Below are positions 1 through 53,409 of a DNA stretch of 53,409 nt, piece after piece. The stretch lies in the IMG/VR virus record IMGVR_UViG_3300020042_002363, positions 1-53,409 of that record; one strand, written 5' to 3'. Positions within the stretch are counted from its first letter, which is position 1; each line of letters opens with the position of its first letter. The position numbers and the translations under genes are program-made. The notes under the pieces were generated by a model. It was not told the DNA's origin and did no database searches. It was given only the letters and a program-made list of their open reading frames with translations. The DNA comes from a virus. Taxonomy: Duplodnaviria; Caudoviricetes.

Positions 1-121
1 AGCTCTGCCCACCACTTCCGTCAGAATCGGCAGTACACCTGTATAGCCTTGTGCTATGACTGCCATCAGGGTTCTAAGATGGGATGGCATGGGGAAAGGA
101 TAGCTTGGAAAATAAAAAAGA
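1..121. repeat. Direct terminal repeat, left copy (circular assembly overlap)
   Basis: 1-121 is identical to 53289-53409, and an ORF reads through the junction. Confidence 0.97.
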
Positions 122-204
122 TGGATGAGCTAGATGCCCTGAACATTACCCTACAAAGACTTTTTGATAACAGTTTGACAATCGAAAATAAATTAGAATT
201 TTAA
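1..204 (+). CDS. C-terminal part of a 96-aa Ref/HNH-like Zn-binding nuclease spanning the origin (starts 53202)
   Basis: Manual translation SSAHHFRQNRQYTCIALCYDCHQG...LEF*, continuing CSVC from the right end; CxxC..AHH..LCxxCH pattern. Confidence 0.7.
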   Translation, partial: SSAHHFRQNRQYTCIALCYDCHQGSKMGWHGERIAWKIKKMDELDALNITLQRLFDNSLTIENKLEF

Positions 205-215
205 TTAAAAAATGC

Positions 216-245
216 TTGTTTTAAATTTTAACTTCAGGTTATAAT
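216..245 (+). promoter_or_regulatory. Sigma70-like early promoter
   Basis: TTGTTT-N18-TATAAT; shares AATTTTAA..GGTTATAATTT with the promoter at 1392-1422. Confidence 0.6.
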
Positions 246-289
246 TTGCCTACGGTCACAGTGATCGGACAGTGAAGAGGATAAACACC

Positions 290-583
290 ATGAAAAATGA
301 TTTAAATACAAACAGCGTAGACACACTCGGTATGTTATTGGCTCAGATTGCAGACCTGACTAAACAGGCTGATGCAATCAAAGACAGCATGAAAGATGCT
401 GCTACCGCGCCAAATGGTTCAAATGTATTTGAAGGTGCTGTATTCAAAGCAACCGTAGTTGAGTCAAACCGCAGCTCAGTTGATTGGAAAGCATTGGCAA
501 AAGACTTGGGCATCACTGAAGAACAGTTGGCTGCTTACACCAAAGCTACCGCAGTCTTCGCAGTCAAAGTAACTTCACGTTAA
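290..583 (+). CDS. Conserved early phage protein (coiled-coil N-terminus)
   Basis: ORF track 272..583; GAGG RBS favours ATG at 290. Confidence 0.75.
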   Translation: MKNDLNTNSVDTLGMLLAQIADLTKQADAIKDSMKDAATAPNGSNVFEGAVFKATVVESNRSSVDWKALAKDLGITEEQLAAYTKATAVFAVKVTSR

Positions 584-598
584 TAGGGGGGTTATCAA

Positions 599-814
599 AT
601 GATCGTAGCTGGCAAAACAACTTTCCAAGTAATTTTTGTTCAATCTGGTGAGCAATGGGTTGAAGGCACTTTTGACAATATTCATGATGCTGAAGATTGT
701 GTTGATCGTTTGGAAAATGAAAATGAAGATAACGCATGGGTTGATGGCGTAATCATTCAAGAAATTTCTGAAAATGATGATGTTCTTTATCATAAGTATT
801 ACGATTTTTCATAA
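599..814 (+). CDS. Small acidic hypothetical protein
   Basis: ORF with G-rich RBS, coupled to next gene by TAATG. Confidence 0.7.
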   Translation: MIVAGKTTFQVIFVQSGEQWVEGTFDNIHDAEDCVDRLENENEDNAWVDGVIIQEISENDDVLYHKYYDFS

Positions 815-1128
815 TGAGAACAGCTCAATCATATCTTGAGCGCAAGAAAGACTTTTGGGAATGGCACAAAGCCAACCCAAAGGTCTGGGAATACTTTGAG
901 AGATTCTCTCTTGAGGTTGTGCGCAAAGGTCACAAAAAGATTAGTCATTGGTTGATCATCAATCGCATTCGTTGGGAGGTGTACTTAGAAACGACTGGTG
1001 AAGAATTCAAGATCAGCAATGAATATATAGGTTGGTATGCAAGACTCTGGAGAGCTAAACATCCAGAACACAAAAACCTTTTTACAATTAAACGAATGTT
1101 GGGTGAGCCAGCAGAACTATTGGAGTGA
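814..1128 (+). CDS. Conserved hypothetical phage protein
   Basis: ORF in operon; H..NP.VW..F, RIRWE, FKISN..WYARL motifs. Confidence 0.75.
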   Translation: MRTAQSYLERKKDFWEWHKANPKVWEYFERFSLEVVRKGHKKISHWLIINRIRWEVYLETTGEEFKISNEYIGWYARLWRAKHPEHKNLFTIKRMLGEPAELLE

Positions 1129-1379
1129 TTATGTCAGACAAAAAAGAAGTTGTTTATTCTAATTATTTTGATGCATTTACACATGGGTGTGACATTGTTT
1201 TAAAAAACCTTGATGAATTTATGGGTGAGATGGATCAAAAAGAAGGTTTTTATGAAGAGAAGTATGACAAAGTAAAGCGTATGGTTATTGGCATGAGAGC
1301 TTCTCTTTGTAATCCTGTTGAGCCTGAAGAGCAGTCAGCAATTGAAGTTCCATCACAACAAATAATTTTGCCTAGCTGA
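1125..1379 (+). CDS. Hypothetical protein
   Basis: ORF coupled to upstream gene, GGAG RBS. Confidence 0.65.
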   Translation: MIMSDKKEVVYSNYFDAFTHGCDIVLKNLDEFMGEMDQKEGFYEEKYDKVKRMVIGMRASLCNPVEPEEQSAIEVPSQQIILPS

Positions 1380-1391
1380 TCAATAAAAATA

Positions 1392-1422
1392 TTTACATTG
1401 AATTTTAATTTAGGGTTATAAT
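1392..1422 (+). promoter_or_regulatory. Sigma70-like promoter
   Basis: TTTACA-N19-TATAAT in AT-rich intergenic DNA; same motif as the 216-245 promoter. Confidence 0.55.
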
Positions 1423-1427
1423 TTATT

Positions 1428-1511
1428 ATGGAAAATAACATCCCTGAAAGCTCGGTATTGTTTGGTGCGTTAGGAGCAATCATCGCGTGGTTGCTTGGTA
1501 GTAGAGGTTAA
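1428..1511 (+). CDS. 27-aa hydrophobic peptide, probably leaderless
   Basis: MENNIPESSVLFGALGAIIAWLLGSRG*; ATG 5 nt after TATAAT. Confidence 0.45.
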   Translation: MENNIPESSVLFGALGAIIAWLLGSRG

Positions 1512-1515
1512 CAGC

Positions 1516-1777
1516 CTGAGAGCTAGGATGTTGTATTTGTTTACGGCATAGCAAAAGCGATGGGAATCCTTTCCCTAGCTCTCAGCCTTTTAGCACCAAG
1601 ACGCATGAGGATTGTGGGCATGGTTACCACACTTGAGTGAGACGGTTCGAATCCGTCAGCCCTTCAAGAGCAGTCCTCAGTCGTGTTGGGTGTTAAGCCA
1701 GCATTCGAGGATGTTGACGCAAATAGTTTTCTGGTTTTCCTATTTGCCTTAGTTGAAGACCAAATCGAGCCTGACAC
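1516..1777 (+). ncRNA. Cluster of three structured RNA elements, the middle one tRNA-like
   Basis: 12-bp perfect inverted repeat 1516-1527/1574-1585; stem 1606-1614/1671-1679 enclosing GACGG-TTCGAAT-CCGTC; stem 1690-1698/1769-1777 enclosing GCAAATAG/CTATTTGC. Confidence 0.55.
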
Positions 1778-1808
1778 ATTACATACAGCAAACTATTTGG
1801 AGATTGCT

Positions 1809-2408
1809 TTGAACTTTGAAAACCTGTTTCCTACAGCAGTTGGACGCTTAGATTTAAATAAGCCGTTCACTAAAAAGGAAATTCAATTCATTAATGACTT
1901 GAAGCGCCGCCCAAATGTAGGCAATGAAACTTCTGAAAACAGTTACATATTCAAATCAAAAGAACTCAAACGAGTCTCAGACTTTATAGATAAAGCTGTC
2001 AATGATTACTTTAAAAGAGTATTCGCACCTGAAAGAAATGTCAGGCTGTATGTTACCCAGTCATGGTCTAACTACAGCAAGACTGGTCAGTTCCATCACA
2101 AACACAAACACCCAAATAGCATTGTGTCTGGAGTGCTGTATGTAAATGCAGTACCAGAGATTGATAGGATTTATTTCTACAATGACAACGAACCAATGCT
2201 AGACATAATCACTAAAGACTGGAATGTCTGGAACTCTAAGAGCTGGTGGTTGCCTGTAGCTACAAACAACATTGTCCTATTCCCATCAACCCTGACTCAT
2301 ATGGTTGAGAATGTGATCAATGCTGATGAGAGGGTGAGCATATCGTTTAACACATTTGTTATCGGTGAGCTTGGTGAAGAGAAATCTTTGACGGAGTTAA
2401 TTCTATGA
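1809..2408 (+). CDS. 2OG-Fe(II) oxygenase-like protein (TIGR02466 type)
   Basis: LFPT N-terminus, QSWSN, HxH (HKHPNS..SGVLY), LFPS.L.H.V, R.SISFN; GGAG then TTG start at 1809. Confidence 0.88.
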   Translation: MNFENLFPTAVGRLDLNKPFTKKEIQFINDLKRRPNVGNETSENSYIFKSKELKRVSDFIDKAVNDYFKRVFAPERNVRLYVTQSWSNYSKTGQFHHKHKHPNSIVSGVLYVNAVPEIDRIYFYNDNEPMLDIITKDWNVWNSKSWWLPVATNNIVLFPSTLTHMVENVINADERVSISFNTFVIGELGEEKSLTELIL

Positions 2409-2569
2409 TGCGATTTTGGGTATATGACGAAGACGACTTGCTGATCCGCAAGTTTGATGACAGGTTATCAGCAGAGAAGTTCCTGCAAAAAGGTTGGCGC
2501 ATTGAGGTGCAGCCGATAGAAAAGAAACCATTGCCGACCACAGAGACTCATGGTGAAGCAAGGTGGTGA
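2405..2569 (+). CDS. 54-aa hypothetical protein (missed by ORF track)
   Basis: MMRFWVYDEDDLLIRKF...EARW*; GGAG RBS, ATGA overlap, fills the gap exactly. Confidence 0.7.
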   Translation: MMRFWVYDEDDLLIRKFDDRLSAEKFLQKGWRIEVQPIEKKPLPTTETHGEARW

Positions 2570-2570
2570 A

Positions 2571-3317
2571 ATGATTCATTATCATGGGCTGCCAATTACA
2601 CCTGCAACAGCAGCTCTGAGGGCTATAAATGGTGGTCATGCATTTGTTAGCTTTAGGCATCCAGACCAGTTGACTCTGGCTTTAGAAGTAGCTCAGTCAT
2701 TTGCTTTGGACAATGGGGCTTTCTCTGCATGGCGAAGTGGTGAGCCAGTAACTGATTGGACTCAATACTATGAGTGGATTGCTGAGCTGCATCGTTACCC
2801 ATCATTTGACTTTGCTGTCATACCCGATGTGATTGATGGTGATGAAGCTGCCAATGATGCTCTACTTGATGAGTGGTCATGGAAGGGAACAATGGCATGG
2901 GTTGGCGCACCAGTTTGGCATTTGCATGAGTCATTAGATAGGCTTAATAGATTGGTAAGTAATTACCCAAGAATTTGTTTGGGCAGCTCAGGTCAGTATG
3001 CTCAGATTGGTACACAGGATTGGTGGCAGCGCATGGCTGAAGCTATGGATGTCATTTGTGATAGGCATGGAAGACCTGCATGCAAGATTCATGGGTTAAG
3101 GATGTTAAATCCAGAGGTGTTCAGTAGATTTCCATTTGCCTCTGCTGACAGCACCAACATTGGTCAAAACATAGGGATTGATTCAGCATGGAAGGGTACA
3201 TACACTCCACCAACAAAGGAAGCTAGAGCTGCAATCATGAGGGAGCGCATTGAATCTCACCAAAGCCTTGTGTTTTGGGATCGCAAGTTAAATCCGATTC
3301 AGGAGGGGCTATTTTAA
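2571..3317 (+). CDS. TGT/DpdA-like (tRNA-guanine transglycosylase fold) protein
   Basis: LDNGAFS, IPDVI, PVWH, KIHGL and SADST parallel TGT-family motifs; start MIHYHG. Confidence 0.55.
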   Translation: MIHYHGLPITPATAALRAINGGHAFVSFRHPDQLTLALEVAQSFALDNGAFSAWRSGEPVTDWTQYYEWIAELHRYPSFDFAVIPDVIDGDEAANDALLDEWSWKGTMAWVGAPVWHLHESLDRLNRLVSNYPRICLGSSGQYAQIGTQDWWQRMAEAMDVICDRHGRPACKIHGLRMLNPEVFSRFPFASADSTNIGQNIGIDSAWKGTYTPPTKEARAAIMRERIESHQSLVFWDRKLNPIQEGLF

Positions 3318-3343
3318 AAATTTAAAGCTATGGAGGAAGAACA

Positions 3344-3553
3344 GTGGGTGAAAAATTACTTTTATATGTTGGTATATTTTTGATAATAATTGGCGTGTAC
3401 TGGTCAATCTTGGATGAGATGCATAACAAATATGAACAGGGATATGCGGCAGGTGCAGACTCATTGTCTGATAAGCATGTAAGTGAAGTGTGTATTAAAT
3501 GGTTATTTCAATCTAACTTAGTAGAAGCTAAAAGAAAGGTGTGTGGAAAATGA
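3344..3553 (+). CDS. Small membrane-anchored protein
   Basis: N-terminal hydrophobic helix; GGAGG RBS. Confidence 0.7.
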   Translation: MGEKLLLYVGIFLIIIGVYWSILDEMHNKYEQGYAAGADSLSDKHVSEVCIKWLFQSNLVEAKRKVCGK

Positions 3554-3939
3554 AGAAACATGCAGATTTAATTAAAGCTTGGGCTGATGGCGCAAAGATT
3601 CAGGTCAAATACGAAACCTCTGCCGACTGGACTGACATAGAAAATCCACGTTGGACAAAGAAACTTGAGTACCGCATTAAACCAAAGGAAGACGAAGACA
3701 AGACTGAATATTATTATGTAAATGCAAACACTAATATTTACAAAGTTTCTGATTCGGCAACTGCTGACTTCAAGATCATTTTTGATGGCAAAACGCGCGC
3801 AGTTAAGAAAATTGTAGTCAAGAACCAAGATTGGATAGCAGCCTTCTCTCCAACCGTAAAAGAGCAAAAGGAACTAAAGCAACCAGAGCTTCCTGCTTTG
3901 ACTACTGGAATTATGAACAAGTACATTGTAAGAAGGTGA
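3550..3939 (+). CDS. Conserved hypothetical phage protein
   Basis: KHADLIKAWADGA.IQ...P.W....EYRIKP motif. Confidence 0.75.
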   Translation: MKKHADLIKAWADGAKIQVKYETSADWTDIENPRWTKKLEYRIKPKEDEDKTEYYYVNANTNIYKVSDSATADFKIIFDGKTRAVKKIVVKNQDWIAAFSPTVKEQKELKQPELPALTTGIMNKYIVRR

Positions 3940-4009
3940 TAAACCAAGTGGCTTTCTGATGGGTTAATATTCTGTTACACTATCAACATCTTAGTGACAC
4001 GGAGACTGC

Positions 4010-4561
4010 ATGATGTCTGAGTCCAGTAAAACTGTTGCGGCAACGCAAAAGAAATCCTCAAAAAAGATGGGCAACATCTCTACCTATACCAAAGAGATAG
4101 CTCAAGAGATATGTGAGCGACTCTCTGATGGTGAGCCATTACGCCAGATATGCAGATCAGAAGGTATGCCAGCTTGGCGCACTGTGTACGATTGGATGTA
4201 TAAGGATGATGCTTTGGGTGATGAGGGTGTCGGACTCTCCGCAGCCATCGCGCATGCGCGAGACGTGGGTTATGATGCAATTGCTGAAGACCTGCTTAAC
4301 ATAGCTGACACGCCACTGATTGGTGAGGAAGAGACGAGCAGTAACAATGGCTTGACTATTACCCGCAAGGACATGCTCGGTCACCGCAAGCTCCAGATTG
4401 AGACACGATTAAAACTACTAGCTAAATGGAATCCAAAGAAGTATGGCGACAGGCAAATCCTATCTGGTGATGCTGACAACCCATTGGTTGTTGACACTAG
4501 CTTCTTTCAGGACTTGGCTGTCAAGTTTGAGGATGCAAAGCGCAAAGGGGAAAGCAAATGA
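4010..4561 (+). CDS. terS: Terminase small subunit (Sf6 gp1-like)
   Basis: YT.EIA.EICERLS.GE.LR.IC, TV..W, kl.ietR.kll.kw.PKKYG; upstream of terL. Confidence 0.88.
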   Translation: MMSESSKTVAATQKKSSKKMGNISTYTKEIAQEICERLSDGEPLRQICRSEGMPAWRTVYDWMYKDDALGDEGVGLSAAIAHARDVGYDAIAEDLLNIADTPLIGEEETSSNNGLTITRKDMLGHRKLQIETRLKLLAKWNPKKYGDRQILSGDADNPLVVDTSFFQDLAVKFEDAKRKGESK

Positions 4562-4806
4562 TATCAGACGAAGACCTGCTGATGCATTGCTACAACTCCA
4601 TAACAGGCGAATATGGAGAGATAGCCAATACCTTGCTAGTGGAGACATTGAAGGTGCGCCTTGCAAAGCCATTCGTAGCCCAGTTGAAACCCACTGGGTT
4701 TTCGATAACACCTATGGGGACGACTCAGTTGGCTATGACCACCGCACTCCCAGTATCTCCCGCAAAGTTGAGAAGCATTAGCAACTCGCCTTGGTATAAA
4801 GAATGA
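4558..4806 (+). CDS. Hypothetical protein between terS and terL
   Basis: ATGA overlaps at both ends. Confidence 0.6.
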   Translation: MISDEDLLMHCYNSITGEYGEIANTLLVETLKVRLAKPFVAQLKPTGFSITPMGTTQLAMTTALPVSPAKLRSISNSPWYKE

Positions 4807-6272
4807 CTGATGTAGCAGAGTTGTTGCGTGATCCTGAAGTACAGAAACGCTTCAGCTCACTACCTCCCACAGAACAGGCTGCATATGCATGGCGGCTCAA
4901 GTGGCTCAGCACAGCATTCCAACATCAGATAGTCCCAAGTGGGAACTGGTGGACAATCTGGCTGATACTGGCTGGTCGTGGTGCAGGTAAGACTCGCACT
5001 GCTGCTGAACAAATCGGTTGGTGGGCATGGACAGAACCAAAGACTCGATGGTTAGTTGCTGCCCCAACATCAAGTGATGTGAGGGCAACCTGCTTTGAGG
5101 GTGACTCAGGCTTGCTGTCCGTCATCCCTCATCAGCTCATCAAAGAATACAAGACACAGCCTCATGAGCTGTACCTTATCAATGGCTCACTGATCAAGGG
5201 CATCCCAGCCTCAGAGCCTGAGCGATTTCGTGGCCCACAGTTCCATGGCGGTTGGATGGATGAGTTAGCAGCTTGGGACTACATGCAAGAAGCTTGGGAC
5301 ATGGCTATGTTTGGCATGCGACTAGGTAAGCGCATCAGGCTGATTGCATCCACCACCCCAAAACCCAAAGACCTGATCAGGCAACTCATCAAGCGTGAGA
5401 ACAAAGATGTGATCCTGACTCGTGCTTCTACTTATGACAACATCGAGAATCTAGCGCCTGAGTTTAAGAAGCAGGTGTTGCAGTATGAGGGGACTAAGCT
5501 AGGTCGGCAGGAGATTTACGCTGAGGTCATTGACCCTGAAGAGGATGGCATCATCAAGCGCAGTTGGATCAAGGTATGGGCGCATGACAAGCCACTGCCA
5601 AGCTTTGAGTTCATTGTTATGAGCTTGGACACTGCATTTACTGAAGCCTCGGTTGACAAGAAGGGTGAGGCTGACCCAACTGCATGCTCGGTATGGGGTG
5701 TGTTCAGGCATGAGAAGAAAGCATGCATGATGCTGCTTGACTGTTGGGAAGAACACTTAGGCTTGCCTGACCTGATTACTCGTGTGACTCAAGAGATGAA
5801 AGTCCAGTATGGTGATGGCGACATGAAGCCAATGATCAAGCCATTGGTTGGCCCTAAGACTTCCTACCTTGTGGGCAAAGCAATTGACGTTCTGCTAATT
5901 GAGGATAAGGGATCGGGCATAAGTTTGCGCCAAATGCTGTCAAGAGAAGGTATCATGGCATATCCATACAACCCCGGACGGGCTGACAAGTTGGCAAGGC
6001 TGCATTCAGTCTCACACATCTTTGCCCATGGTCATGTCTGGATGGTTGAGTCGGAGAAGCGCCCCAAGAACTTTAAGACATGGGCAGAGCCACTAGTCTC
6101 TCAGCTTTGCAGCTTCACAGGTGAGCGGTCAATCAAGCATGATGACCTGATGGATTCAGCCACCCAAGCTATACGTTTTTTAAGTGACAAGCAAATGTTA
6201 TCAGTTACAATACCGATTGCTGAGCGGTTACCAAAGCCAGTAGTCGAACGAATTAATCCTTATGCGATTTAA
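4803..6272 (+). CDS. terL: Terminase large subunit
   Basis: Walker A GRGAGKT, Walker B WMDE, STTP, RQEI.AE, nuclease SLDTA and HDDLMD. Confidence 0.95.
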   Translation: MTDVAELLRDPEVQKRFSSLPPTEQAAYAWRLKWLSTAFQHQIVPSGNWWTIWLILAGRGAGKTRTAAEQIGWWAWTEPKTRWLVAAPTSSDVRATCFEGDSGLLSVIPHQLIKEYKTQPHELYLINGSLIKGIPASEPERFRGPQFHGGWMDELAAWDYMQEAWDMAMFGMRLGKRIRLIASTTPKPKDLIRQLIKRENKDVILTRASTYDNIENLAPEFKKQVLQYEGTKLGRQEIYAEVIDPEEDGIIKRSWIKVWAHDKPLPSFEFIVMSLDTAFTEASVDKKGEADPTACSVWGVFRHEKKACMMLLDCWEEHLGLPDLITRVTQEMKVQYGDGDMKPMIKPLVGPKTSYLVGKAIDVLLIEDKGSGISLRQMLSREGIMAYPYNPGRADKLARLHSVSHIFAHGHVWMVESEKRPKNFKTWAEPLVSQLCSFTGERSIKHDDLMDSATQAIRFLSDKQMLSVTIPIAERLPKPVVERINPYAI

Positions 6273-8826
6273 GACTATGCAAAATTCAATGACACCAGAA
6301 GACGAAGAATACGAGAAGGATGAGAAAGCCTCTGATCCTACAGGTGAGATATTTGAAGTTGAGGAAGACGACGACATCAAAGAAACCGAGGATGGTGGAG
6401 CTATTGTCAAGATTGATGATCGTCCATTGCTTGGTGACTCTGAGTTCTATGCCAACTTAGCTGAAGACATGACTGAGGCTGAGCTGTCTATCATTGGCTC
6501 TGACTTAGCTGAGCTAGTTGAGAAAGACAAGCAAGCTCGTGAGAAACGAGACAAGCAGTATGAGGAAGGTATCCGCCGCACTGGTCTTGGTGATGATGCC
6601 CCCGGAGGTGCAGGATTCCAAGGCGCATCAAAGGTTGTACACCCAATGCTGACTGAGGCATGCGTAGACTTCTCAAGTCGTGTCATGAAGGAAATATTCC
6701 CACCGACAGGCCCCGCCAAAGAAAAGATTTATGGCAAGATGACTCAGCAGAAGTATGAGAAAGCACAACGCATTACAAGATTCTTAAACTGGCAGATGAC
6801 ACGCCAGATGCCTGACTTCCGAGCAGAGCTAGAGCAGATGTCAACCCAGATGCCACTAGGTGGCGTTCAATACATCAAGGTTACTTGGAACAAGCGCACC
6901 AAGCGCCCTAACCCAATGTTCGTGAGTGTGGATGATGTGTATCTGCCATATGCGGCAACCAACTTCTACCAAGCTGAACGCAAAACTCATGTTCAGTACA
7001 TCACAAGCTTAGAGTACAACCGCCGTGTAAGCTCAGGCATGTATCGAGACATAGATATAATTGCCTCACCAATTACACCAGAGACATCAGCTTCAGAACG
7101 AGCCAATGACAAGATTGAAGGTCGCTCGGCTGATGGTTACAACGCTGATGGTCTGCGCACCATCTTTGAAATCTATGTTCAGTATGATGTTGAGGGTGAT
7201 GAACCATCTCCTTACATCATTACCATTGACAAAACCACACAGCGAGTCCTGTCCATTTACCGCAACTGGGAAGAGGATGATGAGCTACAAATGGAACTGC
7301 ATTGGATTATTGAGTTCCCATTCCTACCATGGCGTGGTGCTTACCCAATCGGTCTAACTCATATGATCGGTGGCTTGAGTGCTGGGGCTACTGGTGCTTT
7401 GCGCTCACTGCTTGACTCAGCTCACATTAACAACTTCCCCGGACTTCTCAAGCTCAAAGGCGGTTCAGGTGGTCAGACTGATCGAGTTGATCCAACTGAG
7501 GTCAAAGAGATTGAAGGCTCGTTTGGTCAGGATGACATTCGCAAAGTAATGATGCCATTGCCATTTAACCCACCAAGCCCTGTGTTGTTTAGCTTGCTTG
7601 GCTTCTTGGTTGATGCAGCCAAGGGCGTTGTCCGTACTACATTTGAAGAGTTGTCCGATACAAATAACAACACACCAGTTGGCACTACCCTTGCTCGTAT
7701 GGAGCAGGGCATGGTTGTGTTCAGCTCAATCCATGCTCGTGTCCATGATGCTATGGGTAGGCTGCTTGAGCTGCTGTACCGCATTAACAAATACTACATG
7801 GATGAGCAGGAAATCTATGATGAGACTGGTGAGTTGCTTGCTTACCGCAAAGACTTTGAAGGCCCTGTTGATGTAGTTCCTGTTAGTGACCCTAACATAT
7901 ATTCAGAGACACAACGCTTTGCTCAGGTGCAAGCAGTAATGCAACGCGCCCAAGTAATGCCAATGGTTTATGACGTTCGCAAAGTGGAGGAGATGTTCCT
8001 CAAACAGTTAAAAGTTCCTGATGGTGAATCGCTTCTAATACCAAAGCCTGAAGTTCAGGAAATGAATGCGGTCAATGAGAACTTAGCTGCAACCATGTCT
8101 CGCCCAATTGCAGCATTCCCAGATCAAGATCATTTAGCTCATCTGCAAGTCCACTTAGACTTTATGAAGTCACCAGTGTTGGCTGCCAATCGAGTAGCAG
8201 GGCCTAGAACTTTGCCTATTCTGCTTGAGCATATTCGTGAGCATATGGTTCTTTGGTATGTAACCCAGATGGTCAATGTCGCATCAGAAGCGGCTGGAGT
8301 TAATATTTCTGAGTTGCAAAAAAATATGAATACACAAGAGAAGAAAGAATTTGACAAGATGTTGGCTGCTGCAAGCCAGTCTGTTGTGCAAGAGGCTGCT
8401 GAGACTCTCAATCAGATTCCTCCAATCATGGAAGAAACAATTAAGTTCTTGCAGTCATTGCAACCACAGCCTCAAGACCCACGAGTTGAGATGGCTAAGG
8501 CTGATTTGCAGCGCAAGCAAGCAGCAGACCAAGCCAAGGCTCAAATGGATCAGGCTAAGATGCAATCAGATGCACAGTCAGACCAAGCTAAGATGCAAGC
8601 TGATCAGGCTAAACTTGCACTTGATCAACAACTTGAGCAAATGCGTCTCCAGATTGAGACTCTCAAGCAGGATCGTGAAGATCAACGCAAGCAGATTGAG
8701 ATTGCAGCTCGTATGAAAATGAACATGGACGACAATGACACAGCAAAGCAATTGGCTGCGCTAGAGGTTGCGTCTGGTGAAAGAATTGCTGTGTCAACAG
8801 GCACAGGCATAAACCCCAATCCATAG
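6262..8826 (+). CDS. Portal protein (P22-like, Q-rich coiled-coil C-terminus)
   Basis: Follows terL; 854 aa; GAS.VVHPMLTEACVDF; long helical C-terminus (start may be 6277). Confidence 0.88.
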   Translation: MRFKTMQNSMTPEDEEYEKDEKASDPTGEIFEVEEDDDIKETEDGGAIVKIDDRPLLGDSEFYANLAEDMTEAELSIIGSDLAELVEKDKQAREKRDKQYEEGIRRTGLGDDAPGGAGFQGASKVVHPMLTEACVDFSSRVMKEIFPPTGPAKEKIYGKMTQQKYEKAQRITRFLNWQMTRQMPDFRAELEQMSTQMPLGGVQYIKVTWNKRTKRPNPMFVSVDDVYLPYAATNFYQAERKTHVQYITSLEYNRRVSSGMYRDIDIIASPITPETSASERANDKIEGRSADGYNADGLRTIFEIYVQYDVEGDEPSPYIITIDKTTQRVLSIYRNWEEDDELQMELHWIIEFPFLPWRGAYPIGLTHMIGGLSAGATGALRSLLDSAHINNFPGLLKLKGGSGGQTDRVDPTEVKEIEGSFGQDDIRKVMMPLPFNPPSPVLFSLLGFLVDAAKGVVRTTFEELSDTNNNTPVGTTLARMEQGMVVFSSIHARVHDAMGRLLELLYRINKYYMDEQEIYDETGELLAYRKDFEGPVDVVPVSDPNIYSETQRFAQVQAVMQRAQVMPMVYDVRKVEEMFLKQLKVPDGESLLIPKPEVQEMNAVNENLAATMSRPIAAFPDQDHLAHLQVHLDFMKSPVLAANRVAGPRTLPILLEHIREHMVLWYVTQMVNVASEAAGVNISELQKNMNTQEKKEFDKMLAAASQSVVQEAAETLNQIPPIMEETIKFLQSLQPQPQDPRVEMAKADLQRKQAADQAKAQMDQAKMQSDAQSDQAKMQADQAKLALDQQLEQMRLQIETLKQDREDQRKQIEIAARMKMNMDDNDTAKQLAALEVASGERIAVSTGTGINPNP

Positions 8827-8835
8827 GAGAACGAC

Positions 8836-9006
8836 ATGGAAGCAATGAATTTACACAAACAGATGGCAATGGGTAAGGGCTACCCAACATCACAAGGCGG
8901 TAGTGGTAAAGACCCAGCACCAAAAGCTCCAATTCCTAGCGGAAACGCAAAGAATTTGACAAGAATGAAGTCCTTTGAAGCTAAAACACCAAAGGGTGGC
9001 ATGTGA
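8836..9006 (+). CDS. 56-aa basic peptide (missed by ORF track)
   Basis: MEAMNLHKQMAMGKGYP...TPKGGM*; AGGAG RBS, GTGA overlap with next gene. Confidence 0.75.
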   Translation: MEAMNLHKQMAMGKGYPTSQGGSGKDPAPKAPIPSGNAKNLTRMKSFEAKTPKGGM

Positions 9007-9203
9007 TTAGCCAAATTATCGGCAAAATCAAGCAAGTTCAGCAGGAAATAGCAGTAAATGCGGTGGCTTACCCTCCATCTGAGGGTAAAAACATCGAATT
9101 TTCATATGGTCAGAGGGTCGGTTACTACGCTGGCTTAGACCGAGCATTACAGGAAATAGAAAAACTGTTGTCTGAGCAGGATGAAAAAGACAACAACCTT
9201 TAA
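9003..9203 (+). CDS. Small head-module protein
   Basis: Helical, Y...VG.Y.GL..A pattern, between portal and GroES. Confidence 0.75.
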   Translation: MISQIIGKIKQVQQEIAVNAVAYPPSEGKNIEFSYGQRVGYYAGLDRALQEIEKLLSEQDEKDNNL

Positions 9204-9220
9204 TTAACCAGCAATCGGAG

Positions 9221-9646
9221 ATGCGAATGCTATTAGAGACACCAATAGAAATGGGATTTGAGTCAATTGAAGACGCTTTCCCCCAAGTAGACTGTGGTAT
9301 TGAGCCATTTGGATCACGAGTTATAGTTCAAATTCGTAAAGCAAAGACTACAACCAAGAGCGGTCTGTACATCCCTGAAGAAGCCCGTAAGACTGAGGCT
9401 AGTAACACCCAAGTAGCTCGTGTTGTTGCAGTTGGATCACTTGCATATCGTAATAGAAACACCATGGAGATGTGGCCTGAAGGTTCTTGGTGTGATGTAG
9501 GTGAGTTTGTACGCACTCCAAAGTACGGTGGCGACAGATGGACAGTAAAAATTGATGACGAAGAGATTGAATTCGTTATGTTTGATGATTTAAACATCTT
9601 GGGTCGTGTAACAGGCGATCCTACTAAGATGCGCGCATTTATCTAA
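9221..9646 (+). CDS. groES: GroES/Cpn10-like co-chaperonin
   Basis: PFGSRVIV, T.SGLYIP mobile loop, VVAVG, VGEFV..PKYGG, D.NILG. Confidence 0.9.
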   Translation: MRMLLETPIEMGFESIEDAFPQVDCGIEPFGSRVIVQIRKAKTTTKSGLYIPEEARKTEASNTQVARVVAVGSLAYRNRNTMEMWPEGSWCDVGEFVRTPKYGGDRWTVKIDDEEIEFVMFDDLNILGRVTGDPTKMRAFI

Positions 9647-9664
9647 CGGCTGAAAGGAGTCGAT

Positions 9665-10591
9665 ATGAATACCAAAGTGGATGACACACTGTCAGAGGAT
9701 GATAGTGATGATGATAAGCAGCAGGTTACGGAATATGTTGCTGTTGTAGATGAGGATGAGCAGCATGAAGCTCATGCTAGTGATGAGGATGACGGTGAGG
9801 ATGTCCGTTTAAATGATGACAATGAGGATCGAGAGCAAATCCGTGTTCGTCGTAGAGAAGAGAAGGCAGAACGTGCGCAACGCCGCAAGGCTGCTATGGA
9901 GCGAGACAAGCAGGAGCTAAACTACCTGCGTCAGATCGTTTCTGAGCAAGAGCGCCGCATGCGTAATCTTGAGCATAATACTGCGACACAGAAATTTGTT
10001 GCTCTAGAGCAAAGAATACAAGAGGCTGCTGAAGAAGTTAAGGCTGCTGAGTACATCATCAGTCAGGCTGTCAATGCTGGCAATGGAGAGGATGTAGCTC
10101 AGGCTATCCGTATCCGTGATGAGGCGATTCAATCTGTAAAACAATTACAGGGATACAAAGCTCGCGTTCAACAGCCAGCCCAACAGCAGCAGCAGCAGCG
10201 TCAACCACAAGCCGAGCCGATGTCAATGAAGCTTGCAAAGGATTGGGCAGATAGCAATCAATGGTTTGATCCTAATGGTGGTGACGAAAAGTCGAAAAAA
10301 ATGTTAGAAATTGACAAAGGTTTGATGAATGAGGGATATAATCCAGAAAGCTTGGAATATTGGCGTGAGTTGGATAAACGCGCCGCATCATTAGTTAAAC
10401 GCGGAAGAGGTGGCCCTCCGATTGGTTCAGGTCGTGAGCATGTTTCTTCCGTAGGTAGAAATGAAGTATATTTAAGCCCAGAACGTGTAGATGCCTTAAG
10501 GCAGCTTGGTGTGTATGGTGACAAGGCAGCAATGGCCCCGTACCTCAAGCAATACGCGAAGTGGGATCGTGAAAATAAATCAACTCGCTGA
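9665..10591 (+). CDS. Putative capsid scaffolding protein
   Basis: Acidic N-terminus, long coiled coil, W...N.WF, C-terminal helix pair; upstream of capsid genes. Confidence 0.7.
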   Translation: MNTKVDDTLSEDDSDDDKQQVTEYVAVVDEDEQHEAHASDEDDGEDVRLNDDNEDREQIRVRRREEKAERAQRRKAAMERDKQELNYLRQIVSEQERRMRNLEHNTATQKFVALEQRIQEAAEEVKAAEYIISQAVNAGNGEDVAQAIRIRDEAIQSVKQLQGYKARVQQPAQQQQQQRQPQAEPMSMKLAKDWADSNQWFDPNGGDEKSKKMLEIDKGLMNEGYNPESLEYWRELDKRAASLVKRGRGGPPIGSGREHVSSVGRNEVYLSPERVDALRQLGVYGDKAAMAPYLKQYAKWDRENKSTR

Positions 10592-10597
10592 TAAGGA

Positions 10598-11137
10598 GTG
10601 AGAACTATGAGTGACCAAAGACTGAAACGCATTGCAGACCCTGCGCGTGAATCACGGGCTTCGCAGAATCGTGAAACCACTGAAAACCGCGAGTTGTCGG
10701 ATGAAGAAAGAGTCGAAATGTTTCGTATGCAATTTTTGCAAAGCGCATTACCTGACTTACCAAAGATACCGAATTACCATACATTTTGGGCAACAACAGC
10801 AAATCCACGAGACTCCATTAATTCTCGTTTAAGACTTGGATATGAACCAATTAAGCCTGAAGATATTCCGGGCTATGAATACGTGACCGTGAAGACGGGC
10901 GAATATGCAGGGTTCATTGGAGTTAATGAAATGGTGGCTTTAAAACTGCCTATGCGCCTTTATGAAGCGTATATGCAAGAAGCTCACTTTGACGCGCCAC
11001 TGCGCGAGGATGAGAAGTTGGTTGCTATGACCGAAGGGATGAGAGATCAAATCGAACGGTCAGGTGGAAAAGTAATTGAGGGTGATGGTATGGCAGATTT
11101 GCGTAAAGTTCCTGAGCGCCCTGTCTTTACTGATTGA
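10598..11137 (+). CDS. Conserved head-module protein
   Basis: ORF with AAGGAG RBS between scaffold and capsid genes. Confidence 0.75.
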   Translation: MRTMSDQRLKRIADPARESRASQNRETTENRELSDEERVEMFRMQFLQSALPDLPKIPNYHTFWATTANPRDSINSRLRLGYEPIKPEDIPGYEYVTVKTGEYAGFIGVNEMVALKLPMRLYEAYMQEAHFDAPLREDEKLVAMTEGMRDQIERSGGKVIEGDGMADLRKVPERPVFTD

Positions 11138-11186
11138 CCAAGCAGGGTGCGAGGGTTTGAACTGACATATTTTTATAGGAATTATT

Positions 11187-11747
11187 ATGTCTTCTACTAG
11201 CGCACCTTTTGGCTTACAGCCAATTTACCACACGAGTGGTAGCGTTCGTCCTCAAGCTTTTACGCTTGTGGATAATTATGCTGCTACCCTTTTACAAAAC
11301 CAACCCGTTAAGATCGGTACTAACGGCACACTACAACCTGCGGCTGCTGGCGAAGCTTTCGTCGGTGTGTTTCAGGGTGTAGAGTTTACCGACTCTGACG
11401 GTCGTCGTCGTGTATCCAACAAATGGATTGCAAGCACTACAGGTACAGACATCATTGCTTATGCAACTTCTGACCCGCAGATAGTTTATCAAATCCAGTC
11501 CAACGCAGCTCTTAACTTGACTAACATTGGTAACCAAGCTGATACGACAGTAGCTGGCTCTGGTTCAACTGTTGTTGGTATCAGTCAAATGATGTTGGAT
11601 ACCGCAACAATCACAACCGCTGGTTCAGCTCAATTACGCGTCATTGGTTTAACTCCATATGCAGATAATGCATGGGGTGATACCTATGTTATCGCTCAAG
11701 TTGAAATTTCTGAGCATCAGTTTGTTGCCGATAAAGTCGCATTCTAA
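11187..11747 (+). CDS. Putative capsid decoration/cement protein
   Basis: APFGL.P start, GVFQGVEF.D, DP..VY.IQ; beta-rich; directly before the major capsid gene. Confidence 0.65.
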   Translation: MSSTSAPFGLQPIYHTSGSVRPQAFTLVDNYAATLLQNQPVKIGTNGTLQPAAAGEAFVGVFQGVEFTDSDGRRRVSNKWIASTTGTDIIAYATSDPQIVYQIQSNAALNLTNIGNQADTTVAGSGSTVVGISQMMLDTATITTAGSAQLRVIGLTPYADNAWGDTYVIAQVEISEHQFVADKVAF

Positions 11748-11759
11748 GGAGAGCGGATC

Positions 11760-12803
11760 ATGATTAAATTATTAAATACCGCTTTATCGAAGGTTAGCGG
11801 CTTCATCAAGAGTACCCTTTATCGTGTTGGTCAAAGCATTAGCGATGCCCTGTTTGACTTTGGTGTCAAGCATGGTTTTATCTTATGCGCAGTTCCAATG
11901 CGCTCAACCGACTTCCGCTCAATTGTTGAGCCGATTCTGAACGAAGAGTTTGATGGTATCTACGATCAGCGCGCAGACGAATGGAAGCAAGTCTTTACTG
12001 AGCGTAAAGGTATTCCACGTAACTACCATGAAGAGCCAGTGTTATACGGCTTTGGTGCTGCTCCTGAATTGCCAGATGGCATGCCAGTGACATACCAAGC
12101 TGGTGGCGTACTCTTCAATGCACGATATGTGTATAAAGTCTATGGCTTAGCATTTGCTCTGACCAAAGTCTTGGTAGAAGACGGTGACCATATCTCTATC
12201 GGTCAAACCTACGCTAAGCACTTGGCTCAATCTCTGATTGAAACCAAAGAAACACTTTGCGCGAACATCTTGAATCGTTCGTTCACTGGTGGTGCTTATG
12301 CAGGTGGTGATGGTGTATCTTTAGTAAATGCATCACACCCAATCGCTTCAGGTACATTCAGTAACCAATTGACTACTGCTGCTGCTTTGTCACAAACATC
12401 GCTTGAGCAGATTCTCATTCAAATCCGCAATGCTGTTGACAACAATGGTAAGCGTATTCGTTTAACACCTGAGAAGCTAGTAGTTGGCCCATCGAATGTA
12501 TTCCAAGCTGAAGTTCTGCTGAAATCTGTTCTGCGTACTGGCAATGCTAACAATGACATCAACCCAGTTAAGTCAATGGGCATGTTGTCTGGTGGTCAAG
12601 CTAACTTGTCTCGTCTGACTTCAACTACCGCTTGGTGGATTAAGACAGATGCACAAGTAGGTCTGCAACTGATGATGCGTCGTGCTTTAGAGAAATCAAT
12701 GGAAGGCGATTTCGAAACTGACTCAATGCGTTACAAGGCAACCGAGCGTTACATTCCCGGTTTCACTGACCCACGTACCGTTTACGGTACTGCCGGCGTT
12801 TAA
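11760..12803 (+). CDS. Major capsid protein (Mu gpT-like, HK97 fold) with N-terminal extension
   Basis: PMRSTDFRSIVEP, DGVSL.NASHP, P.KLVV, YKATERY..G.TDPR..YG; strong RBS; followed by terminator. Confidence 0.9.
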   Translation: MIKLLNTALSKVSGFIKSTLYRVGQSISDALFDFGVKHGFILCAVPMRSTDFRSIVEPILNEEFDGIYDQRADEWKQVFTERKGIPRNYHEEPVLYGFGAAPELPDGMPVTYQAGGVLFNARYVYKVYGLAFALTKVLVEDGDHISIGQTYAKHLAQSLIETKETLCANILNRSFTGGAYAGGDGVSLVNASHPIASGTFSNQLTTAAALSQTSLEQILIQIRNAVDNNGKRIRLTPEKLVVGPSNVFQAEVLLKSVLRTGNANNDINPVKSMGMLSGGQANLSRLTSTTAWWIKTDAQVGLQLMMRRALEKSMEGDFETDSMRYKATERYIPGFTDPRTVYGTAGV

Positions 12804-12811
12804 TCAAACTG

Positions 12812-12841
12812 CTAGGGGCTTAACCGCCCCTAGTAATTTTT
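12812..12841 (+). terminator. Rho-independent terminator after the capsid gene
   Basis: CTAGGGGC-TTAACC-GCCCCTAG then TAATTTTT. Confidence 0.7.
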
Positions 12842-12852
12842 AGGAGAATGTA

Positions 12853-13311
12853 ATGTCTACGCCTAGTCTTACTCATACTTATTTCGGCTCTACCTTAGTA
12901 GCTGGCGATGCATTGACAGAAGCCACCAATGGTGGTTATGCAGTGTTAAGCCAAGTAGTTACTATGACCAGCGTGGCTGGAGCTTCTGCTAGTACCCCTT
13001 ACAATGGAACTATTACTCTTCCTGCTGGCGCACAAATCATTAACTTCCAAGTTGATGTATTGACTGCTCCAACTGGCACTGTAGCAAGCGCTCCATTGAC
13101 AATTGGTACTGCTTCTGCTGGCACACAATACCTGTCATCTACAGCCGCTATGACTGGCGGTAGATTGGCTCTAACATTTACTGCCGCTCAAGTGACAGCA
13201 ATGTCAAATATCGGCACTAACACCACCCTTGTTGCGACCGTTGTTCCTAACGTAGCGCCAACAACAACTCAAGGTGTTTGGCAAATGACTGTAGTGTATT
13301 CAATGAAGTAA
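12853..13311 (+). CDS. Virion structural protein (beta-rich)
   Basis: Thr/Ala-rich, TLPAGAQI motif; after capsid gene. Confidence 0.7.
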   Translation: MSTPSLTHTYFGSTLVAGDALTEATNGGYAVLSQVVTMTSVAGASASTPYNGTITLPAGAQIINFQVDVLTAPTGTVASAPLTIGTASAGTQYLSSTAAMTGGRLALTFTAAQVTAMSNIGTNTTLVATVVPNVAPTTTQGVWQMTVVYSMK

Positions 13312-13314
13312 ACA

Positions 13315-13343
13315 GGAGGGGGTTCGCCCCCTTCTTCTCTTTT
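13315..13343 (+). terminator. Rho-independent terminator
   Basis: GGAGGGGG-TTCG-CCCCCTTC hairpin followed by a pyrimidine/T tract. Confidence 0.6.
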
Positions 13344-13354
13344 AGAGGAACATC

Positions 13355-13684
13355 ATGAGGCAAATGATTGTGTCAACAACCAATGTGATAGGCGCAAGCG
13401 CCCCATTGGTGATGAATCTCAATGCAACACCATTCAATGTTGGCTTTGGTGTGGTGGTGACAAGTGGTTCGCCTACATACACTGTACAGCACACGTTTGA
13501 TAGCATGTCAAACACTGCTTACAATGGCACTGGCTTTACTACATGGTTTGACCATCCAACAATTGCTAGTCAATCAGCTAACGCTGATGGTAACTATGCA
13601 TTCCCTGTATCTGGTATTCGAGTCAATATAACTGGTGGAACAGGAGCTGTAACTTTAACCTTAATTCAGGCTGGTATTGCGTAA
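13355..13684 (+). CDS. Virion structural protein
   Basis: YTVQHTFD..WF.H, NYAFPV..IR beta-sandwich pattern. Confidence 0.7.
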   Translation: MRQMIVSTTNVIGASAPLVMNLNATPFNVGFGVVVTSGSPTYTVQHTFDSMSNTAYNGTGFTTWFDHPTIASQSANADGNYAFPVSGIRVNITGGTGAVTLTLIQAGIA

Positions 13685-13917
13685 TGCCTGTCGGATCAAG
13701 TTCAGTTGCTAATGAAGCGAACACCACTACTGGTGCTGCTCTATACACTGTTGCTAATGCAAGCAATGGGTTAGGTGACGATGTTGGTGGTAGTGGTGTG
13801 GTTAACCAGTACACAGGTGGAACACCACCTACGCCTTATTTTATTTTGCTAGAGGTAGATGGTTCAGGAAACATCTTGCTTGAATCTGGCAGTGGGTATA
13901 TTCAATTACAGAATTAA
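13684..13917 (+). CDS. Small structural protein
   Basis: C-terminal ILLE..G.ILLE.G repeat, typical before fibre genes. Confidence 0.65.
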   Translation: MPVGSSSVANEANTTTGAALYTVANASNGLGDDVGGSGVVNQYTGGTPPTPYFILLEVDGSGNILLESGSGYIQLQN

Positions 13918-13926
13918 AGGTTAACT

Positions 13927-15939
13927 ATGGCTGATTTAAAAATCTCGGCGATGACTTCAGCTACCACCCCTCTTACGGGGGCGGAGCAAATACCAGTAGT
14001 TCAAGGCGGAGCTAACAGGAAAGTAACTGTAGCTAATATCATTGCTATTGGCGGCACTGTTACCACAGCATCAGTAGTTAGTGCAAACGGATTCGCAGGT
14101 ACTGTAGCAACTGCAACGACTACCCCAGCTATCACACTAAGCACAACCATCACAGGCATTATCAAAGGTAATGGCACTGCACTATCAGCAGCCGTAGTAG
14201 GTTCTGATTATGCTCCTGCAACAACTGGTACATCAATACTTTATGGTGATGGTGCTGGTGGCTTTAGCTCTGTGACAGTAGGTTCAGGATTGTCTTTCAC
14301 TACTGGTACTTTGTCATCTACTTCAGGTGGTGGCTCTGTTACTACAGTCTCTGTTGCTTCTGCTAATGGTTTGGCTGGCACTGTGGCAACAGCTACAAGC
14401 ACTCCAGTAATTACACTTAGCACTAGCGTAACTGGATTACTTAAAGGTAATGGAACAGCTATTTCAGCAGCTACTGCTGGCTCTGACTATGCAGCAGCCA
14501 CAACAGGCACTAATGCTCAACTGTTAGCTAATGATGGCTCTGGTGGATTTAGCAATGTAACTGTAGGCTCAGGCTTAACTTACTCAGCAGGAACTTTGGC
14601 ATCATCCGCTGGCGGTGGATCAGTTACAACTGTTTCTGTAGTAAGCGCAAATGGTTTGGCAGGTACGGTTGCTAATGCAACATCAACTCCAGCGATTACT
14701 TTATCAACTTCAATCACAGGCATCTTGCAGGGCAATGGCACAGCAATATCTGCAATCACAGTAGGTAGCGGATTGTCATTTGTTGCAGGTACTCTATCAT
14801 CTACAAGTGGTGGCGGTTCAGTAACTTCTGTTGATGTGTCTGGTGGCACTACAGGTTTGACTACTTCAGGCGGCCCTATCACAGGTTCTGGAACAATCAC
14901 ATTGGCTGGAACTTTAGCAGTTGCTAATGGTGGTACAGGCTTAACGGCTTTAGGTGCTGGTGTAGTCACATTTTTAGGCACACCAAGCTCAGCAAACTTA
15001 GCTGCGGCAGTTACTGGTGAAACAGGTACTGGCTCATTAGTATTTGCAACAAGCCCAACATTAGTAACACCAGTATTAGGTACGCCGACAAGCATTACAT
15101 TAACTAATGGTACAGGATTACCTTTATCAACAGGTGTTACAGGCACACTTCCAGTTGCAAATGGCGGCACAGGATTGGCTGCTTTAGGTACTGGCGTTAC
15201 GACTGCATTAGCAATTAATGTAGGCTCTTCTGGTGCTTTTGTCACCAATGGCGGCTCACTTGGCACACCTTCTTCAGGCACTCTTACAAGCGCCACAGGT
15301 TTACCAATCTCTACAGGTGTTTCTGGCTTAGGTACTGGTGTTGCAACAGCCTTAGCTGTTAACACAGGTAGCGCAGGTGCTGTTGTAGTTAACGGCGGTG
15401 CATTAGGTACACCAAGCTCAGGAACATTGACAAGTGCTACAGGCTTGCCAGTATCAACTGGTATATCAGGTTTTGGTACAGGTGTTGCTACTGCTCTTGC
15501 AGTTAACACAGGATCGGCTGGAGCTGTTGTTGTGAATGGTGGTGCGCTTGGCACACCATCAAGTGGCGTGGCTTCTAGCATGACTGTTGATGGCACTGAT
15601 GCGGTAGGTTTTAAAAATGTACCGATTTCTTCTAAGTCAGCAGATTACACAGCAGTTTTAACGGATTCAGGTAAAGCACTTTTCCATCCATCAGGTGATG
15701 CTAATGCTCGTACATTTACTATTCCATCTAATGCTTCTGTTGCATATCCATTAGGAACTGCATTAACTTTTATTAATCAAACAAGCCAAGTTTTGTCAAT
15801 TAGTATTAATACAGACACTTTAACTTTAGCTAACAGCACAAACACTACAGTACCTAGAAGCTTGGCACAAAATGGTGTTGCAACTGCAATTAAAGTTACA
15901 TCTACACAATGGATCATTTCTGGTAATGGGTTGACATAA
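13927..15939 (+). CDS. Fibre protein with internal repeats
   Basis: MADLKIS start; three SANG.AGTVA.AT.TP.ITLST repeats, L.VANGGTG, and repeated GG.LGTPSSGTLTSATGLP units. Confidence 0.8.
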   Translation: MADLKISAMTSATTPLTGAEQIPVVQGGANRKVTVANIIAIGGTVTTASVVSANGFAGTVATATTTPAITLSTTITGIIKGNGTALSAAVVGSDYAPATTGTSILYGDGAGGFSSVTVGSGLSFTTGTLSSTSGGGSVTTVSVASANGLAGTVATATSTPVITLSTSVTGLLKGNGTAISAATAGSDYAAATTGTNAQLLANDGSGGFSNVTVGSGLTYSAGTLASSAGGGSVTTVSVVSANGLAGTVANATSTPAITLSTSITGILQGNGTAISAITVGSGLSFVAGTLSSTSGGGSVTSVDVSGGTTGLTTSGGPITGSGTITLAGTLAVANGGTGLTALGAGVVTFLGTPSSANLAAAVTGETGTGSLVFATSPTLVTPVLGTPTSITLTNGTGLPLSTGVTGTLPVANGGTGLAALGTGVTTALAINVGSSGAFVTNGGSLGTPSSGTLTSATGLPISTGVSGLGTGVATALAVNTGSAGAVVVNGGALGTPSSGTLTSATGLPVSTGISGFGTGVATALAVNTGSAGAVVVNGGALGTPSSGVASSMTVDGTDAVGFKNVPISSKSADYTAVLTDSGKALFHPSGDANARTFTIPSNASVAYPLGTALTFINQTSQVLSISINTDTLTLANSTNTTVPRSLAQNGVATAIKVTSTQWIISGNGLT

Positions 15940-16853
15940 TGGCTGGCGTACTTGGATTTCTTGCTGGGGCAATTGCTGTACCATCTGGTGGTGGAAGCTC
16001 TCCCCCTACTTCTGTTACTTATGTGATTGTTGGTGGAGGAGGGGCTGGCGGTCAACAGGGAGGTGGAGGTGGAGCTGGCGGCTACCGCACTGGCACTCAA
16101 TCTGTTTCTACTGGAACTGCTTATTCTTGGTCTGTAGGTAATGGAGGGGTTGGTGCTGCTGGTGTAGGAACATCAGGCTCTGCTACTGTATTTAATTCTA
16201 TTAGTGCGGCTGGAGGCGGTTATGGTGGCACACCACCTAATGATGCTGCAAGCGGCGGTTCAGGCGGAGGTGGTGCGGTAGAAGGCGATCCTTCTCCATC
16301 AGGAGCAGGTAATACTCCATCAACAACTCCAGCACAAGGATTTGCTGGCGGTGCTGGTAAACCTACAGCTCCGGGCTATGGAGGTGGTGGAGGTGGTGGA
16401 GCTACTGCGGTTGGAGCTTCTGGTGGCGCAACAGCGCCTTACAATGGAGGAGCTGGTGGGGCTGGTATTGCAAACCCAATTACTGGATCGACTACAGGTC
16501 AATTGTCAGGCCCTACTTATTACCTTGCTGGCGGTGGTGGTGCAGGTGCGTTTGAAAATGGCCCTTCTCCAGCAGCCGCAACACAAGCTGGTGCAGGTGG
16601 TCTTGGAGGCGGTGGTGCTGGCACAGTAGGTGCAGTAAATGCAACTCCGGGGAGTGTTAACACTGGAGGCGGGGGTGGTGGCACTGGCAAAGCAACAGCA
16701 ACTGGTGGGTCAGGCGGCCGTGGTGTTGTGATTATTGCTTATGCATCTACTTTCTCTGATGCAGTATCTACAACTGGAACAATCACAAAAACAACTGCTG
16801 GTGGTAACACTATTTATACAGCAACCACTGGTTCTGGAACAATTACTTGGTAA
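15939..16853 (+). CDS. Glycine-rich domain virion protein
   Basis: VGGGGAGG, GGGGAGG, NTGGGGGG, GGSGG.GVVII.Y motifs. Confidence 0.8.
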   Translation: MAGVLGFLAGAIAVPSGGGSSPPTSVTYVIVGGGGAGGQQGGGGGAGGYRTGTQSVSTGTAYSWSVGNGGVGAAGVGTSGSATVFNSISAAGGGYGGTPPNDAASGGSGGGGAVEGDPSPSGAGNTPSTTPAQGFAGGAGKPTAPGYGGGGGGGATAVGASGGATAPYNGGAGGAGIANPITGSTTGQLSGPTYYLAGGGGAGAFENGPSPAAATQAGAGGLGGGGAGTVGAVNATPGSVNTGGGGGGTGKATATGGSGGRGVVIIAYASTFSDAVSTTGTITKTTAGGNTIYTATTGSGTITW

Positions 16854-17242
16854 TGATTATGGAATATCAATATATTTCTTTAGATGAAAACAATATTGTG
16901 ACGCATGTTTGCTCATCTCCTGATGAGATGACATTGGTTGATGGTGTTGAAATACCTACTGATGTTTATTATTCTAGTTTGCTTGGTTGCAGAATCGTAA
17001 AAGGTGATGAAAATATGTATGGTGGTGTTCATAAAACTGGTGGCACTCCGTTTAGAAAAAATGCGGCTGGTGTAGGTTTTACATATGATGAGCAGCGTGA
17101 TGCATTTATACCTCCGCAGCCATTTCCATCATGGACATTGAATGAAGACACATGTCAGTGGGAATCTCCAACACCATACCCAGTTGATGACACTAAGCCT
17201 TACCGATGGGATGAGAACACTCTTGCTTGGATTACAGGATAA
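16847..17242 (+). CDS. Conserved fibre-associated protein
   Basis: PFRKN.AG.G.TYD..RDAFIPP.P.PSW.L.E.TC.W..P motif. Confidence 0.8.
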   Translation: MVMIMEYQYISLDENNIVTHVCSSPDEMTLVDGVEIPTDVYYSSLLGCRIVKGDENMYGGVHKTGGTPFRKNAAGVGFTYDEQRDAFIPPQPFPSWTLNEDTCQWESPTPYPVDDTKPYRWDENTLAWITG

Positions 17243-17245
17243 AAA

Positions 17246-18979
17246 ATGGCTTATATAACCATACCGCAGCTAACCGCAGGAACAGCACTTACTGGTCTAG
17301 AACAATTTGAGGCTGTACAGTCTTCTGCTTCAGTTAAGTTAACTGCTAATCAGCTAAAAACATTTATCAGTTTAAACCCACAATTTATTATTACTGATTC
17401 AAGCATTAACACTGTAGCTGTAGCAGCAAGCTTTATTCATGACACAACAGCAAGCCCTGCAACTATTACTGCTGGCATGGGTGTTTCTGTTAATTTAAGT
17501 GCAGAGCTAAATGTAAATGGTGTATTTAATGGTGCATCAATAGCATCAGTTGCTGAGAATACGACATCTGGTTCAGAGGCAATGAACCTGCAATTAAAAA
17601 CATCATTAGCTGGAGCAGCTCCAACAACTAAAGTTTTAATTGCTAGTAATGGTAAGGTTACGATCACTCCTGAAGTAACATTAGTTGATAATCTTTACAT
17701 TGACGCTATCAACACAAATAGCTCCATAGCATTTCCAATTACCTTAAATCACAAAACTACAGACAATACTGCTGCTACTGGCATCGGTACTGGCATATTA
17801 TTCCAGTGTAATCTTAGTGGAGCTAGCTCAACTTCTGGTGTTGGTGTTGGTCAATTAAATATGTTAGCTACTGATGTAAGTTCAGTATCAACATCAAAGT
17901 TTGATTTTGTAATTAGGCTTTTAAGAAATGTAACTCTTAGTGAAGTTGCTCGCTTTACTAGCGATAAGAAACTTGGAGTTGGAACTAATACTCCAGCTAC
18001 TGCTCTTGAGGTTGCTCTTGATGATGCAAATAATAGTTCGTCTGTATCTGTTGCTCGTTTTACTCATACTACTTCAAGCAGTGCTGCTGTTGGTATTGGT
18101 ACTGCTATAGAGCTTGCGACAGAAACAAATGATGGTGTTAAAGCTGGCGCTGCAATATTTACTCAGTCAACTGACCTCACAGTTGGATCAGAAGACTTTG
18201 TTCTAAGCTTTGGTACGATGAGCAATGGCGCTGCCGCTACAGAAAAGTTTAGGATTGGTGAAGTAATTTACACCCCAAGATTTATTGGTGCTGGCATTGT
18301 TCCTACTAATGCATGGTTAACTTCTGCTGCTGGCACTTCTAGCATTGCAGCTTCTAAATTTACTGCTGGATCATTACTAACATCTCCCATAACTGGCGGT
18401 TTTGAATATGATGGTTATGCAACTTACTTTACTCCGCAAAGCACAAATCGAGGGGTAATTCCAGCAGAACAGTTTTTTCAATTGGGTGCTGATTACACTG
18501 CTAATGGCGCTGTTACTACTGCCCAGACTATGTTTAATAGAGTAGTGAGTTTGGTATCAAACACTAGGTATGCATATGAAATTGTTGCTGTTATAACTGC
18601 TACTGCTGCCACAGCAAAAACTATTGGATATGGATTGGGTGGAACAGCAGTTCTTAGTGCGCATGCTTATACTGCAATTAGCGGTGATGTTGGAACAATA
18701 CCTGCTGTTGGTGCTGCAAACATTATGCGCAATAGAGTTTTGTCTAGCTTTTCTACTCCAGTAGTTATAAGCGCTTCTGGCGCTGCTGGCTCTACAGAAA
18801 TTAGAATTGCTGGAACTATTGACATGTTGTCTGGTTCTTCAGGAACAGTTGATTTTCAATTTAACTATTCTGCAAATGGCACAACAGTTACAGTAGGAGC
18901 TGGTTCTTATGTAAGAATTTACCCAGTTCAAACAATTAATGCAACTACTGACAATACTCAAATTGGTACTTGGAGCTAA
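17246..18979 (+). CDS. Fibre/spike protein
   Basis: T/S/A/G-rich; LGVGTNTP...LEV fibre motif; repeated F.H.T...A..GIGT.I units. Confidence 0.7.
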   Translation: MAYITIPQLTAGTALTGLEQFEAVQSSASVKLTANQLKTFISLNPQFIITDSSINTVAVAASFIHDTTASPATITAGMGVSVNLSAELNVNGVFNGASIASVAENTTSGSEAMNLQLKTSLAGAAPTTKVLIASNGKVTITPEVTLVDNLYIDAINTNSSIAFPITLNHKTTDNTAATGIGTGILFQCNLSGASSTSGVGVGQLNMLATDVSSVSTSKFDFVIRLLRNVTLSEVARFTSDKKLGVGTNTPATALEVALDDANNSSSVSVARFTHTTSSSAAVGIGTAIELATETNDGVKAGAAIFTQSTDLTVGSEDFVLSFGTMSNGAAATEKFRIGEVIYTPRFIGAGIVPTNAWLTSAAGTSSIAASKFTAGSLLTSPITGGFEYDGYATYFTPQSTNRGVIPAEQFFQLGADYTANGAVTTAQTMFNRVVSLVSNTRYAYEIVAVITATAATAKTIGYGLGGTAVLSAHAYTAISGDVGTIPAVGAANIMRNRVLSSFSTPVVISASGAAGSTEIRIAGTIDMLSGSSGTVDFQFNYSANGTTVTVGAGSYVRIYPVQTINATTDNTQIGTWS

Positions 18980-18981
18980 TC

Positions 18982-19281
18982 ATGGCGATTATTAAAGGTT
19001 GGCATTTTGCAAAAGGCGGTCAGGTTAACTTGACTGTTAAGCATAAAAATCCAGAGGGTGGTTTAAGTCAAGCAGGTCGTGATGCTTATAATAAAGCAAC
19101 TGGCAGTAACTTAAAGCCACCAGTCTCTAAAGAGGCTGCTGCAAAGAGTCCTGCTAAAGCTTCTCGTAGAAGTTCCTTCTGCGCTCGTATGGGTGGCATG
19201 AAAGCAAAGCTAACTTCTGCTGAGACTGCAAAAGACCCTAATTCAAGAATCAATAAAGCCTTACGCAAGTGGGATTGTTAA
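18982..19281 (+). CDS. Small basic phage protein (DUF6321-like) with N-terminal FAKGG
   Basis: KNP.GGL...GR..YN..TG.NLK.P, RR.SFCARM.G, DPNSRINKALRKW.C; GGAG RBS. Confidence 0.75.
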   Translation: MAIIKGWHFAKGGQVNLTVKHKNPEGGLSQAGRDAYNKATGSNLKPPVSKEAAAKSPAKASRRSSFCARMGGMKAKLTSAETAKDPNSRINKALRKWDC

Positions 19282-19297
19282 ACTAAAGGAAATAATC

Positions 19298-21004
19298 ATG
19301 GGCAAAAATATTAAGTATGGTGAGTTTACTTTTAGCAAACCAAAGCCTCGTCCAACTGTAAAGGGATATGCATTTGGTGGCGCTACTGAGCCAGTTGCTG
19401 AACCAATGACTGCTAAACAGCCAATGGGAATGTCACCACCATTAGTACAAAAACCCATGCAAAAACCAGTAGTGACTCCTGCTCCTCTAAGCCCTGCTAT
19501 GCAGCGTCAGCAAGAGAATCAAGCGGTTATTAATAAAGCAAATGCAAATCCCAATAGAAAAGGAAACCCGCTTCTAATTGATCCTGTTGCGATGAAAGGT
19601 GCGACTGATAGGAACATGGCGATTAGGCAAGCTACTGATGCTAGACATAGAGCAGAAGCAAAAGCAAACGCTATACCTTCTAAAAACCCATACGCTCGTA
19701 GCACCATGCCCATAGCAAGACAAAAAGGCGGCAAGGTTGGTTTGTGGGACAACATTCATGCAAAGCAAGAGCGGATTAAAGAAGGCTCTGGCGAGAAAAT
19801 GCGAAAAGCTGGCTCTAAAGGCGCTCCTTCTGCACAAGATTTCAAAAACTCCGCTAAAAAGATGCAACAAGGCGGTGAAGTAAAAGGTTATGCGGCAGGT
19901 GGTATGTATGAATTGGATGATGCACCAATTCAACGAAGAGATGCCAAAGTAAAAGCTATAAAATTAAGGTTAGCTGAAGAAGCAAAAAGAAATGCTGCTC
20001 AATCTAAAAACCGCGCTGAACAACAAATGGGTCAAGGTAAGGCAAATTTATTGCCAAGCCCTGCTAGAGCGCCAGATACTGATACCCCTAGCCAAATGAT
20101 GAAAATGCAAAAAGGTGGTGAGGTAAAGGGTTATGCGGCTGGCGGTATGTCTGCATTAACTAAAGCAAAAGCTCCAATGTCAGCTAATAAGCCAGCAATG
20201 GGTCAAATGCCATCTTATGCTCAAAACCTTGCAAACCAAACTCCAACAAGTTTGAGCGGGATGAAACTTCCACCTCCTCTTCCTATGGCGCAGCCAATGG
20301 GTGGGCAGATGGGTGCTTTAAGCAACTTGATGCGCCAATATAATCAACAGGGTATAGGTATGCAGCAACCAATGGGAAATATCCCTAATTTTGCTCAGCC
20401 TTACATGAATCAGGCTAATCAGCCAATTGGCTATCCACCTCCGCCACCTACACAGCAGCCAATGGGTGGAGTTCCTGCTTATGCTCAGCCTTTTATGAGC
20501 CAGTCAGCAACTCCTATGATGGGCGCTAATAGGTCGCCTGTGAACGCTCCTACGCAATCTGGTATGCCTCCACAAATGGCAGGTATGGGTTTAGGTATGG
20601 GCGCTAGTCTTGGTTTCAAAAAGGGCGGAGACGTTTCTAAAGGCAAGGCTAAAGCTATGGAAGCTTCAGCAAAAGATAAGTCTCAAGACAAAGCAATGAT
20701 CAAAAAGGCTATGAAGCAGCATGATCAGCAAGAGCATAAAGGCGGTAAAGGTACTGTTTTAAAGCTTAAAAATGGTGGGAAAGCTCCTGTTAAGGGCGTA
20801 AAACTAGTTGGAATGAAGCGTGAACCTCTTGCTATGGTTAAAAAAGAGGTTTCTTTGCTTAAAAAGGCTGGCGCACCAGCAAAAATGATTAAGCATGAAG
20901 AAATTGAGGCTGCTTCGCCAATGTCTTCTATGGGTGGTATGCGAAAAGGTGGCGCTGCCATGAAAAAAGGTGTTCCAACCTTTAATCGCACCCCTAAATG
21001 CTAA
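19298..21004 (+). CDS. Basic low-complexity protein built of xxxGG-delimited peptides
   Basis: 568 aa, K/M/Q/P-rich, at least 9 xxxGG motifs. Confidence 0.8.
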   Translation: MGKNIKYGEFTFSKPKPRPTVKGYAFGGATEPVAEPMTAKQPMGMSPPLVQKPMQKPVVTPAPLSPAMQRQQENQAVINKANANPNRKGNPLLIDPVAMKGATDRNMAIRQATDARHRAEAKANAIPSKNPYARSTMPIARQKGGKVGLWDNIHAKQERIKEGSGEKMRKAGSKGAPSAQDFKNSAKKMQQGGEVKGYAAGGMYELDDAPIQRRDAKVKAIKLRLAEEAKRNAAQSKNRAEQQMGQGKANLLPSPARAPDTDTPSQMMKMQKGGEVKGYAAGGMSALTKAKAPMSANKPAMGQMPSYAQNLANQTPTSLSGMKLPPPLPMAQPMGGQMGALSNLMRQYNQQGIGMQQPMGNIPNFAQPYMNQANQPIGYPPPPPTQQPMGGVPAYAQPFMSQSATPMMGANRSPVNAPTQSGMPPQMAGMGLGMGASLGFKKGGDVSKGKAKAMEASAKDKSQDKAMIKKAMKQHDQQEHKGGKGTVLKLKNGGKAPVKGVKLVGMKREPLAMVKKEVSLLKKAGAPAKMIKHEEIEAASPMSSMGGMRKGGAAMKKGVPTFNRTPKC

Positions 21005-21073
21005 TAAGTTAATTTATAATCTAGTCTCTTGAGATCGCTGTTTCAGCGAGCTGCGACTTGAAGGAGAATAAAA

Positions 21074-22060
21074 GTGGCGGTTTCTGGAACAGTTTCTCAA
21101 ACTGTATTTAATACTCGCAAAATTATTGATCATGCGTTTCGCAAATGCCGTTTGCCGCCTGAAGGGGTTGGTGGCGAGCAAATGGTTACCGCTCAAGAAA
21201 CTTTGTACCTATTGCTATCCGCTCTGGCAAACAGAGGGTTGCAGTTATGGTGCATTGAAAAGCTAATCCTTCCACTCCAACCAGCTAATGCAGAAGTCCC
21301 AGTTGGCAATGGAATTGTTGATTTACTTAATACAAATTACCGCACAGTAGAAGCTCAAACTGGTGTCACTACTGTAACAAGTAGTTCATATACAGTAAAT
21401 TTTACTAGTCCAACTTCAATATCTACAGTAGGTCTGCTTTATGGTTCTAATGTAAGCACTAATTATTTAGTTCAAACTTCTACAAACGGAACTACTTGGA
21501 CGACTCTGCTCGTAATGGATGCTGCTGGTTTAGCTAATAAGTGGACATGGAAAGACGTTCCAGTACCTATAACCACTTCATACATCAGAGTTTTTGGTTA
21601 TGGGGTAGGTTTTGCACCTGCTCAATTTGTATTTGGTAACACACCAAATGAAATACCAATGGCTCGTTTGAATCGAGACAGCTATGCAAATCTACCAAAC
21701 AAAGCATTTGAAGGTAAGCCTTTACAGTTTTGGTTAGACAGAACTCTTGATGAGCCAATCATGTACATATGGCCTGTCCCAAGCGCATCAACCGCAATAG
21801 CTCAAGTTACTACCTATGTGAAGCGTTACATCATGGATGTAGGTACATTGACTCAAGAAATTGAAGTCCCACAGCGTTGGTATGAAGCTATTGTGTATCA
21901 GTTAGCAGCAAGGTTTGCAGAAGAGCTTCCACAAGTTGACCCTTCAATGATTCCTATTATTGATCAGAAGGCTATGAGGGCGCTTAATGAAGCAGAGATG
22001 GAAGAGCGTGATAACTCTCCAATTTATTTCACTCCTAACATTGCGGTGTATACAAGATGA
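21074..22060 (+). CDS. Head-tail adaptor / tail tubular protein A-like with inserted beta domain
   Basis: II..AFR.C, NRGL.LW, Y..LPNK...G.P.QFW, IWPVP, P.RWYEAI...LA. Confidence 0.7.
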   Translation: MAVSGTVSQTVFNTRKIIDHAFRKCRLPPEGVGGEQMVTAQETLYLLLSALANRGLQLWCIEKLILPLQPANAEVPVGNGIVDLLNTNYRTVEAQTGVTTVTSSSYTVNFTSPTSISTVGLLYGSNVSTNYLVQTSTNGTTWTTLLVMDAAGLANKWTWKDVPVPITTSYIRVFGYGVGFAPAQFVFGNTPNEIPMARLNRDSYANLPNKAFEGKPLQFWLDRTLDEPIMYIWPVPSASTAIAQVTTYVKRYIMDVGTLTQEIEVPQRWYEAIVYQLAARFAEELPQVDPSMIPIIDQKAMRALNEAEMEERDNSPIYFTPNIAVYTR

Positions 22061-22284
22061 GCATTTGGTACGATCCAACAGGCAAGTCATCTTATGGCAT
22101 TGGTCTTTGCGACCGATGCAGTAGAAAGATGTCCATTACTGATTTATATTCAGACCCTAACAGCCCCGGACTTCGGGTTTGTCGTGAGGACTTAGATGAT
22201 CTTGATCCATACCGCTTACCAGCTCGACAAACGGAAAACATAACATTGCCGTTTGTGCGCCCAGATAGACCATTGGAGGGTTAA
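22057..22284 (+). CDS. Small Cys-containing tail-module protein
   Basis: G.CDRC...GLRVC..D.D..DP...RPD. Confidence 0.75.
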   Translation: MSIWYDPTGKSSYGIGLCDRCSRKMSITDLYSDPNSPGLRVCREDLDDLDPYRLPARQTENITLPFVRPDRPLEG

Positions 22285-24090
22285 ATGCCAGTAATTATTA
22301 CAAAAAATAGTTCCTCTGCTGGGGCAGTTCCATCAGCAGGTCAGTTAGTTCGTGGTGAATTAGCAGTTAATGTAACTGACAGAAAATTATATACACTCAA
22401 TGCAAGTAATGCTGTTGTCCTTCTTTCTTCTGGTGAAATAACTTTAACTACTACTGGTACAAGTGGTGCAGCAACTTTAGTTAGCAATGCTTTGAATATT
22501 CCAATTTATGGAAATGGCACTGTAACAAGTTTAAGCGTTGCTTCTGCAAATGGATTTGCTGGAACAGTAGCAACTGCCACAACAACACCTGCAATTACTC
22601 TTACTACTAGCGTTACAGGCATCATCAAAGGAAATAGTGGCGGTCTTTTTGCTGCTGTAGCTAATACTGATTTTCAATCTCCAGTTAGTTTGACTACTCT
22701 TAATACAAGTGGTGCTGCTACTTTTAGCAGCAACATATTAAATGTTCCTCAGTATCAGGGTGTCATTTCATTGACTACTACTGGTACTTCTGGTGCTGCT
22801 ACATTCTCAACTAATACTTTAAATATTCCAAACTATGCGGTTGCGGTAGCTGCTACCCCTACTGCTCTTGGTCTTGTTTATGGAGCGACAAATTCTGGAG
22901 CTACAGCTAATACTGCATTAGGAAATAATGCAGCAATTAATGCTTCTGCTACTTCAGCAGTTGCTGTTGGTGTTGGATCAATAATTGGTTCTGCTGGCGG
23001 GTCAGGAACAGCCGTAGGAGCATCTGCATCAGTTACAGGAACAAATGGCACTGCAATAGGCTCTTCCTCTTCTTCTGTTACAAATGGTGCTGCTTTTGGC
23101 TCTGGATCAAATGTTTTGGCTTCTGGAGCTGCTGCACTAGGCTATAACGCAGATGTGCAAGCTACTGGAACAAGTGGTATTTCAATTGGTAATGCGGCAT
23201 CAGACTCTGCCCCCTCTGGTATAGCTATTGGAGCATCAGCTAATGTTGGTGCAACATCAAATAATGGTATTGCTATTGGAACAGGCGCAACAATTTTAAC
23301 TTCAAATCCAAATGCAATTGCAATTGGCTCTTCAGCAGGTGCAAGTAATTCTGCTGTTGCAATTGGGCCAAGTGCAAGCGCTCTATCGGTTAGTGCTATA
23401 GCTATTGGTGGTAGTGTTTCAGCTTCTGCCTCAAATGCTATATCTATAGGCACATCAAATGCAGCTTCTGCCACAGATGCTATCTCTATAGGCAGATCAA
23501 ATGTAGCGTCTGTTGCAAGATCAATTTTGATTGGCTCACAAATTAATGGTGCTGCTGGCGCAATGATTGTATTAAGCACTCAATCTACTGCATTTACACC
23601 AGCAAATGCAGGTGTGTTTATTAATACACCAAGAACTTCTACTAACACAGCATCTTTTTCTGGTGGATCAGTACAGTGTGATTTAAATACTAAAGAATTG
23701 TTTTTTACAAATGAATCATTTAATGCTTATGGTGTTAATTTTCAAAGGCAAGGCGCTCCAACCGCATTTAGTGCTGCTGCAACTGTAACTGCTGCTCAAC
23801 TAGCAACTGGAATTTTTACATGTACTGGAGCTAGTACATATGCGTTAACAATGCCAGCTGGCACTTCTATTGATACTCAATTTCCAATATTGACTACTAA
23901 CAGTATTACAAACATTTCTTTTGATCTTGCAATCATTAATAATTCTTCAACAGCTCCCATAACAATTACTGCTGGTCTTGGTTGTAGTTTGGGTAGTGGT
24001 CAAACTTCTATTGCTGCATTAACTTCTGCAATATTCAGATTCCGCAGAACTACAACTGGTACTTATTTATATTACAGGATTTCAACATAA
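22285..24090 (+). CDS. Fibre protein with YadA-head-like repeats
   Basis: GELAVN.TD.KLY N-terminus; many A.AIG..A.A repeats of about 14 aa. Confidence 0.8.
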   Translation: MPVIITKNSSSAGAVPSAGQLVRGELAVNVTDRKLYTLNASNAVVLLSSGEITLTTTGTSGAATLVSNALNIPIYGNGTVTSLSVASANGFAGTVATATTTPAITLTTSVTGIIKGNSGGLFAAVANTDFQSPVSLTTLNTSGAATFSSNILNVPQYQGVISLTTTGTSGAATFSTNTLNIPNYAVAVAATPTALGLVYGATNSGATANTALGNNAAINASATSAVAVGVGSIIGSAGGSGTAVGASASVTGTNGTAIGSSSSSVTNGAAFGSGSNVLASGAAALGYNADVQATGTSGISIGNAASDSAPSGIAIGASANVGATSNNGIAIGTGATILTSNPNAIAIGSSAGASNSAVAIGPSASALSVSAIAIGGSVSASASNAISIGTSNAASATDAISIGRSNVASVARSILIGSQINGAAGAMIVLSTQSTAFTPANAGVFINTPRTSTNTASFSGGSVQCDLNTKELFFTNESFNAYGVNFQRQGAPTAFSAAATVTAAQLATGIFTCTGASTYALTMPAGTSIDTQFPILTTNSITNISFDLAIINNSSTAPITITAGLGCSLGSGQTSIAALTSAIFRFRRTTTGTYLYYRIST

Positions 24091-24311
24091 TGGAAGCCCA
24101 ATTTCTAATTAACTGTGTGATTGGTATAGCTGCTTTTTTTGGTGGCTGGATACTGAACAGTATGTCGAAATCAATCGTTCGTCTTGAAGACAAGGTTGCA
24201 GACATGCCTCATGTGTATGTTCAGAAGGATGACTACCGCAGAGATATTGATGACATTAAAGGAATGCTGAAGCAAATTTTTAATAAGTTAGACAATAAAG
24301 CTGACAAATGA
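24090..24311 (+). CDS. Small membrane protein (holin/antiholin-like)
   Basis: One N-terminal TM helix, YV.KDDY, coiled coil ending KADK. Confidence 0.6.
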   Translation: MEAQFLINCVIGIAAFFGGWILNSMSKSIVRLEDKVADMPHVYVQKDDYRRDIDDIKGMLKQIFNKLDNKADK

Positions 24312-24320
24312 AAGTAAATC

Positions 24321-24941
24321 ATGATCGACCCGATGACCATAGGGTTAGCTATACAGGGCGTAAGGCTCGTAGTTAACGCAGTTAAATCAGCAGCCGATGA
24401 GGCGCGAGAAGCTGTTGATAGTATCCAAGAGTGCGTTGACTCAGGAAAAAAGTTAGGTCAATCACTTTCACCTGTGAAAAAGTTTTTTGCGGCAGCAAGT
24501 AAGTATGAAACAAACAGAGCGCAGTTAGAAGTTGCAAAGAAAAAGCAAGATGAAGCAATAGCAAATGGACAGCCAGTAGATGATCCAATAAGTGATGCTG
24601 AGTACGTGATGGACATGATGGCAGCAGATCGAGAGATTGCACAGTATTACGCTCAGATCAAGCATGTCATGATTTACCACTTTGATGAGAGTGGAATGTG
24701 GGAAGAGTTCTGGGAACGCATGAATAAAGTGCGCCAAGAACGTGCAGAGAAAGCAGAAGAAGCTAGGAAAGCAGCAACAGAAGCACGACTTGCTTTAGTG
24801 GCTGAGAAGATGCGCAAGAAACGCAAACTCGCTAGGACTATGAATATAGTTTACAACTGTTTAGGTGGTTTTGTTATTACGCTAATCATCGCAGGTTTTG
24901 GTTGGTTTATTAAATGGATGTTTGATCAAGGGGCAAATTAA
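24321..24941 (+). CDS. Membrane protein in lysis cassette
   Basis: MIDP.TI start, coiled coil, C-terminal TM helix. Confidence 0.65.
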   Translation: MIDPMTIGLAIQGVRLVVNAVKSAADEAREAVDSIQECVDSGKKLGQSLSPVKKFFAAASKYETNRAQLEVAKKKQDEAIANGQPVDDPISDAEYVMDMMAADREIAQYYAQIKHVMIYHFDESGMWEEFWERMNKVRQERAEKAEEARKAATEARLALVAEKMRKKRKLARTMNIVYNCLGGFVITLIIAGFGWFIKWMFDQGAN

Positions 24942-25427
24942 ATGCTGACACTATTATCAACAACACTGTCGTTCTTAATGGGTGGTTTGCCTAAGTTGCT
25001 TGCTTTCTTTCAAGATCGTTCAGACAAGAAGCATGAGTTGCAATTAGCTCAAATGCAGATGGATCAGCAAATGAAAATGCAAATGGCTGGCTTTGCTTCT
25101 CAAGAGAAGATTGAAGCTATTCATACTGAGCAGATTCAGATTCAAGCTGATGTACAAGAACGACAGGCTCTTTATCAGCACGATATAGAAATAGGTAAGG
25201 GTGCGTCGCAATGGGTAATTAACCTGCGCTCATCAGTGCGCCCAGTAGTGACTTACATGTTTGTGTTGTTGCTAATGATTGTAGATATATCTGGCATTTT
25301 CTGGGCATGGTCTAGTGGATTGGATTTCTACAAAGCTATGCAGTACATCTTTGACCAAGACGAAATGCAGATTCTCGTTTCTATTATTGCATTCTGGTTT
25401 GGTACGCAAGCATTTAGTAAGAAATGA
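24942..25427 (+). CDS. Holin (3TM, GTA-holin-like)
   Basis: DKKHEL, W...LR.SVRP.VTY, II.FWFG; precedes lysozyme. Confidence 0.8.
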   Translation: MLTLLSTTLSFLMGGLPKLLAFFQDRSDKKHELQLAQMQMDQQMKMQMAGFASQEKIEAIHTEQIQIQADVQERQALYQHDIEIGKGASQWVINLRSSVRPVVTYMFVLLLMIVDISGIFWAWSSGLDFYKAMQYIFDQDEMQILVSIIAFWFGTQAFSKK

Positions 25428-25921
25428 AAATATCAGATCATTGCTTGTTGTCTATTAAGCAAAATGAAGGTGTAAGGTTTAAGCCATACCTTGATCACAT
25501 TTTGCTTTGGACAACTGGTGTAGGGCATTTAATTGCACCTCAAGAGCATATGAAAATGACATGGGATGAGCGCAAAGTTGCTAAGGCTACGGGGCAGTTA
25601 ATATGCCCACCTGAATGGGATAGGAAGTTGACTAATGAAGAAGTCGATCAGATACTCAAGAGTGATTTACGACGTTTTGAATCTGGTGTTTTACGTTATT
25701 GCCCCTCTAATATTACTCAGGGAAGATTTGATGCTTTGGTGAGCTTTTCATTCAATTGTGGGCTTGGAGCTTTACAGCGTTCTAGCATTAGAATGCGCCA
25801 CAATCGAGAGGATTATGAAGGGGCGGCAGATGCTTTTATGTTGTATAACAAAGCCGCAGGTGTTGTAAACAAAGGTTTGACACGCCGTCGCGGTGAAGAA
25901 CGAGCAATGTATTTAAGTTAG
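25424..25921 (+). CDS. Endolysin, GH24 lysozyme
   Basis: EG.R.KPY.D....WT.G.GH, FDALVSFSFN.G, GL.RRR.EE. Confidence 0.93.
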   Translation: MKISDHCLLSIKQNEGVRFKPYLDHILLWTTGVGHLIAPQEHMKMTWDERKVAKATGQLICPPEWDRKLTNEEVDQILKSDLRRFESGVLRYCPSNITQGRFDALVSFSFNCGLGALQRSSIRMRHNREDYEGAADAFMLYNKAAGVVNKGLTRRRGEERAMYLS

Positions 25922-25928
25922 GAAAAAT

Positions 25929-26582
25929 ATGCCAGTAGCAATGACATTTCAATCACTAAGAGATGATGTAAGAAATTATCTTGAGCGTGGAGCTTCTGCT
26001 GCTACAGACCCAATAGTCTATGAGCAGATACCAAAGCTTATTAACTTTGCTGAGCGCAGGATTGCTCGTGACATAAAGATTCAAGGGTTTCAAACTGTTG
26101 TTACAACTGCTATGCAAGCAGGAATTGCTGTTATTGCTAAACCAGACAGATGGAGAGAAACAGTATCTATAAATATTGGAACTGGGGCTGGTGAAAACAA
26201 CAGGCAATTGTTATTTACTCGTAGCTACGAATATTGCAGAACATATTGGCCTGATGAGACAGCTACTGCGCAACCTCTATTTTATGCTGACTATAATTAT
26301 CAGCATTGGGTATTTGCTCCTACTCCTGATGTGGCATACCCAATTGAAATTGTTTATTACGAACTTCCACAATTACTTGATGAGACAAATCAGCAAAACT
26401 GGCTAACAAATTTTGCTCCGAATGCATTGCTTTATGGAACTTTACTTGAAGCTACACCATTCTTAAAGAATGATGAGCGCATACCTGTATGGCTTAATTT
26501 TTATCAAATGTCTATTGATTCATTGAATACAGAAGACATGAAGAAAATTATAGATAGATCGACTACAAGGCAAGAGGCTTAA
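25929..26582 (+). CDS. Head-tail adaptor protein
   Basis: I..AE.RI.R, APTPD..Y, NWL...P..LLYG.L.EA..FLK.DER. Confidence 0.75.
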   Translation: MPVAMTFQSLRDDVRNYLERGASAATDPIVYEQIPKLINFAERRIARDIKIQGFQTVVTTAMQAGIAVIAKPDRWRETVSINIGTGAGENNRQLLFTRSYEYCRTYWPDETATAQPLFYADYNYQHWVFAPTPDVAYPIEIVYYELPQLLDETNQQNWLTNFAPNALLYGTLLEATPFLKNDERIPVWLNFYQMSIDSLNTEDMKKIIDRSTTRQEA

Positions 26583-26584
26583 TA

Positions 26585-27712
26585 ATGACAACTTACACTA
26601 ATATTTTTGGCGGCTCAAACATTGCTGCTGCTGATGCTTCTTATTCATCTTATTCTTTAACTTCGGCAGATATAAATTTATCTTGGCCTATAGAAACCAA
26701 TGCTGATTCTAATTTAGCTACGACAATAATAGATGTAATTCCTTACACAGCAAACAGAACACTTTATTTGCCTAGAGCAAATGAGGCATCAGTAGGAAGC
26801 ACAATTTTATTTAATAACCTTGGCGTCGAACAATTCAATGTAAAAGACGTTAGCGGTAATTTAATAGTTGCGCCAACTCCGGGGACTATTTGGCAAATTT
26901 ATTTAGTCTCTAATTCAACCGCAAATGGCTCTTGGAGAGCTTACCAATATGGTGCTTCATTATCTGTTGCAAATGCTGCTGCACTAGCTGGTACTGGAAT
27001 TATTGCGCTTGGCTCTGTACTCTCACAGTCAATGCCAATCTCAACGTATTCATCAAACTATACTTTATTGATACCTGATCGTGCTAAAACCTTTTTATGG
27101 AATGGTGGAGCTGGTGTATTTACATTACCAGAAGCAGTCCAAGCTGGAAACAATTGGTTTGTACAATTTAAAAATGGCGGCTCAGGAACTGTTTTAGTTT
27201 CCACTATTGGTTCAGATTTGATTGATGGATTTACTTCAGTCTATTTGCAGCCGCAAGATTCTTGTATTGTTATGACTGATGGTCAGAACTACTACACACT
27301 AGGTCTAGGTCAAACAGCAAGCTTTGCTTTTGACTACATATCAATTAATGTGGCTGGCTCTGGAAACTATACATTAACTGGCTCTGAATTAAATCGTATT
27401 TCTTATAACTTCACTGGTTTGTTAACTGGCAACAGAACTATTATTGTACCGAATACAGTACAGCAATATTGGGTAACAAATTCAACCACAGGTGCTTATA
27501 CCTTAACAATAAGAACGACACTAGCAACTGGTGTTGATATTAATCCTAATACAGCATCAATTTTGTACTCTAATGGAACGCAAGTTAGGTTTGCAGATAG
27601 TAGTGGTGTTGGTTTCCCTATTGCAATTTCTCAGGGTGGAACTGGCGCTACATCAGCGGCTGCTGCTGTAATTAATTTAGGCTTAAACCCAGTTGATGGT
27701 GGAGGCTTCTAA
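26585..27712 (+). CDS. Tail structural protein
   Basis: Beta-rich; FTG.LTGNRTI.VP, AISQGGTGATSA. Confidence 0.7.
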   Translation: MTTYTNIFGGSNIAAADASYSSYSLTSADINLSWPIETNADSNLATTIIDVIPYTANRTLYLPRANEASVGSTILFNNLGVEQFNVKDVSGNLIVAPTPGTIWQIYLVSNSTANGSWRAYQYGASLSVANAAALAGTGIIALGSVLSQSMPISTYSSNYTLLIPDRAKTFLWNGGAGVFTLPEAVQAGNNWFVQFKNGGSGTVLVSTIGSDLIDGFTSVYLQPQDSCIVMTDGQNYYTLGLGQTASFAFDYISINVAGSGNYTLTGSELNRISYNFTGLLTGNRTIIVPNTVQQYWVTNSTTGAYTLTIRTTLATGVDINPNTASILYSNGTQVRFADSSGVGFPIAISQGGTGATSAAAAVINLGLNPVDGGGF

Positions 27713-29343
27713 TGGCTGCTAAGCCTGTCAGGGTAATTTCTAAAGCGGGTATTAAACGCGATGGAACTAAATTTGAGGGTGACTATTACGTTGACGGACA
27801 ATGGGTTCGTTTCCAGCGTGGGTTGCCTCGTAAAATTAATGGGTACAGAAATGTAACCGATTATCTAGCAGAGATTAGTCGTGGAATGAAGTCATTCACG
27901 CAAAATGAATCTACATACATTCATTCTGGCGGCACTAGCTTTTTAGAAAAATTTACGCTTGATGCTGATGGACTTGCAGGTATTGTCTATGATAGAACAC
28001 CTGCTACATTAAATAGCCAGTTAGATAATTCATGGCAGTTTGATGTTTTGTATGATTCAATCAGTCTTGTACCAAGCAACAAGCTTATTGCTCAAGCAGC
28101 TCCAAACCTTGCCTCTTTGTACAACTCTTTATCTGGGCAGGTTTTTTATGGGGACATGCAAGAGAATGACCGCCTTATTGAGCTTACATTGCCTGAAGGT
28201 GTTTCTGCTAGTGGCGGTATTTGTGTATTACATCCATACCTAACTATTTTTGGAACTGATGGTTCATTAGGATGGTCAGTCCCCGGAAACCCTGCTGATT
28301 TAGTTGGCGAAGGTTCTGGTAATGCTCGTATTGCAGCACAAAAAATTGTTCGTGGATTACCTCTTCGAGGTGGTCCGGGCAATTCTCCTTCAGGATTGTA
28401 TTGGTCAACTGATGCCGTAATCAGAGCTTCATTCATTGGTGGGCAGCAGGTATTCCAATTTGACACGATAACTTCAGCCTCATCAGTTTTGTCTCCCATG
28501 TCAATAATTGAATATGACGGAGTTTATTTCTGGATTGGTGTTGACCGTTTCTACATGTTTAATGGTGTTGTACGAGATGTAGAAAATGTTTTGAATATTA
28601 ACTATTTCTTTGATGGCTTAAACAGGGAATACGCTCAAAAAGTATTTGCTTACAAAGTTCCTAGATTTGGTGAAATCTGGTGGTGCTATCCAAGAGGTGA
28701 CGCTGTAGAGTGTAGCCACGCAATTATTTACAATGTTAAAGAGAATACTTGGTACGACACTGAATTACCCAATGGTGGGCGTTCTGCTGGCGAATTTATC
28801 CCTCGTTATGCAGTCCCATTTCTTACTGGTGTTGAATATAACTTTAATAGACCAGCAGCCGATATTCGTCAAACTGAAGCTGGATTAATAAGAACGACCG
28901 TTTCTGGCGACATTAGAACTTTGTTCCAATCAAACAACTACAAGCTTTGGGAGCATGAGGTTGGTGTTAATGAGATTGATGTTAATTTCGTAATACCTAT
29001 TCAGTCTTATTTTGAGACTGCCGACATGAGTATATTGATAACAAATGGACAAGATAAGTCATTGCGTTGTGAGTTGTTAGAGCCAGATTTTGTGCAGTCT
29101 GGAAACATGACTGTGCAAATTACTGGTAGATCAAATGCTAGGTCAAAAGAAATAACTGGTGAGGTAAAAACTATAGTTGCAGAACCAACAACTCCTTATG
29201 AGCAGGTTGTATATTTTAAAGATATACGAAGAGAGATGCGGTTTAGGTTTGAGTCTAATACTTTGAATGGCGACTACCAAATGGGTCAGGTAATTGCTCA
29301 CATAGAAGAAGCTGATGGAACTGTGTTAGGAGCAACAAATTGA
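27712..29343 (+). CDS. Tail nozzle/stabilisation protein (P22 gp10-like)
   Basis: GI.RDGT..W.RF..G.P.K, FGEIWW.YP, YN..E..W; size and position. Confidence 0.75.
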   Translation: MAAKPVRVISKAGIKRDGTKFEGDYYVDGQWVRFQRGLPRKINGYRNVTDYLAEISRGMKSFTQNESTYIHSGGTSFLEKFTLDADGLAGIVYDRTPATLNSQLDNSWQFDVLYDSISLVPSNKLIAQAAPNLASLYNSLSGQVFYGDMQENDRLIELTLPEGVSASGGICVLHPYLTIFGTDGSLGWSVPGNPADLVGEGSGNARIAAQKIVRGLPLRGGPGNSPSGLYWSTDAVIRASFIGGQQVFQFDTITSASSVLSPMSIIEYDGVYFWIGVDRFYMFNGVVRDVENVLNINYFFDGLNREYAQKVFAYKVPRFGEIWWCYPRGDAVECSHAIIYNVKENTWYDTELPNGGRSAGEFIPRYAVPFLTGVEYNFNRPAADIRQTEAGLIRTTVSGDIRTLFQSNNYKLWEHEVGVNEIDVNFVIPIQSYFETADMSILITNGQDKSLRCELLEPDFVQSGNMTVQITGRSNARSKEITGEVKTIVAEPTTPYEQVVYFKDIRREMRFRFESNTLNGDYQMGQVIAHIEEADGTVLGATN

Positions 29344-29567
29344 TAACTTTACCTATTATAATAGGATTAAGAGATTGGGCTGACCAGATCGTTCTTGACC
29401 TGAGTATTTACGGCAATATGCCTCAGCTTGATGATGAGAATAAGTGGCAGGAGTGGGCTGTCTCTTTATGTGCAATTGCTGACATAACTTCAAAAAACCC
29501 ACCTGATGCACTTTCTTTCTCAGACTGGCGTGAATGGGCTAGTCGTTTTGCACAAATAATGGCATAA
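29340..29567 (+). CDS. Small Trp-rich conserved protein
   Basis: DWA..W.EWA..F.DW.EWA pattern; coupled to nozzle gene. Confidence 0.7.
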   Translation: MITLPIIIGLRDWADQIVLDLSIYGNMPQLDDENKWQEWAVSLCAIADITSKNPPDALSFSDWREWASRFAQIMA

Positions 29568-29603
29568 ATTATTTGGCTACATTTTTAATAAAAGGATTTA
29601 ATT

Positions 29604-30266
29604 ATGGCAATCGTTGACAGCAAAGAGCAAATGCTAGAACTCAACCAGTTAATTCAAGATGGTTATGAAAACAATCCTGATCCTCAGTTACCACTAGAGC
29701 TTCAGTATCCACGTTTTGTTCAAGAGCGAACGATTCCTAACTCCCTTTTTCTGCGATACGGCAACACTATATTTATTATGCATGGTCATGAAAAAAAAGC
29801 TGGCTTAGCATCAATGCGAATAATTAATGCTGATACTGATGAAAACTTTGTTCAGTCTCTTTATCAATGTTTAAAAGACGCTTATTTAGATGGTTTTTAT
29901 TTCTTAGTTGTAAGAAATCCTGATGAAATGTTTTTGAGTGCTTTAGAGATGGTTGAGCAACAACCACCGCATCCGGGAACTAATCATAGAATGGATGAAG
30001 ATAGTGATGGAATGTCTGTTGTTGGAATTATGATTGGTGATCCAAAAAGAACTAAATTAAGACAGCCAGTTCCTTTAGATTTTCCTCCTCCAAATAATGC
30101 ACGAGAATTTGCAGAAAGAATTGCAAACCAAAAAGGTCGTGCGCCACAAGGAATGGAAGCTGAAATGGGTGGAGGTCAAATGCCTCCAATGCAAACTCCT
30201 ATGTCACAACCTCCTATGGGTGGATTAGGTCAATTGCAAAACAAATTAACTGAAGGCGAGGTGTAA
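29604..30266 (+). CDS. Hypothetical protein preceding ejection proteins
   Basis: Globular alpha/beta N-terminus and M/P/Q/G-rich tail. Confidence 0.7.
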   Translation: MAIVDSKEQMLELNQLIQDGYENNPDPQLPLELQYPRFVQERTIPNSLFLRYGNTIFIMHGHEKKAGLASMRIINADTDENFVQSLYQCLKDAYLDGFYFLVVRNPDEMFLSALEMVEQQPPHPGTNHRMDEDSDGMSVVGIMIGDPKRTKLRQPVPLDFPPPNNAREFAERIANQKGRAPQGMEAEMGGGQMPPMQTPMSQPPMGGLGQLQNKLTEGEV

Positions 30267-30267
30267 C

Positions 30268-31806
30268 ATGGGACTTTTTAGTTGGGTAAGCAATGCTTGG
30301 GATGGTATTGTTGATTTTGTATCTGAATCAGCTAGTGATTTAGGCTCTGCAATTTCAGAATCATGGAAGGATGCTGGCAAAATATTAGATAAATATGTTG
30401 TTAAGCCAATTGAGAAAGACCCATGGGGTTTTATTGTTACTGCGGCGGCGGCTTCATTTGGCATACCTTATATAGTAGGTCCGGGCATGATTGCGTCAGG
30501 TATTGCAAGCACTGCTGTTTCATTAGCTCAAGGTAAAGATTTTGATGATGCATTAACTGATGGCGTTACTGCGGCTGTGTTGGACTTTGGTATTTCTGAA
30601 GGGTTCAATGTTCTTAAAGGTTCACCAAAACCATTTGGTTCTTCTGCGAACATTGGAGCGCAATTTGATTCAACACCAACATTTGAATCAATGTTTGGTG
30701 ATGCAGCTCCAACAAAAACAGTCACAAATCAATTAGATGATTCATTAAACCTTAATAAAGATTTCACATCAGCAATGCCAGAGAATCAAGTTGGTGCATT
30801 AGACTTAAATAAAGAACTTGATTTTAATCCTCAGCAGTTTGATGAAATGGCTGCATTAAGACCTGATGAAATTGCAGCTATGAATGAAGGTTCATATTTT
30901 AATGATCCTTATCCTAATGAAACATATTTAAATGATGACGGAATGTTAGGGTTTGATAGGGGTCAATATGCTGCATATACAGAACCAGCCCCAAGACTTT
31001 CAGATATATATCCAGAGCCAAAAAATTATTTAAGTGATATAAGCACAAATGAACTTGGTGCGCTTCCTGATTCTGGCACATACAAAGCGCCAATAGTGGA
31101 TATGGGAGTAGATGCAACTAAAAAAGCTGCTGACATTACTGCTGGTGATTGGTGGAAACATCCAGTAGATACACTTGGTAAATACACTGAAGACAAGATT
31201 GGTGTTGATATTACCAACCCATGGATTGTTGGTGGAGCTGGACTTGGTTTAAGTTATCTTCAAAAGAAAAAAGCTGCTGAAGAAGAAAGACGACGCAGAG
31301 AAGAGGCTGCAAGAAATGATCCATTAAATAGCCCATTGTTTACTTCTCGTTTACAACAATATAAATATGAAAGAAATAGAAATAAATACACAGGTGATCC
31401 TATAAGGTATGGTCAAAGAGACAATGTAAATCAAGGTGAATTTGCATTCTATGACCCAGCACAATTTACTCCAATAACTCCAGCCGCAACTGGTGGTCAA
31501 ATACGCGCTCCGCATTCTTACTATCAATATGGGAATGTACCTGCGTCAGTAAAAGAATATGCGCATGGCGGGTTAAATGCACTGTCTCATGGTCGCTCTG
31601 ATGATATTCCAGCAGTTCTATCTGATGGTGAGTATGTAATGGATGCTGAAACAGTTGCGTTGCTTGGCAATGGGTCAACTGATGCTGGTGCAAAACAATT
31701 AGATCGTATGCGTGAATCTTTGAGAAAGCAAAAAGGAAAAGCTTTATCTAAGGGTAAGTTTTCTCCTAATGCTAAATCTCCATTAGCTTACTTACAAAGA
31801 GGTTAA
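30268..31806 (+). CDS. Internal virion/ejection protein with C-terminal SDDIPA.LSDGEYV domain
   Basis: MGLF start with hydrophobic helices; AATGG and YAHGG motifs; tape-measure-like C-terminal domain. Confidence 0.7.
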   Translation: MGLFSWVSNAWDGIVDFVSESASDLGSAISESWKDAGKILDKYVVKPIEKDPWGFIVTAAAASFGIPYIVGPGMIASGIASTAVSLAQGKDFDDALTDGVTAAVLDFGISEGFNVLKGSPKPFGSSANIGAQFDSTPTFESMFGDAAPTKTVTNQLDDSLNLNKDFTSAMPENQVGALDLNKELDFNPQQFDEMAALRPDEIAAMNEGSYFNDPYPNETYLNDDGMLGFDRGQYAAYTEPAPRLSDIYPEPKNYLSDISTNELGALPDSGTYKAPIVDMGVDATKKAADITAGDWWKHPVDTLGKYTEDKIGVDITNPWIVGGAGLGLSYLQKKKAAEEERRRREEAARNDPLNSPLFTSRLQQYKYERNRNKYTGDPIRYGQRDNVNQGEFAFYDPAQFTPITPAATGGQIRAPHSYYQYGNVPASVKEYAHGGLNALSHGRSDDIPAVLSDGEYVMDAETVALLGNGSTDAGAKQLDRMRESLRKQKGKALSKGKFSPNAKSPLAYLQRG

Positions 31807-31808
31807 AA

Positions 31809-32813
31809 ATGGCTCTAGCAGAAATAGGAGACTTTTTATTTGGGGCTAAAGCTCCCCCATCAGTTACAACTTACGGGACTAGTACAACTACTACTCCTGC
31901 TTGGTATAACGACTACACACAAGGTTTAATTGGTAAGGCTAATGCAATTGCTGCTGAGCCATATCAACTATATACAGAGCCTCGTATTGCAGAATTTACT
32001 GACAATCAGAATCTAGCGTTTGCATTAACGCCTGAAGCTGCTGGCTCTTACATTCCTTATTTGGGTGGTGCTACTGATCTTTATAATCAACTAGGAAACA
32101 CTACTGCGTTAAGTAAAGCACAGCCTTATTTAAATAATGCATCTCAAAATAGTTATGCAAATGTACAAAATTACATGAACCCATACATGGATTCGGTTAC
32201 TAATCGAATCGGTCAAATGGCTCAGCGTAACTTGTCTGAAAACATTATTCCGCAAATTCAGAACCAATTCATTGGCGGTGGATCATTTGGTGGTAGCCGT
32301 AGTGGTACAGCTATGGGTAAAGCAATGCGTGATATATCTGCTGACACTTTAGCGCAACAAACAAGTGCATTAGCTGGTGGATACAATCAAGCAATGGCTC
32401 AAAGCGCAGCAGACCTTACAAGACAGGGACAGTTAGGTCAAATAACTGGTGCAATAGGTCAAGCAGACCTTACTAGACAGCTTCAGCTTGGACAGCAATA
32501 TGCTGGTCTTGGTGCATTGGCGCAGTCTCTTGGTCTTAATGAGGCTGCCGCATTGGAGGCTGTTGGTCTTACACAGCAAAATCAAAATCAGAGAAATCTT
32601 GATTTGGCTTACTCAGACTTTGCTGATCAGCGTGATTACGACAGAAATAATATTGCATTCTTGAATGCTGCTATTCGTGGTTTAGCTATTCCAACATCAA
32701 CATATGCAACTCAGAGTGGGCCTGCTGGTTCATACCAACCATCAGGGTTGTCGCAGCTTGCTCAAGTTGGCTCTATGATTTATGGCGGCACTAAAAAAAG
32801 CCCGGGAACTTAA
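31809..32813 (+). CDS. DNA ejection (pilot) protein
   Basis: Q/A/G-rich helices, YMNPY, G.FGGSR motif. Confidence 0.7.
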   Translation: MALAEIGDFLFGAKAPPSVTTYGTSTTTTPAWYNDYTQGLIGKANAIAAEPYQLYTEPRIAEFTDNQNLAFALTPEAAGSYIPYLGGATDLYNQLGNTTALSKAQPYLNNASQNSYANVQNYMNPYMDSVTNRIGQMAQRNLSENIIPQIQNQFIGGGSFGGSRSGTAMGKAMRDISADTLAQQTSALAGGYNQAMAQSAADLTRQGQLGQITGAIGQADLTRQLQLGQQYAGLGALAQSLGLNEAAALEAVGLTQQNQNQRNLDLAYSDFADQRDYDRNNIAFLNAAIRGLAIPTSTYATQSGPAGSYQPSGLSQLAQVGSMIYGGTKKSPGT

Positions 32814-32828
32814 TTAAAGGTAATTACA

Positions 32829-35800
32829 ATGGCTAATAAACCTCGTCGGTATGACAACTTGGCTGATTTTGATTTTGAAAGCTTAATTCCTCAGCAGGGA
32901 TTAAGTAATCAGCCTGTACAAAATAATGAGTTAACTGATGATGAACTATTAGCTCTTAATCAAGGTGCTGAAGACCCAAATGCTGATTACCTAAATCAAA
33001 CTTCTGCTGGTGTTCGATTATCAGACCCAAGTGTTAACCCATCATTTGCTAATAAGGCTAGTCAAGCTGGTGAGCGATATTTAACTCAGAAAAAAGCAGA
33101 AAGAACTGCAACAGCAGAAATTTTAAAAAAAGCTCAGGAAGCTTTGCTTGCTAGATCGCAAGAAGGTTGGACTCGTGGCGATTATTTTAGACTTGCTGCT
33201 GCCCTTGGTAAACCAACAAGAACTGGTAGCTTTGGTGAAGAATTAGGCAATGCTGCTGAAGTTATGGCTGGAGTTAGTGACCGCCAAACAAAAGCTAAGC
33301 AAGACTATGAAGCATTAAAATTAAAATACCAATTGCAAAATGCATCTCAAGGTGCTGAAGATGCTGAGCAAGAATTTGGTGTGTATAGCAAACTTGCAAC
33401 TGGCAGAGGTCAATCTGCATCTAGACTGCGTCAAATGCAAATAGAGCGTGATGCGCTACCAATGAATGACCCAGCTCGTGCTGAATTAAGTGCAGCTATT
33501 GAATTAATGACTACTGAGAAGAAAACAAAAGCTAATACTCCTTCAGGTCAGTTTGTTGAATTAGTAACCATAGCTAATGATGTTAATCAGCCTAAAGAAG
33601 TTAGAGAAGCGGCTGCTGCAAAGATAAGAAAAGAAACATACATTCCTCCTCCGAAAGCACCAAAGGGTGAGCCACCTCCTGTAGTTAATTTAACTGCTGC
33701 TGAAAACACTGGTATGCGTTTAGGTGTTCCTGTCATGATTGACAGCCCATTTTCTAATGTTGATCAAAAAACTCAACAGCAATTAGTATTACAAGCAAGC
33801 AAACGTGCGCAAGCTGAAATAGCAAAAGTTGAAGAGGCAGCAGATAAGGCTCAATTTTCTCAGCAAAAGATGGCGCGTTTTCTTAAATTAAATAAAGAAA
33901 ACCCAACTAACCCTATTACTGGAAAATTACCTTCATTCAAAGCTGCTGCTCAAGAAATGGATAACATTACTGCTGAGCTTGCACCTGAAAAAAGATTAGA
34001 AGGAACTGGTTCGGTTTCTGACTTTGATGCTAAGCAGTTGCTTAAAGCGGTTGTTAACCAAAGCAATTCTTATGAGGCTAACAAAAATATTGGCTTGGCA
34101 TGGGATGCTTATGCAAAAACAATAAAAGAGAAAAGTAATTTCTTGCGTAACTACTTTACCACCAATAAAACTTTGGATGGCTCTAGTCAGGCATGGATGC
34201 GCTACATGAATGCGAATCCTATTTTTGATCCAAAGCAGCCCGGAACTTTTGCTCCTAACAAAGCTCGTAAGACTTATAAAGAATTCTTCTATCCACCAAA
34301 GCCACAACAAAAAGCTGAAGGTGGCATAGTTAATTATTCTGATGGTGGTGATGTATCTCCATACAGTAATTACTATGAACAAGAGCAGCCAGATTTATCT
34401 GTGTTGATGAATAAGTATGCTCATGGTGGTGCTGTAAATCATCCACAATATGATCAATATGGTCGTAGGAAATTTGCTAAGGCTGGAGAAGTAAAAGAAG
34501 GTTATAAATTATATTCCCCGCATAAAGCTGGTTTTCAGAATTTATTTTTTGGCATAAACGATAACTCATTAAAAGATTTAAACACTGAAGACAGGGATTA
34601 TGTAAAGCAACAGCATAAAGACTATATAGATTCTATAACAGGAAATAGAACAGGTTTTATTAGAAAAATCAATGAGCTTTTAAGAAAAGATGATTACTAC
34701 TGGATTAAAGACCCTAACTACAATCCAAATGCTAATTCATCAGGCACAGGTACAGGTACAGGCACTGGCTCTGGAACTAGTGATGGCTCAAGCACTAGCA
34801 ACAACTCTGGCAAACAATACAACCCAGTAAGTGATGTATCTAAATACGGGTACAGACCTCAGCATGATTTCTATTTGCAAAATGGGGTGTCTGATTCTGC
34901 TGCAAGTGAGGAAGAAATCTCGTCTTCTGAATCAGATACTGTTAATAACCAATCACGCAATAAAAGGGTATCTGACAATCCAGAGTGGTTTGACTATTTA
35001 TCAAACTTTGGTACTGCAACACCATCAACTTATAGAAACACCCCTAAAGAATTAGATAAATTATTATCGCAAGATTATTTGTTAGACTTTGATTTGTACG
35101 CTAAAGGCGGAGAAGTAAAAAATAAATTGTATGACAAGTATGGTCGTCAAAAATTAGGTTGGGGTGGTCTGGGTTTTCTAAGAGCATTTAAACCTACAAT
35201 AGCACCAGCACCTACACCTACACCAGAAACAAAACCAGACTTTAGTTTTTTAGATAGGGCAGACTTTGGTACAAAACCTACGCCTACGCCTACACCAACG
35301 CCAACTCCAACTCCAACACCTACACCAGTTGTTGATCCATTGCCAAAGCTTTCGGAAGAGGCTGTAATTGCTGCGACTAATTTAGGTCGTAAATATGCAA
35401 GACCTACCCAAGATTTGTATAATTATGGATCAAGAAAAGCGCATAAGTTTTTTACTGATGGACAAAATTATGCTCGTAATGATGGTTCTATTCCAGTAAC
35501 AGATGGTTCAGGTACTAACACAACAACTCCAGTAGTTGTAAAACCCACACCTACTCCTACACCTGCGCCAGCAAAAAAATGGGCATATAAAGGACAATGG
35601 AATCCAGCTATATTACCTCCTAATCAGCGTTTTTCTCATGGTGGTGTAGCCCATATGCAAGAAGGTGGAGTTCCACCAGAATCAGTCGTGCGTTTAAAGC
35701 CTATTCGTTCTTCTGACTCAGCTAACCGCGCTCGTGCTTTCTTTGGTCAAGGCATGGGTATGTCTATTGGTGATGAAGCAGAAGCTTTGTACCGTAAATA

Positions 35801-38597
35801 CTTAACTGATGAAGGCTCTAACAAGAGCTATGGTCAATTGGTTGATGAAATTCGTAGTGATTACCGTCGATTCTCTGAAGAGAACCCAGAGCAGCAAATG
35901 GCTTTTGAACTTTCTGGTGGCATAACTCCTACTGTAGGCGCAATGTTGTTGCCCGGAGGTCAGACTGCGGCTGGTGCTAATGTTGGTCGTATGGCTAACA
36001 TGTTTACAAAAACACCATTGCGCCGTGCTGCAACAGGTGCTGGAGCTTCTGGTGCTGTATCAGGATTTAATGCAGGTGAAGATACATTGTCTAATCGTTT
36101 AGGCAGTGCTACTGAGAGCGGATTAACTAGCACAGTGCTAGGCCCTGTCGTTGGTAAGGCTGGTCAACTTGCCTTGCGTGGCGGTAAGGGTGCTGTAAAC
36201 CTTGCTAAGCGCCCATTCCAGATTGGTGACAACTATCTTGAACAGCAAGCCATGGACAAGGTCTTGGAAAAAATGCGTCAAGATAACATCACACCTCGCC
36301 AAGCTCTTGGTCGTGTTGCTAATGATCGTGGATACAATCCGACTACTAGACCTGTAGGAACTCGCCCTGACACTCGCCTGATGGATGTCTCACAGGGATT
36401 GACTGACTTGGCTGAAACCGTAACACAGAGACCCGGAGGCGGTCGTACTGCTATGGTTGAGGACATGAAGAATCGTGTTCGTGGCACGAAGGGCAGAGTC
36501 ACACAAATGGCTAATGAGGCTCTAGCAGGTAACAAGGCTTACTTCAAAGAAGTAACCGACTTGACAAAAGACTTACGCTCAAAGGCTGATACTGCTTACC
36601 AAGCTGCATATTCTTTTGGTGATGTATCTGACCCAAGAATTATGGGTATTTTAGATACGCCAGAGTTTAAACGTGCTTATCAAGAAATAATGAAGACTAA
36701 TCAAATCAAGAAGGCTAATGCGGTTGCATTAGGTCAAGACCCTTCACAGTTTGATATGAAGCAGATTTATCGAGTCAAGCCCGGACAAAATCCTGACAGC
36801 CCTATTCTTGATTTAGAGTTGACTGATGTTCCTGATGTTAGGACTTTGGACAACATCAAGCAAGGTATTGACACTGTTATTGCTAAAGGATTTGCAAGCG
36901 ATGACAAGATTAGCCGAGATGCAGCTAATGCTCTCAAGCAACTGAAGAACACTTATGTAAGCATTCTTGATGATGCAGTACCTGCATATAAAGTTGCGCG
37001 CAATCAATACAAGGGCGACATTGAGATTATTGAGGCATTAGAAACTGGTCGTAATCAGTATTCAAAAATGTTACCTGATGAAGCAATGCAATATGTTTCT
37101 ACATTAAGTGATGCTGAAAAACAGGCTTTACGTGTTGGCTATGCTCAAAACTTTGCTACCAAGATTGGTGAGTCTAAGAACTCAATCAATGCTGCTGAGC
37201 AGATAATTGGTGCTGAGAATGAGCGTCTACGTTTAAGAGCATTGTTTGGCTCTGATGCTGAATACAAAGTATTTGAAAATGCTTTGATGGCTGAGTCTCG
37301 CAACTTTAGAAATGCAGGTCAAGTGGTAGCAAATTCTGCTACCGAGCGCCGTGCTATGGGTCGTAAAGAGTTTGAAAACAATGATGCTGTTGGTGAAATA
37401 CTCGATGCTACTCGTGGCGGTGTAACTAGCACTGTACTCAGCATTTTGCGTAAAGCTCCATCACTGTTTAAGAATGAAAAAATAGCTGAGAAAGTAAGCA
37501 AGATTCTTTCTACTGGCACACCACAAGAAATCAATTCCATTCTTAGACAAATGGAAAAACGTGCTGTTGGTTTCTCTAAATCCGCAAAGACTAAAGAGCG
37601 TGTTGGTTATGCAGGTGCTAAAGCTACTGGCAGGGCATCAGGTCAAACTCCTATTGCAGCTTCATATGAAGAACCAGCTCCAGAGGAACTTCCATCAGCA
37701 ATTGACCCAAGCTCTGAGGGTGCATTAGACCCATCTGAAAGTGTTGTTTTTGATTCTCCAGAAATAGAACCTCAAGACACAGAAGAGCCAGAGCAGGTAG
37801 AAGTTCCAATGGAGCAGCAACGATATGGTGGCGGTCTTGTCCGTAAATTTGCTGATGGTGGCTATGCTGAATTTACACCTGAGAAAATTGCTGAGCATTC
37901 AAAAATGCTTGAATACCAAAAAATGCGTCGTAAACAGGCTGATGACTATTTAAAGCAGGTATATGACAGGCGTGCAAAAACTCAATCTAGAAGCCCTGTA
38001 GGTGGAGTAGGTGGTGGTGCTGCTATTGGTCACATGAGTGATCCAAGCTCAGTTAAATCCCTAATCCCTAACTTTGCTGAAGGTGGTTCTGCTAGAGAAG
38101 CTAATTATGTATCAGACATTTTAGACAGAGTTGATGTTAGTGCTTATGCTGATCAAATGCAGCAAGGTAAAAACAGAAGTAAGTTTATGATGGGTAGGCT
38201 TGGATATCGTCAACCACTTGCAGATAACAGACAATTATCTGGTGGCTTATCTGGTAGTGCTGTTGAATATGAGGGTGAGGATAATCGAGGCAATAAATAT
38301 CAGGGCGGCAAATCTGGTTTGACAGGCGCTGATTTAGCTTATGAAGATGAAAAGAACCGTCTGGCTGTTAAGTATACAACTCCACAAAGAGAGAATAATT
38401 TAGCATTCCAAGGTGTTGAGTATGCTCGTAAGCTTGCAAATAACAAAGGGACTGTTGGTGGTCGTTATTCTAGAATTTCTCCAGAGGGAATTCGTCGTGA
38501 ACCACAAGCAGAGCTTTTCTATAACAAGCAATTTAAATCTGGTGGTGCTGTAAAAAAGAATGCTATGAAAAATGTAATGCGTAAAATGGCTAAATAA
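32829..38597 (+). CDS. Giant modular internal virion protein (1922 aa)
   Basis: Two ejection-protein-like helical blocks, low-complexity linkers, about 12 xxxGG motifs, C-terminal beta-strand module. Confidence 0.8.
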   Translation: MANKPRRYDNLADFDFESLIPQQGLSNQPVQNNELTDDELLALNQGAEDPNADYLNQTSAGVRLSDPSVNPSFANKASQAGERYLTQKKAERTATAEILKKAQEALLARSQEGWTRGDYFRLAAALGKPTRTGSFGEELGNAAEVMAGVSDRQTKAKQDYEALKLKYQLQNASQGAEDAEQEFGVYSKLATGRGQSASRLRQMQIERDALPMNDPARAELSAAIELMTTEKKTKANTPSGQFVELVTIANDVNQPKEVREAAAAKIRKETYIPPPKAPKGEPPPVVNLTAAENTGMRLGVPVMIDSPFSNVDQKTQQQLVLQASKRAQAEIAKVEEAADKAQFSQQKMARFLKLNKENPTNPITGKLPSFKAAAQEMDNITAELAPEKRLEGTGSVSDFDAKQLLKAVVNQSNSYEANKNIGLAWDAYAKTIKEKSNFLRNYFTTNKTLDGSSQAWMRYMNANPIFDPKQPGTFAPNKARKTYKEFFYPPKPQQKAEGGIVNYSDGGDVSPYSNYYEQEQPDLSVLMNKYAHGGAVNHPQYDQYGRRKFAKAGEVKEGYKLYSPHKAGFQNLFFGINDNSLKDLNTEDRDYVKQQHKDYIDSITGNRTGFIRKINELLRKDDYYWIKDPNYNPNANSSGTGTGTGTGSGTSDGSSTSNNSGKQYNPVSDVSKYGYRPQHDFYLQNGVSDSAASEEEISSSESDTVNNQSRNKRVSDNPEWFDYLSNFGTATPSTYRNTPKELDKLLSQDYLLDFDLYAKGGEVKNKLYDKYGRQKLGWGGLGFLRAFKPTIAPAPTPTPETKPDFSFLDRADFGTKPTPTPTPTPTPTPTPTPVVDPLPKLSEEAVIAATNLGRKYARPTQDLYNYGSRKAHKFFTDGQNYARNDGSIPVTDGSGTNTTTPVVVKPTPTPTPAPAKKWAYKGQWNPAILPPNQRFSHGGVAHMQEGGVPPESVVRLKPIRSSDSANRARAFFGQGMGMSIGDEAEALYRKYLTDEGSNKSYGQLVDEIRSDYRRFSEENPEQQMAFELSGGITPTVGAMLLPGGQTAAGANVGRMANMFTKTPLRRAATGAGASGAVSGFNAGEDTLSNRLGSATESGLTSTVLGPVVGKAGQLALRGGKGAVNLAKRPFQIGDNYLEQQAMDKVLEKMRQDNITPRQALGRVANDRGYNPTTRPVGTRPDTRLMDVSQGLTDLAETVTQRPGGGRTAMVEDMKNRVRGTKGRVTQMANEALAGNKAYFKEVTDLTKDLRSKADTAYQAAYSFGDVSDPRIMGILDTPEFKRAYQEIMKTNQIKKANAVALGQDPSQFDMKQIYRVKPGQNPDSPILDLELTDVPDVRTLDNIKQGIDTVIAKGFASDDKISRDAANALKQLKNTYVSILDDAVPAYKVARNQYKGDIEIIEALETGRNQYSKMLPDEAMQYVSTLSDAEKQALRVGYAQNFATKIGESKNSINAAEQIIGAENERLRLRALFGSDAEYKVFENALMAESRNFRNAGQVVANSATERRAMGRKEFENNDAVGEILDATRGGVTSTVLSILRKAPSLFKNEKIAEKVSKILSTGTPQEINSILRQMEKRAVGFSKSAKTKERVGYAGAKATGRASGQTPIAASYEEPAPEELPSAIDPSSEGALDPSESVVFDSPEIEPQDTEEPEQVEVPMEQQRYGGGLVRKFADGGYAEFTPEKIAEHSKMLEYQKMRRKQADDYLKQVYDRRAKTQSRSPVGGVGGGAAIGHMSDPSSVKSLIPNFAEGGSAREANYVSDILDRVDVSAYADQMQQGKNRSKFMMGRLGYRQPLADNRQLSGGLSGSAVEYEGEDNRGNKYQGGKSGLTGADLAYEDEKNRLAVKYTTPQRENNLAFQGVEYARKLANNKGTVGGRYSRISPEGIRREPQAELFYNKQFKSGGAVKKNAMKNVMRKMAK
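35278..35327 (+). repeat. Pro-Thr linker repeat
   Basis: (PT)n with mixed synonymous codons. Confidence 0.8.
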
Positions 38598-38606
38598 GGA
38601 ATAGAC

Positions 38607-41600
38607 ATGGCTACTAAAAAAATTAGCGTTCAGTCACCATTCCTTGCCAGCCGAGTTACTAAAGATCATTTAACTAGAAATTCTGCACTAGATTCTGCTG
38701 CTATGGCTAAAAGGAATTTATCAGATCAGTATTTAAAGTTTAAAAATATAAGACCTTCTCAGTTTAAAGGTGATCCATATTCATATGGATATAAAAAAGC
38801 TGAAAATTTTTATGATAATTCTTCTACACCTTTATCTAAAGTAATCACACCAGATAGAGAAATGACATATGCGCCAGTTACTATTAATAATGTAGCAAAG
38901 GTTGGTGCTGATGATATTAATCAGTACACCTCTGGTGCTTTCAAATCTATTGAACCTCAATATGGAGAAATAGCTCCTAACAGGCAGTTAAATAAAAATG
39001 TGTTTGAAAACTACTCCATAAGATTTGGTAAGGGTGGAGTAGCTAAAAAGGCGATTGCAGAGATTCAAGGAATACTGTCAAGACTTCCAAAAGGTTCTGC
39101 TGCATCTCAGACAAAAGTTGCTAGTGAATTGGAACAGGCTGCTGCTGAGAAAGCAGCTCTTTATACTGTTGAAAAGCAATCAACAGAAAAAGGTAATAAA
39201 GCATTAGCTAAGGCTAAGCAAACATTATCTGAGCCAAAATCCAAGAAGCCATTGACGAAGGAGCAATTCCAAAACCAATACGTTCAGCACATTGACCTTA
39301 GAGGCAGAGAAGGCAATGCTGAAGAAAACGCTAAGTCAATAATGGAAAGTGGATTTAGACGCGGTGTAAATGCTAATGCATACACTCCATTCAGCGGTCT
39401 ACCTCATAGAGATGTTGTGAGTGCAAAGTTCCAACCTCAAGAGGGTGATTTTGTTTACTTAGCTCCAAAGGGGCAGTGGGTAACAACACCTAATGGTGTG
39501 AAAATAAAAGAAGGATTTAAACCAGAGCCTCATGAGGTTATCAGAGTTACTGATCCTAATATGTCAATGTATGAGCATTACTTAGCTAATTTTGACAAAA
39601 CAAAAAAAACAAACAAACAAAAATTTCTTGAAGAAGAAAAACATCCATCTATTCCTGATGTTTTGTATCACGGAACAAAGCGTGAATTTTCTGCATTCCA
39701 ACCTAAATATGATGATGGATTGTCTTTCTTTTCAACTAACCCAGAATTTGCAGGTAAGTGGCCTCAAGGTTCTGGTGGTCTAAGAGCAAACTCTGCTGAA
39801 AATGAAGCTCACTATGAAGAACTTAGAAAACTAGAAGAGCAGTTGAGTAATAAGTATAGAGAAGAAATACCTAGTTATGATGATCCAAACTGGGCTGAAA
39901 AATTTGATGCAGCTAGAGAAAAAATAAAACAAGAGATGCGTGAAAAAACTGGTTTTAGCACTGCTTCTGAATATGATAGCAAAGCAGGAATTCAAATAAT
40001 GCCAGTTCATTTAGCGATCAAAAAACCATTTGATCCTCGTACTGATTATCAAGAAGTTGAAGAGTTATTAAAAAACATGAAGGGAATGGATGGCGTTGTT
40101 GAAAATGGATTGCATAAAACTGGTAACTGGATTGTTTATGAAAGACCAGAGGTTGTTAACCATTTAAAAAGCAAGGGCTATGATGGTATGTGGTTAAGTG
40201 AGAATGTAAACGGCCCTCATGAAACTATAGCTCCATTTGATTCAAAGCAGATAAAGTCAGCCATAGGTAACCGTGGCACATACGACATCAACGAAGCAGA
40301 CATCACTAAAGCACATGGTGGGGTTGTACACATGGGTAAAGGTGGTTTATTAAAAATGGTTAGCAAACAACTTGAAAAATCTCTTGTTAAAACGCCAAAA
40401 AAACAAATAGAAGCACCAACCATAATTATCCCAAGCAAACTTTCTGAGGTTGAAAAATATGTCAGAGGTCGTGAAGGTTCATATGGTGCTGATCGTGTGC
40501 AGTATGCTGCTGATCAAATTAAAAATCTTGAGCGTCAATATACGGAGCAAGGATTGAAAGAAGCTTTTAGTGGTGATAATGCCAGAGCCTTAATGATTGG
40601 CAATCCTGCTAAATTCCAAGATTATGCTGATCGTATAGAAAGGCCTTCTAAAGGCGGTATAGCTGAATACAAATATTTCATGTCGGATGAAGGCGGTGGA
40701 GCTGATGATGTCCCATTCCTTCTTTTAGATAGAGAAACAGGAGAAATTCCTTATGTTGCAGGTCATGAGGGTCGCCATAGAAATTTAGCTTTAGAAGAAT
40801 TGGGTGATGATAAAACATTATGGAGAATGCTTCCTAGAGCTGCTTTGCGTGAACATTTGCCACGTAGAAGCCAAGAAGAATATCTCGATGCGTTAGTCAA
40901 AGAGATTGGTAACCCTGCTGAAGTTAGCCCAGAAGAACGAAAGGGGGTACTGGTAAGAACATTACCCAAGATGTTTCTAAAGGGCGGGTTAGCTCATCTC
41001 GCTAAAGGTGGAGTAGCTCACATGGCTGAAGGCGGTCAAGAATTCCCATTAAAAAGAGCTGCTAATGTAACTGAAGCTGATATGACTCCAACTGAAGTTA
41101 ATCCATTGGCTGGTACAGCTTCTCGTTTATTGGCAAAGGGTAATCAGTATTTAACTAAACCATTTGGGTATGAAAATCCTCCAATGGAATTTGTTACTGA
41201 TTTACTTGGTGTTCCTGATTGGATTAAAACTTTAGAAAACAAAGCATATGGCACTCCAAACTATAGTGGGTCAGGTCAAGCCACAAGATTAAATGAAGAA
41301 GCGGTTGATCCTTTATTGTCATTAATACCAGTTGTTGGCTATACCGCTAAAGTAGGTAAGAAGCTGGCTAAAAAGGCTGCTCCATATGCTGCTAATCAAG
41401 CAGTCAATCTAATGGAGAAGTATGGCGTTAGCCCAAATATGTATGTTGTTAAGCCTAAAGGCGGCAACTGGATGGATGTGGATAAAACTGTAAAAGCTTT
41501 TAAAATTAGAAGGCCTACTGATCATGCAACACCAGAAAAAGTTTTAGAAGCTCATGATAAATATTGGAATCCTTCATTGATGTCAACAATGACAGAAGAA

Positions 41601-44600
41601 GGTGCTGCTCGTATAAGAAGTGGTAGACAAAATATTGTTAATCAAATCAAAGTAAATAATTGGATTGATAAAAAGTTAGGCAATTACATCAAAAATGAAC
41701 TAGCCACACCTGAAGACTCAGTCCGTTTAGGTATGGAGCGTAGAGTTGAGCAAGCGAAAAAAACAAAAACAGATAATGATGCAAAGCTTGCCAAGATGAA
41801 GGAAGCAATTGATAAGCGCAAGGCTGAAGGTAAAGACACAACTTTATCTGAGCGAGATTATGAAACAGCAATAGAAAAAGCTGATGAAGAGAATTTGTTT
41901 GCAAATAGAAGTGTTTCTCATTTAACTGCGCCTGAAGAAGGTTGGGCATTGAATTTATACAAGGATGATTATTATCCAAATCAAGCCTCAATTAATAAAA
42001 GAATAGAGGCTGGTTATCCAGAAGAAGGAATGTCAACAAATAATCAAGCCTCTAAGCTTTGGGAGGATGTATCAGATTATCTTGTTGAGTCTCGTACAGC
42101 AAATTCAATTCCTGATGATTCTTATATGATGAAAGACAATCCTTGGATTTCTAAGGTTGCTGATAAAGACCCAAACACACCAATATATTCTGTTAATGCA
42201 AATGATTTAAATACGGAATTAGAGTTTAGGCACATGGTTGATGAACTTCAAGAGGCGATGAGTCCTACTTCTGTGTTGCCTCAAAATTTAAGAATAAGTG
42301 AAAAAGATTTAGAAAAGATGACAGTTGATGATGTGTCTGCATTATCTGGCAAGATTACTGCATGGCGCGCGGCTCAAAAAGTAAAATCAAATAAAGACAT
42401 TGCTAATAACCCAGCAATGCATACATTTAAAGAGTACACAGAAAACAATCCTAAAGGTGTTAAATGGCAGCAGATTAAACGCCCTGAAGGTTATTCTCGT
42501 GAAGAGCAAGAACAATTTGTTCGTGAAGCCACTAAATATGAAGGCGACTTAATGCGTCATTGTGTTGGTGGTGCTGGACATTGTGAACCATTATTAAATG
42601 GTGAGGTAGAGATTTATACATTGCGTGATGCTAAAGGCGAGCCTCATGTAACTATTGAGGTTGATAATGGTGCTAATGCTCCAACTTTTTACGAAAGAAA
42701 TCGTGAATTACTTGAATACCCTGAAATAGCTGATGAACATCAATTAATAAATGATACTGCTGAAAATTCAGCAGAATATATAAGAAGAGTTACTAGACTA
42801 TTAGATGAGAATGGCTATAAAGAAGGTGAGGATTATTTTATTCCAAAACCAAAAGCACCAAGCATTCGTGAGATTAAAGGTAAGGGAAATCAAAAACCTA
42901 ATGATGAATACATTCCATTTGTTCAAGACTTTATTCGTTCAGGTCAATGGGATGAAATTGATGATGTTAAGAACACTGGGATGAAATATGCACAAGATGC
43001 TCTTGGTATTGATACTTATCGTGCATTGAAAGCAAAAGGTATTGATGTTCCACAGCTTATAACTTCAGAAGATGCAATGAAGTTTGAAGAAATGCTTGAT
43101 CCAAATTATTTTAATAATCCTAAATTTACTAGAGAGGATTACATTGATAATTTCAATCAAACATATGCAGAAGGTGGCTTAGTTGATGGTGATGATAACT
43201 TGATGTCATTAGTTGATGAACACTTTTTAAATCAGCCAATAGCTTTTGGTCTTGGCGGTGTAGCTAAAAAAATAGCTGGTAAAGTTGTAAAGAGTTTAGA
43301 AGGTCAATTAGATGACTCTGTTGAAAAACTTCTTGATGCTCATACTGCTGCAAAAGCAAAGCCAAAATCTAAAGCTAAATCAAATCCTGATGATAAGTTT
43401 TTACCTTTAGATTTGCCTAGAGCGCGTCGTAGCAAACAAGAAATTCAAAGTGAAGCAGAACGAGTTTCCCGTCAAATGATGGGTGAGCATGTTCGTGATC
43501 CTAGAAAACCAAATGATTCTGCAAACCTTGCTGATAGATCAATGGCAGAGGTTGAAAGATTAAAAGGAATTAATTACACCTTAGAGGACATAAAAGACCT
43601 ACCAGAGCCAATTATTATTGATCCTAAATTAGGTGACATTAACATAGCCACTGTTGGTGATATTACTGTTGCTGACAAACGATTAGTTGATATGAATGGC
43701 TACCCAATTGATTCAGTCCAACAGGGTGGCCCATTTTTTGGTTTAGGCAAACTTCACCAAATAGCTGATGAGGATTTATGGTGGGCTTCTGAACACCAAG
43801 CTGCTAAAAACTTTCAAGCAAGAGTAGATGAGATAGCTAATCATTTTGGAGTTGATAGGCTAACAGCTCAACATTATGCGATGGGTCAAAGAGCTAATAA
43901 CTTTGCTATGCATTTTGCTGATGCCAACCTAAAAGCGATCAATACTTTCGGTGCGCCAGAAGAAGGCATTGAAGGCATGAATAAATTAATTCGTGAAGGC
44001 TACTCATTAGCAGACAAAAAAACAGGAGAAAGAAAATACTTTGCATGGCCTGATTTCCCCGGAGTTGAAAACATTGATGAGGCTTATGTATATTTTAGAA
44101 AAGACCCAGAGGCTAGAAAGTGGTTCAACGACCGCATGAAAAAGCCAACAGTGACAGACAAGTTTGGTCTTCCAAATGGGTTGGACATTCAATATGCAAT
44201 CAGTGATGAAGTTCTTCGCAACATGGAAAAAAATCTAACTGGTCGTTCAGTTGGAGAGGTTTATAGAGGCTCAGGATTAAAAGATACTGCCAATCATGGA
44301 ACATATGACACAGGCATCAAGGGTAGGTTTCTTGGTAGATCAAAATACCCAACACCTGTAAAACTTAGTTACTCTGATGCATATGACTACACAGCAGCTA
44401 GAAAGCGCCCAAGTGATGTAACTGGCACTTTGCAAAAAGTAGCCCCTCATCAAATTGTTGATGATCAGTATTTAAATGAAATTGGGGAGTTTAACTACTT
44501 AATCAATAAATACACTGGCAAGCGCAAGGGCGGCTTAGTTGATGATGACAAAGAATTAAGCCAAGAATATTCTGCCATACAAAGATTGCTTGGCAGGTAT

Positions 44601-45236
44601 GCATACACCTTGGACAAGCACAAAAGGTACAAGAGCGAAAAATACTCTGGCAAGGATGATGAGGTTGTTTCTCGTCGCAAGCCTTTTGATGAAATGACTG
44701 TACCGATGCCCGGAGACTTTAGGGGTAACACAATCAAGACTCCTTTTGGCGAAAGATATAAGGATGACGAGTACAAACAAAACAATATGCCAGAGACTAA
44801 TGAGGATGATATTCAGCGCAAGAAGGAGCTGCGGTACTACCAGAAGGGTGGCAGAACTACTGCCAAAGACCGTGTTAGGCGCAAAATGTATGACCTTGAT
44901 GCTGATGAGCCAAGTCGCATGGGAATTGCCCCCTATGGCTTGCGATATGCCCTCTCAGCAAGAGAAATGCCACAAGCCAAGGGTAAGGGCTACATGGGTG
45001 AAATGCGTGGCTCTGAGGGGGTTGTGACGGAATATTCTTTGGATGACATGGATTTGGGTGCTTTCCCAAGTGTTACACCTAACCAGCCAAATGAAAACCT
45101 TGATGAAATCAATCGAGGTAAGGTAAGTCATAGCACATATCAGTTAGCAAAAAAGTATGCTGCCATGCGTAAAAAAGCTGGGAAGAGCGCATTTGCCCAA
45201 ATGGACGAATTACGCTATCCCCAGCCACAAGATTGA
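38607..45236 (+). CDS. Giant polyvalent protein (2209 aa) with ART-like, ParB-like and PcfJ-like modules
   Basis: YHGT..GYDG..QIKSAIGNRGTYD; GHEGRHR; EG..MRHCVG..IYTLRD..GEPHVTIE..EIKGKGN; about 11 xxxGG motifs. Confidence 0.8.
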   Translation: MATKKISVQSPFLASRVTKDHLTRNSALDSAAMAKRNLSDQYLKFKNIRPSQFKGDPYSYGYKKAENFYDNSSTPLSKVITPDREMTYAPVTINNVAKVGADDINQYTSGAFKSIEPQYGEIAPNRQLNKNVFENYSIRFGKGGVAKKAIAEIQGILSRLPKGSAASQTKVASELEQAAAEKAALYTVEKQSTEKGNKALAKAKQTLSEPKSKKPLTKEQFQNQYVQHIDLRGREGNAEENAKSIMESGFRRGVNANAYTPFSGLPHRDVVSAKFQPQEGDFVYLAPKGQWVTTPNGVKIKEGFKPEPHEVIRVTDPNMSMYEHYLANFDKTKKTNKQKFLEEEKHPSIPDVLYHGTKREFSAFQPKYDDGLSFFSTNPEFAGKWPQGSGGLRANSAENEAHYEELRKLEEQLSNKYREEIPSYDDPNWAEKFDAAREKIKQEMREKTGFSTASEYDSKAGIQIMPVHLAIKKPFDPRTDYQEVEELLKNMKGMDGVVENGLHKTGNWIVYERPEVVNHLKSKGYDGMWLSENVNGPHETIAPFDSKQIKSAIGNRGTYDINEADITKAHGGVVHMGKGGLLKMVSKQLEKSLVKTPKKQIEAPTIIIPSKLSEVEKYVRGREGSYGADRVQYAADQIKNLERQYTEQGLKEAFSGDNARALMIGNPAKFQDYADRIERPSKGGIAEYKYFMSDEGGGADDVPFLLLDRETGEIPYVAGHEGRHRNLALEELGDDKTLWRMLPRAALREHLPRRSQEEYLDALVKEIGNPAEVSPEERKGVLVRTLPKMFLKGGLAHLAKGGVAHMAEGGQEFPLKRAANVTEADMTPTEVNPLAGTASRLLAKGNQYLTKPFGYENPPMEFVTDLLGVPDWIKTLENKAYGTPNYSGSGQATRLNEEAVDPLLSLIPVVGYTAKVGKKLAKKAAPYAANQAVNLMEKYGVSPNMYVVKPKGGNWMDVDKTVKAFKIRRPTDHATPEKVLEAHDKYWNPSLMSTMTEEGAARIRSGRQNIVNQIKVNNWIDKKLGNYIKNELATPEDSVRLGMERRVEQAKKTKTDNDAKLAKMKEAIDKRKAEGKDTTLSERDYETAIEKADEENLFANRSVSHLTAPEEGWALNLYKDDYYPNQASINKRIEAGYPEEGMSTNNQASKLWEDVSDYLVESRTANSIPDDSYMMKDNPWISKVADKDPNTPIYSVNANDLNTELEFRHMVDELQEAMSPTSVLPQNLRISEKDLEKMTVDDVSALSGKITAWRAAQKVKSNKDIANNPAMHTFKEYTENNPKGVKWQQIKRPEGYSREEQEQFVREATKYEGDLMRHCVGGAGHCEPLLNGEVEIYTLRDAKGEPHVTIEVDNGANAPTFYERNRELLEYPEIADEHQLINDTAENSAEYIRRVTRLLDENGYKEGEDYFIPKPKAPSIREIKGKGNQKPNDEYIPFVQDFIRSGQWDEIDDVKNTGMKYAQDALGIDTYRALKAKGIDVPQLITSEDAMKFEEMLDPNYFNNPKFTREDYIDNFNQTYAEGGLVDGDDNLMSLVDEHFLNQPIAFGLGGVAKKIAGKVVKSLEGQLDDSVEKLLDAHTAAKAKPKSKAKSNPDDKFLPLDLPRARRSKQEIQSEAERVSRQMMGEHVRDPRKPNDSANLADRSMAEVERLKGINYTLEDIKDLPEPIIIDPKLGDINIATVGDITVADKRLVDMNGYPIDSVQQGGPFFGLGKLHQIADEDLWWASEHQAAKNFQARVDEIANHFGVDRLTAQHYAMGQRANNFAMHFADANLKAINTFGAPEEGIEGMNKLIREGYSLADKKTGERKYFAWPDFPGVENIDEAYVYFRKDPEARKWFNDRMKKPTVTDKFGLPNGLDIQYAISDEVLRNMEKNLTGRSVGEVYRGSGLKDTANHGTYDTGIKGRFLGRSKYPTPVKLSYSDAYDYTAARKRPSDVTGTLQKVAPHQIVDDQYLNEIGEFNYLINKYTGKRKGGLVDDDKELSQEYSAIQRLLGRYAYTLDKHKRYKSEKYSGKDDEVVSRRKPFDEMTVPMPGDFRGNTIKTPFGERYKDDEYKQNNMPETNEDDIQRKKELRYYQKGGRTTAKDRVRRKMYDLDADEPSRMGIAPYGLRYALSAREMPQAKGKGYMGEMRGSEGVVTEYSLDDMDLGAFPSVTPNQPNENLDEINRGKVSHSTYQLAKKYAAMRKKAGKSAFAQMDELRYPQPQD

Positions 45237-45284
45237 GTTACTATTTCTAGGCGGGAAACCGCATAATTAGTCTCTCTACCTTAT

Positions 45285-45310
45285 GCCCCGCTCCCCTGCG
45301 GGGCTTTTTT
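45285..45310 (+). terminator. Rho-independent terminator ending the late operon
   Basis: GCCCCGC-TCCCCT-GCGGGGC-TTTTTT at the convergence of two operons. Confidence 0.85.
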
Positions 45311-45575
45311 ATTGGCGCTCACGAAGAGCAGCAAGCTTTTTAGCTACCTCTGGGTTGAGAGAATTTACAACCTTGAAGCATTCCTCATACTCAGCCTTAG
45401 CAATACGGTCACCTACTAGCGCAATCAGGTTCTCCGCAAACTCACCAAGATGTACCTCTTCAGCAATCAGTGGCTCTTCACGGTCTTCCCTGCAACGCAG
45501 ATAAGCAGTTCTTGCGTCTTCTTCATTAACGAATTTCTTCGCTTCTTCTAGGTGTTTATCAAGTTGTTTATTCAT
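45309..45575 (-). CDS. Hypothetical protein
   Basis: Last ORF of the leftward operon, overlapping the upstream stop. Confidence 0.7.
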   Translation of the reverse strand: MNKQLDKHLEEAKKFVNEEDARTAYLRCREDREEPLIAEEVHLGEFAENLIALVGDRIAKAEYEECFKVVNSLNPEVAKKLAALRERQ

Positions 45576-46341
45576 GATTGTTTTTTAGTTGCCAAAAGTT
45601 TAAGAGAGCGCAGAACATTAACCATCCACGCTGAATATCCTCCTCATCCCATTCGTAGACAACTGCTAGGTCTGGGTTAGATCGAGACACAAACACATTT
45701 GCACACTTGGCTTTAGGGTAGCCTAAACCCACCCTATAGGCTGCAAGCTGCATCATGTGTTCATCATATGGTTTGACCTTGCTGATGTCGTCAAAGTCTT
45801 TCGTCTTGATGTCCATCACAATGCCATTACCAGTACCATCAACCGCATGCATGTCACACTTGCCGCCAAATCCCATCTCATGGGCAAATGACCGCTCACA
45901 AATCCACTGTTGGTCACCAAAATGGAATGCTACAGCCCTTGTGCAGGAATCTACATGGTGAGGGTATTTGGACTCTTTACTGCCCTCATAGAAGCTTTGA
46001 ATGGCTGCATGGATGTCTGTGCCTCGATCTGCTGCATCACGACCTTGAGTCTTTGAGTCTTCCATGATGCGCTTAATGTAAACAGACTCAAGCTCATCTT
46101 GGTTTTTAGGTAAGGTCAAGGCAGCAAGCAATACCTGCTCTTGCAACCAGTTTGTCAATGCTGGCTTAGCAGCTATGTTCAAGACAGTGGTAACCGACGG
46201 GACAAGGTCATGCTCTCTAGCATCTCGCAATGTAGTGTTACGGGTTTTGCCATTCTTGCCGACAATTGTGTACCTTGGCTCACCACCTCTGCTATACCAA
46301 TGCCCTGACTCTGATGAGTGTGTAGTGGCAATTAAGGTCAT
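45568..46341 (-). CDS. PD-(D/E)XK exonuclease (Cas4/lambda-exo-like)
   Basis: PSVTTVL, RGT.IH, E, GG.CD, D.KT, QLAAY. Confidence 0.87.
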   Translation of the reverse strand: MTLIATTHSSESGHWYSRGGEPRYTIVGKNGKTRNTTLRDAREHDLVPSVTTVLNIAAKPALTNWLQEQVLLAALTLPKNQDELESVYIKRIMEDSKTQGRDAADRGTDIHAAIQSFYEGSKESKYPHHVDSCTRAVAFHFGDQQWICERSFAHEMGFGGKCDMHAVDGTGNGIVMDIKTKDFDDISKVKPYDEHMMQLAAYRVGLGYPKAKCANVFVSRSNPDLAVVYEWDEEDIQRGWLMFCALLNFWQLKNNHE

Positions 46342-46634
46342 TGTAAAGAGCCTTCAGGTGGAGTTGGAAGAACAACTTCTTCTTCTTTTGCTTTTTGAGC
46401 TGCTATTGCTTCGGCAAGTGCTTTCTGGTCTGCTTCATATTCCTCTGGCAGGTAACGCTTTTTGATTTCCATTGCAACCATAAAGCGAACATACTCAGAG
46501 CTATCATTTGCACCAGCCGTATAAATATCTTTGCTACTCATGTTGAAATAATCACGCTGTGGCAATTTCAACTCCAACTCCATGCTTAGAATTTCCATGA
46601 ACTCTTTTACTGAAACCATTATTTCTGCATCCAT
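46338..46634 (-). CDS. Hypothetical protein
   Basis: AAGGAG RBS favours ATG at 46634. Confidence 0.65.
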   Translation of the reverse strand: MDAEIMVSVKEFMEILSMELELKLPQRDYFNMSSKDIYTAGANDSSEYVRFMVAMEIKKRYLPEEYEADQKALAEAIAAQKAKEEEVVLPTPPEGSLQ

Positions 46635-46644
46635 TTTTTTCTCC

Positions 46645-46782
46645 TTAATCATCTAACCAAGTTTTGTCAGCCCATTCTGTAACTCCAGCATAGGCAAAAG
46701 TAAAGCATACAACTACAAAGGCTACAGGCATCAATATCCCTGTCATAACCACAAAAATACTTCTAGATAAAAATTTAATCAT
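46645..46782 (-). CDS. 45-aa membrane peptide (missed by ORF track)
   Basis: MIKFLSRSIFVVMTGILMPVAFVVVCF...DD*; ATGA overlap, fills the gap. Confidence 0.6.
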   Translation of the reverse strand: MIKFLSRSIFVVMTGILMPVAFVVVCFTFAYAGVTEWADKTWLDD

Positions 46783-47015
46783 TGATTTTCCTTGATGAGG
46801 GATTCAATTTCTTCAACACTCAAACCAGTTTGTTTGTGGATCGTAAGAATAATCTCTGCTGTAACTTGGTAAGCCCCAGACCGTATCCTACTAACAGTTG
46901 CTGGGGCTACATCTAATGCACGAGCAAGTTCTGCATCATTTTTAAGTTCACATGCTTCAATCAAATAATCAAACAAAGCATGTGGCTTATACGGTCTAGA
47001 ACGGGATGTCGTCAT
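46779..47015 (-). CDS. XRE-family HTH protein
   Basis: KNDAELARALDVAPATVSRIR.G; real start probably near 47015, not 47192. Confidence 0.8.
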   Translation of the reverse strand: MTTSRSRPYKPHALFDYLIEACELKNDAELARALDVAPATVSRIRSGAYQVTAEIILTIHKQTGLSVEEIESLIKENQ

Positions 47016-47670
47016 TGAACTCGTCATCTTGATGTGATTTGGTAGTTTTCTTATCTCCAAACCAAGAACTCCACTCTGGGCTTTCTTTGATCTTGTTTTG
47101 AAAATATTGGCTAAGATTGTTGAAAACATTGAGGTCAGGTTTGATATCTGGATTTTCTTCATCATGTTGCATTCCAAAGAATTGAATTTCATTATGCGGT
47201 TTAGGCAAGCCAGAGTCCTTCACCATCTTAGGCACAGGCATAATGCCGTCGATGTTGTGATAGGTTTTGCCATTCTTTTGGCTTACGCTAGATGTGACAT
47301 TGATCATTCCCCACACACCAAGAATTTTCTTAATGTCAAAACCACCTGCACGTTCAGCATCATTAAACTTTGCGCCTCTCCAGCCTTCTAAGTGTTTAGC
47401 AAGGTGTGAAGCTTCATTTAAACTTAAATTGTAATCGCGTGATATAGATAACGGGTCACCTTTTTCTGTAAGCATAGGTTGACCTTTGTTGTCTTCCCCA
47501 TGCACTTCAAAACTGAGCATTACTGTGCGTTGAAATTTAATATTACCTTGCACAAGTTTCTTTTGTGTACCCATATCGACTATTCGATAGCAGCGTGATA
47601 AATGCATACCTACTGGTACTTGTACAAACTCTCCACCTTCATTTGCTTTTGCTTTTGCGATTAATGACAT
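46996..47670 (-). CDS. ssDNA-binding-like protein
   Basis: P.G.H..RC..IVD.GTQ family; acidic C-terminal DDIPF tail. Confidence 0.7.
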   Translation of the reverse strand: MSLIAKAKANEGGEFVQVPVGMHLSRCYRIVDMGTQKKLVQGNIKFQRTVMLSFEVHGEDNKGQPMLTEKGDPLSISRDYNLSLNEASHLAKHLEGWRGAKFNDAERAGGFDIKKILGVWGMINVTSSVSQKNGKTYHNIDGIMPVPKMVKDSGLPKPHNEIQFFGMQHDEENPDIKPDLNVFNNLSQYFQNKIKESPEWSSWFGDKKTTKSHQDDEFNDDIPF

Positions 47671-47689
47671 TTTAATTTACCTTTTCCAT

Positions 47690-47878
47690 TTACTGAGCTG
47701 ATAGACCGCATTCAAAACGAATGACTGCCCAATCATCATTCGTAGCGGTAAAATTTTGCGCGCGTTGTATTGCTTCTTCTAATCTTTCTTGTCGCTCTAA
47801 TTGAGCTTGATTAAATTCACCATCAGTTATTTGTTTGTATATGTTCGGAACGGTTTCCATTTTTTCCTTATTTAGCAA
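47690..47878 (-). CDS. Hypothetical protein
   Basis: ORF in leftward operon. Confidence 0.6.
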   Translation of the reverse strand: MLNKEKMETVPNIYKQITDGEFNQAQLERQERLEEAIQRAQNFTATNDDWAVIRFECGLSAQ

Positions 47879-48095
47879 TAATAAAATAGAGTTCTATAGC
47901 AATTAGAACAGCCATAAATACCAGATAGCATCCAATTGCCGTGTTGTTTCTAATTTCTTTTTTTGTCTCCAACAAAGCTTCTTGCAAAAGTTGGGTATCA
48001 AAATTTTGATCCTGTTTTTTATCTGGAGGCACATAATATTTTCCAATCTCTAGCCCAGAGCTAGTTCTATATGGGGTTACTTTTTTCTCTTCCAT
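47868..48095 (-). CDS. Small membrane protein
   Basis: PY.T.SG..IG..Y motif, C-terminal TM helix, AGGAG RBS. Confidence 0.7.
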   Translation of the reverse strand: MEEKKVTPYRTSSGLEIGKYYVPPDKKQDQNFDTQLLQEALLETKKEIRNNTAIGCYLVFMAVLIAIELYFIIAK

Positions 48096-48117
48096 GGGAA
48101 TCTCCTTTCCAAAACAG

Positions 48118-48146
48118 AATGTACATGATTTAATTTAAAATTACAA
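48118..48146 (-). promoter_or_regulatory. Leftward sigma70-like promoter
   Basis: TTGTAA-N17-TACATT on minus strand, containing AATTTTAA. Confidence 0.65.
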
Positions 48147-48150
48147 TAGC

Positions 48151-48179
48151 TTGCAAAAAATAATCACATATGTTTTAAT
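48151..48179 (+). promoter_or_regulatory. Rightward sigma70-like promoter
   Basis: TTGCAA-N17-TTTAAT, back-to-back with the leftward promoter. Confidence 0.6.
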
Positions 48180-48203
48180 CGGTCATTACATTTTGGAGTT
48201 AAC

Positions 48204-48407
48204 ATGACATTAACGGATTTTTTTACCAAGAAAGAGCATGGTGCTAAATCTGAGATGGCAGCAGCTCTTGGTATTTCAAGGACTTGGTTGTCTCAAATTA
48301 TTAATGGCAGTAGATTGCCTTCACCTGCTTTGTCTATAGATATTGAAAAATATACAAAAGGCAAGGTTAGCCGCAAAGTTTTGCGCCAAGATATTTTTGG
48401 TATATGA
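48204..48407 (+). CDS. Cro/YdaS-like HTH regulator
   Basis: MA.ALGIS..WLSQ..NG.R.PS......IE..T.G.V.R..LR.D. Confidence 0.85.
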   Translation: MTLTDFFTKKEHGAKSEMAAALGISRTWLSQIINGSRLPSPALSIDIEKYTKGKVSRKVLRQDIFGI

Positions 48408-48411
48408 TCAA

Positions 48412-48469
48412 TGGGACTAGCTAGAGTAGCTCTTGAAAAGGCGATTCGTTACCGCCCTGCTTTGTCCCA
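48412..48469 (+). ncRNA. C4/CI-like cloverleaf regulatory RNA
   Basis: TGGGAC/GTCCCA closing stem, AGAG-TAG-CTCT and GGCG-ATTCGTTAC-CGCC hairpins; loop complementary to GTAACGAA at 48480-48487. Confidence 0.6.
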
Positions 48470-48508
48470 CCCTATTCAAGTAACGAAGACCGATAACGTG
48501 AGGTTGTA

Positions 48509-49169
48509 ATGCATTATTACCAATTCCATATTGGCGACTACAAAGCCGCTACATCCCATTTAAGCAATGAAGAAGACTTGGCATATCGACGCCTGATCGA
48601 CATGTATTATGATACAGAAAAGCCAATCCCATTGGAAACCCAGTGGGTTGCGAGACGTATCCGAGTTGACCTGCATGTGGTTATCACAGTCCTCAATGAC
48701 ATGTTTGAGCGCACAGAAGAGGGGTACTTTCATGCTCGTTGTGCGTCTCAAATTGCCTCATACCATGCTTTGGTGCAGCGCAATAAAGTCAATGGTAGTG
48801 CAGGTGGTAGACCAAAGGAGTTTAGCAAAACCCAAAGAAACCCAGTCGGTTACCACTGGAAAGCTAACCAAGAACCAAGAACCAATAACTATAGTAGAGA
48901 CAAAACAGTCTCGTGGGACTCGACTGCCAGCAGATTGGAAACCTTCTGAAGACCAAATTTCTTTCTGTAGAAAGAATCGGGCTGATTTACTTCCTGAGCA
49001 AGTTGCTGACAGCTTTAAAGACTATTGGATATCCCAAGCAGGTTCAAAGGGTGTCAAACTTGATTGGGATGCTACATGGCGCAACTGGGTGCGAAACCAA
49101 AAGAATCAGCCTAACAGCAATGTCGTTGGCAATACTGGGGCTGGTGGTTGGATTAAGGCTAAGCCATGA
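48509..49169 (+). CDS. Replication initiator (YdaU/DUF1376 N-domain plus C-domain), split by a +1 frameshift
   Basis: MHYYQFHIGDY..AYRRL.D.YY in 48509..48949; RGTRLP.DW..F.DYW..DW.ATWRNW in the other frame ending at 49169. Confidence 0.75.
48866..48893 (+). repeat. Heptamer tandem repeat, ori/iteron-like
   Basis: AACCAAG AACCAAG AACCAAT AACTATA. Confidence 0.7.
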
Positions 49170-49516
49170 AAGGTCACCAAGAGCTGATCAGGATGCGTAC
49201 TGAAGGGGCTAAGATTCGTTCCCTGTGGATTTACCATGGCAAAGACCCAAGCAAGCAGTGGAGTCATTGGGACAAGGCTATGCAGACCTTGGACTATCCT
49301 GATGTGGAGATACAGCAGCATGAAGACCCAAAGATGCTAGACCTGCGTTATGTCATTGGAATGACTGTTCATGTGTTTGGTTGTCGTGATTACAAAAAAT
49401 CGGTCAAGCTGCATGAAGCTTTAGTCAATGCAAAAGCAAAGCAGGTCATCACAAATGTTGATGAAATAATAATAGATTCTGTAACTGGTGAGTGGGGTGG
49501 TTATGTACCTGAATGA
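49166..49516 (+). CDS. Hypothetical protein
   Basis: ATGA-coupled ORF between initiator and helicase. Confidence 0.7.
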   Translation: MKGHQELIRMRTEGAKIRSLWIYHGKDPSKQWSHWDKAMQTLDYPDVEIQQHEDPKMLDLRYVIGMTVHVFGCRDYKKSVKLHEALVNAKAKQVITNVDEIIIDSVTGEWGGYVPE

Positions 49517-50453
49517 TGAGAATATTGATTTTTCTGCTTACATGGAGCAAACAGATCATCAGCAAAAAATTAAACCTGCGCGCCTATGGGTTGAGCAGCT
49601 TGAGGAGGATTTAGTTAATCCACCGATGGAGAAGTTTGCTGAGATGCCGTGGCTGTCTACACAAGGCACATTCCAATTTCGTTCTGGTGAGGTTACTGTT
49701 TGGGCAGGGGCTAATGGTGGCGGTAAGTCATTGATGACTGGTCAGGTTGCATTAAGCTTGGTAAAACAAAATCAGCGTGTGTTGATCGCAAGCTTTGAGA
49801 TGAAACCAAAGACTACAGTCAAGCGCATGCTTCGACAGTTTGCAGGTTCATCAATGGAGACTGTCAATTATGGTAGGACTCCAGAAGACCAGAAGCGAGC
49901 TGCTTATGGCAGATTTAAATTATTTGCAGGTGACAACCTTTGGTTCTATGATCAACAGGGAACTGTCAATGCTCAGCAAATGGCTGCTGTATGTCGTTAT
50001 GCTGCTATTGAGATGAACATTCAACATATTTTTATTGATAGCTTAATGAAGTGCGTGTCAGGAGAGGATGATTACAATGCGCAGAAACAATTTGTCGATG
50101 CCCTTACAGCAATCGCTAGGGACAATGATATTCACATTCACCTTGTTCACCATATTCGCAAGCTTGCTAATGCTGATAGTCGTCCCAGTAAGTTTGATTT
50201 ACGAGGCTCTTCATCAATTACGGATCAAGTTGACAATGTCCTGATCCTGCATAGAAACAAAACAAAAGAGCATGACATACAAGCAGGTAAAGATGTAGAC
50301 ATGACATTGCCTGATGCAATGCTCTTATGTGAGAAGCAAAGAAATGGTGATCATGAAGAGTGGTACTCTTTTTGGTATGACACTGCAAGCCAACAATTTT
50401 TAGATAAGCAGGGAGCAATCCCAATGGAGTTCGATGCTACGGGATCATTTTAA
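49503..50453 (+). CDS. DnaB/T7 gp4-like SF4 helicase without primase domain
   Basis: GEVTVWAGANGGGKS, SFEM, IFIDSL, HLVHH.RK, DLRGS..I.D..D, KQRNG. Confidence 0.9.
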   Translation: MYLNDENIDFSAYMEQTDHQQKIKPARLWVEQLEEDLVNPPMEKFAEMPWLSTQGTFQFRSGEVTVWAGANGGGKSLMTGQVALSLVKQNQRVLIASFEMKPKTTVKRMLRQFAGSSMETVNYGRTPEDQKRAAYGRFKLFAGDNLWFYDQQGTVNAQQMAAVCRYAAIEMNIQHIFIDSLMKCVSGEDDYNAQKQFVDALTAIARDNDIHIHLVHHIRKLANADSRPSKFDLRGSSSITDQVDNVLILHRNKTKEHDIQAGKDVDMTLPDAMLLCEKQRNGDHEEWYSFWYDTASQQFLDKQGAIPMEFDATGSF

Positions 50454-50649
50454 AGAGGGTGAAGGTGATGATGAACACAGGCACAAATGCTTGGTGCGTT
50501 ACGTCCTACAACTGCGAGTCAAAGATAAAAATACCGCTCATTCATTTCTGGTCAAATGGAATGATAACCACCCAACCAGTAAACTTGAACATGATGTCAA
50601 GCAACAATGGAAAGCAGGTAATCGTGGAGAAAAGGACAAATGGTTATAG
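50434..50649 (+). CDS. Conserved hypothetical protein
   Basis: HRH.C.VR...QW..GNRG...W. Confidence 0.7.
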   Translation: MLRDHFKEGEGDDEHRHKCLVRYVLQLRVKDKNTAHSFLVKWNDNHPTSKLEHDVKQQWKAGNRGEKDKWL

Positions 50650-50993
50650 ATATAGTGTTACCGTTTCCTCCTAGTGTTAATACTTATTGGCGCATGTTTC
50701 AAAACAGGATGATCATCAGTAAAGCAGGTAGAGATTATAGAAAAGCAGTACAAGATGCAGTAGTAATACAAAAAGCAAATAAACATTGGAATGAATCTTT
50801 GGGTGTATGCATAGAAGCATTTAGACCTGATAACCGTAAAAGGGATTTGGATAACTTGTTAAAAGCAACTCTTGATTCATTAGGGCATGCAGGTGTTTAT
50901 TTGGATGACTCACAAATCACAGACCTGAGAATTTATTGGGCTAAAGATAAAGGTGGGATATTAAAAATAAAAGTATGGAGAAAAGATGGATGA
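50640..50993 (+). CDS. rusA: RusA-like Holliday junction resolvase
   Basis: LPFPPSVNTYWR, PD.RKRDLDNLLKA.LD.L..AGV..DDSQI. Confidence 0.93.
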   Translation: MVIDIVLPFPPSVNTYWRMFQNRMIISKAGRDYRKAVQDAVVIQKANKHWNESLGVCIEAFRPDNRKRDLDNLLKATLDSLGHAGVYLDDSQITDLRIYWAKDKGGILKIKVWRKDG

Positions 50994-51156
50994 TGAAATG
51001 AGAAAGTTTTTTGCTGGGATTGTGTTACCACAGCTAATAGCAAAATCAACAATGGAAGAAATATTAGACCCAGAGCATAGAAACTTTATATGTGTAACTG
51101 CTTATGAATATGCTGATGTCATGTTAGGAATTACAGATGAAAAACCTAGACAATGA
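50986..51156 (+). CDS. 56-aa conserved phage protein (missed by ORF track)
   Basis: MDDEMRKFFAG...AYEYADVML; GGAG RBS. Confidence 0.65.
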   Translation: MDDEMRKFFAGIVLPQLIAKSTMEEILDPEHRNFICVTAYEYADVMLGITDEKPRQ

Positions 51157-51328
51157 GTTATTAGAAATTTGGCAGAAGGGTGATTCAATCGGATCAATTG
51201 CCAAGCGTTTTAAATTGGACAAGTCGCAAGTTAAGAGGATGATTAATCGTGCAATCGAAAGTAGAAAGTTCAACAGCTCCCAGATTTTGCAGCAACTGCC
51301 GACAGACGAAACCCACAGCGCAGGGTGA
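51137..51328 (+). CDS. Small HTH protein
   Basis: W..G.SI..IA.RF.L..S.V.R.I. Confidence 0.6.
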   Translation: MKNLDNELLEIWQKGDSIGSIAKRFKLDKSQVKRMINRAIESRKFNSSQILQQLPTDETHSAG

Positions 51329-51519
51329 GTATTTGGTTCTTGTTGGAGGGAAGAGACAGCGTTGGTTATGTGGAACATGTATACAAAGGAGAAGAGAGAA
51401 AAATGAACGAGGATAATGAATTAGATTTAATGGTTAAAGTGATAGCTGCATTTTTATTTGTTACTTGGATATTTGCTGCTATTGGTATTGCTGCATTGCT
51501 GTCTTTCTTTTGGGGGTGA
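51325..51519 (+). CDS. Small membrane protein
   Basis: C-terminal TM helix; start may be internal (MNEDN). Confidence 0.5.
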   Translation: MSIWFLLEGRDSVGYVEHVYKGEERKMNEDNELDLMVKVIAAFLFVTWIFAAIGIAALLSFFWG

Positions 51520-51521
51520 TC

Positions 51522-51857
51522 ATGGAAGAGAGAGAGATTGATCCACACAAGGCTGTTGACTTTCTTGTCATCAATGGAAAGAAAGCAGGTCAAGCAAAAG
51601 CAAATAGATGGTACATGGAAGAGTATCGCAAATCACTTAAAGCTATTCTCATGAAACGCTCACATGAAAACTCTGTGAATGCACAAGAGAGAGAAGCATA
51701 TAGTCATCCAGAATTTATTGCTCACCTTAAAGCCGTTGAAGAAGCAATTGAGCTTGAAGAAGAATTGCGTTGGCAAATGATTGCAGCGCAAGCTCGTATA
51801 GAAGTTTGGCGTTCACAAGAGGCAACTAACCGTGCTGAAGGGAGAGCTACTCTTTGA
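51522..51857 (+). CDS. Conserved coiled-coil phage protein
   Basis: AKA...Y.EE.RKS.KA.LM, QEREAY, AA.ARI.VWR..EA..R. Confidence 0.75.
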   Translation: MEEREIDPHKAVDFLVINGKKAGQAKANRWYMEEYRKSLKAILMKRSHENSVNAQEREAYSHPEFIAHLKAVEEAIELEEELRWQMIAAQARIEVWRSQEATNRAEGRATL

Positions 51858-53227
51858 AATATTTATCTGTGTGTAGCGGCATTGAAGCTGCAACTGTTGC
51901 ATGGCATCGGCTTGGTTGGGAGGCTGCTGCATTCTCTGAGATTGAATCTTTCCCATCGGCTGTACTTGCACATCATTATCCGAATGTACCCAACTTAGGG
52001 GACATGACTAAATTCAAGGAGTGGAACTTTGGAACAAATATCGATGTTTTCGTTGGAGGAACACCATGCCAGTCTTTCTCAGTCGCAGGTCTCAGAAAAG
52101 GATTGGATGACCCACGTGGCAACCTCATGCTTACCTATCTTGCCATTGCTGACAAATTTCGCCCCAAGTGGCTGGTTTGGGAAAACGTCCCCGGAGTCCT
52201 GTCGTCTGACAACGGAAAAGATTTTGCAACCTTCCTCGGAGGGTTGGGGGAACTCGGGTATGGGTTCGCATACAGAGTTCTTGACGCTCAATACTTCGGA
52301 GTGGCCCAAAGACGGCGTCGCGTGTTCGTTGTTGGATACCTTGGAGACTGGAGACCTGCCGCGGCGGTACTTTTTGAGCGCGACAGCTTGCAGAGGAATC
52401 CTCCGCCGAGCAGAAAAAAGAGAGAAAGAACTTCCGCCTTCTTTGAAAGCAGCCTTGCTCAATACCGCGCAGCAGACGTCGGAGGAACTCTCAAAGCAAG
52501 TGGAGGAGTTCTCGGAGGAGGAAGCGAAACTTTTCTTGCTCAACGAGTTGGATCAGGAGATCGAGGAGGAATGACCTCTGCATACTCTATTCGTGAGGAT
52601 GCTCAAGCCAACACATTCAGTGCAACAGAGTTAGAAGTAGCAACTGCATTGAAAGCATTGCAGCCTAGTGTGCAGTCCCATCATGCACAAACTTTTGTGG
52701 CTCAATTAGATTGCTATCCTATTAGCACACAGAATGCATTAGGTAGGGAGAATGGTATAGATGATTGGCCTCTAGGCTTGTACAAAGATGGTGACCCAGC
52801 TCCAACTCTAACTAAGGCTCATGGTCATGCTGTAGCACTTGCATTCAGTCACATAGACAATGGTCGTGATGCAACAGAAGGCTTGTCACCAACTCTAAGA
52901 ACTGGTGGCAATTCAGGTGGAATGATGAGTGTTGTAGCTCCGACTTTGACCACCAATAACCCATCAAGGTCACCACAAGCTTCAGAGGTTACTGAACAAA
53001 TTAATGCTGTTTACCAAGCATCTATGGCTGTACGCAGGTTAACTCCAATTGAATGTGAAAGGCTACAAGGCTTTCCTGATGGCTACACAAACATCCCATG
53101 GAATAAGAAACCTGAGTCACCTGATGGCCCAAGATACAAAGCACTGGGCAACTCTATGGCTGTGCCTGTAATGGCATGGATAGGTAAACGGATCAATCAG
53201 TATGAACAACAAATTAACGGCATCTGA
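51854..53227 (+). CDS. C5 cytosine DNA methyltransferase
   Basis: Motif I CSGIEA, IV GGTPCQSFS, VI ENVPG, VIII QRRRRVF, IX RRLTP.ECERLQGFP, X GNSMAVP. Confidence 0.95.
   Translation: MKYLSVCSGIEAATVAWHRLGWEAAAFSEIESFPSAVLAHHYPNVPNLGDMTKFKEWNFGTNIDVFVGGTPCQSFSVAGLRKGLDDPRGNLMLTYLAIADKFRPKWLVWENVPGVLSSDNGKDFATFLGGLGELGYGFAYRVLDAQYFGVAQRRRRVFVVGYLGDWRPAAAVLFERDSLQRNPPPSRKKRERTSAFFESSLAQYRAADVGGTLKASGGVLGGGSETFLAQRVGSGDRGGMTSAYSIREDAQANTFSATELEVATALKALQPSVQSHHAQTFVAQLDCYPISTQNALGRENGIDDWPLGLYKDGDPAPTLTKAHGHAVALAFSHIDNGRDATEGLSPTLRTGGNSGGMMSVVAPTLTTNNPSRSPQASEVTEQINAVYQASMAVRRLTPIECERLQGFPDGYTNIPWNKKPESPDGPRYKALGNSMAVPVMAWIGKRINQYEQQINGI
52029..52574 (+). CDS. Nested alternative-frame ORF resembling the M.EcoHK31I beta polypeptide
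   Basis: 181 codons open in the +1 frame with AAGGAG-N7-TTG; W.NSGM..E..T.N..E.P.....SL...LE..FLS...GILRRA..R...LP..L. Confidence 0.55.
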   Translation: MEQISMFSLEEHHASLSQSQVSEKDWMTHVATSCLPILPLLTNFAPSGWFGKTSPESCRLTTEKILQPSSEGWGNSGMGSHTEFLTLNTSEWPKDGVACSLLDTLETGDLPRRYFLSATACRGILRRAEKREKELPPSLKAALLNTAQQTSEELSKQVEEFSEEEAKLFLLNELDQEIEEE

Positions 53228-53409
53228 GCGCAAGCATTTGGCTAGGGTTAAATCCCTGCCATGCTCTGTGTGCAATGCCCCACCACCTAGCTCTGCCCAC
53301 CACTTCCGTCAGAATCGGCAGTACACCTGTATAGCCTTGTGCTATGACTGCCATCAGGGTTCTAAGATGGGATGGCATGGGGAAAGGATAGCTTGGAAAA
53401 TAAAAAAGA
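53202..53409 (+). CDS. N-terminal part of the Ref/HNH-like nuclease (continues to 204)
   Basis: MNNKLTASERKHLARVKSLPCSVC...AHH. Confidence 0.7.
   Translation, partial: MNNKLTASERKHLARVKSLPCSVCNAPPPSSAHHFRQNRQYTCIALCYDCHQGSKMGWHGERIAWKIKK
53289..53409. repeat. Direct terminal repeat, right copy
   Basis: Identical to 1-121. Confidence 0.97.

Follow-up and report, generated by a model that had tools for sequence, protein, structure and literature searches.

A short peptide motif built around a pair of glycines recurs at the module joints and C-termini of giant proteins that a family of podophages probably carries in its heads, and it most likely labels these proteins for packaging rather than for cutting. 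Our preferred reading, to which we give a probability of about 0.4, is that the motif would serve as a multivalent docking tag through which cargo is loaded into the head. The stretch of DNA that we analysed (the window, 53,409 nucleotides) is a complete 53.4-kb podophage genome belonging to a large, mostly uncultured family, of which 384 relatives were recovered in one scan; a megablast search with 12.5 kb against a phage collection returned no match. The motif-bearing proteins and the head module of this genome are listed in Table 1.

An earlier note, made from the letters of this DNA alone, had remarked on about 35 copies of the pattern [FYMLK]xxGG in five virion-region ORFs, and the counts bear this observation out. 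In these ORFs (5314 aa) the pattern occurs 33 times, compared with 9.2 ± 3.0 times (maximum 20) in 2000 residue shuffles of the same five ORFs, none of which reached the observed number; the remaining 38 ORFs of the window (10527 aa) hold 20 copies. For [FYM]xxGG the corresponding values are 24 copies against 3.7 ± 1.9 in shuffles (0/2000 reaching 24) and 12 copies in the other ORFs, and for [FYM][AGQSKLR]xGGx[VAI] they are 16 against 0.37 ± 0.61, with 2 in the other ORFs. Because the five ORFs had been chosen after inspection, the test was repeated on independent sequences from 80 related loci, described below. Most of the members first listed hold up; those that drop out are FAKAG, which has no glycine pair, AATGG, LGWGG and RYGGG, which fit the motif poorly, and KPKGG (aa 949 of the 2209-aa protein), which is an invariant piece of the folded PcfJ-like core. 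Tandem copies 8-9 residues apart, also remarked upon at the outset, are found at aa 495/503 and 935/943 of the 1922-aa protein and at aa 568/576 and 790/798/806 of the 2209-aa protein, and among motif pairs in relatives a spacing of 8 residues is the commonest (31 pairs).

Table 1. Motif-bearing proteins and head module of the window (nucleotide positions of the window)
Feature	Position	Strand	Description
Head module	6262..12803	+	portal, GroES-like, 308-aa scaffold-like, 179-aa and 186-aa unknowns, capsid protein
Small DUF6321 protein	18982..19281	+	one motif, FAKGG, 19006-19026
568-aa K/M/P/Q-rich low-complexity protein	19298..21004	+	8 motifs (19367, 19862, 19889, 20105, 20132, 20615, 20765, 20939); 45-aa mini-domain
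512-aa internal protein	30268..31806	+	one motif, YAHGG, 31558-31578, before conserved C-terminal block
Ejection protein	31809..32813	+	phrog_4287 'DNA ejection protein', E 1.1e-14
1922-aa internal protein	32829..38597	+	motifs 34311+34335 (pair), 34416, 35097, 35631+35655 (pair), 37848, 38073, 38532; conserved module aa 972-1576
2209-aa polyvalent protein	38607..45236	+	motifs 39024, 40308+40332 (pair), 40974+40998+41022 (triple), 43164, 43245, 44520, 44838; ART-PolyVal aa 452-558, PcfJ-like core aa ~949-1525, conserved module aa ~1590-1990
Triple tandem motif FLKGG-LAKGG-MAEGG	40974..41042	+	8-aa period, at joint where similarity to relative resumes

The comparison set consisted of 80 related viral loci with 82 PcfJ-like cargo ORFs, 78 of them with a complete C-terminus. 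Across these relatives the consensus is G-[MYF]-A-x-G-G-x-V, that is, a bulky residue, alanine, any residue, the glycine pair, any residue and valine, and it is present in all 82 cargo ORFs. Among 212 unique instances, drawn from homologues that are 25-50% identical and have linkers not conserved in other respects, alanine occupies the +1 position in 58% and valine the position two residues past the glycine pair in 62%. Judged from its enrichment, the differing codons of its copies and this recurring consensus, the motif is real, under selection and not peculiar to the window genome. Its density in cargo ORFs is 3.05 per 1000 aa, compared with 0.35 in portal, 0.21 in terL, 0.28 in scaffold and 0 in GroES controls; together with p179, the conserved 179-aa head protein, terL, portal and scaffold span 0.21-0.47. 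In the capsid protein, a conserved look-alike lies inside the fold, and 21 capsid-like ORFs contain 20 matches, so the pattern alone is not sufficient to define a member.

Placement within the cargo ORFs is as distinctive as density. A copy lies within the last 50 residues of 68 of the 78 complete cargo ORFs, 7-45 residues from the end, as opposed to 6 of 241 head and tail ORFs and 15 of 280 ORFs in a second control set. As the compared sequences are related, the P-values overstate independence. The ten cargo ORFs that have no C-terminal copy include the 2209-aa protein of the window. A profile of the C-terminal tag matched 50 domains, all in cargo ORFs, plus the 1922-aa protein of the window (35 of these 51 matches being C-terminal), and found no match in about 860 other ORFs. 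Where a cargo gene is split in two (L039 and L040), each half keeps its own C-terminal copy. In most related loci terL and portal flank the cargo gene, which in the window stands at the end of the late operon.

The internal copies coincide with the joints between modules. In an AF2 model of the 2209-aa protein, built on a 59-row alignment, the only confident fold covers aa ~949-1525, and the motifs fall at fold edges or in coil with pLDDT below 50, the triple motif being coil; across alignments, conserved interiors contain 48 of 202 motifs, though they hold 55% of residues. Module swaps, permutations and insertions among relatives break at motif copies. For example, an insert at aa 555-748, which distinguishes the 1922-aa protein from its counterpart in an 85%-identical phage, has duplicated motif segments on both sides, and the alignment of the 2209-aa protein to a relative restarts at the triple motif (aa 792 in the window, aa 351 in the relative). 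The placement at module boundaries advanced in the earlier note is thereby supported, in the form of low-confidence linkers that edge folded modules.

Coincident breakpoints could also arise if the motif were a functionless linker that persists wherever cassettes recombine. We consider such an evolutionary by-product very improbable. Nucleotide identity among the copies is no more than the peptide imposes (on average 10.6 of 21 nucleotides in common, with the glycine codons GGT, GGC, GGA and GGG mixed among window copies), in keeping with the protein-level conservation originally suggested; the peptide is conserved between distant homologues and the adjacent linker residues are not; and fifteen bases are too short for homologous exchange. 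A second alternative is that each motif is a structural sticker, a beta-turn hairpin unit with its hydrophobic residues on one face, of which tandem 8-residue units would form a small sheet. Such units would self-associate or bind DNA, so that cargo and lysine-rich repeat protein would condense into one internal body and no folded receptor would be dedicated to the motif. The symmetry of the pattern about the glycine turn, the sharp 8-residue period, the existence of one basic disordered protein with 6-12 copies and the confinement of all copies to low-confidence, non-globular segments are in line with this idea, but AF2 predicts coil and stickiness alone leaves the C-terminal preference unexplained, and we regard it as improbable.

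The small ORF (18970-19281) matches DUF6321 over aa 25-101 (PF19846, E 6.5e-25, 88 bits against a cut-off of 28.5), and its start is probably ATG 18982, which places FAKGG 9 residues from the N-terminus; at least 12 of 120 longer DUF6321 proteins have the same motif 2-4 residues ahead of the domain. The 568-aa protein has its final motif 16 aa from the C-terminus, and its 45-aa mini-domain (aa 146-190, with a phrog_16028 match at aa 146-188) is bracketed by motifs. Homologues of 270-380 aa with 6-12 motifs are encoded downstream of the capsid gene in related loci. Searching a representative library with this protein gave 1402 matches at E<=0.001, mostly to the mini-domain, and since a glycine pair lies within 8 residues upstream in only 18 of 119 of these and a motif within 22 residues downstream in only 8 of 103, the motif is a lineage-specific punctuation rather than part of the mini-domain. 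The 512-aa protein, in which phrog_13338 spans aa 427-463, shares its C-terminal block with protein P0191, and the proteins at the corresponding position in Caulobacter phage RW and Phage DSL-LC04 have motifs near their C-termini as well. A sixth protein, the ejection protein, carries the motif-like MIYGG 7 residues before its stop.

Both giant proteins of the window are, by their domain make-up, polyvalent proteins with ART-PolyVal and PcfJ-like modules, so the modular cargo-type proteins envisaged in the earlier note belong to a class that already has a name. In the 1922-aa protein the motif at nt 38532 lies 16 aa from the C-terminus and the tag profile matches aa 527-543; distant standalone homologues of its conserved module (P0188-P0190 and P0192) are without the motif. 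The 2209-aa protein, for which 64 shorter homologues were compared, has a clear ART-PolyVal match in Pfam (E 3e-15, 57.6 bits against a cut-off of 31.2), while its PcfJ-like core is weak by this measure (18.9 bits, below the cut-off of 25); aa 947-1481 nonetheless align to the annotated PcfJ-like protein of Phage DSL-LC04 (tblastn, E 3e-49), and the core also aligns to homologues carrying PF14284. From a reading by eye, with no tool match, aa ~590-790 are possibly ParB-like, and in the ESM Atlas aa 1590-1990 matched only viral clusters without a name, at 0.85. The protein thus unites at least two effector-type domains that are unrelated to each other, and its phage gene stands among virion genes. 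According to the searchable text of Iyer et al. 2017 (PMC5512222), polyvalent proteins are likewise very large, with unrelated effector modules (ART-PolyVal, PcfJ-like, LPD) in series; their genes stand among those of the virion, and it is proposed that the proteins accompany the DNA into the host. We found no published description of the glycine-pair motif in the literature searched; the words 'glycine' and 'linker' do not occur in that searchable text, and the alignments deposited as its supplement could show the motif.

The main alternative to packaging is proteolysis. On this view a phage or host protease would cut the giant proteins and the lysine-rich repeat protein, as polyproteins, within the glycine pair or after it and, either ahead of injection or following it, set free separate modules and small basic peptides. 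The motifs coincide precisely with module joints, and 0-4 residues separate them from the point downstream at which conservation begins in DUF6321 and in the mini-domain, a spacing that resembles cleavage sites, leaves little room for a receptor and counts against a docking tag. Moreover, adenovirus, ASFV and ubiquitin-like proteases use GG-X sites, of the form (M/L/I)-x-G-G in the adenain/ULP type, sometimes in basic core proteins and, for adenovirus and ASFV, in core maturation. These sites share with our motif a glycine pair preceded by a hydrophobic residue, but theirs is at P4, whereas the hydrophobic residue here is at P5, P4 is the position at which 58% of instances have alanine, and valine at P2' is strongly conserved. 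The C-terminal copies and those of the split gene's halves would free only tiny peptides, and the capsid protein has no propeptide-like extension common to relatives, the head module looking scaffold-based.

A protease was also sought directly. Pfam detected no peptidase family at E<=0.01 in 39 window ORFs, a scan in which several giant-protein modules and small ORFs were without an assigned fold, nor was there a CE-clan or C39 peptidase or an ABC gene among them; the only HExxH in window ORFs is one HEGRH, by eye, in the possibly ParB-like stretch. Conservation of His61, Asp72 and His130 had raised the suspicion that p179 is a lysostaphin-like (LAS) metallopeptidase. We rejected this candidate, as its profile had no match among PDB sequences, Foldseek returned nothing at E<=0.001 and a wide VIA search gave a best Z of 4.8, to a long helix only (AF2 model pLDDT 70.8); a profile of the 186-aa head protein likewise found nothing. 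In the searchable text of Iyer et al. 2017, autoproteolytic release of modules is proposed for polyvalent proteins and embedded zincin peptidases would be expected, but none is seen in the window proteins, and the accessible text on phage phiRIO-1 (PMC4819975) reports neither processing nor a protease. Overall, we consider cleavage unlikely but a serious rival to docking; if it did occur, it would point to an unrecognised maturation protease in a phage group seemingly without one. Of the cleavage and/or encapsidation put forward in the earlier note, it is encapsidation that better fits the C-terminal copies and the split genes, while the polyprotein half finds no support.

Under the docking-tag reading, the motif would be a short linear signal on proteins that travel inside the head and leave it with the DNA. 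The C-terminal copy, usually followed by a short amphipathic helix, and the linker copies would bind a head component during procapsid assembly, enclosing the cargo protein, with several copies adding avidity; the lysine-rich disordered protein (the 568-aa ORF here) would be the multivalent matrix of this system. The copies found internally, at joints, may be the tags of once-separate cassettes fused end to end, which would account for the coincidence of joints, recombination breakpoints and motifs and would allow a new effector to be added with its own tag. A broader scheme, in which the motif is the portable address code of a large aquatic podophage family, the lysine-rich matrix links cargo to shell and polyvalent proteins grow by fusion of tagged cassettes, is offered tentatively, with the odds well against it.

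The proteins of the head module are candidate receptors for the tag. A complex prediction with the capsid protein (15-row alignment) and a 46-residue triple-motif peptide gave no answer (score 0.00), which speaks neither for nor against binding. Mimicry of the scaffold found no support: by eye the tag resembles the scaffold C-terminal 'SPER..AL', and hhalign picked the same stretch, with a probability of only 0.8%. The GroES-like gene (9221-9646), present in the head module throughout the family, raises a different idea, namely that the motif imitates the mobile loop of GroES and so brings in host GroEL for the folding of the giant proteins. The mobile loop of E. coli GroES does bear a superficial likeness to the motif, since in both a glycine pair precedes hydrophobic residues. 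However, the phage's own GroES loop, SGLYIP, has no glycine pair, only one well-conserved hydrophobic residue follows the pair in the motif, and the best-conserved positions precede it; GroEL recruitment is, in our estimate, the least credible of the explanations. The head module is also present in Caulobacter phage RW, pelagiphage HTVC023P and roseophage CRP-901, but with only 1-3 motif copies, in their ejection proteins, these phages are poor models for the motif arrays.

Only for a handful of model phages is it understood how proteins are selected for packing and injection. A docking tag would make cargo predictable from sequence through a signal shared by hundreds of uncultured phages, would explain how anti-host effectors are added cassette by cassette and would supply a small tag with which phage heads could be filled with foreign proteins.

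Among the closest parallels are encapsulin cargo-loading peptides and carboxysome CsoS2, in which cargo is fastened to the inside of the shell by short glycine/hydrophobic peptides that are C-terminal or repeated and lie in disordered regions, and the encapsulin shell has the HK97 fold of phage capsids. Like the encapsulin peptides, the tag of the cargo ORFs is short, conserved and C-terminal, though encapsulin peptides bind the shell and capsid binding by our tag is putative; CsoS2 is basic, disordered and full of short repeats, as is the 568-aa protein family, and neither is related to our proteins in sequence. The T4 capsid targeting sequence, a short N-terminal peptide that is removed by the prohead protease, steers otherwise unrelated proteins into the prohead and is transferable to foreign cargo. 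It differs from our motif in being single, N-terminal and cleaved, whereas the copies here are many, mostly C-terminal or internal, with no protease found in the 39 ORFs scanned, and their internal or C-terminal position also sets them apart from double-glycine leaders, which are N-terminal and paired with C39/ABC. Only 6 of the 82 cargo ORFs have their first copy no more than 60 residues from the first methionine; the standalone PcfJ-like cargo protein of Phage DSL-LC04 has three copies within its first 60 residues.

Counts against shuffled sequence bear out the observation of an earlier note that a shared glycine motif, here refined to G-[MYF]-A-x-G-G-x-V, recurs in five ORFs of the window, those encoding the DUF6321 protein and the 568-, 512-, 1922- and 2209-aa proteins. 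The pattern [FYM]xxGG occurs 24 times in these ORFs (5314 aa) compared to 3.73±1.88 in their shuffles (maximum 11; 0/2000 reach 24) and 12 in the remaining 38 window ORFs (10,527 aa). Broadening the pattern to [FYMLK]xxGG gave 33 copies against 9.2±3.0 when shuffled, and a stricter form with V, A or I two residues past the GG gave 16 against 0.37. Both the glycine codons and the flanking codons differ from copy to copy and conservation is therefore at the protein level, as had been claimed. Some listed copies did not stand: FAKAG, KPKGG, AATGG, LGWGG and RYGGG are not members, KPKGG being an invariant piece of a folded core, and the overlooked ejection protein has a motif-like MIYGG at its end.

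A search of a viral contig collection with the aligned PcfJ-like core yielded 384 relatives, from which 80 loci were kept, and all 82 of their PcfJ-like (cargo) ORFs possess at least one copy of the motif. Per 1000 aa, cargo ORFs contain 3.05 motifs, against 0.47 for the 179-aa head-module protein p179, 0.35 for portal, 0.28 for scaffold, 0.21 for terL and 0 for GroES. The consensus of 212 unique instances reads G, M/Y/F (38/31/30%), A (58%), E/K/D, G, G, A/L/V, V (62%), and the most frequent spacing between motifs is 8 residues (31 pairs). The most telling result of this analysis is C-terminal placement: of 78 cargo ORFs whose C-terminus is complete, 68 carry the motif within their last 50 residues, compared to 6/241 labelled head or tail ORFs and 15/280 unlabelled ORFs. 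Alignment of this tag (A6) shows a usual layout of motif, 0-10 residues, [Y/F][D/N]P, a short amphipathic helix and the stop, the alternative being an array of 3-5 motifs that ends ~8 residues before the stop. At i-E<=0.01 a profile of the tag found 50 domains, every one of them in a cargo ORF and none among ~860 other ORFs, as well as aa 527-543 of the 1922-aa protein in the window; 35 of these 51 matches lie at the C-terminus and the other 16 are internal. In L039 and L040, in which the cargo gene is divided in two, both halves have their own C-terminal motif. The window's 1922-aa and 568-aa proteins each carry it 16 residues before the end and the DUF6321 protein at residue 9, and HTVC023P gp83 and RW GP066c both finish with a copy. 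In Phage DSL-LC04, a standalone PcfJ-like protein has three copies within its first 60 residues, and the ejection proteins have copies too.

The motif had been proposed to direct polyprotein cleavage, encapsidation of cargo, or both, and its positions favour the encapsidation half of that proposal. Our tentative reading, with a probability of roughly 0.4, is that it serves as a multivalent docking tag by which proteins are incorporated into the head: copies would dock cargo to a putative head receptor, and internal copies would be leftovers of fused, once-tagged cassettes. A binding tag fits better than a cleavage site because the site lies 7-45 residues from the C-terminus in nearly all cargo proteins, each half of a split gene keeps its own copy and arrays occur at protein ends. 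Cleavage, a less likely but serious rival, is supported by the motif adjoining small domains with almost no spacing, and the protease could come from unassigned modules or a host enzyme. A protease sought in four ways was not found: there was no peptidase family in 39 window ORFs, no protease-like fold (or any fold match) for p179, no match of p179 or the 186-aa head-module protein p186 to the sequences of solved structures, and no shared capsid propeptide, since relatives' capsids start at the equivalent of residue ~43-46. A receptor-free role as a 'sticker' seems improbable to us, and mimicry that recruits GroEL the least credible reading of all.

As a docking tag, the motif would most resemble in its action the capsid targeting sequence of T4 or the cargo-loading peptides of encapsulins, and the motif-rich repeat protein would most resemble CsoS2. 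The T4 signal is single, N-terminal and removed by a protease and adenain-type sites have a hydrophobic residue at P4; the motif shares neither set of features, nor those that define double-glycine leaders. Our literature search found no published description of the motif, although supplementary alignments might show it. The proteins are of a known class, the polyvalent proteins, and carry an apparently undescribed motif of real interest and putative function.

Mapping copies against domain boundaries agreed with the placement first suggested. In a fold prediction of aa 440-1600 of the 2209-aa protein (59-row alignment), the sole confident fold spans aa ~949-1525, with YAEGG (1520) at its end, and the pair at 568/576, the triplet at 790/798/806 and FGLGG (1547) are all in coil of pLDDT <50; the ART region is too poorly modelled for the motif's setting to be read there. 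Among 64 shorter homologues, 48/202 motifs fall within conserved alignment interiors, which contain 55% of residues, giving 1.44 motifs per 1000 aa there versus 5.74 elsewhere (binomial P 5e-20, overstated because the sequences are related).

Module swaps likewise break at the motif. Compared to one 85%-identical phage, alignment of the 2209-aa protein begins at aa 147, two residues past the first motif's GG, is lost over aa 386-791 (ART and possibly ParB-like modules) and returns at aa 792, within the triple motif. The 1922-aa protein has an additional segment, aa 555-748, with duplicated motif-bearing stretches on either side. More distant homologues arrange the same modules differently and have one or two motifs where these join; P0122, for example, runs from the module of aa 1599-1978 through a motif at 429 to that of aa 800-1583. 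That the motif is a by-product of recombination we regard as very unlikely. It lies 2-4 residues upstream of DUF6321 in at least 12/120 longer DUF6321 proteins, and on both sides of it in the 1881-aa protein P0100. Among 134 unrelated carriers of a 45-aa mini-domain it is upstream in 18/119 and downstream in 8/103; because only this minority has it alongside, the sequences indicate a lineage-specific punctuation separate from both DUF6321 and the mini-domain. Standalone proteins distantly homologous to the central module of the 1922-aa protein (P0188-P0190, P0192) are without it.

At 53,409 bp and with direct terminal repeats, the window is an entire viral genome. Its capsid protein has 82% identity with that of Caulobacter phages RW, GB2A, RLK and KcrB and ~40% with its counterparts in roseophage CRP-901, pelagiphage HTVC023P and Phage DSL-LC04. 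The long plus-strand late operon starts with small and large terminase, portal and a GroES-like gene, followed by a scaffold-like acidic coiled-coil protein of 308 aa, p179, p186 and capsid. Then come fibre-like glycine-rich proteins, the DUF6321 protein, the 568-aa low-complexity protein, adaptor, tail and lysozyme genes, the 512-aa protein, an ejection protein (phrog_4287) and finally the 1922-aa and 2209-aa proteins. The usual order in relatives is terL, cargo protein (600-2300 aa), portal, GroES, scaffold, p179, p186, capsid, and among the loci listed the window's arrangement is found only in its two closest relatives (L011, L012). The polyvalent cargo gene occupies the terL-portal slot in most relatives (L013-L089) and in these three has shifted to the end of the ejection-protein cluster; other genes in that slot encode LPD23, ART-PolyVal and DUF7178. 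The 2209-aa protein belongs to the polyvalent proteins, as that class is described in PMC5512222, because it combines an ART-PolyVal domain (E 3e-15) with a PcfJ-like core. Many relatives encode, 3' of the capsid gene, a basic 270-380-aa lysine/methionine/proline/glycine-rich protein with 6-12 motifs and a C-terminal cysteine, of which the 568-aa protein is a homologue, the two having a conserved central block in common.

Features of the window and their coordinates
Feature	Position (nt)	Strand	Remark
2OG-Fe(II) oxygenase	1683-2408	+	
GroES/Cpn10-like gene	9221-9646	+	within head module, portal to scaffold
p179, p186	10598-11137, 11187-11747	+	conserved head-module proteins
Capsid ORF	11760-12803	+	as listed
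670-aa protein	13927-15939	+	repeated GGGSVT and NGGxLGT units
304-aa protein	15939-16853	+	32% glycine, long G runs
45-aa basic mini-domain (GLWDNIHAK...; phrog_16028)	19733-19867	+	aa 146-190 of 568-aa protein
Last codons, 568-aa and DUF6321 proteins	20999-21001, 19276-19278		terminal cysteine
Conserved block DDIPAxLSDGEYVxDAETV...	31558-31806	+	3' of motif in 512-aa protein
1922-aa protein	32829-38597	+	low-complexity linkers at aa 636-650, 795-833, 904-913
RusA-type resolvase	50640-50993	+	
C-5 cytosine DNA methylase	51854-53227	+	

The GroES-like gene is kept across the family (RW, DSL-LC04, HTVC023P, CRP-901), with 26 GroES-like ORFs in the 80 loci. Neither p179 nor p186 matches a family; in p179, His61, Asp72 and His130 are nearly invariant and the C-terminal helix is long. 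The true capsid start is probably near nt 11890, because all relatives start (MAAPMRSTDF...) 45 codons downstream of the listed one; the capsid protein also has one conserved motif look-alike (YQAGGVL) within its fold. The 304-aa and 670-aa glycine-rich proteins are probably fibre or decoration proteins, and their GG pairs reflect composition and have nothing to do with the motif. The mini-domain is very widespread and makes up most of the 150 matches listed (of 1402 at E<=0.001 for the 568-aa protein), both as standalone 56-100-aa proteins and embedded in proteins of up to 1253 aa. The 568-aa protein and its relatives, like DUF6321 proteins, have a cysteine at or very near their end (...AC, ...KC, ...WDC). 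In the 1922-aa protein, classic low-complexity linkers (SGTGTGTG, TPTPTPTP) adjoin motif copies, and the phage therefore uses two linker kinds. The conserved block of the 512-aa protein, which falls in no assigned family, is common to internal proteins of other phages (P0191, with RW GP066c also listed).

Follow-up and report, generated by a model that had tools for sequence, protein, structure and literature searches.

A conserved C-terminal module of a podovirus ejection-type protein is homologous to a segment within siphovirus tape-measure proteins

The 512-residue protein p512 (30268..31806) ends in a small domain that directly follows two Gly-Gly motifs, which raises the question of what this domain does and whether it acts on such motifs. 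The gene lies in a 53,409-nucleotide stretch of a Caudoviricetes virus record (IMGVR_UViG_3300020042_002363), referred to here as the window, and all of the features given below are encoded on the plus strand. The original prediction was that this domain may bind xxxGG peptides, or cleave them, in trans, its own motif serving as a ligand in cis.

p512, the first ejection-type protein of its cluster, comprises an acidic and poorly conserved N-terminal part of 400 residues and a conserved C-terminal module. Kyte-Doolittle values above 1.2 were found only for 19-residue windows starting at residues 52–69, marking a hydrophobic, Gly-rich and likely membrane segment at residues ~52–90 (30421..30537). 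Towards the C-terminus, AATGG (residues 406–410; 31483..31497) reads as a degenerate upstream copy of an aromatic-A-x-G-G motif; relatives of p512 have [FY]AxGG at this position, approximately 26 residues ahead of the second motif. In p512, 20 residues separate AATGG from YAHGG (residues 431–435; 31558..31572), which the alignment assigns to the module, and after a further six residues GRSDDIPAVLSDGEYVMDAETVALLGNGSTDAGAKQLD... continues through to the stop codon at 31804–31806. The conserved core of the module, GRSDDIPAVLSDGEYVMDAETVALLG (residues 442–467; 31591..31668), was delimited by alignment and is the same core that recurs in tape-measure proteins (TMPs); the coordinates, frame and text first reported for AATGG, YAHGG and this core were all correct. 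The core is followed by a basic helix at residues about 473–490 (31684..31737), which corresponds to helix 80–100 of a 119-residue model and contains the invariant residues R482, R486 and K489, and by a KSPLAYL tail at the C-terminus, KALSKGKFSPNAKSPLAYLQRG (residues 491–512; 31738..31803). The C-terminal fragment as a whole is basic, with a pI of 9.4. p512 thus shows the module pattern x-A-x-G-G, then within approximately 35 residues ..P-A-x-L-S-x-G-E-[FYH]-V..A..V.

The module belongs to a large family, and its recurrence goes well beyond chance. When the last ~108 residues of p512 were used as the query, 3507 of 4023 candidates of 281–896 aa matched at E≤1e-3, and so did 158 of 342 among the longer candidates and 568 of 619 among the shorter. 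An exhaustive phmmer search with residues 425–512 returned 8842 cluster representatives at E≤1e-3, of which 2407 remain at E≤1e-10. In a set of 80 related viral loci, matches to the C-terminal 112 residues are present in 80/80 (by construction) and matches to the N-terminal 400 residues in 4/80; judged by sequence comparison, the C-terminal module is the sole conserved part of p512. It is C-terminal in 238/240 relatives, with the core 67–73 residues from the C-terminus wherever the pattern used on relatives matched. An alignment of 48 sequences has 18 invariant columns. Within YAHGG, G434 never varies, and at least 90% of the sequences retain G435; in the core G442, D445, A449, L451, G454, E455, V457, D459, A460 and G467 are invariant; and in the tail A502 and Y508 are invariant and S499 and P505 nearly so. 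The core alignment indicates that the basic helix is specific to the podovirus-type family, and over the full range of the module (18 core sequences plus lambda) little persists beyond G-E/D-[FYH]-V and some small residues. The nearest GG motif belongs to the module itself: when the 70 aa preceding the core were searched, x[AKSG]xGG was present at 72/77 loci, 13–34 residues upstream.

Searches of Pfam and NCBIfam with p512 at E≤1 matched no family, enzyme or other. The module is partly covered by phrog_6090, phrog_3547, phrog_13338 and phrog_24, with PHROG matches of p512 at E 1.7e-5 to 1.8e-3. A profile search of the PDB with the family alignment gave low-complexity noise alone, because the profile took in variable N-terminal columns, and the ESM Atlas gave unnamed viral clusters only, the nearest named entry being a crAss cargo protein (0.85) that serves as a lead only. 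We found no description of the module in the literature, and among the papers listed for the names FAxGG, YAxGG or 'GEFV motif' none uses these names and none concerns phages. By tblastn with a 60-aa core, the module is distributed among phages of Actinobacteria, Proteobacteria and Cyanobacteria. All 59 of its genome matches fall in metagenome bins from many phyla, several on contigs of ~50–63 kb, and are probably mis-binned phage contigs. No fusion of the module to the product of the next gene was seen among module proteins, and proteins with an internal module simply run on into further xxGG motifs.

The genes around p512 are those of a podovirus. Upstream of the cassette is p543, a tail hub or nozzle (27712..29343), with PDB sequence matches to 9nwi_Y (E 5.5e-16) and to 8zkk_O/8zkm_E, 'nozzle gp16' (E 2.8e-13), and a homologue in 74/80 loci; the Pa223 preprint gives a tail hub of 513 residues. 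Between the hub and p512 lies p75, a small conserved protein (29340..29567; homologue in 72/80 loci). The next ejection-type protein, p334 (31809..32813), starts 2 nt past the p512 stop and matches phrog_4287 'DNA ejection protein' (E 1.1e-14), and its homologue follows the module in 70/70 of the loci whose downstream sequence extends to 1200 nt or more. It is followed by p1922 (32829..38597; phrog_5880), a giant ejection-type protein rich in aromatic-x-x-GG, with a homologue in 39/80 loci. This gives the order hub, membrane protein, mid-size protein and giant protein that characterises a podovirus ejection set, as in Pa223, and the segment at residues 52–90 supplies the membrane segment. We conclude that the p512 gene is part of a podovirus ejection cassette and is not a tape-measure gene; the description of p512 as the first ejection protein, which had been inferred from gene order, is supported by this context.

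Consistent with this assignment, p512 matched none of the tape-measure core families PF10145, PF06791 and PF20155 (Pfam, E≤1), and a search of the genome with PF10145 gave no match at E≤1. The p512 gene is not located between tail-assembly chaperones and distal-tail/hub genes, its neighbours being the podovirus-type hub, a small protein and ejection-type proteins. In agreement with the further claim that the genome has neither a TMP gene nor a recognisable prohead protease, the ORFs scanned gave no match to PF10145, S78, S49 or ClpP. By analogy of gene order, p512 would be the counterpart of T7 gp14 or Pa223 gp56. T7 gp14, P22 gp7 and the Pa223/LUZ24 gp56-type proteins occupy the same place, after the hub or nozzle and before middle-sized and giant proteins, and a membrane segment is found in all of them and in p512. 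However, p512 is larger than T7 gp14 or P22 gp7, and the module was not detected in T7, P22 or LUZ24 by a six-frame HMM search at E≤1.

Although p512 is not a TMP, a likeness of its C-terminal segment to TMPs had been noted in the original prediction, and this likeness is real, as judged by the family HMM, tblastn and PHROG matches. The matches of p512 to TMP PHROGs are weak and module-sized. Among the tblastn matches listed for the 60-aa core, 52/60 fall under features annotated as tape measure, and a PDB sequence search matched two copies of the module in Douge gp16 (E 1.8e-4). The family HMM gave domain E-values of 2.4e-13 for Nitrincola, 7.4e-12 for Henu15, 5.8e-10 for Hestia and 2.7e-8 for ReqiPine5, with two domains in Douge (3e-7 and 7e-7), and the module proteins of these five phages carry TMP Pfam domains. 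The core is clearly homologous between p512 and Douge gp16, Hestia gp19, ReqiPine5 gp27, Nitrincola orf121 and Henu15 Gp1, the common form being [FY]AxGG-x2-4-GPG[ST]G[RT]SD[SD][IM]PAxLSNGE[FYH]V..A..V. At the level of sequence, then, the p512 module is homologous to a segment within siphovirus TMPs. Its position differs: unlike in p512, it is internal in Hestia (850–901 of 1325) and ReqiPine5 (908–945 of 1732), whereas it is doubled in Douge and stands ~90–100 residues from the end in Nitrincola and Henu15. The TMP versions also lack the basic helix and tail of p512. In the Douge structure 8ZDO, residues 1658–1699 alone of gp16 are modelled (PMC13033339).

The module also appears to be present in lambda gpH, weakly but significantly by profile score. 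gpH carries FATGG...GEFV...YATGG at 734–783 (FATGG at 734, GEFV at 754–757 and YATGG at 779), and a broadened core HMM aligned to gpH 753–772 with 8.2 bits, a score reached by 0/500 shuffles; the family HMM, for which podovirus sequences only were used, gave no significant match to gpH or to T5 pb2. HTVC115P gp72 ties the module family to phrog_24, which is lambda's own, through a match at profile positions 939–995, or roughly gpH 735–791. What gpH shares is the order of elements, with aromatic-A-x-G-G, ~16–19 residues, P-A-x-hydrophobic-x-x-G-E-F-V, a short A-containing helix with G-x-G-N and then a second aromatic-A-x-G-G, as well as a hydrophobic Gly-rich segment upstream and a position of the stretch ~100 residues from the C-terminus. 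gpH lacks the G-R-S-D-D stretch, basic helix and KSPLxYL tail of p512, and S444 and D445 of p512 are Y and E in gpH. Unlike p512, gpH is also a genuine tape-measure protein, with PF06791 and PF09718, and is encoded beside the G/T chaperone genes.

gpH is known to be cleaved. According to PMC12617516, gpH sheds a ~14 kDa C-terminal piece from a Gly-rich region by a cut whose site and catalyst were not identified, and gpH ~690–817 is structurally unresolved. The lambda module stretch falls within the cleaved gpHC fragment described there, and a hypothetical cut before A734 would yield computed products of 79.7 and 12.6 kDa. For T5 pb2, the published cleavage sites lie after R1127 (PMC10038345) and after V1148 ±1 (quoted in PMC11937520). 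These two sites bracket AEGG (1128–1131) ... GEHGTEVV (1142–1149); residues 1127–1149 offer A-x-G-G and, ten residues on, G-E-H...V-V, resembling the module; pb2 has two A.GG in total in its 1219 residues. The best score of pb2 against the broadened core HMM was −4.2 bits, reached by 176/500 shuffles, indicating no profile-level similarity; what ties T5 to the module is thus a motif of four residues.

We addressed the fold of the module by structure prediction. A single module, modelled with AlphaFold2 from a 48-row alignment, gave a pLDDT of 55.1 and a pTM of 0.24 and was mostly coil with one helix, a model too poor for fold searching. A natural tandem of two modules gave a pLDDT of 64–82 over both and a pTM of 0.50, a model of moderate confidence based on 8 sequences, in which each copy is predicted to form strand-turn-strand-helix-helix, the core being a beta-hairpin around a D-G turn and then a short helix. 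This tandem model had no significant match among PDB folds (best Foldseek E 0.26, best VIA Z 3.0), with no protease prominent. Against BFVD it had 11 matches at E≤0.001, none of them functionally named: nine are 'Uncharacterized protein', one is DUF4214 and one a collagen-repeat fragment. Peptidase families in Pfam and NCBIfam gave no match for p512 at E≤1, and a check for catalytic residues found no candidate conserved across the 18-sequence core alignment and lambda. The core has what we take to be a likeness to LexA/S24, G-x-S-x...D-G-[DE]-hydrophobic. A self-cleaving domain of that type was rejected, as Pfam gave no Peptidase_S24 at E≤1 and the models show a hairpin and helices as opposed to an all-beta fold. 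A LysM-like reading of the core was likewise rejected, with no profile match and an unsuited predicted secondary structure. Taken together, the module looks like an interaction or processing element and not a recognisable protease.

The ORFs of the window contain 10 copies of the strict motif [FY]AxGG, always in structural or ejection genes and never in the first 15 kb. Five motif proteins hold 9 strict copies against 0.32 expected from within-protein shuffles; p1922 has 4 strict motifs against 0.11 expected (9 loose against 1.71), and p568 (19298..21004), a low-complexity basic protein with a repeated GGEVKGYAAGG, has 3 against 0.04. At 77 loci, the genes that lie downstream of the module contain more strict motifs than expected (39 observed, 10.5 expected) and those upstream fewer (2 observed, 10.9 expected); in 44 loci the sequence continues for 6 kb or more past the module, and these have 37 in trans where 8.2 are expected. 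This enrichment is the part of the predicted co-occurrence of the domain with xxxGG-rich ORFs that stood; as a rule for individual loci it did not, since just 22/44 have a strict motif in another protein and the looser aromatic pattern is also missing downstream in 16/44. Reading or cleavage of xxxGG in other virion proteins in trans would fit the enrichment and the near-constant cis motif, as well as the finding that T7, P22 and LUZ24 lack the module and that none of their 15 ejection or scaffold proteins contains a strict motif, although these are three control phages in all. It is weakened, and we now regard it as very improbable, by the loci with no motif in trans, the lack of a peptidase profile or fold match, the mostly coil monomer, which is not predicted to fold even with the cis motif included, and the TMPs, where motif and core share one polypeptide with no separate substrates.

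The reading that we favour, while giving it somewhat less than an even chance, is that p512 ~431–512 is a fold-on-assembly interaction module common to channel-transiting proteins and not an enzyme. It would begin with a turn at the GG motif and continue with a beta-hairpin on L-S-D-G-E-Y-V, a short helix, and the basic helix with the conserved tail. p512 would be the first ejection protein of a podovirus and the one that inserts into the membrane; ejection proteins and TMPs alike have to leave the virion extended, through a narrow channel, and then assemble in the host envelope. The module would be unfolded in the monomer and take on its fold when it pairs with a partner, which could be a second copy or one of the conserved neighbours (p334 or the tail hub), and such pairing might tether p512 in the virion, nucleate a trans-envelope conduit, or both. 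In favour of this reading are the conservation of the module, its fixed neighbours, the ejection-cassette setting, its recurrence in TMPs, the better model for the tandem than for the module alone and the missing enzyme signal; pairing itself, the partners and the timing are inferred. A single fixed docking site does not suit all cases, because the module is mid-protein or doubled in some TMPs, and since TMPs and podovirus ejection proteins have no known common virion partner, any common partner would have to come from the host or be the module itself. Simple pairing also does not account for the GG-motif enrichment in other ejection proteins, and cleavage of gpH and T5 pb2 in or beside the equivalent stretch suits a processing role at least as well.

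In that processing role, which we consider rather unlikely, aromatic-A-x-G-G and the GE[FY]V core would mark, and perhaps drive, a cut that is coupled to assembly and releases ~80–120 residues from the C-terminus, as when gpH gives gpH* and gpHC and pb2 gives pb2* and pb2C, through autocatalysis or a host protease recruited by the module. A cut before A432 of p512 would release a basic peptide of 81 residues, similar in size to fragments of 120 and 92 residues. The lambda module falls exactly in the stretch lost from gpH (PMC12617516), the bracketing of AEGG ... GEHGTEVV by both pb2 sites fits as well, the two module copies of the Douge TMP flank a region with an NlpC/P60 match, and there is a precedent in P22 gp7, which according to its record annotation is trimmed by OpdA, a host protease. 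Set against this are the lack of detectable homology of the T5 stretch, the disputed T5 site (R1127 is also a tryptic site), and the absence of a residue suited to catalysis across the whole range and of any match to self-cleaving families in Pfam. In addition, short stand-alone module proteins, which occur on long contigs and many of which begin at internal methionines of Met-rich regions, are indistinguishable from truncated gene calls. The more specific claim that the module is the determinant of assembly-coupled cleavage in channel-transiting phage proteins, including both the gpH cut and release of the ~81-residue p512 peptide, we hold to be improbable; were it true, such processing would be common to long- and short-tailed phages, and the extra GG motifs of giant ejection proteins would be further sites of like kind. 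We judge it equally improbable that, after ejection, the hairpin together with the basic helix binds a component that very different hosts have in common, peptidoglycan or the cytoplasmic membrane, and so anchors the conduit. The spread of the module over phages whose hosts have few envelope parts in common is in keeping with such targeting, as are the invariant basic residues of the helix, the pI of the fragment, the endolysin label of phrog_971 (one module-containing PHROG) and the cell-wall hydrolase match between the Douge copies. Nevertheless, LysM, SH3, PG_binding and other wall-binding families were unmatched at E≤1, and the TMP versions do without the basic helix and tail.

Whichever of these roles applies, the module has thousands of relatives and yet no Pfam or NCBIfam model or solved structure. 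It links the TMPs of long tails with the ejection proteins of short tails, which are usually treated apart, and supports the view that both classes do the same job in genome delivery. Its position in the cleaved part of gpH, unresolved in every structure, provides an experimental handle on an old question, where the cut falls and what specifies it. The module is also a source of mis-annotation: the podovirus ejection genes of GB2A and DSL-LC04 are labelled 'tape measure protein' because of the module.

The protein p512 (30268..31806, + strand; 512 aa), the first ejection-type protein of this complete viral record (53,409 bp, with direct terminal repeats), ends in a module of about 85 residues. 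Re-reading of the ORF bore out the motif text and coordinates originally given for this end: AATGG occupies residues 406–410 (codon 406 lies at nt 31483), YAHGG follows twenty residues later at 431–435, and six residues past YAHGG begins the module core GRSDDIPAVLSDGEYVMDAETVALLG (442–467), after which come NGSTDAGAKQLDRMRESLRKQKG, modelled as a helix, and the C-terminal tail KALSKGKFSPNAKSPLAYLQRG. The protein has one strong hydrophobic stretch (residues 52–90), and it changes from acidic over the N-terminal two-thirds (pI about 4.1) to basic at the C-terminal end (pI 9.4).

The module is real and conserved. A word-indexed search with the last 108 residues of p512 matched 3507 of 4023 candidates of 281–896 aa at E≤1e-3, together with 158 of 342 longer and 568 of 619 shorter candidates, and exhaustive phmmer of 1.84 billion cluster representatives with residues 425–512 returned 8842 at E≤1e-3 and 2407 at E≤1e-10. 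Of the 240 proteins listed from the longer and the 281–896 aa candidates, 238 carry it as their extreme C-terminal part. In a 48-sequence alignment there is almost no consensus over the N-terminal 400 residues, and 18 module columns are invariant (G434, G442, D445, A449, L451, G454, E455, V457, D459, A460, G467, G469, A473, R482, R486, K489, A502 and Y508); in a set of 80 related viral loci, all 80 match the C-terminal part, by construction, and 4 match the N-terminal part. No Pfam domain covers the module stretch in any of the 240 relatives listed, and neither Pfam nor NCBIfam matched p512 at E≤1.

Upstream of p512, p543 (27712–29343) matches solved tail hub/nozzle proteins (9nwi_Y, E 5.5e-16; 8zkk/8zkm ‘nozzle gp16’, E 2.8e-13), and the gene order in the window is hub p543, p75, p220, p512, p334, p1922, p2209. 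For phage Pa223, a preprint places a membrane protein, then a middle and finally a large ejection protein, after a beta-propeller tail hub of 513 residues. The p334 protein matches phrog_4287 ‘DNA ejection protein’ (E 1.1e-14) and its homologue follows the module in all 70 loci with at least 1200 nt downstream, and of the 80 related loci, 74 have the hub and 72 have p75. The view that this genome has neither a tape measure nor a recognisable prohead protease is borne out within the range tested, with no match to the PF10145 tape-measure core or to S78, S49 or ClpP proteases in the genome at E≤1, no peptidase among the 13 larger ORFs scanned against Pfam and no protease among the 15 scanned against PHROGs. 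Since p512 stands in a hub and ejection gene context whose order is kept in relatives, with no tape-measure core, and carries the hydrophobic stretch, its designation as first ejection protein is a sound inference, and we conclude that its cassette is of the podovirus ejection type, not a tape measure.

The original prediction had also pointed to a likeness to tape-measure proteins (TMPs), correctly, as the module is found in bona fide TMPs and, weakly but significantly, in lambda gpH. Residues ~426–492 of p512 weakly match phrog_13338 and two tape-measure PHROGs (E 1.7e-5 to 1.8e-3), phmmer against PDB sequences found two module copies in the mycobacteriophage Douge TMP gp16 (E 1.8e-4), and a tblastn search of 50,697 phage records with the 60-residue core hit 121 at E≤1; among the 60 rows listed, 52 fall under features annotated tape measure, two of which (GB2A and DSL-LC04) are mislabelled podovirus-type cassettes like that of p512. 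A family HMM built from 240 family tails located the module in Nitrincola orf121 (1323–1374 of 1472; domain E 2.4e-13), Henu15 Gp1 (814–849 of 935; 7.4e-12), Hestia gp19 (850–901 of 1325; 5.8e-10), ReqiPine5 gp27 (908–945 of 1732; 2.7e-8) and twice in Douge gp16 (957–1006 and 1398–1449 of 1699; 3e-7 and 7e-7). TMP Pfam domains are present in four of these five proteins; Douge gp16 has only an NlpC/P60 match, at 1295–1331 between its module copies, with copy 2 directly after. The common core in the alignment is [FY]AxGG, 2–15 residues, then G[PA]G[ST]G[RT]SD[SD][IM]PAxLSxGE[FYH]V..A..V...G. We found no solved structure showing the module, the Douge TMP being modelled only over residues 1658–1699 (PMC13033339).

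The p512 homologues GB2A gp065c (7585–9327 of its locus) and DSL-LC04 (3889–6168) are labelled ‘tail length tape measure protein’, a label that very likely stems from the shared module, and the homologue in the podovirus-type cassette of MinM2 (7413–8297) is annotated ‘calcium-binding protein’. In Pelagibacter phage HTVC115P, gp72 (6293–7300) ends with the module and four xAxGG motifs and is encoded between portal and capsid genes; the module is therefore not restricted to tail-hub neighbours.

Residues 731–783 of lambda gpH read FHFATGGFTGTGGKYEPAGIVHRGEFVFTKEATSRIGVGNLYRLMRGYATGG. A podovirus-only HMM does not reach gpH; a broadened core HMM, which adds six copies from five TMPs, scores gpH 753–772 at 8.2 bits, against a maximum of 4.9 bits for 500 gpH shuffles. 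The HTVC115P gp72 module (family HMM match 9.3e-10) also matches phrog_24, the family of lambda gpH, at profile positions 939–995 (E 8.2e-4), and with gpH 1–852 aligned to positions 205–1055 this maps arithmetically to about gpH 735–791. Pfam Tape_meas_lam_C covers only 627–701 of gpH, so the module is uncatalogued in lambda too. It sits within the stretch (residues ~690–817) given as unresolved in the lambda gpHC fragment in PMC12617516, gpHC being the C-terminal piece of about 14 kDa that gpH loses by cleavage.

The cis GG motif is part of the module: x[AKSG]xGG lies 13–34 residues before GE[YF]V in 72 of the 77 loci, of 80 examined, in which the domain ORF was recognised, its first residue being F or Y in only 23. 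Many relatives end in Y-[ML]-x-x-G-G or run on with more xxGG motifs, and the second YATGG of lambda gpH resembles these terminal or additional motifs. Relative to within-protein shuffles, strict [FY]AxGG motifs in the 77 loci number 63 in domain proteins (7.8 expected), 39 in downstream ORFs (10.5 expected) and 2 in upstream ORFs (10.9 expected); in the window, five proteins hold 9 (0.32 expected). The proposed co-occurrence of domain and motif-rich proteins stood in part, in that the 44 loci extending 6 kb or more downstream hold 37 strict motifs there against 8.2 expected, but only 22 of them have any, and 28 have a looser aromatic pattern. T7, P22 and LUZ24 have no module in a six-frame search at E≤1 and no strict motif in 15 ejection/scaffold proteins. 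Co-occurrence is thus a real tendency, measured against a control set of three phages, and is not obligatory. Within the head-gene region of the window, p568 (19298–21004, +; 568 aa), a basic, Q/P/M-rich protein of low complexity whose only profile match is phrog_16028 (unknown function), carries GGEVKGYAAGG twice, reads KYGEFTF...YAFGG in its N-terminal part and has 3 strict motifs against 0.04 expected.

The single module (119 residues, 48-row alignment) was predicted as mostly coil with one long helix over AGAKQLDRMRESLRKQKG (pLDDT 55.1, pTM 0.24), and the Atlas model of whole p512 is equally poor (pLDDT 0.45). Proteins with two modules in tandem form a subfamily, with 4 among the 240 proteins and 7 among the best 150 representatives; its members include P0469, P0457, P0476, P0467, P0404, P0178, P0202, P0173 and a protein at 6345–8264 of locus L002. 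The first module keeps GTGQSDDIPAMLHDGDYV and is without the tail, and in the second the G-x-S-D-D stretch is missing, the basic helix and the tail being retained. In the model of P0469 (222 aa, 8-row alignment; pTM 0.50), pLDDT is 64–82 over both modules, each forming a strand, D-G turn, strand, short helix and longer helix. It matched no solved fold, the best Foldseek E being 0.26 and the best VIA-align Z 3.0, and its 11 BFVD matches at E≤0.001 all lack a functional name. Since the tandem is modelled better than the single module, folding of the module seems to require a partner, a role that a second copy can serve.

The best-fitting reading, which we hold tentatively, is a small fold-on-assembly module common to proteins that transit the tail channel; it would fold during assembly and pair with its own copy or a conserved neighbour. 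The most interesting rival, a processing module, is suggested by the places where lambda and T5 are cut. A hypothetical gpH cut just before A734 gives a computed 79.7 + 12.6 kDa, and for T5 pb2 two cleavage sites are published, one after R1127 (PMC10038345), which is also a tryptic site (PMC11937520), and one after V1148 ±1 (an older study quoted in PMC11937520). The region reads ...FVPR/AEGGMMYPGVSYQMGEHGTEVVTPM..., the candidate sites bracket A-x-G-G and G-E-H...V-V, and A.GG occurs only twice in the 1219 residues of pb2. However, the core HMM does not detect this stretch (best −4.2 bits, reached by 176 of 500 shuffles), so the T5 likeness rests on a very short motif, and the module has no conserved catalytic residues; both points weaken the processing reading, which is held unlikely. 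An envelope-binding role is rather improbable, and the trans reader or protease originally proposed, which would bind or cleave xxxGG peptides with its own motif as cis ligand, is very improbable. In the papers searched, no printed description of the module was found under motif names or tape-measure cleavage or motifs.

The species-genome collection gave 59 matches, every one in a metagenome bin. The bins are assigned to many unrelated phyla, archaea and Saccharibacteria among them, and several matches lie on contigs of about 50–63 kb; they appear to be misbinned phage contigs, and therefore no host can be taken from them. After the ejection cassette, p2209 (38607–45236, +; 2209 aa) has an ART-PolyVal ADP-ribosyltransferase domain (residues 452–558, E 3e-15) and is a giant ‘polyvalent’ protein, probably delivered with the DNA. 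An endolysin gene (25424–25921, +; phrog_7, E 2.1e-39) lies inside the structural block between small virion protein genes, a 328-aa protein (21074–22060, +) has an F5/8 type C (discoidin) domain and a weak SU10-adaptor match, and a 304-aa Gly_rich_2 domain protein (15939–16853, +) contains 31 GG pairs.
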